From a virus (lineage: Duplodnaviria > Caudoviricetes), in IMG/VR virus record IMGVR_UViG_3300032307_000533, positions 1 to 55,953 of that record: a stretch of 55,953 nucleotides of DNA. One strand, 5' to 3'. Every line of letters starts with the position of its first letter. The first letter of the stretch is position 1. Below the pieces are notes generated by a model. The model did no database searches. It was not told the origin of the DNA and worked only from the letters and a program-made list of their open reading frames with translations. Positions 1-55,953 of the stretch are shown here, piece after piece. A program made the position numbers and the translations under genes.

Positions 1-266
1 ACTACAATGAGTAAGAGATACTCAGCAGACTTGTCAATGTCTCATTTAAACTTGATAGGGTATTGGACTGGACATCCTAATATCCACATAGAAGACTATC
101 TCATGGGTAGAAACTGGATGTGGCTCTATAAAACGCCAGTCTCGTGGGAATAAAGCTAGGTAACAGAGGCTCCCAGTAGTTTGACTTTTTTTTAACGGGG
201 ATGCCCAGCAGGTTGTTTGAAAGGAAATAAACCGATATGACTACTCATCAGTAATCTCAAGATGGG
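1..266 (+). ncRNA. Probable 3' part of a large structured ncRNA (possibly GOLLD-like), cut by the window edge
   Basis: No long ORF. Dense hairpins GAGTA/TACTC, ACTGG/CCAGT, GGGA/TCCC, long-range AGTAGTT(176-182)/GACTACT(239-245) and terminal CATC-AGTAATCTCAA-GATG. Directly upstream of a tRNA array. Family assignment is only a guess. Confidence 0.4.
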
Positions 267-273
267 GAAAAAT

Positions 274-364
274 GGTTGACTGCGTAATGCGGGATGGTGC
301 CCAAGTCCCCAAGACCGAAAGGTTGTAAGGTTGCCTAGTGCAGGTTCGAGTCCTGTGTCAGCCA
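274..364 (+). ncRNA. tRNA-like RNA with canonical acceptor and T arms but no normal D/anticodon arms
   Basis: Acceptor GGTTGAC(274-280)/GTCAGCC(357-363); T arm GCAGG-TTCGAGT-CCTGT; discriminator A364. Interior has a GGGAT/GTCCC stem with a 9-nt loop and an ACC-GAAA-GGT hairpin. Confidence 0.65.
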
Positions 365-366
365 CA

Positions 367-476
367 AAAAACCCTCACAGCGGCTGGTGCCACCAGTGAA
401 CGACCCGAAGAAACGGGATTAGGATCCAAGTTCACTGAAAGCATGTCTTCGGACGGAAATGGTGGTCGGGGTTTTT
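367..476 (+). ncRNA. Unidentified structured RNA (multi-stem junction)
   Basis: AAAAACCCT/GGGGTTTTT closing stem; GCCACCA/TGGTGGT; CAGTGAAC/GTTCACTG; CCCG-AAGAAA-CGGG; GTC-TTCG-GAC tetraloop. GC-rich island in an AT-rich genome. Confidence 0.5.
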
Positions 477-483
477 AAAAATA

Positions 484-553
484 GTGTCTCGGTAAGCTCT
501 GACGAAAGTCAACTACGAGGTCTCGTCTGGCAGAAGGCCTCTGATCCAGACCA
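484..553 (+). ncRNA. Unidentified two-hairpin structured RNA with possible pseudoknot or switch
   Basis: CTCG/CGAG stem with TGAC-GAAA-GTCA; GTCTGG/CCAGAC with CAGA/TCTG; cross-pairing GAGGTC(517-522)/GGCCTC(536-541). Confidence 0.45.
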
Positions 554-557
554 AATT

Positions 558-634
558 GCGGGTATAGCTCAATTGACTAGAGCACTAGCCTTCCAAGCTG
601 GGGGTTGCGAGTTTGAGTCTCGCTACCCGCTCCA
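558..634 (+). tRNA. tRNA-Gly(TCC)
   Basis: Acceptor GCGGGTA/TACCCGC; anticodon arm CTAGC-CTTCCAA-GCTGG; encoded CCA; T loop TTTGAGT (variant). Confidence 0.93.
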
Positions 635-636
635 AT

Positions 637-713
637 GCCTGAATAGCTCAGCTGGCCAGAGCGCCTCACTTGTAATGAGGATGTCGGGGGTTCGAATCCC
701 TCTTCAGGCTCCA
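637..713 (+). tRNA. tRNA-Thr(TGT)
   Basis: Acceptor GCCTGAA/TTCAGGC; CCTCA-CTTGTAA-TGAGG; GGTTCGAATCC; encoded CCA. Confidence 0.95.
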
Positions 714-779
714 TTTTTCCAATATGTCAATAAAACACTTGTCTTTATTGAACAGTTTTCCTATTTTTATATAAAAAAT

Positions 780-1424
780 ATGGCGAACGGGGTTTATAAA
801 ATAACAGAGGATTTTGAGAAAGCTTTAAGTGATTATACTGGGGCTCCTTATGTGGTTACAGTAGATAACCAAAGTAACGCACTATTCTTGGCGTTATATT
901 ACGAAAATTATGTGGTTGGTAAAGTCGAGACAGATACAATCACAATTCCATCCAGAACATACCCTTCAGTACCTTGTGAGATCATACATGCTGGTCTTAA
1001 AGTTAATTTTAAAAAAGTTGAAGGTAAAACCTTGAAGGGTGCTTATCAATTAGAAGGTAGTAATGTTTGGGATTCAGCGTTAAGATTCACAACTAATATG
1101 TATATACCAGACACACATATGTGTGTTTCATTCACAGGTCCTTACAAACATTTCAAACTTTCAAAAGGCGGTGCCATATTAACCGATAGTTATGAAGCCT
1201 ATCTTTGGTTTAAACGCGCCAGATATTCTGGTAGACGTGAATGCTCTTATCACGATGATAATCTGGATATGCTTGGTTGGAATTTTTATATGATGCCAGA
1301 GTTAGCATCAAGAGGTTTATTATTGATGGGGCAATTCTATGATATGCAAGGTAAACCAAAACATAATGAAGATTTGGAGTTACCGTACCCAGATTTATCA
1401 AAATTTGAAATTTATACTAAATGA
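780..1424 (+). CDS. DegT/DnrJ/EryC1/StrS-family PLP-dependent sugar aminotransferase-like protein (short, 214 aa)
   Basis: FEKALSDYTG, TITIPSRTYPSV, DSA, SFTGPYKH...GGAILTD, GWNFYM motifs. Start moved to ATG 780 because the longer ORF overlaps tRNAs. Confidence 0.8.
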   Translation: MANGVYKITEDFEKALSDYTGAPYVVTVDNQSNALFLALYYENYVVGKVETDTITIPSRTYPSVPCEIIHAGLKVNFKKVEGKTLKGAYQLEGSNVWDSALRFTTNMYIPDTHMCVSFTGPYKHFKLSKGGAILTDSYEAYLWFKRARYSGRRECSYHDDNLDMLGWNFYMMPELASRGLLLMGQFYDMQGKPKHNEDLELPYPDLSKFEIYTK

Positions 1425-2020
1425 AAAAGGGTATAATTGGTGCGGGTGGGTTTGGCCGAGAAGTTTTTTGGAGCTTAAACCCAATCGAAAGAAATAAAAC
1501 AGTGTTTTTTGTTAATGATGAGTATTGGGACAACAGTGACCCGAATATATTACCATTATCTCTTTTCGAAACAGATAAATATGAACTAATTGTGGCCATA
1601 GGAGACCCTTTCGCCAGAAAAATAGTTATCGAATCATTACCTAAGAAAACAAAATTCTTCACCCATATACACCCCTCAGTGCAAATCTTAGGGGATGATG
1701 TTGAGATTGGTGAAGGTACTATTATCTGCGCTGGTACCATTTTAACAACAAATATTAAAATAGGTAAACATTCGCATTTAAACCTACAAACCACAGTTGG
1801 CCATGATACGGTTATCGGTGATTTTTTTACAACAGCACCTGGGGCCAAAATATCTGGTAATTGTAAAATAGGTGACTTAGTTTACATCGGAACAAATGCT
1901 TCTGTTAGAGAAAAAATAACGATTAATGATATGGTAACGGTTGGTTTAAACTCTGGTGTCGTTAAAAACATATTAGAGCCTGGGGTATATGGTGGTTTAC
2001 CCAGTAAAAAAATAAAATGA
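1421..2020 (+). CDS. NeuD/PglD-family sugar O/N-acetyltransferase (hexapeptide repeat)
   Basis: IIGAGGFGREV N-terminus, VAIGDP..R, hexapeptide repeats, VGHD, GVYGG.P.K. Confidence 0.9.
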   Translation: MKKGIIGAGGFGREVFWSLNPIERNKTVFFVNDEYWDNSDPNILPLSLFETDKYELIVAIGDPFARKIVIESLPKKTKFFTHIHPSVQILGDDVEIGEGTIICAGTILTTNIKIGKHSHLNLQTTVGHDTVIGDFFTTAPGAKISGNCKIGDLVYIGTNASVREKITINDMVTVGLNSGVVKNILEPGVYGGLPSKKIK

Positions 2021-3021
2021 TGAAAGAACTTTGCTTAATCGCCGCCTATACACCTGATTTAGAGAGACAGGATGTACTAAGAAAGTTAGTTACCAAATTA
2101 AAGGAATCTGACAAGAAAATACTGTTAATATCACATAGCCAAACACCACCAGATATTTTACAAAGAGTTGACTACCATTTCTATGACTCTGAAAATGAAT
2201 TTTTAACGGATAATAAATATAAAGTTTGGTATGGATCATCGATAGGTGGTGATATGATTGTTTCCCAGGATGTTATTAAATATTCCGCGGCTCTATTACC
2301 TTGTACCAGAAACTTGTGGTTTGGCTTACAAATCGCTAAGATGTTAGGTTATGGTTGTGTACATTACATTGAATATGACACTGAGATATTGGATATTAAT
2401 GTTATAGACGAAAATACTTTATTAATGGAAGAGTATGACGGTGTTTATTATACCGATGAAGCTGAATGGCAGATAAGGTTACCAGAACATCGTAGCGGAA
2501 CCCACTTATATGGTGCGTATTCGGTATATAATGTTACTAACTACACATATGAGGATTTGGTTTGGGATAGGGACAAACTACTTGAAGAATACACTAAACC
2601 AAATAATTCCCAACTGGTTGAAAGAGTTACGGAGAGCATCCTGATTAATGGTAGAAAATTTGTTATTAAAAACAAAAAAGAGTTGGTCGAGAATGGTTTA
2701 AGACCGAATCTACTTAATAAAGGTAGTAATAGTAAACCAATAGACCCTAAGATATTTTTTGTTGACGATGGTTTTGTAAAACTATATGCTTTAAACGCTA
2801 AACAAACGAACGAATACGTGGAAGTTGTTTTTAACGGTGACAAGATAAGGGTGCTCACCTTACAACCCAGTCATTACATGGTCATAAATATTGGGTTAGT
2901 TGGTGATGTTAAAAACGTTAAAGTCTATACTGACAATGAGTTTGTTAGAGGTTATGATCTGTCAACACAAGAAGATTTGGATAGGTTAATAAAATATAAC
3001 CACGTAAGAAAAATGTCTTAG
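2017..3021 (+). CDS. Hypothetical protein, possibly glycosyltransferase-like
   Basis: 334-aa ORF coupled to sugar genes; LLISHS and HYIEYD motifs. Confidence 0.55.
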   Translation: MMKELCLIAAYTPDLERQDVLRKLVTKLKESDKKILLISHSQTPPDILQRVDYHFYDSENEFLTDNKYKVWYGSSIGGDMIVSQDVIKYSAALLPCTRNLWFGLQIAKMLGYGCVHYIEYDTEILDINVIDENTLLMEEYDGVYYTDEAEWQIRLPEHRSGTHLYGAYSVYNVTNYTYEDLVWDRDKLLEEYTKPNNSQLVERVTESILINGRKFVIKNKKELVENGLRPNLLNKGSNSKPIDPKIFFVDDGFVKLYALNAKQTNEYVEVVFNGDKIRVLTLQPSHYMVINIGLVGDVKNVKVYTDNEFVRGYDLSTQEDLDRLIKYNHVRKMS

Positions 3022-3023
3022 GA

Positions 3024-3055
3024 TTTGTTTTATACGGAATTAGTTACTACTTTTG
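3024..3055 (+). promoter_or_regulatory. Bacteroidota-type promoter (-33 TTTG / -7 TAnnTTTG)
   Basis: TTTG 3024-3027 and TACTTTTG 3048-3055. The same -7 motif precedes genes at 7675, 10753, 11320, 14656, 16334, 22447, 24055, 28813, 31993, 40950, 45282, 46807 and 53882. Confidence 0.75.
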
Positions 3056-3078
3056 TTACATAACATAAAAAAACAATT

Positions 3079-4107
3079 ATGAAATTTGACTTTGATGATA
3101 TCTTGATCATGCCCGCTGAGATAACAACTATTAACTCTCGCTCAGAGATTTATGAGTTTGATAATATGGGTGGATTACCACTCTTTACGGCACCGATGGA
3201 TACGGTTGTAAATGAATCAAACGAACGTTTCTTCAGACAGGAAAATATAAATGTCGTGTTACCACGAAAAGTGGAAGCTGACATGAACCCAAATACATCT
3301 TTTTCTCGATGGCTATCGTACAGCCTCAAACAATTTGAGGATGCGTTTATTCATTACGATCAACCAAAGGATAAAACACATTACATTTTAATTGATGTGG
3401 CGAATGGCCATATGCCAGCTGTTTATGAGTTGACGAAATTGGCTAAAGAAAAATACGGTGATTCGTTGGTTCTAATGGTTGGTAATGTAGCTAACCCAGA
3501 AACATACGGTTTGTTATCAGACGCTGGCGCTGACTATGTTAGAATTGGTATTGGTAACGGTGGTGGTTGCTTAACAACACAACAAACAGGCATCGGTTAC
3601 CCAATGGCTTCTTTGATTGAGGAGACGTATGAAGTGTCAATGCACCTGGATAAACCCGCTAAGATAGTAGCTGACGGCGGTTTTAAAAAATATGCTGATG
3701 TTATTAAAGCCTTGGCAATTGGTGCCGACTATGTCATGTTAGGTTCAATCCTAAACAAAGCACTTGAGAGCGCTGGTGAGACAGTTGATGAGGATGGTGA
3801 GACCATTGATCAGTACAATCAAAGCGCTGAATCATACCTAAAAGCTGGTGGTAAGCTATCCAAAAAATTTAGGGGTATGTCAACAAAAGAGGTACAGTCC
3901 TCATGGGGTAAAAAGAATCTGAAAACATCTGAGGGTGTTGTTAGGCTACACGATGTTGAGTACACACTCAGTGGGTGGGTTGAGAATTTTAGACACTACC
4001 TTAAATCCGCGATGAGTTACACAGACTCGAAGAACCTTAGTGAGTTTATTGGCCAGGTTCAGTATAACCAAATAACAACCGCGTCTTTTAATAGATACAA
4101 TAAATAA
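3079..4107 (+). CDS. IMP dehydrogenase/GMP reductase family protein (no CBS domains)
   Basis: FDDILI.P, APMDTV, DVANGH, GNVA, catalytic-loop RIGIGNGGGCLTT, ADGG, FRGMS, SAMSY. Confidence 0.9.
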   Translation: MKFDFDDILIMPAEITTINSRSEIYEFDNMGGLPLFTAPMDTVVNESNERFFRQENINVVLPRKVEADMNPNTSFSRWLSYSLKQFEDAFIHYDQPKDKTHYILIDVANGHMPAVYELTKLAKEKYGDSLVLMVGNVANPETYGLLSDAGADYVRIGIGNGGGCLTTQQTGIGYPMASLIEETYEVSMHLDKPAKIVADGGFKKYADVIKALAIGADYVMLGSILNKALESAGETVDEDGETIDQYNQSAESYLKAGGKLSKKFRGMSTKEVQSSWGKKNLKTSEGVVRLHDVEYTLSGWVENFRHYLKSAMSYTDSKNLSEFIGQVQYNQITTASFNRYNK

Positions 4108-4110
4108 AAG

Positions 4111-4134
4111 AAAAGCCCCGATTGGGGCTTTTTT
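4111..4134. terminator. Bidirectional intrinsic terminator
   Basis: AAAAGCCCC-GATT-GGGGCTTTTTT between convergent genes. Confidence 0.85.
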
Positions 4135-4144
4135 ATTTGTGTGA

Positions 4145-4381
4145 CTAATCATCATTCTCATTAATACCATTCTCTTTTTCCCACTTAGCTAATTTATCAA
4201 ATTCGTATTCACCAGAAAGTTTGTCATAACCACAATCATGGCAAAGATATGGATCCTCGTCATCGTCCTCAATGGTCCATGAATGGTCACATTTTGGGCA
4301 AGCTATCGATATATTACTCTTTTCCTCGTTAATAACCGACATAATCTGCTTCATTCTTCTAATTTCCTCGTTAATATTCAT
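4145..4381 (-). CDS. Small zinc-ribbon protein with N-terminal INEEIRRMKQIM motif
   Basis: CPKC...CHDC; preceded by TATTTATA on the minus strand (4396-4403). Confidence 0.7.
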   Translation of the reverse strand: MNINEEIRRMKQIMSVINEEKSNISIACPKCDHSWTIEDDDEDPYLCHDCGYDKLSGEYEFDKLAKWEKENGINENDD

Positions 4382-4395
4382 TAATAATATTTACT

Positions 4396-4433
4396 TATAA
4401 ATATAAACTTTATTCGGTAAAGGAAGTATTTAT
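4396..4433. promoter_or_regulatory. Divergent pair of putative late-promoter motifs (TATTTAT[A])
   Basis: TATTTATA on - at 4396-4403 and TATTTAT on + at 4427-4433, each about 14 nt before a start codon; recurs elsewhere. Confidence 0.55.
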
Positions 4434-4447
4434 TATTAAAAAACAAT

Positions 4448-4999
4448 ATGGCGGATTTTCAATGGAAAGGGCAATGGTTTGGTGATCTGGTCACAGGAAG
4501 CACCGTACCTTATGCAGAAAACAATAACGTAACACATAACGGTATATATTATATGTGTACCAGTTTTGCTGAGGTTGGTTCACCATCACCAGATATGGAC
4601 ACTCAGCATTGGGATGTCATCCTTAGAGATGGTCTTTCTGGTAGTTCTGGTCAAGCTGGTTCCTCAGGGACGAGTGGTATTGATGGGTCTTCAGCGGCAA
4701 TTCAAAAACATTGGTTTGATGGTTTTGAACTTATTATCAACTCTGGGGATATCGTAACAGTCGGATCCGATTATGTTATACGTGATAGCGCATTATTTAC
4801 CGAAGGTCCAGGTGATGATGGTTATGGGGATTCGTTCACAATAGCGGGTAAAACCTATAGTAGAGACGGTAAATTAGCTATCCATGGTGACTTCGTTGTC
4901 TATGATTCGGATGTCCTAAATGATGGTGAAATAAGAGTTGACGGTGGTCTCATACTAGAAGGGGACGCTCAAATAGAAGGAGACGGAATAATAATTTAA
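4448..4999 (+). CDS. Putative virion structural protein (small carbohydrate-binding-like N-domain, Gly-Ser linker)
   Basis: WKGQW...Y...V.HNG..Y.C...P.....W pattern; GSSGQAGSSGTSG repeat; beta-rich C-terminus. Confidence 0.55.
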   Translation: MADFQWKGQWFGDLVTGSTVPYAENNNVTHNGIYYMCTSFAEVGSPSPDMDTQHWDVILRDGLSGSSGQAGSSGTSGIDGSSAAIQKHWFDGFELIINSGDIVTVGSDYVIRDSALFTEGPGDDGYGDSFTIAGKTYSRDGKLAIHGDFVVYDSDVLNDGEIRVDGGLILEGDAQIEGDGIII

Positions 5000-5024
5000 A
5001 AATAAAACAAATAAAAACAAAAAA

Positions 5025-7532
5025 ATGCAATACATTCAATTACAATCACAAGCTGCGAACTCAACACCAATACCTGGGGAGAGTAAATTTAACTTCTTCA
5101 TTGATTCTGCTGATGGCTTACCTAAAATAAAAGATGATAACGGTACGATCATTACCGTTGACGGTTCAACACAGACCTTAACGTCATTAACATATGCCGC
5201 TTTTATTGAGCTCATAATGAACAATGAATTAACAAAGGGTTATTTCTATGAAATAAATGATTATGAAACTTGCTACGATCAACCAGACTTTAGTGCAAAC
5301 GGTAACGCAATAACCACTGGTAATTATAAAACTTCTGGTCAAGTTGAGCCAATAATTGTTTTTGCAACCGCGGCAGGTCAAATCGCAACAGAGGCTTTTC
5401 AAGCAACTTACCCTAAAGATAAGATAAAATATGATTGGACGTTTGGTGTTACTGAAGTTACATTTGGCCCAGCTAAAGGTAGAATTATCGAAAGAATCGA
5501 TGAGTTCAATAACAGAACTGATTATGATCACAGAAACATTTTGTTCAAAAGATACACAATGTATTATCCGAATGAACAATTAGTTGGTACGTTAAACATG
5601 GACAATGGAACAGTTACTGGCACAGAAACAACATTTACAAGTTTATCCACTGGACAGAGAATTTACATTCATGACTCTGGTTTAGAGTATATGATAACGG
5701 CGATTGCTGGTGATACTAATATGACCGTAACTGGTATAACATATAACAACGCATATGGATCAACTTTTTCAACAACTAGTTCAATAACTGGTTATAAAAG
5801 AAGTAATACCGATGACCCGTCAACCTTTACTGAATATAAAACTTTTAATCTTGAAAGTGCTGATTGTATTAACAACTATATTGGTAATTACGCTAATTTA
5901 AAAAACTGGGATGGTAACAATTTTTATCTAGCTAATAACGTGTTTATTGGTGAAGGTAGTGATATTATCAATAATACAATTGGTGATAATTCATATAACA
6001 ACACATTTGATGATGATGTCGATGGTAATGTTATCGGTTCTGGTTTTCGTAATAACACAAGTAATGATGATTTTGACGATAACAGGATTGGTGAGGATTT
6101 TAATAATAATATCATAACAGCCAATCTTTATCGCAACCAAATAGGTAATAGTTTTTATGGTAATATTATAACTTGTGATTCGGATTTTGATGATAATCGC
6201 ATCGGTAATAATTTTAATAATAACAGAATAGACTCTGACGATTTTTATAGAAATCAAATCGGTAATGATTTTAATTATAATAAAATCACCGCTAGCAATG
6301 ATGATTTCCAGAATAATGTTATTGGTAATCAGTTTAACGATAACACCATTTCAAAAGAGTTCATTAAAAATATCATCGGAAACGGTTTTAATAATAATCA
6401 GATCCTTGTTCAGTTTGATGGTAATATCATCGGAAACGGCTTCAACGATAATAACATCCTTGCCGACACCAACGGTGATGGTTATTTTAATGATAATGAA
6501 ATTGGTCAGTATTTTAATGGTAATAACATAATTGCGCAGTTTGTTAACAATAAAATTGGTAAAGATTTTTATAACAACACAATCCAAAACGCTTATGAAG
6601 GTACAAATTATGTTGAGTTTACTGATAATATTATAGAGTATAGTTTTAATAATAACAACATAGACGTACCTTTTAACAACAATAGAATCGGGCTTGAATT
6701 TAATAATAATAGTATATCATACGATGCAAATATTAATGGTTATTTTGAGAATAACATTATTGGGAATTCCGCTTATGGTAACGAAATCAATGGTTATTTT
6801 GACCATAATCAAATAGGTAATGGTTTTACTAATAATGATACTAACGGTAGGTTTACCAATAACAACATAGGTAATTATTTCGATGCTAACCAAACTCAAG
6901 ATGAGTTTTCTCATAATCGTATTGGTAATAATTTTTATCAGAATGTTATAGGTGAGTACTTTGGATATGGTTATGATACTATTAGAGGTAACGTAATCGG
7001 TAACCGTTTCCAGAGTAACACAACGCGTAACCATTTCTATGATAACAATATATGTGATGGGTTTATCGGTAACACCACGCCAGTGAATTTTCAATACAAC
7101 GATATTAAATATCCCATTGAAAACGTTGACTTCACAGTAAATAACAGAACTATTGCTACTTTCTCCCCCAACGCACCAACCTCAACGCAAGACGGTACCT
7201 ATAGTGTTCTTTCTGGTACTTCAAGTGTTGAAGGTGCTGGCGCTCTATTTGAAGTTCAAGTTACTGGGGGTGTAATCCAAAATGTTGTACTTACGTCACC
7301 TGGTTATGATTATTCGGTTAATGAGACAATAACAATATCAGCTGGTTTGTTTAACGGAACTGGTGATTTGGTTATAACGATTTTATCAGTTACTTCTCAA
7401 GCTATGGTTACCAGTGATTATAATTGTAAGATAAGCAGATCACCTAGCAATGGTGGTATTTTATTAATCTCCACTGAAACATTGACTGGTCTTTACACCC
7501 AATCGGAAATAACAGAGGTTTATCTTGATTAA
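5025..7532 (+). CDS. Putative tail fibre/adhesin with Asn-rich beta-helix repeats
   Basis: 835 aa with many N-x-I-G-N-x-F-x-x-N-x-I repeats; C-terminal PGYDYSVNETITI segment resembling tail-protein motifs. Confidence 0.65.
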   Translation: MQYIQLQSQAANSTPIPGESKFNFFIDSADGLPKIKDDNGTIITVDGSTQTLTSLTYAAFIELIMNNELTKGYFYEINDYETCYDQPDFSANGNAITTGNYKTSGQVEPIIVFATAAGQIATEAFQATYPKDKIKYDWTFGVTEVTFGPAKGRIIERIDEFNNRTDYDHRNILFKRYTMYYPNEQLVGTLNMDNGTVTGTETTFTSLSTGQRIYIHDSGLEYMITAIAGDTNMTVTGITYNNAYGSTFSTTSSITGYKRSNTDDPSTFTEYKTFNLESADCINNYIGNYANLKNWDGNNFYLANNVFIGEGSDIINNTIGDNSYNNTFDDDVDGNVIGSGFRNNTSNDDFDDNRIGEDFNNNIITANLYRNQIGNSFYGNIITCDSDFDDNRIGNNFNNNRIDSDDFYRNQIGNDFNYNKITASNDDFQNNVIGNQFNDNTISKEFIKNIIGNGFNNNQILVQFDGNIIGNGFNDNNILADTNGDGYFNDNEIGQYFNGNNIIAQFVNNKIGKDFYNNTIQNAYEGTNYVEFTDNIIEYSFNNNNIDVPFNNNRIGLEFNNNSISYDANINGYFENNIIGNSAYGNEINGYFDHNQIGNGFTNNDTNGRFTNNNIGNYFDANQTQDEFSHNRIGNNFYQNVIGEYFGYGYDTIRGNVIGNRFQSNTTRNHFYDNNICDGFIGNTTPVNFQYNDIKYPIENVDFTVNNRTIATFSPNAPTSTQDGTYSVLSGTSSVEGAGALFEVQVTGGVIQNVVLTSPGYDYSVNETITISAGLFNGTGDLVITILSVTSQAMVTSDYNCKISRSPSNGGILLISTETLTGLYTQSEITEVYLD

Positions 7533-7560
7533 TAAAACCATTATTTAAGATAAATAAGTT

Positions 7561-7594
7561 GTTAACCCGATCATATGGTCGGGTTAACTTTTTT
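7561..7594 (+). terminator. Intrinsic terminator
   Basis: GTTAACCCGATC-ATAT-GGTCGGGTTAAC followed by TTTTTT. Confidence 0.85.
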
Positions 7595-7716
7595 AATACC
7601 AATTATTTATAGTAGCGTAAAAAAAAAATAGATTTTTTTTTTGCATAACACTTGTTTATTTACGAACTAGTCACTACTTTTGTAGTGTTGTTAATCAACA
7701 AGCTCTTTTAAATAAT

Positions 7717-7803
7717 GCCGAGGTGGTGAAATGGTAGACACGAGGGACTTAAAATCCCTTGGACATTGTGTCCGTGCGGGTTCGAGTCCCGCTCTCGGTA
7801 CCA
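7717..7803 (+). tRNA. tRNA-Leu(TAA)
   Basis: GCCGAGG acceptor; AGGGA-CTTAAAA-TCCCT; long variable arm; GGTTCGAGTCC; encoded CCA. Confidence 0.96.
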
Positions 7804-7812
7804 AATTTAAAT

Positions 7813-8196
7813 GGGGATGACTGGAATTGATTGATAGATACGTTCTTTAATTTGATGCATGCAGTGTTAGTATCGGAAACACTTTAATAACCTATACACA
7901 GTTTTAAATGGCGAAAGCTATATTGATGCTGACGGCAACATCGTGTTGGACGGTCAGTCTGTTGAGTTTGCAGATCTAGAATTGGCCTAAGCGAAAGCTT
8001 GGCTGACAACAGTCACCCAAAACTGCAAAACGATGTGTCGCTATCGTATAAGCGAGCAGAAGATTAGTTCTCAGTAAACCGAACTGCTAAAATAAGGGAA
8101 TTGTGAAGTTTGCCAGGTTAGAAAACTTGGATAAGCATGTGAACGAGGGTTAATTAATGACTAGACAAGACAGGGGTTCGAATCCCCTCATCTCCA
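7813..8196 (+). ncRNA. ssrA: tmRNA (transfer-messenger RNA)
   Basis: GGGGATG/CATCTCC acceptor with G3-U70; 3' GACAGGGGTTCGAATCCCCT T arm; GCATG...GCATGT helix 2; internal ORF 7910-7990 encoding GESYIDADGNIVLDGQSVEFADLELA*, followed by a hairpin. Confidence 0.92.
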
Positions 8197-8238
8197 CAAA
8201 TGGCGGTATCAAACGGTATCGCCTTAATTTTTTAGTCT

Positions 8239-8646
8239 ATGGTAAAAGGTGTAATTGCGGGTAATTTTGATGTAATCCATCCAGGGTATATTAAGATGTT
8301 TGAGGAGTGTAAAGGAAACTGTGACACTTTCATGGTTTTTCTACATGACGACCCTTCATTGGAACGTCCAGAGAAATTAAAACCAATATTATCGGTGGAA
8401 GATCGATATGGTATGTTGTCAGCTATACGCTACATCGATACTATTAAGGTGTATCGCACAGAAAGTGACCTACATGAGCTACTGGTTAACGAGAACCCAG
8501 ATGTGAGATTTTTGGGGGATGATTATAAAGATAAATCATTTACTGGCGATGATCTGGATATTCGAATACACTATTTAGATAGATCACATGGTTGGTCAAC
8601 AACAAAGTACAAGAAAATGATTAGTGAATCACTTAAAATTGATTAA
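8239..8646 (+). CDS. Cytidylyltransferase family (TagD/glycerol-3-phosphate cytidylyltransferase-like)
   Basis: AGNFDVIHPGY (HxGH variant), KPI...DR, LGDDY, RSHGWSTT. Confidence 0.85.
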   Translation: MVKGVIAGNFDVIHPGYIKMFEECKGNCDTFMVFLHDDPSLERPEKLKPILSVEDRYGMLSAIRYIDTIKVYRTESDLHELLVNENPDVRFLGDDYKDKSFTGDDLDIRIHYLDRSHGWSTTKYKKMISESLKID

Positions 8647-9110
8647 TGGAGCAGATGGAATTAATAACAACCTATATTTGTAAGAAGGGTGATATCGGTG
8701 TACACGACAATATGTTTGGTGGTACACTAGTGAGTTTAATTGATGATGCGTCAGCGGCATACGCGGCCCAGATTTGCGATACACCAATGGTTGTCACAAT
8801 TAAGATTGATGAATTGATCTTTAAGAAAGCTGTAAAGGTTAACGCACTACTCAAAATCTATGGAAAGGTTATTGAGTTTGGTAACACATCAGTATCTTTA
8901 TATATTGAGGTTAGAAAACATAATGTGCGTACAGGTGACCAAGAAATCGTTACCCATACCAACATTAAATTCGTTAGGATTGACGAGGATGGCACACCAA
9001 TACCAATTAGCCCACATGTTAAAGAGAGATATAAAGAGCGTCTAACTAAATATGGTAGAGGTCTTGTGTCGAAAAAAACAATTGAAAAAGATAAAGAAAA
9101 ACTTGCTTAA
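8646..9110 (+). CDS. Acyl-CoA thioesterase (hotdog fold, YciA-like)
   Basis: NMFGG.LVSLIDDA, VVT..ID...F, GNTS, FVRIDEDG.P. Confidence 0.88.
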   Translation: MEQMELITTYICKKGDIGVHDNMFGGTLVSLIDDASAAYAAQICDTPMVVTIKIDELIFKKAVKVNALLKIYGKVIEFGNTSVSLYIEVRKHNVRTGDQEIVTHTNIKFVRIDEDGTPIPISPHVKERYKERLTKYGRGLVSKKTIEKDKEKLA

Positions 9111-9144
9111 TTAAATTTTTTTGTCTATATTTATAATATAATAC

Positions 9145-9232
9145 GGAGAGTTGGCAGAGCGGTCGAATGCGGCAGTCTTGAAAACTGTTTTAGTGAAAGC
9201 TAACGGGGGTTCGAATCCCTCACTCTCCGCCA
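9145..9232 (+). tRNA. tRNA-Ser(TGA)
   Basis: GGAGAGT/ACTCTCC; GCAGT-CTTGAAA-ACTGT; long variable arm; G73 plus CCA. Confidence 0.96.
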
Positions 9233-9234
9233 CA

Positions 9235-9317
9235 TTATAACTAGGGTCGAGCCAGATTTTGCCACGGTTATAAAATAGGTGAGGAAGGATCAGAGCTGGC
9301 CGTGACTACTCTTCACC
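9235..9317 (+). ncRNA. Unidentified two-hairpin RNA with complementary loops
   Basis: TTATAACT/GGTTATAA and GGTGAGGA/TCTTCACC 8-bp stems; GCCAG(9251-55)/CTGGC(9296-9300) loop-loop complementarity; fills the spacer between two tRNAs. Confidence 0.45.
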
Positions 9318-9323
9318 GAATTT

Positions 9324-9397
9324 GGTCCTATAGCTCATTCGGTTAGAGCAACTGACTCATAATCAGTAGGTGCTTGGTTCGATCCCAAGTGGGACCA
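9324..9397 (+). tRNA. tRNA with CAT anticodon (elongator Met or lysidine-modified Ile2)
   Basis: GGTCCTA/TGGGACC; ACTGA-CTCATAA-TCAGT; CCA not encoded. Confidence 0.92.
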
Positions 9398-9401
9398 CAT
9401 C

Positions 9402-9490
9402 GGAAGGTTGGCAGAGAGGCCGAATGCGGCAGTTTGCTAAACTGTTGATCTCTGAAAAGGGATCCACTGGTTCGAATCCAGTACCTTCCA
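9402..9490 (+). tRNA. tRNA-Ser(GCT)
   Basis: GGAAGGT/ACCTTCC; GCAGT-TTGCTAA-ACTGT; long variable arm; A discriminator; CCA not encoded. Confidence 0.92.
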
Positions 9491-9493
9491 CAA

Positions 9494-9965
9494 AAGGGGT
9501 TCTTTGACATAATACATTAAAAAATTTTTAAACTATGGAAACAATTTATTTCAGTTTAGGAATTGTTACGGCTTTGGTTGCGGTTTTACTCGTGATTGGG
9601 GTTGTGATGGTTGCTAGATTAACGAAAAAACAGTCAAACCAAGAAGATACAATAACTCATATCGAAAGATATAACCAAGAAGGTAGAAATGACCTTGTAC
9701 GTGATTTGGACGATATTCGAAGAGAGATTCATAAACAATTTGATGAAGTACATCGAATGATAGCCCAATTAAACGATGAAATTAGACGTGAGCTAGAAAA
9801 TGTTGATAGAGAAGCGCATCGACATATTGATGAATTAAACAAATATGTTGATTCACGTTTCGACAAAACGTTGGACAATGTCAGTAAGTTAATTGCTGAC
9901 CACAATAAACAAAACGAGAAAAACGGTCTTTTAACGGACTAAAATAAAATAACAAAGAACCCCTT
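9494..9965. repeat. 13-bp perfect inverted repeat bracketing one gene
   Basis: AAGGGGTTCTTTG (9494-9506) and CAAAGAACCCCTT (9953-9965). Confidence 0.8.
9535..9942 (+). CDS. Membrane-anchored coiled-coil protein
   Basis: N-terminal TM helix followed by heptad-like helical repeats. Confidence 0.75.
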   Translation: METIYFSLGIVTALVAVLLVIGVVMVARLTKKQSNQEDTITHIERYNQEGRNDLVRDLDDIRREIHKQFDEVHRMIAQLNDEIRRELENVDREAHRHIDELNKYVDSRFDKTLDNVSKLIADHNKQNEKNGLLTD

Positions 9966-10002
9966 ATTTTTACTTTAATGTATTAATCAAACTATTTATA
10001 GT

Positions 10003-10332
10003 ATGAGTATGAACACAACACAGCGTAGGGTGCATATTGAACTTAATAGACAGTTCTTGAGTTGGTGCAGTAAAAATAACCTGTCCCTTAAGGAAAATGC
10101 TGAGGTATTTTTCGTTAACGAAAGATTATTGATGAAGCCCGAATACATCATAAATGATAAGATTTTTGTTGATATCTTAAAAACTGGTGAGTTTAAAGAA
10201 GAAAATTTAGAATTTTATCAGATCTTCGCGGAAAGTTTTGGTACGTTGATCTTAATCAGAGAAGAACATATTTGGTCATTGGATGATATAAGTAAACAAG
10301 ATCTTGAGGAAAGGTATAACTTTTCTTTTTAA
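10003..10332 (+). CDS. Hypothetical protein
   Basis: 109-aa ORF in a co-directional run. Confidence 0.65.
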   Translation: MSMNTTQRRVHIELNRQFLSWCSKNNLSLKENAEVFFVNERLLMKPEYIINDKIFVDILKTGEFKEENLEFYQIFAESFGTLILIREEHIWSLDDISKQDLEERYNFSF

Positions 10333-10338
10333 AACAAA

Positions 10339-10740
10339 ATGGGTCAAATATACGCCACCTTCATAAAGGTGGACGACAAAGTGATAAAATATTTGGGTAT
10401 ACAAAAGACTGAGCACGCAACAATGCTTATGAGTTTTTATAATTTACACATACTCATCGCCTTAACAAAAACACAAAACCATTTAATGTCTTCATTCGAT
10501 AACTCGTTTTTTAATGAGTTATCCCCGTTTAAAAACAAATTATCTTTTGTTTTCCAATACAATACTGAAGAACTCGCCCCTATCTATGTTTTATATAGCT
10601 GTGATAGTAACAAAACAGGTATCGCCACTAAGAAAAAGATAATGAAGTTATTTGCTGGGGCTGGTGTTAACATTAAAGAAGTTATTAAAAAAGGTAAAAA
10701 GGAAAAAGAAACCCCAACAAAATTTATTTTTGATTATTAA
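10339..10740 (+). CDS. Hypothetical protein
   Basis: 133-aa ORF with A-rich leader. Confidence 0.65.
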   Translation: MGQIYATFIKVDDKVIKYLGIQKTEHATMLMSFYNLHILIALTKTQNHLMSSFDNSFFNELSPFKNKLSFVFQYNTEELAPIYVLYSCDSNKTGIATKKKIMKLFAGAGVNIKEVIKKGKKEKETPTKFIFDY

Positions 10741-10767
10741 ATATTTTTTTATTATCTTTGTACCGCA

Positions 10768-11307
10768 GTGGTGAATAAAGATGAAATATTTGAGAGTGTT
10801 ATGGATGAATTTGTTTTATTCAACCAAAAATATCTCTATAAACGTAGCATAGAATATCTTAGCGCCACGGAAAACTCTAAAACAACAATCAGGCAAATCA
10901 GACTAATTTTAAATTTAAGTCAAATCGGTATGTTGTATAATCTACAACCAACGATGTTTGCAAAGGGTAGGTTTGATGACGATTTATTAAAATTTTTATC
11001 CAGATATAGGAATAGGATATCCTTCACACTTTTAGATAAATCGGTTCATAAAACATTTAATAAAAAAAGTGGACCATATCATCTAATTCGTATAACAATA
11101 ACAAATGTCCCAGAAGAGGATCGTAACTTGATTGGTGATTTTTTGGCTAATAATCTAGGTAAATACACCTATTTTTCCAGGCAAACCGTTTCATACCCAG
11201 TCGACATCGATGATGAGAGAATCATCGATTTAAAACAACTGAGTGATCAGGATTTTATAGAAAATAGACGTAAGTATAAAGATTTAACCCTAATTTTTGA
11301 TAATTAA
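10768..11307 (+). CDS. Hypothetical protein
   Basis: 179-aa ORF just after a TATCTTTG promoter. Confidence 0.65.
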   Translation: MVNKDEIFESVMDEFVLFNQKYLYKRSIEYLSATENSKTTIRQIRLILNLSQIGMLYNLQPTMFAKGRFDDDLLKFLSRYRNRISFTLLDKSVHKTFNKKSGPYHLIRITITNVPEEDRNLIGDFLANNLGKYTYFSRQTVSYPVDIDDERIIDLKQLSDQDFIENRRKYKDLTLIFDN

Positions 11308-11331
11308 AAATTAATTTATTACTTTTGTATT

Positions 11332-11736
11332 ATGAATATATATTTTAACACGCTATCGGCTGGTGATAAACTTAAAGCCGTATATCTTTTAAGTGATATT
11401 GGTAGTTTTTACGCTGAACCAGTTAATGACGGGGTGATTGGTGAGGGTTTATTGTATAATGATTATATGTTCCATTTCGAGGGGAACCCAGAAAGAACTG
11501 TTATCATTTTAAAGGATTCGGAGAAATACATCACAGACGCAATCAAGGGTTGGTTAGGAAACCATAAAGACCCGTCTTTCGTTACAAACAATAATAATAG
11601 TTTTAGTGCTTTGGTTGGTATTTCTGGGATAAATCTAGAAGATTACCATACGGTTGTTGTCGGTAAAGACGAACAGGATTTACCTGTAATACAAAAAACG
11701 AAAAAACTAATGGAAGTATATAAAAAAGAGGTGTAA
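11332..11736 (+). CDS. Hypothetical protein
   Basis: 134-aa ORF after a TACTTTTG promoter. Confidence 0.65.
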   Translation: MNIYFNTLSAGDKLKAVYLLSDIGSFYAEPVNDGVIGEGLLYNDYMFHFEGNPERTVIILKDSEKYITDAIKGWLGNHKDPSFVTNNNNSFSALVGISGINLEDYHTVVVGKDEQDLPVIQKTKKLMEVYKKEV

Positions 11737-11775
11737 ATTATTTACTCTTTACAATATTTTGATATAATTATAGAT

Positions 11776-12087
11776 ATGATACAGATAGAAAACAAAGAAC
11801 ATTTAGAGCAAATTCTTAGTGAGAATAGTGCGGTGGTATTGGACTTTTACGCAGAATGGTGTGGTCCATGTAAACAATTATTACCTATTGTTGAAAAGGT
11901 GAGTCAAGAACAAACAGACGTTGTTTATTGTAAGATTAACGTTGATTCTAATGGCCCTTTGGCAGCGGAGTACGGTGTCAGATCAATACCCGCTTTGAAA
12001 TACATTAAGAATAAGGAAGTTATTAAAACCACATTGGGTTCACGTCCGATGATGGAGATCGTTGAAAACTCAAAGGAACTTCTATAA
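11776..12087 (+). CDS. trxA: Thioredoxin
   Basis: DFYAEWCGPCK active site, VRSIP; 103 aa. Confidence 0.96.
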   Translation: MIQIENKEHLEQILSENSAVVLDFYAEWCGPCKQLLPIVEKVSQEQTDVVYCKINVDSNGPLAAEYGVRSIPALKYIKNKEVIKTTLGSRPMMEIVENSKELL

Positions 12088-12093
12088 TAATTT

Positions 12094-12672
12094 ATGCGAT
12101 CAATAGGAAAACGATACGGCGGTAATAATGAATATAACGAGACAAATTCGAGAAATTTGGTCCTCAGTTCAAGTATTACCGATACAGCCGTTCGTGAGAT
12201 AATTGAATCGATATTAGATATTAACTCGGCTGATGATGAACTCTCGGCCGAGTTGACCGATTATAAAAGAGAACCAATTAAATTGGTTATTAACAGTTTT
12301 GGTGGCTCTGTATATGATGGATTCGCGTTAATCGCGGCGATCGAGCAATCTAAAACACCTATACATGGTTACGCCTATGGTTCAGCCATGTCAATGGCAT
12401 TCGCTATTTACATCTCAACACACGTTAGATTTGCACACAAGACAACGACATTTATGTATCATGAAATATCAGATTATTTCTATGATAACATAACTGGTGC
12501 CAAGCAAAACATTAAAGAGTGTGAGCGAATACAAAAAGTTTATGACAATTATGTGACATCCAGAACTTTGTTACCCACTGAAAAAATGAGGGTAATGAAA
12601 GATAAGAAAGAAGATTGGTATATCTCAGCACAAGAAGCCCTTAAATATAAGGTTATTCACAAAATACTTTAG
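12094..12672 (+). CDS. clpP: ClpP-family serine peptidase (copy 1)
   Basis: INSFGGSV, AMSMA (Ser), FMYHE (His), DWYISAQEALKYKVI. Confidence 0.85.
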   Translation: MRSIGKRYGGNNEYNETNSRNLVLSSSITDTAVREIIESILDINSADDELSAELTDYKREPIKLVINSFGGSVYDGFALIAAIEQSKTPIHGYAYGSAMSMAFAIYISTHVRFAHKTTTFMYHEISDYFYDNITGAKQNIKECERIQKVYDNYVTSRTLLPTEKMRVMKDKKEDWYISAQEALKYKVIHKIL

Positions 12673-13997
12673 CAATAAAAAATGTTATCCACTATACCGT
12701 TACCAGGGTCAACGGTGAACGAGAAGTTATTGTCCATTGAGTAATACCACATACCTGGCACCGCATTAAATGGAGTTGAGCCAGTTGAATCTTCGTATAA
12801 TTTATCACCCATACCTGTAAATGACTCAGCAAAGACACTTCCTCGTCTACCACCAGGGCCAATTTGACAAGCTTCATTAGGTTCAGCGAAAGGTCCAGTG
12901 ATTCCGTATTCGTTGTAAGTTACACCACCACCATATGTCGCATAACCACTCCAGTTACCAGCACCATCCCAATAAGCGTATGAGTTCTCAGCCGAAGTAC
13001 CGTACCAACCAGCTGGTGCGTAACTAGCGGCTCCAGTTTCCTCTACACCTAACGCTGACTCAGCCTCAGTACCACCAGGTGCCCAAAGAGGTGTTATAAA
13101 GAAGGTGGCTGGGGTACCAGGGTCGTAAGTGCACCAAACCTCAGTTTCAAAAACCGCGTTAGCTGGGAATGCAATACCTGGGTCAGAACCTTGATAATAT
13201 TTTACTGGACCAAGCCCAGTGCTATTAATTCTAATTCTTGGGTTATAACCTATTTGATCTAAACTACAAAACGTTGCGTGTCTCCACTCACTAGTTAATT
13301 TACTTGTAGCTGGTAACACATTTGGGTATGTCCCAGTATTATAAGGTGCTGCATCTAACAAATGATTAAACCCTAACCCACTACCGTTAGCTGCGATAGA
13401 ATAAAAACACCACGTACCAGTATAACCAGCTAATGTTAAAAAACCGTGGAAATGAAAGGTTTTATTGGTGTTACCAGCCAGTGTAAAGATACTCGGGTTA
13501 TGACCAGCAACTGTTGTTATATTCGCACCTAAATTACCTAAATACAAAGATGCGCTGGTGCTAAATGATGCCGATGGCGCGGTAAATGTTGTGCTTGAAG
13601 ATCCAGTACCAGTATATTGGTTACCATATTTTCTACCGAATGCGTCTATTGTAGTCACAAAGTAATCAACGTATGTCCAACTACTATTAGCGCTTTTTCT
13701 TTTACACCACGGACCACGAAAAACATTTAATGTATAATCATAGATTTGAAACGCCACATATGTATCATTTGTTGCGTTAGGGTTACCACCAACAAGTGGT
13801 TGGAAAACGGATAATATTCTTAATTTTGGTGGTCTATTAAGGCCTTTATAAAAGGTTGGCCCTGTGTATTCATAACCAACTGTGAAAGTTACGTTAGATT
13901 GTGTTGCACCGTACCTGTCACTAGCGGCGTATACAACTTTTGCTGTAAAACTACTTAAAGAGTTAATATTATTGATTTTTCTACCTAGATTTGCCAT
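12669..13997 (-). CDS. Putative virion structural/fibre protein
   Basis: 442 aa rich in G/T/S/Y/W; YAPAGWY and LYEDSTGSTPF..GMWYY modules; operon behind a TATTTATA motif. Confidence 0.55.
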   Translation of the reverse strand: MANLGRKINNINSLSSFTAKVVYAASDRYGATQSNVTFTVGYEYTGPTFYKGLNRPPKLRILSVFQPLVGGNPNATNDTYVAFQIYDYTLNVFRGPWCKRKSANSSWTYVDYFVTTIDAFGRKYGNQYTGTGSSSTTFTAPSASFSTSASLYLGNLGANITTVAGHNPSIFTLAGNTNKTFHFHGFLTLAGYTGTWCFYSIAANGSGLGFNHLLDAAPYNTGTYPNVLPATSKLTSEWRHATFCSLDQIGYNPRIRINSTGLGPVKYYQGSDPGIAFPANAVFETEVWCTYDPGTPATFFITPLWAPGGTEAESALGVEETGAASYAPAGWYGTSAENSYAYWDGAGNWSGYATYGGGVTYNEYGITGPFAEPNEACQIGPGGRRGSVFAESFTGMGDKLYEDSTGSTPFNAVPGMWYYSMDNNFSFTVDPGNGIVDNIFYC

Positions 13998-14011
13998 TAT
14001 TCATATATTTT

Positions 14012-14587
14012 TTATTGGAAACGAATTTCAACATCACCCCCAGTACCATATCCATTTGCGTAACCTAAACCACCATTATCGTAAACATATATACCATCAG
14101 AAAGTATCGTATCTATGTAACTACCATCAAAATAAACATCGAATGAGCCACCAGTCATACCAGAAACGCTCACCACAAATTGTAGAGTTTCCCAATGAGC
14201 ACCCTCTTCTTGAAAAGTTCCGTTAGGTAAAGAACCAGTCCCACTATCGAGTGTTATTGGGTTAGGCGCGGTACCGTTTGACCCGTTCATTGGATTAATC
14301 TCAACCCTTATATTGGCAACGTTATTAACATTTATTGCTGTGACAACATAATCAACCCAACCCAATAAATCGGTGAATAAACTTAATCTATGAGGTGAGC
14401 CAGTACCTGGGTTACCGTAACAATACGCGAAACCGTATGGCGGTGAACCAGGGTTAAAATCCTCTGTTGCGTATCTTTGTAACGATTGGTTTGAGGTATT
14501 CGAAGTCCAGCCCTGAACAATCGATTTATCCAGATCGCTCATTTTAATTATTGTCGCCGATGTAATAGGTGTTCTTGTCGATGCCAT
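14012..14587 (-). CDS. Putative virion structural protein
   Basis: 191 aa beta-rich; TATTTATA on - at 14606-14613. Confidence 0.55.
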   Translation of the reverse strand: MASTRTPITSATIIKMSDLDKSIVQGWTSNTSNQSLQRYATEDFNPGSPPYGFAYCYGNPGTGSPHRLSLFTDLLGWVDYVVTAINVNNVANIRVEINPMNGSNGTAPNPITLDSGTGSLPNGTFQEEGAHWETLQFVVSVSGMTGGSFDVYFDGSYIDTILSDGIYVYDNGGLGYANGYGTGGDVEIRFQ

Positions 14588-14667
14588 TTTATTAACTTAT
14601 TTTACTATAAATACAATTAAAATGTAAAATATTTGGTGGTTAACAAAGTTTATATTATATTTGCAAC

Positions 14668-14793
14668 ATGAAAACATATAAAAAGCTTACAGAAGTCAAA
14701 ATTACAACAGTTAACCAAGCTAAAATGCTTGAAAACTATGCTAAGAGTATTAAAAAAGCTGCTAAAGTAAATAAGAAAAAGATTAAGTCTTAA
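14668..14793 (+). CDS. Small Lys-rich protein (41 aa)
   Basis: MKTYKKLTEVKITTVNQAKMLENYAKSIKKAAKVNKKKIKS; begins 4 nt after a TATATTTG promoter with TTTG at 14632. Confidence 0.55.
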   Translation: MKTYKKLTEVKITTVNQAKMLENYAKSIKKAAKVNKKKIKS

Positions 14794-15389
14794 AGCTTAA
14801 TCATATAGTCTGGGTATTTTTTACCTTTAACTGGTGCAACATTCGGAAAATAGTATTTTTCTAAAACTTTTCCGTTAACCATTATGGTTTTTGTGAAACC
14901 ATCTGGTACTGTAGCACCCGTTGGTAATTTTATTGATTTAACTGAGAAGACTAGGTCAATACTAACTATAACAACGGCACCGCTTTTTGCTAACTCTCTT
15001 TCATGCAATTCAAGAAATCTCCAAACACCACGGTTTAGGTTTTCTTGTTGTAACGCACAGTTTAGATAACTAAACGTTTTAAATAACATTTGTTTATCGC
15101 AGTTAAAATCAGCGGCTGGTGCTAAATGACCCTTGTCGTATTGGTTATTAGCGTAATCGAAATCATCAGATGTTTTAATACTGTCATTGATATAAAAATC
15201 CATACCTTCTCTTGAAGCTGTACCGCTTGGGCATAAAACTTTATATGTTATCGATAATGGCTGTTCGTAAACTTCAGAGTATACACCACTAAAGATATCA
15301 TTTTTAAATTTAACTTGGGCTCTTTGCGCAGCAACCTGTTGCGCAAAAGATAATAACGTGATTATTATAATCAATAATTGTTTTTTCAT
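14790..15389 (-). CDS. Secreted DNA/RNA non-specific endonuclease (NucA/EndA, beta-beta-alpha-Me)
   Basis: Signal peptide; YDKGHLAPAAD, TFSYLN..LQ..LNRGVW..LE..ER, VPDGF.K. Confidence 0.92.
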   Translation of the reverse strand: MKKQLLIIIITLLSFAQQVAAQRAQVKFKNDIFSGVYSEVYEQPLSITYKVLCPSGTASREGMDFYINDSIKTSDDFDYANNQYDKGHLAPAADFNCDKQMLFKTFSYLNCALQQENLNRGVWRFLELHERELAKSGAVVIVSIDLVFSVKSIKLPTGATVPDGFTKTIMVNGKVLEKYYFPNVAPVKGKKYPDYMIKL

Positions 15390-15435
15390 AGTAATTTCTT
15401 ATATTTAAGATAAATATATTAAACATTAGGAAAGA

Positions 15436-16305
15436 ATGAGATTATCAGACAATATTGGAAACACACCGCTTATTAAAATAAGTGATAAAATATATGCGAA
15501 GGCTGAGTTATTAAACCCAACTGGGTCAATAAAAGACAGGATGGCTAGCAATATAATCAATAACGCGTTCAATATGGGCTATATTTCAGTTGGCGACACA
15601 ATTGTTGAGGCGACATCTGGTAACGCTGGTATATCCTTTGCTTGGCTTGCCGCTGAGAGAGGTCTTAAGTGTGTTATTGTTATGCCAAGTAACATGTCAG
15701 ATGAAAGAAAGAAGATGTTGAGATTCTATGGCGCGGAGTTAATTGAAGTTGATCCAGGTGATTTTGATGGGGCGATTAGATTAAGAAACGAATTATCAAT
15801 AGAGAATGGTTGGTTCAACACCAATCAGTTTAATAATGAACTAAACACTCAAGCACATTTCAACGGAACAGCTGTTGAAATCATAAAGGATGTAAAGGGT
15901 GAAACAATATCCGCTTTAATAAGTGGAACAGGTACTGGTGGCACTCTTATGGGTTGCCAGAAGAGATTAAAGGGTATCTACGATAAGATGGAAGTTATAG
16001 CCGTTGAACCAGCTGAATCAGCTGTTATGAGCGGTGGGCAACCAGGGTTACATGGTATACAAGGTATTGGTGACGGGTCAAAATTCCTGGTTGATCTTAC
16101 AGTTGTTGATCAAATCATCACAATAAAAACAGATGAAGCTAAAGCTAGAGCCTTAGATTTATCAAAGGAATTAGGTATCTTTATTGGTATATCCGCTGGG
16201 GCTAACATACTAGCAGCTGAAAGATATGTTGAATCAGCTAAACCAGATGGTATTGTGGTGACGTTCTTATGTGACCGAGGTGAAAGATACTTATCTTGTT
16301 TTTAA
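15436..16305 (+). CDS. cysK: Cysteine synthase (O-acetylserine sulfhydrylase)
   Basis: IGNTPL, NPTGSIKDR (PLP Lys), EATSGN, GTGTGGT, HGIQGIG, CDRGERYLS. Confidence 0.93.
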   Translation: MRLSDNIGNTPLIKISDKIYAKAELLNPTGSIKDRMASNIINNAFNMGYISVGDTIVEATSGNAGISFAWLAAERGLKCVIVMPSNMSDERKKMLRFYGAELIEVDPGDFDGAIRLRNELSIENGWFNTNQFNNELNTQAHFNGTAVEIIKDVKGETISALISGTGTGGTLMGCQKRLKGIYDKMEVIAVEPAESAVMSGGQPGLHGIQGIGDGSKFLVDLTVVDQIITIKTDEAKARALDLSKELGIFIGISAGANILAAERYVESAKPDGIVVTFLCDRGERYLSCF

Positions 16306-16349
16306 AAATTTTGTTTTTTTGAAAAATTAGTATTATATTTGTGGGAGAT

Positions 16350-16883
16350 ATGGATGAAAATAATAAAATATGGTCTGGTTTAGAGGCCGAAACTTACACA
16401 GCTAAGTTTCATTTTGTTCTCTTAGAACGAGACTATGATGTCATATACATAGATGAGACCACTTGTAAATTAATTGGGCGAAATGGTGATGAGATCGATA
16501 TTTTATTAGAGTTTAGTGCTATTCAAAGACTTAGCTACGAACTAATCGGTGATTTAAATAGTATTTACGAGAACCCAGATAAAATTACTGATCATATTGA
16601 TAATTTTATTAAATATGATGAAAGCTGGACTGAACCAGTGGATAAAACTGGTTGGGAGAGGTTTGATTTTATTGATGAAACTGGTAGACAATTTCATTTC
16701 ATGCATAAGAATCATAAGTGGATTAAGAAAAATGGTTGTACCTACCCTAATTATAACATGCCAAAAGACGTGTCGGAATTATACCCACTGGTAGACCCAA
16801 TCGATTCATTGAAAACGTTGATGAGAAAATTCAACGTAGACTTTCAACAAAAAAACTATGTCATACTTAAAACAAAAATTTAA
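16350..16883 (+). CDS. Hypothetical protein
   Basis: ORF; ATG 16350 preferred because GTG 16341 overlaps the -7 promoter element. Confidence 0.65.
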   Translation: MDENNKIWSGLEAETYTAKFHFVLLERDYDVIYIDETTCKLIGRNGDEIDILLEFSAIQRLSYELIGDLNSIYENPDKITDHIDNFIKYDESWTEPVDKTGWERFDFIDETGRQFHFMHKNHKWIKKNGCTYPNYNMPKDVSELYPLVDPIDSLKTLMRKFNVDFQQKNYVILKTKI

Positions 16884-16899
16884 AGATATTAGTTGCGAT

Positions 16900-17028
16900 A
16901 TGTGTAGTAAGGTAATCTCACTACTAATCGCTTTACACATCATAATTGCTTTGATTGTGGTGGGTGTTAAGTTTTACAATAAAACACAAGAAAAGAAAGT
17001 TGAAGTAAACAATGAAAAACACAAATAG
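16900..17028 (+). CDS. Small membrane protein (42 aa)
   Basis: MCSKVISLLIALHIIIALIVVGVKFY..., one TM helix; below ORF-track cutoff. Confidence 0.4.
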   Translation: MCSKVISLLIALHIIIALIVVGVKFYNKTQEKKVEVNNEKHK

Positions 17029-17188
17029 TACACAACACGAAAAAGTTAAAACTATTTTAGAGAAAACAAACCCAAATGAGTTCGACATCAATAAATTTAT
17101 TGAGGATGTTAGACTCATAAAAGAAGAAAGTAAAAAACGTGTTAATTGGGTCCATGATGAGTGGGACAATTGGCACGATAATTTTTAA
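17012..17188 (+). CDS. Small hypothetical protein (58 aa)
   Basis: MKNTNSTQHEKVKTILEK...WVHDEWDNWHDNF*; fills the gap on the coding strand. Confidence 0.55.
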   Translation: MKNTNSTQHEKVKTILEKTNPNEFDINKFIEDVRLIKEESKKRVNWVHDEWDNWHDNF

Positions 17189-17194
17189 AGATAT

Positions 17195-17407
17195 ATGACA
17201 AAAGCTATCGGCACACTTATCGCTGCGTTATTAACGGTATTATTATACGCTGTCATAACCGCGCTACCAATTATGTTGTTATGGAATTATTGTTTAGTTC
17301 CAGCAATTCCGTTTATTAAATTAATAACCTTTTGGCAAGCATTTGGTGTTAAAATATTATTCGGACTTTTATTCAATGTGAACCAAAAAACAGAAACCAA
17401 AAAATAA
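17195..17407 (+). CDS. Small membrane protein
   Basis: Hydrophobic; LWN.....ITFWQAFG motif. Confidence 0.7.
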   Translation: MTKAIGTLIAALLTVLLYAVITALPIMLLWNYCLVPAIPFIKLITFWQAFGVKILFGLLFNVNQKTETKK

Positions 17408-17408
17408 T

Positions 17409-17792
17409 ATGGATACCATTGACAAATTTGAACCGACAAAGGTTTTATTTCTAACTGATGATGAGAATCAGTTGTGTATTAAAAAGATGTATTATCATAA
17501 TAGTTTGTTTAAGATTTACAATTATGATATAATGACAAAAACTAACTACGAGCTGGCGGATTACCAAAACGGTAAGTACACAGTTTTTAATCAGTTTTTG
17601 TTTAATCTCTACTTTATTAAACCTTTGAGACAAAGCCCTAAACTAGCCAGAGCTTTTCATGATTTTGTTAGAACGGATTTTAATGCTGGGGAATTTAAGG
17701 AAATCAGTGTTAAATTTAAATGTTTCAAGAGACGAATTAATATACGCGTAATCAAGTTATTACGCAAAACAAAAAAAGCGATATGGGAATAG
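17409..17792 (+). CDS. Hypothetical protein
   Basis: 127-aa ORF. Confidence 0.6.
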   Translation: MDTIDKFEPTKVLFLTDDENQLCIKKMYYHNSLFKIYNYDIMTKTNYELADYQNGKYTVFNQFLFNLYFIKPLRQSPKLARAFHDFVRTDFNAGEFKEISVKFKCFKRRINIRVIKLLRKTKKAIWE

Positions 17793-18451
17793 AAAACTCA
17801 AAAGAGATTAAGTTTGATTTTGATGATGAGGTTAAAGAAAAACCTAATCGTCTTAAAGATCTATTGGACACCATCTACGATAAAGTTTATTGGAAAACCA
17901 TTGGTTGGAGAATAAAGGAGTTCAGATCATCTGTTAATAAACTTATCAGATGGTTCCCTATTATATGGAAAGACCGTGATTGGGATGACCATTACATCTG
18001 GGAAATCATGAAGAATAAATTAAGATGGCAAGCCAAATACATCGGTGATCGTGATTTCCACACCAGAGCAGCTTTAGATGCCAAACGTATTAGATTATGC
18101 GCCAACCTGATGGATAAAGTTCAGGATGGGTTCTATAGTGGTGAATATATGGATTACCATGAATCAAAATGGAATTTCTTAGATATCCCAGATAAACCAG
18201 GCTACAAAGAGTTGGATATGCAAACCACATCTGAGAATTTTGATGACTATTTCAAAAAATACCCATTGGTTTATAAAAAAGTTTTAGCCGATAAGAAGTT
18301 ACAAATATTCGGTATCGAAGCTAGAGACGGTGAAACCGAGGTTGATGCTAAACAAAGAATTGCAATGAACATCGGTAGATATAATCATGAGAGGGCTAGA
18401 AAACTCTTGTTTAGAATAATGGAAGAAAACATTGAGGGCTGGTGGGATTAA
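17783..18451 (+). CDS. Hypothetical phage protein
   Basis: 222 aa; WFPIIWKDRDWD and terminal IEGWWD motifs. Confidence 0.7.
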   Translation: MGIENSKEIKFDFDDEVKEKPNRLKDLLDTIYDKVYWKTIGWRIKEFRSSVNKLIRWFPIIWKDRDWDDHYIWEIMKNKLRWQAKYIGDRDFHTRAALDAKRIRLCANLMDKVQDGFYSGEYMDYHESKWNFLDIPDKPGYKELDMQTTSENFDDYFKKYPLVYKKVLADKKLQIFGIEARDGETEVDAKQRIAMNIGRYNHERARKLLFRIMEENIEGWWD

Positions 18452-18636
18452 CAAAATATAAAGTTGGAGATAGGGTAAACTTCACATTTATAGGGGCCCC
18501 GTTAAGTGGGGTTATCATTGAGGTTTTAGATAAAACCTTGTTAAAAGTTAAAACGGACGAAAACGGTATCGTACACAGAGTTGGGTTAACAGATAAAGAT
18601 CATAAATATTGTTTTTTAAATAATGGGAAATCATAG
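18442..18636 (+). CDS. Small SH3/KOW-like hypothetical protein
   Basis: YKVGDRV..G.IIEV pattern; start codon uncertain. Confidence 0.5.
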   Translation: MGLTKYKVGDRVNFTFIGAPLSGVIIEVLDKTLLKVKTDENGIVHRVGLTDKDHKYCFLNNGKS

Positions 18637-19303
18637 TAACATACTGAAAGACCTGGTTGAAAATTCCAGTGATTATTTCGGTGAGATGAAAAGGTTTGCT
18701 GACGAGTACAGCAAATACTTCAACGAGCCACCTAAGAATATCTTAGAGATTGGTTCCAGAGATGGGTACCACGCGGACTACCTTAAAAAATACTTTAACA
18801 TACCAGATGATAAAGTTTTCATCGTTGATGCACACCCCTATTGTGCGAGTATTATCAGAAGAGACCACCCAAATTACAGGGTTATTGAAGCCGCCGTTGC
18901 GCCTAAAAGAGGTGTGTTAAAATTTAACGCTATCCAGAACTTAGATCTTGGTGGTCTTGGTATGAGCTCCGCTTTACCGAAGGTTGCTGGGCCAGTTTTT
19001 GGTGAGACATGGGTTAACGTGATCGCTATTACGGGTGAAGATCTAATAGATTTGATCGAAGAACCTGAAATCGACTTGCTTAAATTAGACGTTGAGGGTT
19101 TAACCTATGAGGTTCTTGAGAGTTTCTCATTGAATCTTAGAAAAATTAAATTTATTCATACAGAAGGTGAGTACACTGAGGTGTGGAAAGGCCAGAAATT
19201 ATATAAAGATTTATGCGACCTATTGACCAAACATGGTTTCAAAGAGGCCTACAGGGTTGATATGTTAGCGGAGCAGTGTGATACTGTTTGGTATAGGGTG
19301 TAA
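18623..19303 (+). CDS. FkbM-family SAM-dependent methyltransferase
   Basis: ILEIGSRDG, IDLLKLDVEG..YEVL, IHTE, L..HGF. Confidence 0.85.
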   Translation: MGNHSNILKDLVENSSDYFGEMKRFADEYSKYFNEPPKNILEIGSRDGYHADYLKKYFNIPDDKVFIVDAHPYCASIIRRDHPNYRVIEAAVAPKRGVLKFNAIQNLDLGGLGMSSALPKVAGPVFGETWVNVIAITGEDLIDLIEEPEIDLLKLDVEGLTYEVLESFSLNLRKIKFIHTEGEYTEVWKGQKLYKDLCDLLTKHGFKEAYRVDMLAEQCDTVWYRV

Positions 19304-19373
19304 AAAATAGCCCAGACTAGGGTTTTTTTAATAAAACTAGATATTTATAAGTATCTAAATATGTCTTTTTATT

Positions 19374-22370
19374 ATGAGCAAAAATGTTTTAAATGAAGTA
19401 AATACGATTAGGGAACAAATGGGTTTACCCTTATTGAACGAAAACGAATTATTACACCTAGAGCTATCCAAAATCGATTTGGACCCGCTTAACGAGGGTT
19501 GGTGGGAAAATGCGAAGTACGCGTTGTCTAAATTAGGTAGATACAAAGCTGGCGGTAAAATATTTGGTAAGACCCAAACTGACGCTAAAGCTAATGCTCA
19601 AATAATGGCTTTATTAGATAAAAAAGGGAATGAAATGATTAAACAACTTGATTCTAATATCAAGGCTAAAAATCCAGAGTTCCCTAATAACAAAAGTCAA
19701 GAGCAATATCTAACAACAATACTTGATATTGCCACAGTTTATGATTCCGTTGTCGCGGCAACAAAATTGAAACCGAATGATGCTGGATTCTTACCAGTTG
19801 ATGCGGCAAATGCGATTATCGAGGATCTAAGAGCTTATACACAAAAATATTTAGATGTTGATTTAACAGCCGCTTTCAGTGTCTTCAATGAAGCTGAAGA
19901 AGGTGCTGTTGAAGAGGGGATTGTTGATGAGGCTGGCCTTAAAGATGTTGGTAAAGCAGCTATGAAAGGTTTAAAGATGGTTGGGGATGACATTAAAGCA
20001 GGTATAAGAAACGGGCAAAAAACGGCTGATGATATAATGGGTAGAAACCCTGATCTAGAGGCTGCTAAAGCAAAAACCGCTGGTAAATTTGCGGATACAA
20101 AAGCCGCTATTGAAAAAGGTGATTTAGAAGCTTATGGTACAGAGAGAATGAAGACTCTAAGATCATGGAGAATGCCTTTGGCTTTAATGGGTACTGGCGC
20201 ATCATTTGGTGCGTTAAGTTGGTTAATTGAATATCTATATGGACCTAAAGAGATTGTAGAATCATCTAAAGACGTCATCGAATCAAAAGCTGAACAAGCT
20301 TTAGGTAACATCAAACCAGGTGAGGGTATGACACAAATCATGAACAGAACATTGGGTACGAGTTTGTCACCGAGTTCTAACCCAAATGATGTTGTATCCG
20401 CATTGGCTAAAATCGGTGGTGGTGACGCTAATAAAGGTGTTGAGATCATCACACAAAATGGTGGTATCTTTAGAGATCCAACCGCCGCTAAAGAAACTTT
20501 ATCACAAATTGTTGCTAACCCAACTGCACATGGTAATAACTTGAAACAAGTTTTCAGTGGAACCTGGGCTGGAACTGGTAAGATGGCTGGTGATACCTTG
20601 GTAACACAAAACGGTGGTACATTAAAACAAATGGTTATTACAGCTATTGTTAAGTGGACGACAAAAACAACAATCAAGACAACAGCAGCCGCAACAATCG
20701 CAGCACCAATCCTTAAAGTATTGGGTATTGGTTTATTAGCAGGTGGTGCGGTAGCGGCACTTTCAAGATACAAAGGTAGAAAATCATCTAGAGCTCAGGT
20801 TTTAAACGATTTAGTTCAATACTTAAGACCTGTTGAAGGTACTGAAGATAACCAACCAGTTATTGATGATAATAACGGTGGTGACAAAGGCCAAGGTGGT
20901 GGTGACGGACAAGGTGGTAAGAGTGGGTCTGACAACCAGTTATACAACTACCTTAAGAAATATTTCCAGGATCTTTACAACTTTAGATCACAAGTTAATA
21001 CAGACACTTACGGTAAAGGTGGCTCTGGTAACGCGCAAAAAACATACAGCGGTGGTGGGACTATAAATAAAAATGTAGTTGCGCCGAACGATGTCGATGA
21101 TTTATTGAAGTTAATGGAAGAGTTTGAAATGGTTTCAGAAGAAACTTTGGATGATATCGGATTAAGCTCAAACCAGTTAAAACTATTTAAAACCAATCTT
21201 CAGAGATTAACCCAGTTAATTAAGATGGTAAATAAATTCAGTAGCGAAGATAAAAACTTAGCTAGATTAATTGATTCGGCAAAAGGTAACCCAGTATCAA
21301 CAGCTGACATAAATAGCATGTTAGAGTCCGACCCAAAGAGTTTAAAGATATTTGTTAGCGATTTTAACAAAGCTTTATACTCAATTGAGTTTAAAAATGG
21401 TAACAGTATTATCGACCAATTAAGTAAAATCCAAGTAAATAAATTACAAGAGGATGAGCTTGTTGATGAAAAAGCTGAGAGAGAACAACCTAAAGGTGGG
21501 ATGAATAAGATCTACAACGATAGGCGTGCATTCTTAGGTAACTTACAAGGTTATGTTAAAACATTATATTCAATTTTCTCGTATTTAATCGATAAGATGA
21601 AATCTAACCCAGAAGGTAATAAAGAGGCACAAGCTGATTACTTAACAGGCCAAAAGGGTGGTAAAAATAGCCCAGGGTTAACTTCTACTGATAAAACCCA
21701 AATGAATAAGGGTCTAAACGCTACCCAAGTTAGCGGTAGTCTTAGAGACGTTGGTAAAACCCTTGAAGAGGGTAAGAGATATACTAAAGAAGAATTAAGC
21801 GAAATGAGTATTGATATGGAAGAAGCTATTAACCCTAAGACTGAAGCTATGTTGAATAGTGTTAACGGTAAAATCTTTACGCAATTAGCTAAGGTTGTAC
21901 CAGAATTAAGCACTAGAATTGCTACTGCATATCAACAAGAGTATGGTGAAACAATTAACAAAGCTAGATTAGGTAAATTCTTAGAGACAGTATTGGGTGC
22001 GTTGGCAACAGTTCCACAACAAAGAATGGTTCAGATTATCAATAGAGGTGATGTTGATATCACAGCTTATAAGAGAATGTTAAAGGATCTTAAGAATGCG
22101 GAAGGTCAAGATGGTGAACAACCAGTACAACCAACAGCATCATCTTTTAACCCAAGCACACCAGAAAAATTCTTACCAGTAAACGTTTCTGGATATGATT
22201 TAGCTGGCCAGAAAAATTCATTCAGAACTGGTTTAGCACAAAAAGCAGCTGAGATTATCAGTAGACAAACTGACATGAAACTAGATGAGAAAAACATGTT
22301 AGCGGTAATGAAACAATTGATCGACACATTAAACAGTAAGCACGGTGGTAATATACCGAAAGCTCAGTAA
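19374..22370 (+). CDS. Large putative internal virion/ejection protein with two hydrophobic segments
   Basis: 998 aa; TATTTATA upstream (19342-49); recurrent L/V-x-E motifs; TM-like LALMGTGASFGALSWLI and ILKVLGIGLLAGGAVAAL; Gly-rich linker. Confidence 0.55.
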   Translation: MSKNVLNEVNTIREQMGLPLLNENELLHLELSKIDLDPLNEGWWENAKYALSKLGRYKAGGKIFGKTQTDAKANAQIMALLDKKGNEMIKQLDSNIKAKNPEFPNNKSQEQYLTTILDIATVYDSVVAATKLKPNDAGFLPVDAANAIIEDLRAYTQKYLDVDLTAAFSVFNEAEEGAVEEGIVDEAGLKDVGKAAMKGLKMVGDDIKAGIRNGQKTADDIMGRNPDLEAAKAKTAGKFADTKAAIEKGDLEAYGTERMKTLRSWRMPLALMGTGASFGALSWLIEYLYGPKEIVESSKDVIESKAEQALGNIKPGEGMTQIMNRTLGTSLSPSSNPNDVVSALAKIGGGDANKGVEIITQNGGIFRDPTAAKETLSQIVANPTAHGNNLKQVFSGTWAGTGKMAGDTLVTQNGGTLKQMVITAIVKWTTKTTIKTTAAATIAAPILKVLGIGLLAGGAVAALSRYKGRKSSRAQVLNDLVQYLRPVEGTEDNQPVIDDNNGGDKGQGGGDGQGGKSGSDNQLYNYLKKYFQDLYNFRSQVNTDTYGKGGSGNAQKTYSGGGTINKNVVAPNDVDDLLKLMEEFEMVSEETLDDIGLSSNQLKLFKTNLQRLTQLIKMVNKFSSEDKNLARLIDSAKGNPVSTADINSMLESDPKSLKIFVSDFNKALYSIEFKNGNSIIDQLSKIQVNKLQEDELVDEKAEREQPKGGMNKIYNDRRAFLGNLQGYVKTLYSIFSYLIDKMKSNPEGNKEAQADYLTGQKGGKNSPGLTSTDKTQMNKGLNATQVSGSLRDVGKTLEEGKRYTKEELSEMSIDMEEAINPKTEAMLNSVNGKIFTQLAKVVPELSTRIATAYQQEYGETINKARLGKFLETVLGALATVPQQRMVQIINRGDVDITAYKRMLKDLKNAEGQDGEQPVQPTASSFNPSTPEKFLPVNVSGYDLAGQKNSFRTGLAQKAAEIISRQTDMKLDEKNMLAVMKQLIDTLNSKHGGNIPKAQ

Positions 22371-22377
22371 ATTTTAG

Positions 22378-22403
22378 AAAGCCCCAGTCGGGGCTTTTTT
22401 TTT
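22378..22403 (+). terminator. Intrinsic terminator
   Basis: AAAGCCC-CAGTC-GGGCTTTTTTTTT. Confidence 0.85.
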
Positions 22404-22471
22404 GCGTTTATTTTTTTTATTTCTTGCTTGGTAATGAAAAGTTTATTATCTTTGTAAAAATATATTTTACT

Positions 22472-22735
22472 ATGCCAGAATTTTACGTAGAAGACTTGGA
22501 CATTGACCCAAGTGAATTTGTCAGCGCATGCTCAAAAAGAGAGATTGGAGAATTAATCGATGCGTTAGCTGAAGATGGTTACATCGTCAACCCAATTAAC
22601 AGTGTCCCAGCAGAGGATAAAAATCTTTTAGATGAAGAACGGGATGAGGTTATGGGTAAATTAGCTGGTCGAGGTAGATTAAGATTAACAAACGAAGAAG
22701 AAGAAATTATTAGAAAGATAGCAAACAGGTTATGA
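22472..22735 (+). CDS. Hypothetical protein
   Basis: ATG 22472 downstream of a TATCTTTG promoter; ATGA-coupled to the ligase. Confidence 0.65.
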   Translation: MPEFYVEDLDIDPSEFVSACSKREIGELIDALAEDGYIVNPINSVPAEDKNLLDEERDEVMGKLAGRGRLRLTNEEEEIIRKIANRL

Positions 22736-23805
22736 ATTTAGAAACATTAAACAAGTATCACGAGGATGGGTTGTTGTACAAACAAACACACCCAACTCTT
22801 CCATTGACAATTTGGAACTACACCGAAAAAGTGCAGTACGAAATGTTATGGGATGAGATTACTATTGCATGTCGTGGACTTGTTACTGATGATTCTGGTA
22901 ACATTGTAGCTAGACCATTCCCTAAGTTCTTTAACTACGAAGAGGTTATTGATAAAGACGTTATTCCATGGGATAGTGAGTACATCCACGTACAAGAAAA
23001 AATGGATGGGTCTTTGGGTATCCTATTTCATTACGCTAGTGAGTGGCATTTGGCTACCAGAGGTTCGTTTACATCGGATCAAGCTGTAAAGGGTCTAGAG
23101 ATACTTAAATCAAAATACGATTTAAACAGATTTGTAAAAGAGGTTACTTACCTATGCGAAATCATATACCCTGAAAATAGGATCGTTGTTGATTATGGTG
23201 AGGATAAGATAACCTTTCTAGGTGCTAGTGTACCTGACATGGAATTTAACTGGGCCCCAGCTAAAGCGATATTCAAAACTTCTGGTATAAAAGAAGAGGA
23301 TGTTGTTTGGAGTTCTATGGATGTGTTATCTGAGGATGTTTTCAAAAGATATCAAAATCTTAACGAGCCAGATAAAGAGGGTTTTGTTATAAGGTTTTAC
23401 CCATCCAATTACCGTGTTAAAATTAAGTTTGAGGATTATGTTAGACTTCATAAGATAATGACAAACCTATCAACACGTAATGTTTGGGAGACGTTATCAA
23501 ATGGGGGTGACATAATGGAAACATTGGTTGATGTCCCAGATGAGTTTTATGATAAAATAAAGGGGTATGCCGAAGAATTGCAGAACCAATTTAGTACGCT
23601 TGAAAGAGAGTACAAGTGGATCTTTAAGATATTACATCGCTCATTGACTGAGGTATATAATGTACCACAAGAAAAACAACGAGCGGTATTCGCGCAGTAC
23701 GCTAAGAACTACAAACACCCAGCCATCTTGTTTAAGATGTTAGATGGTAACGATTACACGAAAATAATTTGGAGTTTAATTTACCCAGAATACAGAAAAT
23801 TATGA
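22732..23805 (+). CDS. T4 Rnl1-like RNA ligase
   Basis: IWNYT, CRGLV, ARPFPKFFN, EKMDGSLG (motif I), ATRGSF, CEII, EGFV, KIK. Confidence 0.9.
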   Translation: MNLETLNKYHEDGLLYKQTHPTLPLTIWNYTEKVQYEMLWDEITIACRGLVTDDSGNIVARPFPKFFNYEEVIDKDVIPWDSEYIHVQEKMDGSLGILFHYASEWHLATRGSFTSDQAVKGLEILKSKYDLNRFVKEVTYLCEIIYPENRIVVDYGEDKITFLGASVPDMEFNWAPAKAIFKTSGIKEEDVVWSSMDVLSEDVFKRYQNLNEPDKEGFVIRFYPSNYRVKIKFEDYVRLHKIMTNLSTRNVWETLSNGGDIMETLVDVPDEFYDKIKGYAEELQNQFSTLEREYKWIFKILHRSLTEVYNVPQEKQRAVFAQYAKNYKHPAILFKMLDGNDYTKIIWSLIYPEYRKL

Positions 23806-24053
23806 ACATGTTAGATTTAATTATTGAACAGAACCCAGAAGAGGAGTTCTTAAAAGCGGACGGATTAGATGGGGCTATCATTGGTTATGATGACCAAACT
23901 GGTAGACTCATTTATTCCATGAGCAAAGTTATTGGAATCCTCACAACGGAAGATGAGATGACTGAAGAAGATGCTCTAGAGCATTATTACTACAACATCC
24001 ATGGAAGTTACGTAGGAGAAAAAACACCGATTTGGTGTTATGATTATTTTTAG
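23802..24053 (+). CDS. Hypothetical phage protein
   Basis: ADGLDGAIIG...YNI.GSYVGEKTP; ATGA overlap. Confidence 0.7.
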   Translation: MNMLDLIIEQNPEEEFLKADGLDGAIIGYDDQTGRLIYSMSKVIGILTTEDEMTEEDALEHYYYNIHGSYVGEKTPIWCYDYF

Positions 24054-24066
24054 ATATATTTGCAAA

Positions 24067-24702
24067 ATGAAAATACAAGTAGGAAGAAACCAAAAGGTTT
24101 GGTTTACATCGGACACACACTATGCGCACACGAATATTTGTCGTGCCATATCAAACTGGCCCGATGAGGATAAGACGAGAGATTTTGAATCTTTGGATAA
24201 GATGAATGCTGCGATTGTTAATGCGATCAACAACAATGTTGGTCCAGATGATATCTTATTCCACTTGGGCGACTGGTCATTTGGTGGATTTGAGAAAATC
24301 GCTGAACTTCGTCACAGAATCATGTGTCAAAACATTCACTTGGTGCTTGGTAACCATGACCACCATATCGATCGAAATAAAGAGGGTATACAGGACTTAT
24401 TCGCTTCTGTGAGTAAATACCATTACCTTACACTTAAAGTCGATAAGGGTGGCTCCCATGACGTTCATAGAATGGTATTGTGCCATTTCCCTATTGCGTC
24501 TTGGCATGACCTTAACCAAGGTGTTATCCACTTGCACGGACACGTTCACTTGCCAGCGCATTTGAAATTCGGTCCAGGTAAGATGATGGACGTTGGAATG
24601 GATGGTTCAAACGGGATGGAACCATACGAATTAAAAGACATCCTAAAATTAATGGAAAAAAGAGAAAAAAGATCAATGATCGCATACGACCATCATGAGT
24701 AA
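24067..24702 (+). CDS. Calcineurin-like metallophosphoesterase
   Basis: FTSDTH, HLGD, LGNHD, LCHFP, HLHGHVH, DVGMD. Confidence 0.92.
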   Translation: MKIQVGRNQKVWFTSDTHYAHTNICRAISNWPDEDKTRDFESLDKMNAAIVNAINNNVGPDDILFHLGDWSFGGFEKIAELRHRIMCQNIHLVLGNHDHHIDRNKEGIQDLFASVSKYHYLTLKVDKGGSHDVHRMVLCHFPIASWHDLNQGVIHLHGHVHLPAHLKFGPGKMMDVGMDGSNGMEPYELKDILKLMEKREKRSMIAYDHHE

Positions 24703-25111
24703 AGAATTAATATTAGTAAGAGGAGTACCAGGATCTGGTAAGAGCACAACCGCAAAACTATTGGGAGCGGGTGGGGCTGGCTACGCACATTTTGAAGCCG
24801 ACATGTATTTCACGGAAGATGGGGTTTATAAATTCGACCCTACTAAAATAAGAGATGCGCATGCATGGTGCCAAAATAGTGTTGAGCAAGCAATGTTATT
24901 AAACCATACCACTGGACATAACAGTGTAATCATAGTATCAAACACATTCACACAGGAGTGGGAAATGGAACCGTACTATGCTTTAGCAAAACAATGGAAC
25001 TATAAAGTGTTCAGTATCATCGTTGAGAACAGACATGGTGGTTTGAACGAACACAACTGTCCAGAAGAAACAATACAGAAAATGAAGGATCGTTTTGAAA
25101 TTAAATTGTGA
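24695..25111 (+). CDS. P-loop kinase (polynucleotide kinase-like)
   Basis: RGVPGSGKST Walker A, EADMYF, VSNTF, H..PEETI.KM..RF. Confidence 0.85.
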   Translation: MSKELILVRGVPGSGKSTTAKLLGAGGAGYAHFEADMYFTEDGVYKFDPTKIRDAHAWCQNSVEQAMLLNHTTGHNSVIIVSNTFTQEWEMEPYYALAKQWNYKVFSIIVENRHGGLNEHNCPEETIQKMKDRFEIKL

Positions 25112-25410
25112 TGAAACAAGTTGTATACAATATAGGGTATAAAGGAACTGGTTCTGGTGTATTGACTGCGTTTCCGCAAATTTGGGATTGTGATTTTCCA
25201 ACATTTGCTAAGAAAATAAGACTGAAAAAAAATATCAAAGGACTATTTAACTGGGCAAAAGAAAATCATGTTGCACCTTCAACACTTGTATTGTATATTG
25301 TTATTTGGTATGATGATGTTTATTGGGAGTACACAATTAAGATGATTAACGTTAGAGAATATAGAAAACATTGGGAATTAATATATAAAAAAGAATGGAA
25401 AGAAAATTAG
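25108..25410 (+). CDS. Hypothetical protein
   Basis: 100-aa ORF overlapping both neighbours. Confidence 0.55.
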   Translation: MMKQVVYNIGYKGTGSGVLTAFPQIWDCDFPTFAKKIRLKKNIKGLFNWAKENHVAPSTLVLYIVIWYDDVYWEYTIKMINVREYRKHWELIYKKEWKEN

Positions 25411-26414
25411 CAAGCATACAAATAATAGCCGATATCAGACCTATTGAAGGTGCTGATGCTATTGAAGTTGCACGTATCAACAACTGGGATGTTGTTGTGG
25501 CAAAGAATGTTGGTCACAAGGTTGGTGACCATGTGGTTTACTGTGAGATCGACTCATTCCTACCTGTTAGAGAAGAGTTTGAGTTCTTGCGTAAGAGTTC
25601 GTTTAAAAGAATGGGTGACCAAGAAGGTTTCCGTCTTAAAACAATTAGACTTCGTGGACAAGTGTCACAAGGTTTGATCTTACCTATGAGTGTCTTTGGG
25701 GAGTTCAGTTGGACCGCGTATGAAGGTCTTGATGTTACCGAGAGATTGGGTGTCGTTAAATATGAACCACCTATCCCAGCTGAACTTGCTGGTAAGGTTC
25801 GCGGTAACTTCCCAGGTTTCTTGCGTAAGACAGATGAAGAACGTGTACAGAACTTAACCAAAGACTACACAAAATGGGTTGAGGAAGGTTTGGATTTCTA
25901 TGTGACTGAGAAACTTGACGGTAGCTCCGCAACATTCTATTTGAACGATGGTGTATTCGGTGTGTGTTCTAGAAACCTAGACCTTGAGGAAACTGAGGGT
26001 AACACTTTCTGGAAAGTGGCTCGTGAGTTAAAACTCGAAGAGAAGTTACGTGAGAATGGACAGAACTTGGCCATTCAAGGTGAGTTGATCGGAGAAGGTA
26101 TTCAGGGTAACCCATACAAGATTAAAGGTCACACCGTTAGATTCTTCAATGCGTTTGACATTGATTCTCAAACCTACTACGGCTTACCAATGTTCTTGGC
26201 TTTATTTGAACATCAGTTTAAATTGGAGATTGTTCCGATGTTAACTAACTTGACAATGAAGCTACCTCAAACAATCGATGAGTGCTTGGCGTTCGCTGAT
26301 GGTAAATCAGTTCTTAATAATGGGTTTGATCGAGAAGGTGTTGTGTTCAGAACCATGGATAGAACCGTAAGCTTCAAAGCCATATCAAATACGTTCTTAC
26401 TAAAAGAGAAATAA
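25395..26414 (+). CDS. RNA ligase, DRB0094 family
   Basis: RKLASIQ.I..I.PI.GAD.IE N-terminal OB module, RLRGQVSQGL, KTDEERVQN, TEKLDGSS, QGELIG.GIQGN, REGVV, SFKAIS. Confidence 0.92.
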   Translation: MERKLASIQIIADIRPIEGADAIEVARINNWDVVVAKNVGHKVGDHVVYCEIDSFLPVREEFEFLRKSSFKRMGDQEGFRLKTIRLRGQVSQGLILPMSVFGEFSWTAYEGLDVTERLGVVKYEPPIPAELAGKVRGNFPGFLRKTDEERVQNLTKDYTKWVEEGLDFYVTEKLDGSSATFYLNDGVFGVCSRNLDLEETEGNTFWKVARELKLEEKLRENGQNLAIQGELIGEGIQGNPYKIKGHTVRFFNAFDIDSQTYYGLPMFLALFEHQFKLEIVPMLTNLTMKLPQTIDECLAFADGKSVLNNGFDREGVVFRTMDRTVSFKAISNTFLLKEK

Positions 26415-26415
26415 T

Positions 26416-26607
26416 ATGTTCAACGGTCTCTATGATATGATGGATGGTGCAATGGCTGAAGCCCTTGGTGTTGATTTGGAAATTTATATTGACATTATCG
26501 ATAATAAGTGTACCTTTGAAGAAGCGGATTTTATAATCAGTGCTGTGTGGGGTGAAGATGAGTCCGAAATAGAAAAAGCGAAAGAAATTTTTAATAAATA
26601 CATATGA
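26416..26607 (+). CDS. Small acidic hypothetical protein
   Basis: 63-aa ORF, ATGA-coupled to the next gene. Confidence 0.6.
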   Translation: MFNGLYDMMDGAMAEALGVDLEIYIDIIDNKCTFEEADFIISAVWGEDESEIEKAKEIFNKYI

Positions 26608-27287
26608 TATACGTAAGCATTGACATAGAGACAACTGGTTTAGACAATGACAACAGTCAGGTTTTATCTATTGGGTTAGTTGTTGAAGACACTAATAACC
26701 TAAAACCGTTTGATGAGTTACCTAAACTTGAGGTTGCCATCATACGTGAAAGATTGGAAGGTGAGATCTTTGCTCTTAATATGAACAGAGAACTCATCTC
26801 CGATATTCTTAGTTATAAAATAGCTAAGACACCAGAGGCTAAAGCTGAGATCATGGAAAGAACTGGTCGTGAATATCTTTATGAGGAAGATGTCACCAAA
26901 CGAATCTTCCATTTCTTATATGATCATAAAGCTTTGGATGGTGGTCCCGACTTGTTTGAACCAAACAGGATGATTGAAGTTGTTAAGGGTAAAAGTTACC
27001 CAATGTTGACATCAAAGATGAAACCATATTATTTCAACGGTGCTGGTAAGAACTTTGCAAACTTTGATAACAAGTTCTTGGAGAGATTACCAAGATGGAA
27101 ACAAGTGTTGAAAGCTAGAGGTAGGACAATCGATCCGTCAATCTTATTTGTTGACTGGAAGAACGATGACGCCATCCCAGGGTTGTCGCTTTGCAAAGAG
27201 CGCGCGAAGATGGATCCACATGTCACACACAATGCCATTGATGATGCGATGGATATTGTTAAACTATTGAGAACACGATACGCATGA
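26604..27287 (+). CDS. DEDDh 3'-5' exonuclease (DnaQ/oligoribonuclease-like)
   Basis: IDIETTG, NFANFD, HNAIDDA. Confidence 0.85.
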   Translation: MIYVSIDIETTGLDNDNSQVLSIGLVVEDTNNLKPFDELPKLEVAIIRERLEGEIFALNMNRELISDILSYKIAKTPEAKAEIMERTGREYLYEEDVTKRIFHFLYDHKALDGGPDLFEPNRMIEVVKGKSYPMLTSKMKPYYFNGAGKNFANFDNKFLERLPRWKQVLKARGRTIDPSILFVDWKNDDAIPGLSLCKERAKMDPHVTHNAIDDAMDIVKLLRTRYA

Positions 27288-27919
27288 GAGTAATCTTTTT
27301 GGATATTGATGGGGTTATGAACTCCACTGTCTTTTATAAGCAAAGACATAAGAGACGTTGGAGAAAACCCATCACTTGGTGGTATGCGTTAAGGCGAATA
27401 GTCAGAAAGTTATTTGGTATTAAACCAAAGGGGGTTTCTTTAGCGGATTGGAAAACACCTGATTCACATTACACATTTGACTACCAATTCAAAAGATTAC
27501 AAGAAGAGACTTGTCCTCAGAAATGGAAATGGTTGTCTGAATGGTGTAATGAAACAGATACTAAAATTTGTATTTCATCAACATGGAAACATCACTTTGG
27601 GGTTAAAGGGTATGTCTCTACACCTGAAAAATGGGAAGATGCTTTAGTTAAACTTGGGTTTAAAGAAGGTACTTACGTTGGAATTACTGGAGACCGAAGA
27701 ACTTTAAGGGGTGACGAAATTAAAGATTGGTTAGAGAAACACCCTGAGGTTGAGGACTACGCAATATTAGATGATGATTCTGATATGTTGCCAGAACAAT
27801 TTATAAAGTTTCATCACACGGACGGTTGGTTTGGGTTAACACCAAATCACTTATATAGAATTAACAGACAATTTGAAAACAAAAGTAATTACGAAAGATT
27901 AACACAGACAATAAGATAA
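27284..27919 (+). CDS. HAD phosphatase of the RNA-repair (Swiss-Army-knife) type, copy 1
   Basis: FLDIDGV, ISSTWK, RGDEI..WL, YAILDDD, GLT. Confidence 0.85.
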   Translation: MRVIFLDIDGVMNSTVFYKQRHKRRWRKPITWWYALRRIVRKLFGIKPKGVSLADWKTPDSHYTFDYQFKRLQEETCPQKWKWLSEWCNETDTKICISSTWKHHFGVKGYVSTPEKWEDALVKLGFKEGTYVGITGDRRTLRGDEIKDWLEKHPEVEDYAILDDDSDMLPEQFIKFHHTDGWFGLTPNHLYRINRQFENKSNYERLTQTIR

Positions 27920-28491
27920 TGAAAGTTATATTTTTAGACCATGACGGAGTAATCTGTCTATCCTCAGAGTGGGGTAATCGTTTTAAGAAACAAGATAAAT
28001 GGGGTGGGCGTAAATTATCTATGACCACAAGACAAATGCCAGTTGAATATCGATTCGATAACTTCAATCAAAAGGCTGTTAAGGTCCTCAATGAGATCAT
28101 TGAGAAGACTGGCGCTGAAATCGTTACATCATCCGATTGGAAACGATGGGCAAACCTTGAAGAAATGGGTGAGTACTACGAGTCCAAAGGGATTATTAAA
28201 AAACCAATTGCATTGACCACTGATTTGGGTCAGTGCACCTGGTACAACGGTATGACATGGATCTGGTCACCACAATGGGACTTGGAGATGACCCGTGTTA
28301 TCGAAATTAAACAGTACCTACATGATCATCCTGAGATTACTCATTGGGTTGCTGTTGATGATTTGGACATGGGTAAGAACGGTGAATCTTGGAAAGACTG
28401 GGGGTTGGATAACTTCGTACTCACACCAAGTGGTAGCGAAGGCATCAAACAATCAGGTATCAAAGAAAAAATACTTAAATATCTGGAATAA
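27919..28491 (+). CDS. HAD phosphatase of the RNA-repair type, copy 2
   Basis: FLDHDGV, TSSDWK, R..EI..YL, WVAVDD. Confidence 0.85.
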   Translation: MKVIFLDHDGVICLSSEWGNRFKKQDKWGGRKLSMTTRQMPVEYRFDNFNQKAVKVLNEIIEKTGAEIVTSSDWKRWANLEEMGEYYESKGIIKKPIALTTDLGQCTWYNGMTWIWSPQWDLEMTRVIEIKQYLHDHPEITHWVAVDDLDMGKNGESWKDWGLDNFVLTPSGSEGIKQSGIKEKILKYLE

Positions 28492-28566
28492 ACTCATTTA
28501 GAATACTATTTATAATGTACGCATATTTTTGCATTACATAAACATCATAATAGCAACATATGGAAG

Positions 28567-28788
28567 ATGACGATAGTAGGAAAAGTGAAGAAGGAGACCT
28601 GGAAAAAAAGGGTTTCAACAACGTGTTTAATGTTAGCAATGTTTTTCAACCCATTTGGGTTCGATGCGTTGTTCAAAATGGTGATGGATTGGACAGGTTC
28701 CTACTGGATTACGGATGCAATTTTTTATGGTATTGCGGCGCTATTTCTTGGTTTATATTTCTTAGTCAATAAAAAATCCACTAATTAA
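28567..28788 (+). CDS. Small two-TM membrane protein
   Basis: LAMFFNPFGFD...FYGIAALFLGLYF; TATTTATA upstream at 28507. Confidence 0.65.
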   Translation: MTIVGKVKKETWKKRVSTTCLMLAMFFNPFGFDALFKMVMDWTGSYWITDAIFYGIAALFLGLYFLVNKKSTN

Positions 28789-28824
28789 TTTGTTTATTTA
28801 GAAAATAGTTATTACTTTTGTGTC

Positions 28825-29289
28825 ATGACACAGAAATATAATATCTATTTAGACGATGTCCGCACGCCAGTAGCTGATGAGTGGGTCGTTGTACGTAACT
28901 ACGATGAGTTCGTGGCAAAAATAACTGAGATCGGCTTGGGTAATATCGAGTATATTTCATTGGATCATGATTTGGGTGACACCGCGATGAAAGAGTATTT
29001 TGAAAATGTTTCACCAAATTACCAGTTGGATTATTCTAATATCCATGAAAAAACTGGTTTGGATTGTGCGAAATGGTTAATCAATCATTTTTATGATACC
29101 CACCCAGAATACTTAGAACAATCTAGAGGTGAGAAGAAACGCTCGCTTTATTTCCCTTTCCCACATGTTTATGTACATTCGGCTAACCCGATTGGCTCAG
29201 CTAACATAATGGGTTACGTCAATAATTTTTTAATGAATGAGGCACAGCCACAAGATTGTGTGCGCGTGCAAATTGAACACACTGTGTAA
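28825..29289 (+). CDS. Cyclic-phosphate-processing receiver-domain protein
   Basis: IYLDDVRTP, VRNYDEF, ISLDHDLG, TGLDCAKWL, VHSANPIG. Confidence 0.8.
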   Translation: MTQKYNIYLDDVRTPVADEWVVVRNYDEFVAKITEIGLGNIEYISLDHDLGDTAMKEYFENVSPNYQLDYSNIHEKTGLDCAKWLINHFYDTHPEYLEQSRGEKKRSLYFPFPHVYVHSANPIGSANIMGYVNNFLMNEAQPQDCVRVQIEHTV

Positions 29290-29852
29290 TGATAGATAAT
29301 TACGAATTACTTAAACCCTTCATGGTTTTTGATAGCCCAGATCATTTTTATTTTCTACAGGTTATCAAACGCAGGAAAGATAACCCAGAGCTGACTGGTA
29401 ATAACAAAGTTATCGCCAATTACTATATCCGTTCTTTAGAGGAGTACCACAAGTATTACCTATTCGCTGTGCGTGAATGCCAACTAAATAATGCTAGAGC
29501 TTATTTGAGATTAAACGTTCGCGATGATAAGAAAGTCGCCTTGGAGTGTTTAAGAAAAATCAGTAACCTTGTCGCTGACGGTAACTATAAATCAGTCAAG
29601 AACACATACGATAACATTTGTGGTAAACACCACTCTGATAAGAATAAAAAATGGATCGTTGATTTTGATGAGGAGTGGATGCCAGAGAAAGACGATAGAG
29701 TCCAGGATATTATCAAAGCTGGCGGTAAGATATACGCTGAAGTACCAACTAAAAGTGGATGCCATATAATTTCCAGCCCGTTCAACAGAAATAAATTTAA
29801 ATGGATGATCGACATTCATAGGGATAACCCAACAATCTTATATATACCTTAA
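29289..29852 (+). CDS. Hypothetical protein with AEP (primase-polymerase)-like motifs
   Basis: WIVDFD (DxD) and PTKSGCHII (sxH-like). Confidence 0.5.
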   Translation: MIDNYELLKPFMVFDSPDHFYFLQVIKRRKDNPELTGNNKVIANYYIRSLEEYHKYYLFAVRECQLNNARAYLRLNVRDDKKVALECLRKISNLVADGNYKSVKNTYDNICGKHHSDKNKKWIVDFDEEWMPEKDDRVQDIIKAGGKIYAEVPTKSGCHIISSPFNRNKFKWMIDIHRDNPTILYIP

Positions 29853-29863
29853 AAAATAAAGTT

Positions 29864-30184
29864 ATGATTAAAGAAGAACACAAATTAGATACCATAGCAT
29901 GGTTAATAATAACGGTGATATGTACATCAGCGCTTGCGATATACATGGTATCAGACAACCTCAATTTAAAACGAGAGAACTACGATTTACAAAATAATCT
30001 TAAAAAGTGTGAACAAAAGATTGATTCTCTGGAAGCTGTGTGTGATACGCTAAGACACCAAAACGAGATAATCGAGGATTATTGTCTTGAGACCATGAAA
30101 AATTATGAGAATGAGATTAGTTTTCTTGGGCACTCATTAGATGAACATAATATTCGTCCAGACTACTCAAACTTTGAAAAATAA
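29864..30184 (+). CDS. Membrane-anchored coiled-coil protein
   Basis: One TM helix followed by heptads. Confidence 0.6.
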   Translation: MIKEEHKLDTIAWLIITVICTSALAIYMVSDNLNLKRENYDLQNNLKKCEQKIDSLEAVCDTLRHQNEIIEDYCLETMKNYENEISFLGHSLDEHNIRPDYSNFEK

Positions 30185-30220
30185 TTTGGCCACTAAATAA
30201 AAAGTATTTATCTTTACACC

Positions 30221-30706
30221 ATGAATATATTTTTACTAGATTACGATGTTAAAAAATGTGCGCAGGCGCACGTTGATAAACATGTTGTTAAGATGATACT
30301 TGAAACGGCGCAATTGTTATGTGGTGTTCATTGGGTAACAGATAGCCAGTCCACAGCACCTTACAAGTTATCACATAAGAACCATCCGTGTTCAATCTGG
30401 ACCCGTGAGTCTTTATCCAACTACTTGTATTTGTGCGAGTTAGGTCTTGAGTTGTGTTACGAATACACCTACCGATACGGTAAGAGACACAAGTCGCAAG
30501 ACGTAATCGAATGGTGTATTGTGAATAAACCAAACATTGTCGATAAAGGGTTCACTGAGCCAGCCAAAGCTATGCCAGATGAGTATAAAGTTGATGACGC
30601 TGTTGAGTCTTATAGAAACTATTATTCTGGTGCTAAATCTGGTTTCGCCACTTGGAAGGGTCGAGACGTACCTGAGTGGTATGAAAACCGATTTGAGTTA
30701 TGTTAA
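30221..30706 (+). CDS. Pyrimidine-dimer DNA glycosylase-related protein
   Basis: MNIF.LD...A..H.DKHVVKMILE.AQLL, HKNHPC..W, EYTYRYGKRH, AMPDEYK, SYRNYY. Confidence 0.7.
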   Translation: MNIFLLDYDVKKCAQAHVDKHVVKMILETAQLLCGVHWVTDSQSTAPYKLSHKNHPCSIWTRESLSNYLYLCELGLELCYEYTYRYGKRHKSQDVIEWCIVNKPNIVDKGFTEPAKAMPDEYKVDDAVESYRNYYSGAKSGFATWKGRDVPEWYENRFELC

Positions 30707-31206
30707 TTGAGGATAGATTAAAACACAAAATCCTAAGTCCCTCGGAAGTCATTAACTTTGTTACAGAACATAGGGCCCAGGGCGATAAGATAATATTCAC
30801 CAACGGGTGTTTTGACTTGGTTCATCTTGGTCACCTGGAGTACTTGCTAAAGGCGAAGGAACTTGGTGGTATCCTAATGGTGGGCGTCAACTCAGATCAA
30901 TCGGTTCGTACAATAAAAGGGGATAAAAGACCTATAATATCCGAAACCCAAAGGTATCATAATCTGGCGTGTTATTACTTTGTTGATGCGGTTGTACCGT
31001 TTGGTGATGAAACACCGATAAACTTAATAAAAATCATACAACCAGACTTTTTGGTTAAGGGTTCTGACTACAAACCAGAGGATATTGTTGGGTATGATAC
31101 AGTAAAAAGTTATGGTGGTGAGGTGGTGACGATATCAACTGGTTTATCACCAGATATCTATAGCACAACAAAAATAATCGAAAGGGTAATTTTATCAGAA
31201 AAATAA
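30700..31206 (+). CDS. HldE/RfaE domain II-like adenylyltransferase
   Basis: FTNGCFDLVHLGH, VGVNSD.SV..IKG..RPI, PDFLVKGSDY, STT.II. Confidence 0.9.
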   Translation: MLIEDRLKHKILSPSEVINFVTEHRAQGDKIIFTNGCFDLVHLGHLEYLLKAKELGGILMVGVNSDQSVRTIKGDKRPIISETQRYHNLACYYFVDAVVPFGDETPINLIKIIQPDFLVKGSDYKPEDIVGYDTVKSYGGEVVTISTGLSPDIYSTTKIIERVILSEK

Positions 31207-31228
31207 CTATTTATATTAAAACTATATC

Positions 31229-31915
31229 GTGAGTAATTTTAAATTAAAGAAATCAGAATTTATGGAATTAAACGTCAATAAAAAGGCTTTGAATGAGGCT
31301 GAAGAGAATGAGCTTACATCAACTATGCCAGAAGAGATAAAAGACGATGAAGAGACCAAAGAGGTTGAAACATCTGAAGAAGAAAAAGAAGAGAACACCG
31401 AAGAGAAAAAAGAGGAAGTAAACGAAGGTGGTCTATATAAATTAAGTCAAGAAACTATTAGCGAGTTGACTGATAGAATAAAAGATGAGTACACCGCTCA
31501 CTACTTCTATGTTAACGCGTCTAACTGGTGTAGAGACATGAACTATAAGAAGGCTACCGCTTTCTTTGAGGCTGAGGCCGTTACTGAACTAGAGCACGCT
31601 AAGGGTGTTCAGGATTACATGACTGATTTTAATATCATACCTGTAATGCCATCGACTGAAACGAAAAGAACTTTCACTAGTTTGCCACAGATCATCAGAG
31701 AGGCTTACAAGTTAGAGTTGGATTTAATGATGAAATACAACGAAACATCAAGTAAACTATTCGCGTCAGACTTAACAACTTTTGATTTCTTACAGACGTA
31801 TAGAGTAGGGCAAAAAGAATCTGTTGTTGAGTACAACGATTTGATTAACGCTTTGGATTTAGTTAACGAAAACGACAAATTCCAGGTACTTTATTTCGAA
31901 CAAACATACCTATAA
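31229..31915 (+). CDS. Ferritin with a ~65-aa acidic N-terminal extension
   Basis: RIKDEYTAHYFY, FF..EA..ELEHA, AYKLE, DLTTFDFLQ.Y...Q.E four-helix ferritin pattern. Confidence 0.85.
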   Translation: MSNFKLKKSEFMELNVNKKALNEAEENELTSTMPEEIKDDEETKEVETSEEEKEENTEEKKEEVNEGGLYKLSQETISELTDRIKDEYTAHYFYVNASNWCRDMNYKKATAFFEAEAVTELEHAKGVQDYMTDFNIIPVMPSTETKRTFTSLPQIIREAYKLELDLMMKYNETSSKLFASDLTTFDFLQTYRVGQKESVVEYNDLINALDLVNENDKFQVLYFEQTYL

Positions 31916-31939
31916 AATATTGCGTATCATCGATATTAT

Positions 31940-31967
31940 ACCCCGCCCTAAAAAAGCGGGGTTTTTT
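31940..31967 (+). terminator. Intrinsic terminator
   Basis: ACCCCGC-loop-GCGGGGT followed by TTTTT. Confidence 0.8.
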
Positions 31968-32004
31968 ATTTGGTTTTATTAATTCTTTTTTCTATTTTTG
32001 TTAC

Positions 32005-32484
32005 ATGAATCCATTTTTAGAAAGAAAGCATGAGTTAACCGAACTTCATCTTAAAAAAGATAGGATAGCTTCTGATATTAAAAAAATAAAGGAAGAGCTT
32101 GAAAGAAAGATTGAGGCGCTTACCGATGTTCATAAGAACATGTTACTGGATACGGAACTTAAGATAAAAGAGTTCCCTAGACTCTGCGACCATACGGATG
32201 AGAATGGTGATTTAGCTACAGGCAAAGAGCATAAGATAATAGTACCTAGTATAGTTGGTGATATAACTTTGGTTAAACAAATGTGTTCGCTATGTGGTGG
32301 AAAAGTTTCTGAAGAAAAAATTGAGATCAGGAAATCTAAAGAAGCTGAATCCGAATTTAAAACCTGGTATCAAATTGATGACGATGAAACTTTTGTTGAT
32401 ACAATGACATTCGACCAGAATTTTATGAGTAATTTTATGGGTTATGTATCAGGTAGTACCATCGATATAAATTACATATTATAA
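32005..32484 (+). CDS. Hypothetical protein (coiled coil plus possible Zn site)
   Basis: Heptads, then CDH...CSLC. Confidence 0.65.
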   Translation: MNPFLERKHELTELHLKKDRIASDIKKIKEELERKIEALTDVHKNMLLDTELKIKEFPRLCDHTDENGDLATGKEHKIIVPSIVGDITLVKQMCSLCGGKVSEEKIEIRKSKEAESEFKTWYQIDDDETFVDTMTFDQNFMSNFMGYVSGSTIDINYIL

Positions 32485-32505
32485 TGGACTCCTTAAATAA
32501 CAATA

Positions 32506-33051
32506 ATGAGTAATTTTTGGAAAGACGCATATAAAGATAGTTGGGAACAATCAGCCACCAAAGAGAACCTAATCAAAGGGATAATTGAATCTGAGACAGG
32601 TTTAAAAGTTGATATAGTGGGTCTTGGTGCGGGTACAACCGATTACATATCTGGTAGCGCCCAGGACAACAACCACGAGAAAGGTGACGCTGACTTGTAT
32701 ATCGAAAGCAAAGATATACATATCGAAGTTACTGGCCCTAATGTACCCATGATGATATTTGATGATCTATGGTTCAGACCAGACAAACTAAATAACACTT
32801 ACAAAAAAGTTGTTACTGGTAACGGTAAACTACATTTGATCGTACACGTACAGGATGATAAACAAAACGGTAGAAAAATCATTCGCGGCATCAACCTTAA
32901 CGAACAATTTTTTCTGGATGTTAAAGCAAACCCCTACCCAATTATCACACCTAAGATAAGGGGTAATGTTGAGAAATATGTTGAGATTGATCCAAAAGAT
33001 AAGCACATAATAAAACTTGACCAAATAATAGAGTTAATAAAATCAGTATAA
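32506..33051 (+). CDS. Hypothetical protein, possible PD-(D/E)xK-like nuclease fold
   Basis: E...GDADL....IHIEVTG spacing. Confidence 0.45.
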   Translation: MSNFWKDAYKDSWEQSATKENLIKGIIESETGLKVDIVGLGAGTTDYISGSAQDNNHEKGDADLYIESKDIHIEVTGPNVPMMIFDDLWFRPDKLNNTYKKVVTGNGKLHLIVHVQDDKQNGRKIIRGINLNEQFFLDVKANPYPIITPKIRGNVEKYVEIDPKDKHIIKLDQIIELIKSV

Positions 33052-33185
33052 TGAGTAAAACTTTTAAATATATTCTGGGTACCGTTTTCATAGTATTTGG
33101 TATGTGTGTGGGTGCAAGTAAATTGGCCAACGTGGTTGGTATAATTTTAATAATTTTGATACTAAACCATGCGAGGAAATCGTAA
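33051..33185 (+). CDS. Small membrane protein (44 aa)
   Basis: TAATG-coupled; two short hydrophobic stretches. Confidence 0.45.
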   Translation: MSKTFKYILGTVFIVFGMCVGASKLANVVGIILIILILNHARKS

Positions 33186-33203
33186 GGTTTAAAACTTAAA
33201 GAT

Positions 33204-33623
33204 ATGATAAATAAAAAAGTTAGATTCGAATATGAGTTTTTACGTACAGAAGTGGCTGGTATTCAATTACTTGGTTCTGAGGTTAAGGCTATAAAAGATA
33301 ATAAGATTTCCATGGGTGAATCTTATTGCGTGTTCCATAACGGTGAGCTGTATGTTAAGAACATAAACATAAGTGGTAATGGTACCGCCTATTCACATGA
33401 ACCAACAAGAGATCGTAAACTTCTTTTGAGAAAAAGCGAGTTATTAAAACTACAAAAGGACTTGGTTAAGGGTTTAGCGATAGTACCTTACAAGTTGTTT
33501 AAGAACGAGCGGGGTAATTATAAATTGGAAATAGTTCTGGGCCGTGGTAAAAAATTACATGATAAGAGAAACGCGATTAAAGAACGTGATATTAGTAGGG
33601 AAACCAACAAAACACTTGCTTAA
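33204..33623 (+). CDS. smpB: SsrA-binding protein SmpB
   Basis: NKK.RFEYE, AGI.L.GSEVKAIK, HEPTRDRKLLL, IVP.KL, GRGKKLHDKR..IKERD C-terminal tail. Confidence 0.96.
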   Translation: MINKKVRFEYEFLRTEVAGIQLLGSEVKAIKDNKISMGESYCVFHNGELYVKNINISGNGTAYSHEPTRDRKLLLRKSELLKLQKDLVKGLAIVPYKLFKNERGNYKLEIVLGRGKKLHDKRNAIKERDISRETNKTLA

Positions 33624-33666
33624 TTAAAATAAATTTACTATTATTATAATCTAATAGGATAAAAAC

Positions 33667-34071
33667 TTGGGTGATAAAAAGAAAATACCAGATTTAGTTG
33701 TATGGGATGAAGTTGAGGGGTATAATGCGAGTAAAATGCAGTACCCGACAAACGTCAGCGCACCCGCGTTTACATTACCAGATGTTGGGTTGGTTAGAAC
33801 CGAGTCGGCTAAAAAAATGATGGATGTTTTCGAGCAAGAGAAAAAAGAACTTGTTAGTAAGGTTGAGAAAATGTACAGAGAATACCTAGACTCCGTAATG
33901 GTGTGGGAATCAAAAATATCGTTTGATCCTGTTGTTGGGCAAACGTATTATTTGTATGATTTTAAAGGTGTTAACACCCTCTCATTACTATCACCAGATG
34001 ATTGGAATAAACACGATTGTTTTATTGGTGGATTTGTGTTGAACTCCGATAGAAAATGGATTAGAATATGA
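33667..34071 (+). CDS. DUF2452-like protein
   Basis: YPTNVSAPAF, FDPVVGQTYYLY, LSLLSP.DW, F.LNSD..W. Confidence 0.65.
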   Translation: MGDKKKIPDLVVWDEVEGYNASKMQYPTNVSAPAFTLPDVGLVRTESAKKMMDVFEQEKKELVSKVEKMYREYLDSVMVWESKISFDPVVGQTYYLYDFKGVNTLSLLSPDDWNKHDCFIGGFVLNSDRKWIRI

Positions 34072-34157
34072 GAAGATTTATTAATAAGATTATTTTCATA
34101 ATTGAAATATTCTTTGACAGAATAAAAAAGAAACGAAAAAGTATTTGGGATTTATGA
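34068..34157 (+). CDS. Very small basic peptide (29 aa)
   Basis: ATGA overlaps at both ends, coupling the upstream gene to thyA. Confidence 0.4.
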   Translation: MRRFINKIIFIIEIFFDRIKKKRKSIWDL

Positions 34158-35353
34158 ATAAATTAGATAAACAATATCAAGAATTACTCCAATCAATTTT
34201 AGATTACGGAGTTGAAAAGAAAGATCGAACAGGTACAGGAACCAAGAGTATCTTTGGTTATACCATCCGTCATAATATGAGAGATGGTTTTCCTTTATTG
34301 ACCACCAAGAAAATGGCTTGGAAAACTATGGTTACGGAATTAATATGGTTCCTACGTGGCGATACAAACATCAAGTTCCTTGTTGATAATAATTGCCATA
34401 TCTGGAATGGAGACGCTTTCAAAAACTTTATGAATACGAGTGAAGGTGACCCCGATTTAATCTGGAACCAGGAACAATTCATTAACATGATTAAGACCGA
34501 TGATGAGTTTGCTAAACAATGGGGTGAATTAGGCCCCGTGTATGGTAAGCAATGGAGAAGTTGGGGTGAGGGGTTCAAACGAGTGCCAAATGAAAAAGCT
34601 GATAAAGTTTATCATGTCACAACAACGGGTATAGACCAAATTGCAAACCTAATCAACGACCTTAAAACAAATCCTGACTCAAGACGATTGATGGTTAATG
34701 CTTGGAATGTAGGTGGATTAGACCAAATGGTTCTTCCACCTTGTCATTATGGATTTCAAGTTTATACAAGAGAGTTGAGTTTGGAAGAAAGAATTGGATT
34801 AGTAAAACCTATCCCAAATTTGTTTACACATGAAGATTGTGATGTAATAAATTTACCTAAACGAGCAATCTCTTTAATGTGGAATCAACGTTCAGTGGAT
34901 ACATTCCTGGGTTTACCGTTCAACATCGCATCTTATGGGTTGTTACTTGAGATCATCGCCAAAGCTGTTAACATGGTTCCAGATGAATTGATTGGTAATT
35001 TAGGTGACACACACCTTTACTTGAACCATATTGAACAAGCTAAAGAACAAATCGGTAGAGAGTTAACTGACGAGGAAAGATATAATATTTGGTTCACAAA
35101 TAATTACGAAACTGGTATGGAAAGATATTTTGACCCAAATAATTTACCAGACTTTGATGATGGGTATTATACACCAACACCAAAAAGAACAAGAGAACCA
35201 TACCCACTACCTGTTTTAAAACACATGAAAACGGATGAGTTCTACAAATCTTTAAGTGAGGATCAATCACTATTCCACCATCTAAACCCAGCAGATTTTA
35301 TGGTTGAAAACTACCAATCACATCCAACAATTAAAGCACCCTTAAGTAACTAA
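34154..35353 (+). CDS. thyA: Thymidylate synthase (with insertions)
   Basis: DRTGTGT, FPLLTTKK, ELIWFLRGDTN, LGPVYGKQWR, LPPCH, QRSVD.FLGLPFNIASY, DTHLYLNH, HPTIKAPLS. Confidence 0.97.
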   Translation: MNKLDKQYQELLQSILDYGVEKKDRTGTGTKSIFGYTIRHNMRDGFPLLTTKKMAWKTMVTELIWFLRGDTNIKFLVDNNCHIWNGDAFKNFMNTSEGDPDLIWNQEQFINMIKTDDEFAKQWGELGPVYGKQWRSWGEGFKRVPNEKADKVYHVTTTGIDQIANLINDLKTNPDSRRLMVNAWNVGGLDQMVLPPCHYGFQVYTRELSLEERIGLVKPIPNLFTHEDCDVINLPKRAISLMWNQRSVDTFLGLPFNIASYGLLLEIIAKAVNMVPDELIGNLGDTHLYLNHIEQAKEQIGRELTDEERYNIWFTNNYETGMERYFDPNNLPDFDDGYYTPTPKRTREPYPLPVLKHMKTDEFYKSLSEDQSLFHHLNPADFMVENYQSHPTIKAPLSN

Positions 35354-35355
35354 TT

Positions 35356-35493
35356 ATGAGAATAGGCATAGATACAGTCATGTCCCAAATATATGTGTTA
35401 CCATACGTTAAAGTAACACATAGTAGATGGTTAAATGGTAACTACGAATTAATAATCGGTTGGCTTAAATGGGAATTGGTAATAGGAATATGA
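35356..35493 (+). CDS. Small hypothetical protein (45 aa)
   Basis: ORF ATGA-coupled to the next gene. Confidence 0.45.
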   Translation: MRIGIDTVMSQIYVLPYVKVTHSRWLNGNYELIIGWLKWELVIGI

Positions 35494-35699
35494 AAAAAAT
35501 TAGAATTGAAGGTTATTGTTACAGGACTTGGACTAAAGGTGGGTTTAAACAATTTAGCCCAATACCTTGCCCGTTCTTTGTGCATAACCCATTAGGACAT
35601 TTTATTGAGACAGGTGTTTCAACAAACCTTTGGGTGATAAGTGTAAGCTTTTTGATCTGGGACTTTGGTATCCAGATTTACCAGGATTTAGAATATTAA
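35490..35699 (+). CDS. Hypothetical protein
   Basis: Start at ATG 35490. Confidence 0.55.
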   Translation: MKKIRIEGYCYRTWTKGGFKQFSPIPCPFFVHNPLGHFIETGVSTNLWVISVSFLIWDFGIQIYQDLEY

Positions 35700-35701
35700 T
35701 T

Positions 35702-35926
35702 ATGAAAATATTAAGAAGAATTTTAGCGTTCATTATGGGTATGATATTCTACCCATTTGTTACGGGATTTATAATGCTCGAAAACATTGGGTTTTTTAAT
35801 GAGATGAAAAAATATAATTGGACTGCTATATTTGCGTATAGCGCTATTGGTTTTATGGCTTACTTATGGATCATATATGTTGTAAAACCTTTGGTTCTAA
35901 TAATAAGTGGAAATATAATTGATTAA
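35702..35926 (+). CDS. Small two-TM membrane protein
   Basis: Start at ATG 35702; two hydrophobic helices. Confidence 0.6.
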   Translation: MKILRRILAFIMGMIFYPFVTGFIMLENIGFFNEMKKYNWTAIFAYSAIGFMAYLWIIYVVKPLVLIISGNIID

Positions 35927-35928
35927 AT

Positions 35929-45305: not shown

Positions 45306-46277
45306 ATGGCAGAAACACTAAACCTAGTAAACCCCAACGACATATTTACATTCAAGTATGAAATTAGTCGTTTCCCTGATGGTCAACAATCGTTGAGATT
45401 GATTGAAGATGGGTACAATACATTCCAATCGCTTAGAGATTCTGATCAAGCGCATGGTATTACGCTTAAATCAAGATTGAATACCTTCAGCGATCTTGAA
45501 CTTATCATCTGTGCAACACAAGCATTGAAAGAGGTTGGTGTTAAAAACATTGAGCTTTACATACCATATTGTATTGGTGCTAGAAGTGATCGCAAGTTTA
45601 TGGAAGGTGGGATCAATTATGTTAAGACAGTAATCGCACCAATCATTAACTCGCAAGGTTACAGCAAAGTAACAATTCTTGATCCGCATTCGGACGTACT
45701 AGAAGCATGTATTAATAACTTCGAAAAAATAGATAACATCGATCTTGTTTCATTTGCTTTAGTAGATTACTTCTTATCAAAAGGCTTTGAAACTTGGAGT
45801 GCAGAGAATTTTGAAAATGTTCGATTCATCTCTCCTGATGCTGGTGCGTTAAAGAAAGTGTTTCATGTTGCTGAAGCGGTTAAATACAGAAACGAAGTTA
45901 TCATCGCATCTAAACATCGCAACCTTGAAACAGGTAAGATTGATTACACCAATGTACCTATGTCAGTGCATGATGCTGATAAGGATGTGTTTATCATTGA
46001 TGACATTTGTGATGGTGGTAGAACATTCATTGAGATAGCTAAGGCGGTTGATGAGGTTAGAAAACTATCAAGTTCAGTTAAACGTGAAAACTACGGTAAG
46101 AACTACCTGATTGTCACTCACGGTATCTTCAGCTTTGGTTTTGATTTCTTAGTACAACACTTTGATGGTATCTACTGTACCAATAGTGTTAAAGATATTC
46201 AAGATGGGACCATTGTAGACACGTTCTCAAGACACAAAACAATTCATTCATTAGTAAAACAACAAAACGTATTTTAA
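45306..46277 (+). CDS. Ribose-phosphate pyrophosphokinase-like protein (candidate ADPR-PP synthase)
   Basis: FPDGQ, IPY...ARSDR, DPHS, SPDAGA.KK, K.R...TGKI, IIDDICDGGRTF, VTHGIFS. Confidence 0.9.
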   Translation: MAETLNLVNPNDIFTFKYEISRFPDGQQSLRLIEDGYNTFQSLRDSDQAHGITLKSRLNTFSDLELIICATQALKEVGVKNIELYIPYCIGARSDRKFMEGGINYVKTVIAPIINSQGYSKVTILDPHSDVLEACINNFEKIDNIDLVSFALVDYFLSKGFETWSAENFENVRFISPDAGALKKVFHVAEAVKYRNEVIIASKHRNLETGKIDYTNVPMSVHDADKDVFIIDDICDGGRTFIEIAKAVDEVRKLSSSVKRENYGKNYLIVTHGIFSFGFDFLVQHFDGIYCTNSVKDIQDGTIVDTFSRHKTIHSLVKQQNVF

Positions 46278-46278
46278 T

Positions 46279-46386
46279 ATGGAAAATTTACACCCAGTAG
46301 CCCAAGTAGTGGGTATCATTGTAATCGGCATCTGCGTATGCATCGCGGTTTTAGCTATGTTCACCACCTATTTTGATAAAAGATAA
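46279..46386 (+). CDS. Small membrane peptide (35 aa)
   Basis: One TM helix. Confidence 0.45.
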   Translation: MENLHPVAQVVGIIVIGICVCIAVLAMFTTYFDKR

Positions 46387-46391
46387 TAAAT

Positions 46392-46802
46392 ATGACACTA
46401 GCAATCGTTTTAACCATCATCATTATTCATTGGATCGCAGATTTTGTTTTCCAAGCTGAAGAATGGGCAACCAACAAGAGTAAAAGTAATACGGCTCTTT
46501 ATAAACACGTACTAACCTACTCAACTTTTTGGTTGTTCGCCTCACCATTCCTATTAGGAACTTCAAGACCAGATGAGACCACTCAATGGTATGTTTATTC
46601 CTCTATTCTATTTTTCCTACTAACATTTTGCTGTCACTTTATCACTGATTACATCACCAGTCGAATCGTGGGACGTAAGTTTGCGAACCAAGAATATGGA
46701 AGTCCGATCCCCAACACAGGTGCCTTTACCGTAATCGGATTTGATCAAGTTTTACACTACGTTCAGTTATTTTTAACTTATTATTTGTTAATCCAAAAAT
46801 AA
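46392..46802 (+). CDS. DUF3307-like membrane protein
   Basis: HWIADFVFQ...A..K, H...Y, HFITD, IGFDQVLH. Confidence 0.75.
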   Translation: MTLAIVLTIIIIHWIADFVFQAEEWATNKSKSNTALYKHVLTYSTFWLFASPFLLGTSRPDETTQWYVYSSILFFLLTFCCHFITDYITSRIVGRKFANQEYGSPIPNTGAFTVIGFDQVLHYVQLFLTYYLLIQK

Positions 46803-46874
46803 ACAGTAAGTTTGTATTATAATGGTAGATATTTTAAAGATCCGTTAAATAAAAAAAAAATAAAAATCAATAAT

Positions 46875-48413
46875 ATGTTTAAACCAAATTCATTATTCTA
46901 CACAGATGGTTATAAGATTGGCCACAAGAAAATGTTAGCGTCTGGGACAACCCGTTTGTACGGTACTTGGATTCCACGCAGTGTTAAGTACGCGCCAAAA
47001 GGTGTAACTAAGATCGTATCATTCGGACAACAACTGGTTGTTAGGTGGTTGCATGATGAGTTCCAAGAGAACTTCTTTAGCTTACCTGAGCAAGTTGCTG
47101 TTGACTTCGGTAAAGACATGTCAATGTATCTTGGCATGGACTATGATGCGTCTCATTTTGTTGCACTTCACCGTTTAGGTTATTTACCAATCAGAGTTAA
47201 AGCTTTACCTGAAGGTATTGAGACAAATCCAAATGTACCTCACATGACATTCATCAACACTGTTGACGGATTCGCATGGTTGACACTGTACTTGGAGACA
47301 ATCATTAGTTCATTGGCTTGGAAACCATCAACATCAGCTACAACCGCATTACAATACAAACGTAATGTTGTTGAGTGGGTTATGAAAACGGATCCAGCTA
47401 ACGCTTTCTTGATCCCATTCCTTTGTCATGACTTCTCTGCTCGTGGATTGAGTCCATGGGATATGTTGTCAAGTGGCTTGGGTCACGCATCTTCTTTCTT
47501 GGGTTCTGATACAATCATCTGTATCCCAGGTTCACGTTACTATTACAATGAACCAGAAGATCAGGTTGCGATCTGTTCAGTGAACGCATCTGAACACTCA
47601 GTATCAACAACCAAAATCTTTACGGTTGGTGAGCAACAAATGATCGCTGATTGGTTGGTTGATTTCCCTAAAGGAATCTTATCAATCGTATCTGACACGT
47701 TTGACTTGTGGAAGCTGATCACAGAATACTTGCCAGCAAACAAAGAAACTATCATGGCTCGTGATGGTAAGTTGGTTATCCGCCCTGACTCAGGCGACCC
47801 AGTGGATATTATTTGTGGATTGAACTCAAACCCCCCAATTATGATAGATTCAGAATTATTGAAATCGAAAGATGTTCACAATGAACCTAAAGTAAAAGGA
47901 GTAATTGAATTACTTTGGGAAATCTTCGGTGGTACAATCAACGAACAAGGTTACAAAGTTCTTGACCCACACATCGGAGCAATCTACGGTGACTCAATTA
48001 CATTGGACCGCCAAATCCAAATCTACGAAAGATTGGAAGCGAAAGGTTTCGCAGCGACAAATATCGTATTGGGTGTTGGTTCATTCACTTACCAAATGAA
48101 CACCCGTGACACATTAGGTTTTGCCGCCAAAGGTGCTTGGTTTGAGGTTAAGGAACTCGTATCTGGTGATGAGAATAGTGAAGCTTATTACAAAAAGACA
48201 GGTTACGACATTTACAAAGACCCAATCACTGACGATGGAACAAAGAAATCATTAAAAGGTTTAATTTGTGTGACTGAAGACCATGAAGTACTTACACAAT
48301 GTACTTGGGAACAAGAGGCTCAAGGAATCTTACAAACAATCTATGAGGAAGGTCGATTCGATAACCAAACATCGTTAACAAAAGTACGTAATAAATTAAA
48401 TTCAATAAATTAA
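46875..48413 (+). CDS. Nicotinamide phosphoribosyltransferase-like protein (NAMPT/NadV; candidate Namat)
   Basis: TDGYK..H, HDFSARG, F.GSDT, ASEHSV, SIVSDTFD, VIRPDSGDP, IYGDSIT, RDT.GFA.K, KDP.TDDG.KKS.KG. Confidence 0.93.
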   Translation: MFKPNSLFYTDGYKIGHKKMLASGTTRLYGTWIPRSVKYAPKGVTKIVSFGQQLVVRWLHDEFQENFFSLPEQVAVDFGKDMSMYLGMDYDASHFVALHRLGYLPIRVKALPEGIETNPNVPHMTFINTVDGFAWLTLYLETIISSLAWKPSTSATTALQYKRNVVEWVMKTDPANAFLIPFLCHDFSARGLSPWDMLSSGLGHASSFLGSDTIICIPGSRYYYNEPEDQVAICSVNASEHSVSTTKIFTVGEQQMIADWLVDFPKGILSIVSDTFDLWKLITEYLPANKETIMARDGKLVIRPDSGDPVDIICGLNSNPPIMIDSELLKSKDVHNEPKVKGVIELLWEIFGGTINEQGYKVLDPHIGAIYGDSITLDRQIQIYERLEAKGFAATNIVLGVGSFTYQMNTRDTLGFAAKGAWFEVKELVSGDENSEAYYKKTGYDIYKDPITDDGTKKSLKGLICVTEDHEVLTQCTWEQEAQGILQTIYEEGRFDNQTSLTKVRNKLNSIN

Positions 48414-48414
48414 A

Positions 48415-48981
48415 ATGGCAAATATAGACCTACCAGCTCCAAAGGACAGAAACCTTTATCTAGCAAAACAAGTTGATCAAGACAGTATCAACTCAATCAC
48501 AAAATCAATCGTTGAAATTTGTGATAACGATGAGTATCTAACAAAGTTATATGCTTTGCATGATTTAACTTACGTACCAAAACCGATTAAACTTTACATC
48601 GATTCATACGGTGGATACGTTTATCAGTGCATGGGTCTGTTGGGTGTAATGAAGCAAGCTAAGACACCCGTACACACGATTGTAACTGGTTGTGCAATGA
48701 GTTGCGGATTCCTTATCTCGATCTCAGGCCAAAAACGTTTTGGTTACCCTAAATCCACATACTTGTACCACCAGGTTTCATCAGGTGTACATGGTAAAGC
48801 GAAGGATATTGAGGAAGAAGTTATTGAGGTTAGAAGACTTCAGAAGATGATTGAAGATATCACACTTGAAAGCACAAACATTAGTAAAAAGAAACTTAAA
48901 GAAGTTTACGATGGTAAAGTTGATTGGTTCATTGATTCAAAAGAAGCAAAAGAATTAGGCGTGATCGATCAAATATTGTAA
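48415..48981 (+). CDS. clpP: ClpP-family serine peptidase (copy 2)
   Basis: IDSYGG, GCAMSCG (Ser), YLYHQ (His), DWFIDSKEAKELGVID. Confidence 0.88.
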   Translation: MANIDLPAPKDRNLYLAKQVDQDSINSITKSIVEICDNDEYLTKLYALHDLTYVPKPIKLYIDSYGGYVYQCMGLLGVMKQAKTPVHTIVTGCAMSCGFLISISGQKRFGYPKSTYLYHQVSSGVHGKAKDIEEEVIEVRRLQKMIEDITLESTNISKKKLKEVYDGKVDWFIDSKEAKELGVIDQIL

Positions 48982-48982
48982 T

Positions 48983-49348
48983 ATGAAGGCGATAATCGCT
49001 GTAAATAATTTGGGGTTCATAGGCAAGGGTAACACTTTATTGTGGAAGAACAAGAAAGATCTACAACACTTTAAAGAGTTGACCCTTGACCAGGTCCTAT
49101 TGGTTGGTTACAACACCAACTCAGAACTACCACCATTACCAAACAGAACAGTAATGCTGGATGAGAAAAATAATATAAACCTCACACCTCATTGGTGTAT
49201 AGGTGGTAAAAAAACCTATGAAAAGTATGCCCCATACTTTACTGAGTTACACATCTCACATATAGATGATAACCAAATAGGTGACGTGGTCTTCCCCGAC
49301 CTATCAAATCTAAACCCAGAGTGTAAAATATTTAACTACCATTTCTAA
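48983..49348 (+). CDS. folA: Dihydrofolate reductase (compact)
   Basis: AIIAV...G.IG..N.L.W...DLQHFKELT, VG..T, PLPNR, IGG, GDV.FP. Confidence 0.85.
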   Translation: MKAIIAVNNLGFIGKGNTLLWKNKKDLQHFKELTLDQVLLVGYNTNSELPPLPNRTVMLDEKNNINLTPHWCIGGKKTYEKYAPYFTELHISHIDDNQIGDVVFPDLSNLNPECKIFNYHF

Positions 49349-49611
49349 TGACAATAAACGAACTATATGAGAAAGCTTTGGAGATCGAGTCTAAGTATAC
49401 ATCAGATTCTAATCTGAGTCTTTACATCAATAAAACCAGGTATCAAAATGGTATGATACGATACCAACTAAAGCATGAAGGTTCTGGTAAGATTGTCGAT
49501 ACTGGTTATGGTATAACTAACATTAGAGAACTACTAACTGTTTTTGATATGGGTATGGCTGCTAGATATAGGTTTAGAGATGCAGAGGGTGATAATTTAA
49601 CAATTGATTAA
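49348..49611 (+). CDS. Hypothetical protein
   Basis: 87-aa ORF, TAATG-coupled. Confidence 0.6.
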   Translation: MTINELYEKALEIESKYTSDSNLSLYINKTRYQNGMIRYQLKHEGSGKIVDTGYGITNIRELLTVFDMGMAARYRFRDAEGDNLTID

Positions 49612-49612
49612 T

Positions 49613-50554
49613 ATGCGAGTAGTAGTAACAGGTGGCGCGGGTTTTATCGGTTCCGCGTTTATAAACAGACTTATGGATAAGTTTCCCGATATCGATGTAC
49701 TGTGTGTGGATAAACTAACATACGCAGGTAAAAGAAAAAATATTAAACACGATGTATCGTTCTTGCAAAAAGATATCTGTGATGTAACACCAGAGGATCT
49801 TGGTAGTTACGATTACCTTGTACACTTTGCGGCCGAGTCACACGTAGACAACTCAATTGAGAACGGTAGACCTTTCGTTAGAACGAACGTTGAAGGTACG
49901 TTTAATATGATTGAGTGCGCAAGACAGAATCCGAAGTTAGATAAGTTCATCCACATATCAACTGATGAGGTCTATGGTGACATGGCTGATCACTATTCAC
50001 TCAACCACTCAGCTACTGAGTTGGAACAGATTAAACCGAGTTCATACTATTCAGCTACTAAAGCTGCTTCGGATATGTTAGTTCAGGGTGCACATAGAAC
50101 TTTTGGTTTGCCGTACCTAATAACCAGAACTTGTAATAACTTTGGTGAGCATCAGGACCCAGAAAAGTTCTTACCGAAGATATATCAGTGTGTTAAAAAT
50201 GGTGGTGAGGTTCCTGTCTATGGTGACGGTGGCCAGGTAAGAGAGTGGATTTACGTCTATGATAATGTTGAGGTTATCCTTGATTTAATGTTTGATGAAG
50301 AAGCCGTTAACACCGTCTATAACATCGGATCTGGTGTTCATTATAGAAACATAGACCTTGTTAATATGATATCGGAGATACTTGGTAAGGATGTTAACTT
50401 TAAATTCGTAGCTGATAGACTTGGTCACGATAGAGCTTATCGTTTGAATTGTACCAAACTTAAAAAATACTATAAAGACAATAATTTTGATATGAAATAC
50501 TACAATATTAAAGATTATTTGTTAAAATTGTATGGTAATGATTCGGGTAAATAA
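49613..50554 (+). CDS. rmlB: dTDP-glucose 4,6-dehydratase
   Basis: VTGGAGFIGS, DKLTYAG, HFAAESHVDNSI, ISTDEVYG, YSATK, EKFLP, VYGDG.QVREW, DRLGHDRAY. Confidence 0.95.
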   Translation: MRVVVTGGAGFIGSAFINRLMDKFPDIDVLCVDKLTYAGKRKNIKHDVSFLQKDICDVTPEDLGSYDYLVHFAAESHVDNSIENGRPFVRTNVEGTFNMIECARQNPKLDKFIHISTDEVYGDMADHYSLNHSATELEQIKPSSYYSATKAASDMLVQGAHRTFGLPYLITRTCNNFGEHQDPEKFLPKIYQCVKNGGEVPVYGDGGQVREWIYVYDNVEVILDLMFDEEAVNTVYNIGSGVHYRNIDLVNMISEILGKDVNFKFVADRLGHDRAYRLNCTKLKKYYKDNNFDMKYYNIKDYLLKLYGNDSGK

Positions 50555-51533
50555 ATACGAAATAATAGAAGATGGTGGTGTACAACGCCTTAAGGTTTGG
50601 TACACCTACTTGGGTAAAGAGCCGATGATCGGCGTACCTAAAATAACTGACGCTGTGTTTAGGACAATGGCCTATTCAGCTCAAAAAATAGCTCTTGAAC
50701 CTGGCTACAATTACTGGTGTGTTTTTAACGGTAACGCCCACGGTGTTGGTTCTAATATTGTCAGTAATTTCTCTATTGGCGTTATCTTTCAGTTATTAAC
50801 AGAGGATAGATCCAGAGTGGTATATGCTGAGGAGATACCTTTCGTTATAACGGATTATAAAAGACGATCTTTCGGTGGTAAAGACACATACGCCAAGCCG
50901 AACTTCTGGTTAATCGGCGCATCTATGACTGGTTATATGGTTAGAGATATGAAACCTGAAGCGTTTATCACAAGTAAGTATGTTATAACACCCGTATCCC
51001 ACTTAGCGTTATCACTTAATCGTTTCTTGAAATCCGACTATAAAAAATTCTTACAGTCAATACCCATAAAACCAAACGATACTATAGGTTTATTCCTTGG
51101 TGGTGTCGACTTGAATGTCTCCGTTGTTCGTAACGCGAAATTAAAAGGTATAACACCACAGCACTTACTCAACAAAATCCTATTCAAATATGTTGGTGTC
51201 ATAAAAGAGATAGAACAGTTATACCCAAAATGTAAAATTGTCATCATCCCAACAACCGCGACCATACCTGAGACGCATAACGTTTCAAACCCAACCTTCA
51301 TTGCTGGTTCACAAGAACTTAGAAGAGAATTATGTGACCAATATATTAACTTCTTTGAACAAGAAGTTAAATCAAAGAACATAGAATATTTTTGGGATTG
51401 CATGAATGTTTACTTAGACGGGAAAGGATATTGTAAAGAAGAATTCCTGATAAAGGATGATCACCACATTGGCGATGGTACAGTTTTCATCGAGAAACTT
51501 AAAAAGAAAATTGATGAAAATAATCTGTATTGA
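50538..51533 (+). CDS. Hypothetical protein with an SGNH-like C-terminal domain
   Basis: LIGAS, LGGVD, terminal DDHH (DxxH-like); the canonical GDS nucleophile motif is altered. Confidence 0.5.
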   Translation: MIRVNKYEIIEDGGVQRLKVWYTYLGKEPMIGVPKITDAVFRTMAYSAQKIALEPGYNYWCVFNGNAHGVGSNIVSNFSIGVIFQLLTEDRSRVVYAEEIPFVITDYKRRSFGGKDTYAKPNFWLIGASMTGYMVRDMKPEAFITSKYVITPVSHLALSLNRFLKSDYKKFLQSIPIKPNDTIGLFLGGVDLNVSVVRNAKLKGITPQHLLNKILFKYVGVIKEIEQLYPKCKIVIIPTTATIPETHNVSNPTFIAGSQELRRELCDQYINFFEQEVKSKNIEYFWDCMNVYLDGKGYCKEEFLIKDDHHIGDGTVFIEKLKKKIDENNLY

Positions 51534-51578
51534 TTTGCTAATCTAAAATAAATTAACTAATTTTATAAAAAAAGAAAA

Positions 51579-51755
51579 ATGGTAACAGAAAAAATTATCG
51601 ACAGTTTCGTTTATGAAACAATGGAAGGTCAGTTTATGGTAACCGATCCCACAGAATTCGACCAAGTAATCCCAGGTGGTCCTTGGCCAACAAAAGAAGA
51701 TGCTGAGAAAGCTCTGATAAACTTCATCGATGAAAACCAAATCACATTCGAGTAA
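51579..51755 (+). CDS. Small acidic protein (58 aa)
   Basis: MVTEKIIDSFVYETMEGQF...GPWPTKEDAEKAL...; A-rich leader; TAATG-coupled to the tyrosinase. Confidence 0.6.
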   Translation: MVTEKIIDSFVYETMEGQFMVTDPTEFDQVIPGGPWPTKEDAEKALINFIDENQITFE

Positions 51756-53188
51756 TGAATAAAAGAATTATCATATTAGTATCAGCAGCAGTACTGTTGG
51801 TTATCGGGTTGTTCCTTGTACTGAATAATAACGAACCGAAAAGATACGTCAGAAGCGAAGCTCATTCGATTGAGGCTCAGGACGATTTAGAGGCGATGGG
51901 TAAGGCGTTAAAGATCATGCGCAACTTACCATGCGATAACCCATTGAGTTGGTATTATCAAGGGGCGATGCACTGGATCCCAGATACAATTAACAACAAC
52001 CAGTTGTGTAGTTGGTATGGCAATGTGTCACAAATTAAAGATGGTTGGGATAATTGTACACATACACCAAGTGGTAAAGAGAAACTACATTTCTTAGTTT
52101 GGCATAGATTATACATCTGGCATTTTGAGAAGATCGTTAGAAAACTATCTGGTTATCAAGACTTTGCGTTACCTTATTGGGGTTACACTAACCAGGATAG
52201 TAAGTATAAAGTCCTACCAGATATCTTTAGAAATAGTAAATCATCGTTATATGAACCCTGCCGTTTTGACAGTTTGAATAACGGTTACCCTGTGTCTGGT
52301 GAGATCGAGAGATCATTGGACTTAACCAAACTATACGCATATAAAGACTATGCTTTGTTTAGTAATAATATAAACGCGGCACCTCACGGAGCGATGCACG
52401 ATTACATTGGTGCGGGTAATGATGTGACTGGTAATCTTAAGTTTAATAACACAATCACTGGTACAATATCTAACACAGGTTTGATGGGTTGGGTTCCGAC
52501 AGCAGCGTTCGATCCAATATTCTGGTTACACCACTCCAACATCGATAGGGTTTGGCAACAATGGACTAACTCACCTAACGGTAAGGCGGTCATGTTAGAA
52601 CAACTAAAGGATGCTCCATGGCAATACGTATTCTTCGATGAGAATGGTAAGCGTGTGGAGTACACAGTTGAAGAGGCTTTGGATATCGTATACGGTGAAA
52701 TGGATTATGATTTTGATGATACTAAGTTAACGCCAAAAACAAATCCTGTTATGTTACCCACGCAATATAAAACAGTTGTTGCTGAGAGTAATGAGAAGGT
52801 CGCTATTAATAGTCAGATAACAGATGCGGTAACTCAACTAAAGCACGGTGGTCAGATAAGCAACAAAGTTCTATTGACAATAACTGTTTCATATACTAAG
52901 ACTCCGAAGGGTTCTTATGAGGTGTACGTTAATAAACCAAGTAACATATCATTCCACCCTAGCAATAAACACTTCGCTGGTTACATGACGTTCTTTGGTT
53001 CAGACCATAAGATGCCAGGTAAGTCTTGCGAGAATGGTTGTTGCAGACCTTTAACAAAAACAGGTAGGCCAACATTCACATTCGAATACGAGATACCAGC
53101 CAATGAGTTCTACACAATAAAGGTGTATAAACACAGTGGTAAACACTCAGGTGATTTAATCATAGAAAACATTACAATAAAACAATAA
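51755..53188 (+). CDS. Tyrosinase/polyphenol oxidase (type-3 copper) with N-terminal membrane anchor
   Basis: CuA: GAMHW...CTH...HFLVWHRLYI..FE, ALPYW. CuB: PHGAMHDYIG...AAFDPIFWLHHSNIDRVW. C-terminal beta domain. Confidence 0.92.
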   Translation: MNKRIIILVSAAVLLVIGLFLVLNNNEPKRYVRSEAHSIEAQDDLEAMGKALKIMRNLPCDNPLSWYYQGAMHWIPDTINNNQLCSWYGNVSQIKDGWDNCTHTPSGKEKLHFLVWHRLYIWHFEKIVRKLSGYQDFALPYWGYTNQDSKYKVLPDIFRNSKSSLYEPCRFDSLNNGYPVSGEIERSLDLTKLYAYKDYALFSNNINAAPHGAMHDYIGAGNDVTGNLKFNNTITGTISNTGLMGWVPTAAFDPIFWLHHSNIDRVWQQWTNSPNGKAVMLEQLKDAPWQYVFFDENGKRVEYTVEEALDIVYGEMDYDFDDTKLTPKTNPVMLPTQYKTVVAESNEKVAINSQITDAVTQLKHGGQISNKVLLTITVSYTKTPKGSYEVYVNKPSNISFHPSNKHFAGYMTFFGSDHKMPGKSCENGCCRPLTKTGRPTFTFEYEIPANEFYTIKVYKHSGKHSGDLIIENITIKQ

Positions 53189-53189
53189 T

Positions 53190-53855
53190 ATGGAAAAAGC
53201 TACATTGATTTATAATCCATGCTTTGCTGATAATAGAGGGGTTTTCGCCCCTCTTCCTTTAGTATTTGGTGAAGATAAGATTGAGATCCTTAGAAAGGAT
53301 TGGGTACAAAGTAATATTAGTTACAACCCGAATAAGTTTACATTCCGCGGTATGCACCTACAAGAGGGACCACATGCACAAGCTAAATTGGTTAAGGTTG
53401 TAAACGGTTCTATCATAGATTTTGTAGTTGACTTAAGACCTAAATCACCTGACTATCTTAAGGTACAAGAATTTATTGTTACCTCTGGTTCAGAGGTGTA
53501 TGTACCTAGAGGTTTTGCACATGGATTTATCACAACCGAAGATAACACAGTTGTTCAGTATCTAGTTGACAATTACTATAATAGAGAGAGTGAGCGATCA
53601 ATTCTATGGAGTAGTTTCCCAGAAATCCGTAAAATTATTAAAGAACAACACGTAGACCCAATCATATCGGATAAAGACCTCAATGCTACACCTATCCACG
53701 ATTATCTATTGGAACCCAAATTAATTTTTGATACGGTTGAGTGGCAGGGAAGAGGTATTAACAATTTATATAATTCCAACTTTGCGGTTGTTTTAGCTGG
53801 TTCCCTTATGTTATTGGGGTTATTTTGTTTAGCTATTTTAAATTTTTTAAAATAA
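53190..53855 (+). CDS. rmlC: dTDP-4-dehydrorhamnose 3,5-epimerase with a C-terminal hydrophobic tail
   Basis: DNRG.F, VQSN.S, RGMHLQ, QAKLV, D.VVDLR..SP, VPRGFAHGF, Y.VDNYY, ISDKD. Confidence 0.92.
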   Translation: MEKATLIYNPCFADNRGVFAPLPLVFGEDKIEILRKDWVQSNISYNPNKFTFRGMHLQEGPHAQAKLVKVVNGSIIDFVVDLRPKSPDYLKVQEFIVTSGSEVYVPRGFAHGFITTEDNTVVQYLVDNYYNRESERSILWSSFPEIRKIIKEQHVDPIISDKDLNATPIHDYLLEPKLIFDTVEWQGRGINNLYNSNFAVVLAGSLMLLGLFCLAILNFLK

Positions 53856-53911
53856 AATTTGGTTGGTAATAAAATTATCATTAGATTTGTATCATAAATA
53901 AATAAAAAAAT

Positions 53912-54223
53912 ATGGAAATTTTAATTACATTAATTGGTGGTATCGGATTAGCAATGGTTTTGATACTATACAGCGCACTTTCTTGGGGATACGTAACTTA
54001 CGTGTTATATCATTGGTTTGTTTTAACAACCTTAACGGAGTTACCCCATTTCACAATAACCCAGTTTATCGGGTTCGCTCTATTCTTAAGAGCTCTTATG
54101 CCAAGTAGCCCTGACTATATTAAGGATGAGTACAAAGACAAGAGTACTATGTACATAATGAATTTCTTGGGCCCTTGGATTGTCTTGTTATTTAGTTGGG
54201 CTATTAAAGTAATTTTATTTTAG
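53912..54223 (+). CDS. Membrane protein
   Basis: Three hydrophobic segments; TAGATTTG promoter upstream. Confidence 0.7.
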   Translation: MEILITLIGGIGLAMVLILYSALSWGYVTYVLYHWFVLTTLTELPHFTITQFIGFALFLRALMPSSPDYIKDEYKDKSTMYIMNFLGPWIVLLFSWAIKVILF

Positions 54224-54225
54224 TC

Positions 54226-54633
54226 ATGAAGTTATTTGCAAAATTATTTGTTGATGATAAAAGAAACGTATTATCAATGGTATTATTTTTTATCCTAATG
54301 GTTGCAACCCTTGGTCTGGTTTGGATTGTTTTTTACGATGAATTTATCGAAAGAAAATACATGACTAATAGACGTAGGTTGATTAAAGCAATCAATAACG
54401 GAACCGTTAAAATTGTTCTAAAAGAAAACCCCGACCCAACTTATTTCTTTGACATTGAGATGTACGACATTAACCATGTCAGTGGTGATACCTATGATTT
54501 ATGGCTATGGACTAAATCCGATGGTACTATCAAAGCATGTGTTGGTGATTACATAGGTTTATTCACAGGCTCACTAACCGCACGATTACTAAATAATAAA
54601 TTAGTTAAAATAGTAAAAGAAAACGCAATTTAA
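54226..54633 (+). CDS. Membrane-anchored hypothetical protein
   Basis: One TM helix. Confidence 0.6.
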   Translation: MKLFAKLFVDDKRNVLSMVLFFILMVATLGLVWIVFYDEFIERKYMTNRRRLIKAINNGTVKIVLKENPDPTYFFDIEMYDINHVSGDTYDLWLWTKSDGTIKACVGDYIGLFTGSLTARLLNNKLVKIVKENAI

Positions 54634-54646
54634 TAAAATAGAAAAA

Positions 54647-54820
54647 ATGGCAGAATTAATTATTTTATGTAGCATCCCAAGCATATTCTTTATGTTGATT
54701 GCTGAGGTAAATGGTGGGGGTAAGAGTCGATGGTTCACTTACTTTTTCATTAAACTACCATCATTCATTGCTGCGGTATTAATCGTGGTTTATTTCCTAA
54801 AACAATTTAAATTTATATAA
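54647..54820 (+). CDS. Small two-TM protein (57 aa)
   Basis: MAELIILCSIPSIFFMLIA...; below ORF-track cutoff. Confidence 0.5.
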   Translation: MAELIILCSIPSIFFMLIAEVNGGGKSRWFTYFFIKLPSFIAAVLIVVYFLKQFKFI

Positions 54821-55219
54821 ATGATAACAAAAGAATATTTTGATGTTTCACGTATCGTGTCCATCCATTTCACAGTAGAGCGCCCAGCCTATAAATTTTA
54901 TTGGGTTGATAGTGAACCAATTAAGAGATTTTTTGGTTTAATTAACACAGGCAAATTTACCGAACCTGGGTGGGTTAACCAAAATGATTGGGATGTGATA
55001 ACCTACACAGATGAAGAAATTCGTAATTATGGGTATAAAGTATACACAAAAGATGAACGTATCAATGACCGTGTTTGTTATTTTCCCCATGTTAAGGTTT
55101 ATCTAACTCACGATAACACCATTGAACAAACTTTTGAAACAGATAAAGAAGCTGAAGCTTGGATCGAATTATTAAAAGAAAAATCTGGGAAGACATTTGA
55201 AGTCGCAATCTATAAATAA
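54821..55219 (+). CDS. Hypothetical protein
   Basis: 132-aa ORF. Confidence 0.65.
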   Translation: MITKEYFDVSRIVSIHFTVERPAYKFYWVDSEPIKRFFGLINTGKFTEPGWVNQNDWDVITYTDEEIRNYGYKVYTKDERINDRVCYFPHVKVYLTHDNTIEQTFETDKEAEAWIELLKEKSGKTFEVAIYK

Positions 55220-55225
55220 TATAAA

Positions 55226-55774
55226 ATGAAGCACAGGGTTAAAGTTAAAGCAATCACCTATAGGGGTGACGTTCTTAATAAGACTGTTAAGATTGACGGC
55301 CCTGAGTTCAAGGAGTATTCTGAGGTTCTGAACATTAATGGTAGAGAACATCACTTTACCATTACTGTTGAGGACCAGGTGATGGATTGGTTGGACGCCA
55401 CCGATAAAACGGGGATCATGGATCAACATGGTTGGCACACCATTCTCGATTACAAAGTTAACAAACGTGTTGTTAAACAAAGCAAGGCTGATAAGCTGGA
55501 ACAGTTTAAGCGGATGGTTGAAACCTATTTCGATCCGAGCTTCGAACACTCAGTTAAGTTGCGAGATGATTTTATGGTGACATACATAAAAATGTTTGAC
55601 AAGATACAAACATTGTCCGCTGAACAACAGTTCATCATTGTCATGGGAACGCTTGATACCGCGTACACAGCACAGACAATGGCTTACAAACACACCATTA
55701 AGTTGATACAGGCTACCAATGATAAGGATTTAATGTTCAGGGTTGTTGGATCAAGGCAGAGATCGATTAACTGA
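55226..55774 (+). CDS. Hypothetical protein
   Basis: 182-aa ORF. Confidence 0.65.
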   Translation: MKHRVKVKAITYRGDVLNKTVKIDGPEFKEYSEVLNINGREHHFTITVEDQVMDWLDATDKTGIMDQHGWHTILDYKVNKRVVKQSKADKLEQFKRMVETYFDPSFEHSVKLRDDFMVTYIKMFDKIQTLSAEQQFIIVMGTLDTAYTAQTMAYKHTIKLIQATNDKDLMFRVVGSRQRSIN

Positions 55775-55953
55775 TGGCGATAAGAACCATAATACAAGAC
55801 GATGTCACTTATGTGTTAAGCGATGAACCTGTTACAGAAAGCGGGATCGACTACGTCTATGTTCTTGATGGTAAGGTTTGCACATACATGGATTGTATTG
55901 TGGAGAATAGATTGGATGAGATGGTTAGGGCCAGGGTAAGATCGGAAGAGCAC
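55774..55953 (+). CDS. Hypothetical protein, truncated by the window end
   Basis: TGATG-coupled start; open to the last base. Confidence 0.5.
   Translation, partial: MAIRTIIQDDVTYVLSDEPVTESGIDYVYVLDGKVCTYMDCIVENRLDEMVRARVRSEEH

Follow-up and report, generated by a model that had tools for sequence, protein, structure and literature searches.

We found a tmRNA gene (ssrA) and an smpB gene, 25 kb apart, in a stretch of viral DNA of 55,953 nucleotides (the window). The features of the window that concern this pair are given here with their positions and strand.

7561-7588 (+): terminator-like hairpin, a 12-pair stem and then a T run; closes the upstream 835-aa gene and opens the tRNA-Leu/tmRNA unit
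7675-7682 (+): TACTTTTG, a TAnnTTTG match 35 nt before tRNA-Leu; possible, weak promoter box of the Bacteroidota -7 type
7717-7803 (+): tRNA-Leu(UAA), its CCA encoded; 9 nt separate it from the tmRNA downstream
7813-8196 (+): one-piece tmRNA (ssrA), identified by Rfam score, acceptor stem and covariation
7910-7990 (+): tag reading frame, with the resume codon GGC at 7910, 26 codons (GESYIDADGNIVLDGQSVEFADLELA) and a TAA stop at 7988-7990
8202-8223 (+): terminator-like hairpin directly 3' of the tmRNA, a 9-pair stem and then TTAATTTTTT
12094-12672 (+): divergent ClpP-fold serine peptidase (PF00574, 72.3 bits), Ser/His/Asp kept
22732-29289 (+): RNA-repair island, with an Rnl1-type ligase, a metallophosphoesterase, a P-loop kinase, an Rnl2-like ligase with a PHA02142 OB domain, a 3'-5' exoribonuclease, two HAD_SAK_2 proteins and cREC_REC
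33151-33158 (+): TAATTTTG, another match to TAnnTTTG, 46 nt ahead of the start of smpB; a terminator-like hairpin (33126-33140) precedes it
33204-33623 (+): smpB, 139 aa, core and C-terminal tail complete, identified by Pfam, NCBIfam and alignment
41515-42258 (+): short tRNA nucleotidyltransferase, 247 aa, comprising only head and neck; a candidate for CCA addition or for repair
48415-48981 (+): second divergent ClpP-fold serine peptidase (PF00574, 105 bits), Ser/His/Asp kept

The window is a complete, linear IMG/VR virus record with a CheckV completeness of 16, which bears out its initial annotation as a phage-like genome; it is a fragment, about 16% of the genome of a huge freshwater phage. 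Terminase_6N is present in four of five relatives, including the collinear G002, and Terminase_6C (PF17289) had no match in the five; direct terminal repeats are found on four relatives. The gene order of tmRNA, ClpP-like gene and smpB is identical in G001. The Pfam scan of 58 window ORFs detected no integrase. PHROGs gave no match for eight large or neighbouring ORFs of the window, and NCBIfam gave none for the 835-aa, 998-aa and DUF2452 ORFs. An Atlas search with the 835-aa ORF returned virus-only hypothetical clusters alone (score 0.84), which is a lead only. With default settings, ARAGORN reports six tRNAs in the window. The neighbouring RNA-repair island, mentioned in the initial annotation, is real.

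RF00023 (Rfam) matches positions 7813-8199 of the plus strand over its full length (model positions 1-374) with 65.9 bits, the gathering score being 47 bits, so the intact tmRNA of the initial annotation stands. ARAGORN, which had been suggested as a confirmation, agreed only in part: its default, -l and -ps settings report no tmRNA in the window, and the gene appears at lowered thresholds alone (-ps80 on the window, among eight candidates, and -ps85 on the excised stretch), as 7812-8197 with the same tag. A -ps90 candidate at 9283-9491 overlies tRNAs and is false. Default ARAGORN detects three of the 24 phage tmRNAs of this set; therefore, surveys based on it, such as those of PMC7162821 and PMC9004378, may undercount such genes. 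The low-threshold tags of several relatives began at implausible positions and were replaced by reading the GGN frame behind TAAAY. The acceptor stem of the window tmRNA (GGGGAUG/CAUCUCC) is paired at all seven positions, with G3-U70 and discriminator A, and the T arm reads GGGGUUCGAAUCCCC. Its 3' end, ...CUCCA, is followed by CAA, indicating that CCA is not encoded. A fully paired 7-bp acceptor stem exists in 17 of 18 distinct phage tmRNAs, in which G1-C, G2-C, G3-U and the discriminator A are fixed and positions 4-7 vary compensatorily. RNAalifold recovered the acceptor stem, a long-range GCAUGC/GCAUGU helix, the PK1 stem and the T arm from 16 phage tmRNAs, with compensatory changes in 13 of the 22 predicted pairs. 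Several non-standard pairs occur in the pseudoknot region of the window tmRNA in the Rfam alignment.

The motif TAnnTTTG, which we take to be the -7 promoter box of the Bacteroidota type, is mildly enriched in the window (93 matches versus 74.5 ± 8.6 expected; three of 100 shuffles reach 93). A sigma-70 promoter scan performed no better than on shuffles. Contigs from metatranscriptome libraries (four runs from three studies) hold the tmRNA body, positions 7821-8161, with 0-1 mismatches. Neither half of the tRNA-like domain is included, and assembled contigs do not allow level, strand or ends to be read. These contigs start at 7821 and stop at 8147-8161, and the flanks 7000-7700 and 8218-8826 are almost without cover in the four runs. 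We do not claim a discrete stable RNA or RNA ends from these limits, since absent contig cover proves nothing.

The SmpB ORF matches Pfam PF01668 with 141.3 bits over profile positions 4-141 of 143, and it passes the NCBIfam equivalogs TIGR00086 (145.7, cut-off 119.1) and NF003843 (141, cut-off 130). Solved SmpB structures match it as well, the best being 7ljp_A with 116 bits. The tail GKKLHDKRNAIKERDISRETNKTLA is present, with an intact GKK-x-H-DKR and a basic extension (17 residues beyond DKR), and G115, K116, K117, D120, K121, R122, I125, K126 and R128 are invariant in 15 aligned sequences. With both equivalog cut-offs passed and the tail intact, the earlier reading of a complete SmpB with a DKR tail is confirmed. 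In GenBank, the 735-kb uncultured phage LR756501 gives the best match (50.7% identity), and Lak phages match at 41-42%. The nearest cellular SmpBs belong to Bacteroidota, with 50-54% identity. In the SmpB phylogeny, 81 of 84 viral rows form one group (SH-aLRT 100) apart from the 80 closest cellular SmpBs, and 37 of the 38 sister rows of this group are Bacteroidota.

We found a full-length tmRNA match in 24 of 50 SmpB-bearing viral records (the window, four of the five relatives and 19 of the other 44), and a match above the cut-off in 20 (15 of these 44 included). The 26 records without a full-length tmRNA are all at most 64% complete and hence neutral on linkage. In the records that are at least 89% complete, the full-length match is found in eight of eight and lies above the cut-off in six. 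As for clpP, the third gene of the co-occurrence survey that had been proposed, a strong ClpP match (172-194 bits) is found in each of eight further relatives. Both halves of trans-translation are intact on the phage, as first claimed, and they are conserved together across relatives.

The 41515-42258 ORF has a PolyA_pol head domain (PF01743, 61.7 bits) and matches phrog_24229, a tRNA nucleotidyltransferase, with 199.6 bits. Its best equivalog is NF009814 (101.3 versus a cut-off of 290), and it has 247 aa versus about 400 aa for the profiles; NCBIfam returned nothing for the ORF that follows (42255-42659). The CCA-type enzyme of the initial annotation is therefore retained as a nucleotidyltransferase head domain but not as a full-length class II CCA-adding equivalog with body and tail domains. 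Similarly short homologs are found in all five relatives. The argument that a CCA-less tmRNA would need the phage enzyme is unsupported, because all five Bacteroidota tmRNAs examined are equally CCA-less, and such hosts must therefore already add CCA. For the same reason, the missing CCA does not exclude the phage molecule from the tmRNAs. The circuit had also been called autonomous. This does not hold, as the tmRNA depends on AlaRS for charging, and none of the five relatives, four of which are at least 99% complete, gave a match to PF01411. A tie of the pair to host RNase toxins is something that we can only infer.

The catalytic Ser, His and Asp of both ClpP-fold ORFs, at positions that we assume from ClpP motifs to form the triad, align with 6hwm_A. 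The best NCBIfam match of the 12094-12672 ORF is a ClpP-related head-maturation protease, under the cut-off of that profile. With TIGR00493, the ClpP equivalog (cut-off 308.6), the two ORFs score 47.1 bits (12094-12672) and 77.5 bits (48415-48981). The two ClpP-family peptidases noted earlier thus keep the fold and the catalytic residues but lie far below the ClpP equivalog cut-off, and a role for them as the tag protease is not supported. Pfam detected no AAA+ unfoldase in the 58 ORFs scanned in the window, which is about 16% of the genome. An AAA_2 unfoldase is likewise absent from G001, G002 and G003, the last of which is the nearest complete relative (99%). In the eight further relatives, a Clp-type AAA_2 unfoldase accompanies the strong ClpP in five; in G027, G033 and G049 the distance between this unfoldase and the tmRNA is 3-7 kb. 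These occurrences are in favour of the idea of tag proteolysis at the level of the clade.

We recognised three families of phage tags. The window tag has 26 residues, a net charge of -7 and the non-polar C-terminus LELA. A GGN-initiated tag frame is open in every phage family, with a length that is constant per family (26, 25 and 21-22 residues). Phage tags span 20-26 residues overall versus 9-10 in five Bacteroidota tmRNAs. The tags of the window's family end in LELA or LELV, those of family C in VVVA, VNVA, VAVA or EVVA, and those of family B in AVAA or AIAA, as host tags do; all keep a non-polar C-terminus. Changes among the phage tags are mainly synonymous. Of 25 pairs, 22 are informative, and each of these gives a tag pN/pS under 1 (0.00-0.81), although the pairs are few, short and mutually non-independent; the frame is kept in G001 and G002 with pN/pS of 0.14-0.41. 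On the SmpB tree, the tag families require two changes, the minimum, compared with a mean of 8.9 and at least five in 1000 shuffles.

Trans-translation is seen as a housekeeping system universal among bacteria. We consider it likely that the window encodes a working trans-translation pair that is vertically inherited in a large group of huge phages, most likely infecting Bacteroidota. The tRNA-Leu and tmRNA would be transcribed as a short unit between the two terminator-like hairpins, after which the tmRNA would be trimmed and given CCA by a host enzyme or by the short phage nucleotidyltransferase. The G3-U70 pair suggests charging with alanine by the host AlaRS. By analogy with its family, the phage SmpB would bind the tmRNA, and the complex would enter ribosomes stalled on broken or stop-less mRNA. 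Translation would then resume at GGC, adding Ala and the 26-residue acidic tag ending in LELA, whose open frame is under selection. What the phage gains is probably additional capacity for rescue in a long infection during which mRNA is being cut. Through the tag, the phage would define the fate of truncated products, of which proteolysis by a Clp-type machinery is the most likely. However, the window tag family ends in ELA or ELV and not in AA, and degradation by ClpXP is therefore not assured.

In a second reading, which is possible but rather less probable, the ribosomes are rescued, yet the long tag specific to the phage has diverged from the host degron and is ignored by host ClpXP, the tagged proteins being handled by phage-encoded Clp components or staying stable. 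The length of the phage tags, the purifying selection on them, their co-divergence with SmpB and the endings of the window's family and family C, as opposed to ALAA and AMAA in the five Bacteroidota tags, point this way, as do ClpP in eight and an unfoldase in five of the eight further relatives, close to the tmRNA in three. On the other hand, family B tags still look host-like at their ends, host proteases may still read the non-polar C-terminus common to all tags, the unfoldase is absent from the window, G001, G002 and the complete G003, and the window ClpP-like genes are far under the ClpP cut-offs.

In a further, improbable reading, neither the RNA nor the protein of the phage takes part in tagging. 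They would instead titrate the SmpB or tmRNA of the host, or sit on stalled ribosomes, and thereby disable or blind the quality control of the host or a defence that monitors it. In its favour, mycobacteriophage DS6A has, according to Hudson et al. (2014, PMC4131195), little beyond the tRNA-like domain, and strong inhibition of tmRNA has, as those authors remark, been demonstrated for a similar molecule, perhaps by titration of SmpB. The tmRNA studied here, however, is full length, its tag frame is open with conserved length and residues, and the whole SmpB tail is kept; moreover, a pure decoy should not be under selection at the level of the peptide. Still more improbable, to the point of being nearly negligible, is a non-phage origin, by which the genes would be host DNA that was mis-assembled or lies at a prophage edge, or the tmRNA an attachment-site relic. 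Several small temperate phages in GenBank (Staphylococcus, Listeria and Acinetobacter) do have smpB at the record end, resembling host flank. In contrast, the present genes lie 25 kb apart inside a contig that has tRNAs and phage-family proteins and, in the 58 ORFs scanned, no integrase, G001 shares their order, the viral SmpBs group apart from the 80 closest cellular ones, and the tmRNA is complete rather than a 3' fragment. The reading as a working, inherited pair is the one that we prefer.

The cellular tmRNA-SmpB system of Bacteroidota resembles the phage pair not only in SmpB identity but also in the GGC resume codon, the G-E or G-N start of the tag, the missing CCA and the one-piece form (five tmRNAs). 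It differs in its tags, which end in YALAA or YAMAA, have 9-10 residues and belong to tmRNAs of 114-151 bits (Rfam), compared with the 26-residue, -7, LELA-ending tag and 65.9 bits in the window. That huge phage genomes carry tmRNAs and SmpB among other translation genes is already published (Al-Shayeb et al. 2020, PMC7162821), and the window pair belongs to that known kind. In the main text of that paper, where tmRNAs were called with ARAGORN, the pair receives one sentence; our analysis adds to this main text the co-inheritance across the clade, long tags that are specific to lineages, an origin from Bacteroidota and the RNA-library contigs. Other phages share a phage-borne ssrA with its own tag: Bxz1-group mycobacteriophages and Bacillus phage G, whose tag is AKLNITNNELQVA (Hudson et al. 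2014, PMC4131195; PMC12484599, for the phage G tag), and Melnitz-like marine phages (PMC9004378). As far as the available text of these papers goes, the RNA alone is described and no SmpB is reported, and the word SmpB is absent from PMC12484599, whereas the window phage also encodes the protein partner.

That a virus has retained RNA and protein alike over a long evolution while rewriting the tag suggests that ribosome rescue is limiting for large phages. The natural variants of tmRNA, SmpB and tag provide material for experiments on how the fate of tagged proteins is determined. More speculatively, and with doubt outweighing confidence, Bacteroidota huge phages may run a tagging system of their own, in which the long tags of the three families (20-26 residues) have diverged together with phage SmpB and drifted from the host degron. 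If this is true, tagged proteins in infected cells would be sorted by a phage Clp machinery or shielded from that of the host, and the virus would control a channel for quality control and amino-acid recycling that is separate from the cell's.

We found that both halves of a ribosome-rescue pair, a tmRNA (ssrA) and SmpB, are correctly placed in the initial annotation of the window. The Rfam covariance model RF00023 returned a full-length tmRNA with 65.9 bits over model positions 1-374, above its gathering score of 47, and the SmpB open reading frame (ORF) passed two NCBIfam equivalog cut-offs and matched solved structures. The features concerned are the following.

7561-7588: terminator-like hairpin, upstream border of the tRNA-Leu/tmRNA pair
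7813-8199, plus strand: tmRNA
8202-8223: terminator-like hairpin, downstream border of the tRNA-Leu/tmRNA pair
33204-33623, plus strand: smpB, 139 aa, supported by Pfam and NCBIfam equivalogs

ARAGORN, proposed initially as a check, called six tRNAs and no tmRNA in the window at default settings, but recovered the tmRNA at relaxed thresholds only: at -ps80 in the whole window, as one among 8 candidates, and at -ps85 when given the excised stretch. At these thresholds the tag reads GESYIDADGNIVLDGQSVEFADLELA and the resume codon is GGC. The acceptor stem GGGGAUG/CAUCUCC has all pairs formed, with G-U as the third pair and A as the discriminator; the following bases are CAA, and thus CCA is not encoded. 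A tRNA-Leu sits 9 nt upstream. The tmRNAs of the related viral records G001 and G002 are near-identical to that of the window. Among 18 distinct phage tmRNAs, 17 have an acceptor stem with 7/7 pairs, the single exception being G034, a sub-threshold match whose ends are uncertain. G1-C, G2-C, G3-U and the discriminator A are invariant, and positions 4-7 show compensatory variation. RNAalifold on 16 phage tmRNAs recovered the acceptor stem, the long-range GCAUGC/GCAUGU helix, the PK1 stem and the T arm, with compensatory changes at 13 of the 22 predicted pairs. At default settings ARAGORN found only 3 of the 24 phage tmRNAs from the window, L010-L013 and L178-L196 (2/18 distinct sequences), and 5/5 Bacteroidota tmRNAs, one with a wrong tag. 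ARAGORN-based phage surveys are therefore likely to undercount phage tmRNAs.

The SmpB ORF scored 141.3 bits in Pfam (profile positions 4-141 of 143), 145.7 against the TIGR00086 cut-off of 119.1 and 141 against the NF003843 cut-off of 130. Fifteen distinct solved SmpB chains match it (top, 7ljp_A, 116 bits), and its C-terminal end is GKKLHDKRNAIKERDISRETNKTLA. Immediately 3′ of smpB lie a DUF2452 protein gene (33667-34071) and then a 402-aa thymidylate synthase gene (34145-35353), whose product aligns to Pfam profile positions 1-234 over residues 9-315, suggesting insertions.

Co-occurrence of ssrA and smpB, which the initial annotation had proposed to survey in large phages, was examined in viral records. 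A search for relatives gave 417 viral stretches encoding a related SmpB. From the best 80 of these, the 44 records that reach 35 kb were searched with RF00023 (33 shorter ones and 3 repeats of G001-G003 were left out); in 15/44 the tmRNA match exceeds the cut-off, and a further four have full-length sub-threshold matches (45.6, 45.6, 38 and 33.5 bits). Together with the five first relatives, four of which have a tmRNA, and the window, there are 50 SmpB-bearing viral records, of which 24 have a full-length match and 20 exceed the cut-off. The 26 records with no full-length RF00023 match are all at most 64% complete. All eight records that are at least 89% complete (G003, G007, G009, G010, G021, G027, G033 and G049) have a full-length match, six of them above the cut-off. 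The tmRNA sequences of G007, G008, G009 and G010 are identical, so these records are not independent. From the coordinates, ssrA and smpB are less than 1.6 kb apart in 10/24 records, all of tag family C (see below), and 21-77 kb apart in the window lineage and family B.

The nearest cellular SmpBs are from Bacteroidota (Cytophagales, Cyclobacteriaceae, Spirosoma, Dyadobacter and Flavobacteriales), with 50-54% identity; this comes from a scan that started from one pattern and confirmed 597 stretches, of which the best 80 were considered. In a quick maximum-likelihood tree of 164 SmpB rows (84 viral and 80 cellular), 81/84 viral rows form one group with an SH-aLRT of 100, although both row sets were picked by similarity to the window SmpB and this choice favours the viral clade. 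The three exceptions, L007, L008 and L009, sit on long branches. With an actinobacterial row as root, 38 rows make up the sister group, 37 of them Bacteroidota, and the branch joining this group to the viral SmpBs is weakly supported (64).

Tag peptides were read as the GGN frame behind TAAAY in each phage tmRNA and fall into three families, with one outlier, the 14-residue tag of G005 (ANSTSYNTSYALAA, net charge 0).

Tag families of the phage tmRNAs
Family A: window, G001, G002; 26 aa; ends LELA/LELV; net charge -6 to -7
Family B: G003, G008 group, G040, G021; 25 aa; ends AVAA/AIAA; net charge -2 to 0
Family C: 13 records; 20-22 aa; ends VVVA, VNVA, VAVA, EVVA or KVAA; net charge -1 to +1

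Tag length is constant inside each of the four groups compared, and pN/pS of the tag is below 1 (0.00-0.81) in 22/22 informative pairs out of 25, with small counts and shared ancestry. On the SmpB tree the tag families require two changes, the minimum for three states, while 1000 shuffles gave a mean of 8.9 and a lowest value of 5. Thus, the RNA and the protein were inherited together with the phage lineage; the mapping shows joint inheritance, and molecular co-adaptation is not proven by it. Five tmRNAs from Bacteroidota genomes with the closest SmpBs score 114-151 bits on RF00023, resume at GGC and encode no CCA. The phage tmRNA thus looks Bacteroidota-like in design. On the other hand, the phage tag is two to three times longer than the five Bacteroidota tags (for example, GENNYALAA, GEYNYAMAA and GNDYNYALAA; that of Dyadobacter was read by eye because ARAGORN mis-tagged this tmRNA), and the window's family no longer has their AA ending (ALAA/AMAA).

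The initial annotation further listed two ClpP-family peptidases and a CCA-type enzyme, and inferred an autonomous circuit. Both peptidase ORFs have the ClpP fold and retain Ser, His and Asp, but with 47.1 and 77.5 bits they fall far under the ClpP equivalog cut-off of 308.6, and no unfoldase was found among the 58 of 98 window ORFs scanned with Pfam. The first fits best a ClpP-related head-maturation protease (63.7 bits, cut-off 120). The clade favours the claim more than the window does. By coordinates, a 263-bit ClpP match precedes the tmRNA by about 25 kb in both G001 and G002, so the equivalent position would lie beyond this window. All eight further relatives have a ClpP match of 172-194 bits, and in five of these eight there is also an AAA_2 unfoldase of the Clp type, encoded by ORFs of 683-702 aa. 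In G027, G033 and G049 (tag family C; loci L181, L192, L194 and L213) 3-7 kb separate the unfoldase ORF (683-686 aa) from the tmRNA, and smpB too is near this ORF in G049. AAA_2 was not found in G003 (99% complete) or in the incomplete G001, G002, G008 and G040. As for the CCA-type enzyme, a 247-aa nucleotidyltransferase matches phrog_24229, a family of phage tRNA nucleotidyltransferases (199.6 bits), but is under every CCA-enzyme equivalog cut-off; short homologues occur in 5/5 relatives. An encoded CCA is absent from tRNA-Met, tRNA-Ser(GCU) and the tmRNA, and present in the other four window tRNAs. The five Bacteroidota tmRNAs have no encoded CCA, so hosts of this kind must add CCA in any case. 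The word "autonomous" cannot be kept: AlaRS (PF01411) was found in 0/5 relatives, and charging therefore depends on the host.

The stretch 7000-9600 was found in 14 DNA runs, most of which carry a freshwater or lake label and one of which is possibly the source sample, and in six metatranscriptome runs with shares of 0.11-0.14. Contigs of four RNA runs from three studies contain the tmRNA body with 0-1 mismatches.

tmRNA spans in contigs of the RNA runs
X19: 7821-8147
X16: 7844-8148
X20: 7821-8060 and 8062-8161
X15: 7950-8115

Variant contigs in X15 differ within the tag region and seem to come from relatives similar to G001. The RNA-library contigs begin at 7821, end at 8147-8161 and lack both halves of the tRNA-like domain, and adapter sequence directly precedes 7821 in X15 and X19; assembly or reverse transcription may have produced these ends. 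Contigs are blind to level, strand and ends, and DNA is possible in RNA libraries; we thus counted only presence in RNA libraries.

The window is a whole IMG/VR virus record, linear and with a CheckV completeness of 16, from which the genome would measure roughly 350 kb. It is an accessory region that also encodes nucleotide, NAD and sugar enzymes and a ferritin-like protein. No virion gene was found among the 58 of 98 ORFs scanned with Pfam; the viral identity of the window rests on relatives. The contigs with related SmpBs are IMG/VR records of 93-430 kb, four have direct terminal repeats, and Terminase_6N was found in 4/5 relatives tested, G002 included. By coordinates, G001 has the gene order of the window: tmRNA, a ClpP-like gene about 4 kb on and smpB about 21 kb on.

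An RNA-repair island (22732-29289) contains an Rnl1-type ligase, a metallophosphoesterase, an AAA_33 kinase, an Rnl2-like ligase with a PHA02142 OB domain, an Rv2179c-like 3′-5′ exoribonuclease, two HAD_SAK_2 proteins and a cREC_REC domain protein. Elsewhere we found an adjoining histidine-kinase-like ATPase (295 aa) and response-regulator receiver protein (143 aa) at 39012-40327, a 477-aa tyrosinase/polyphenol-oxidase-like protein (51755-53188; PF00264, 107 bits), and NAD-salvage-like genes at 45306-48413 (a weak PRPP-synthetase-like ORF and a 533-aa NAPRTase-family ORF). Cytidylyltransferase-like ORFs lie at 8239-8646 and 30700-31206, the latter scoring 177.2 bits for rfaE domain II (cut-off 181.5). 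ORFs of 835 aa (5025-7532), 998 aa (19374-22370) and 442 aa (12669-13997, minus strand) gave no Pfam or PHROG match, and the first two no NCBIfam match either. The only Atlas clusters resembled by the 835-aa ORF, which closely precedes the tmRNA unit, are hypothetical ones found in viruses alone (TM 0.63-0.69; feature score 0.84). The listed ORF 459-1424 overlaps tRNA-Gly and tRNA-Thr (558-713), so the true aminotransferase-like gene must begin further downstream.

Excerpts of the literature describe tmRNA without SmpB for mycobacteriophages and phage G (PMC4131195; for phage G also PMC12484599) and for marine myophages, with 402/18,146 phage genomes ARAGORN-positive (PMC9004378). Main-text literature searches returned no functional work on a tmRNA-SmpB pair from a phage, and none that described these tag families. 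Huge phages carrying tmRNAs and SmpB are already in print (Al-Shayeb et al. 2020, PMC7162821, in excerpt), and the window pair adds another case. Our best reading is that the phage pair would be functional in ribosome rescue, would depend on the host, derives from Bacteroidota, has been inherited vertically and uses a long tag specific to its lineage. The most interesting possibility, if true, would be that the phage has a tagging and degradation channel of its own.
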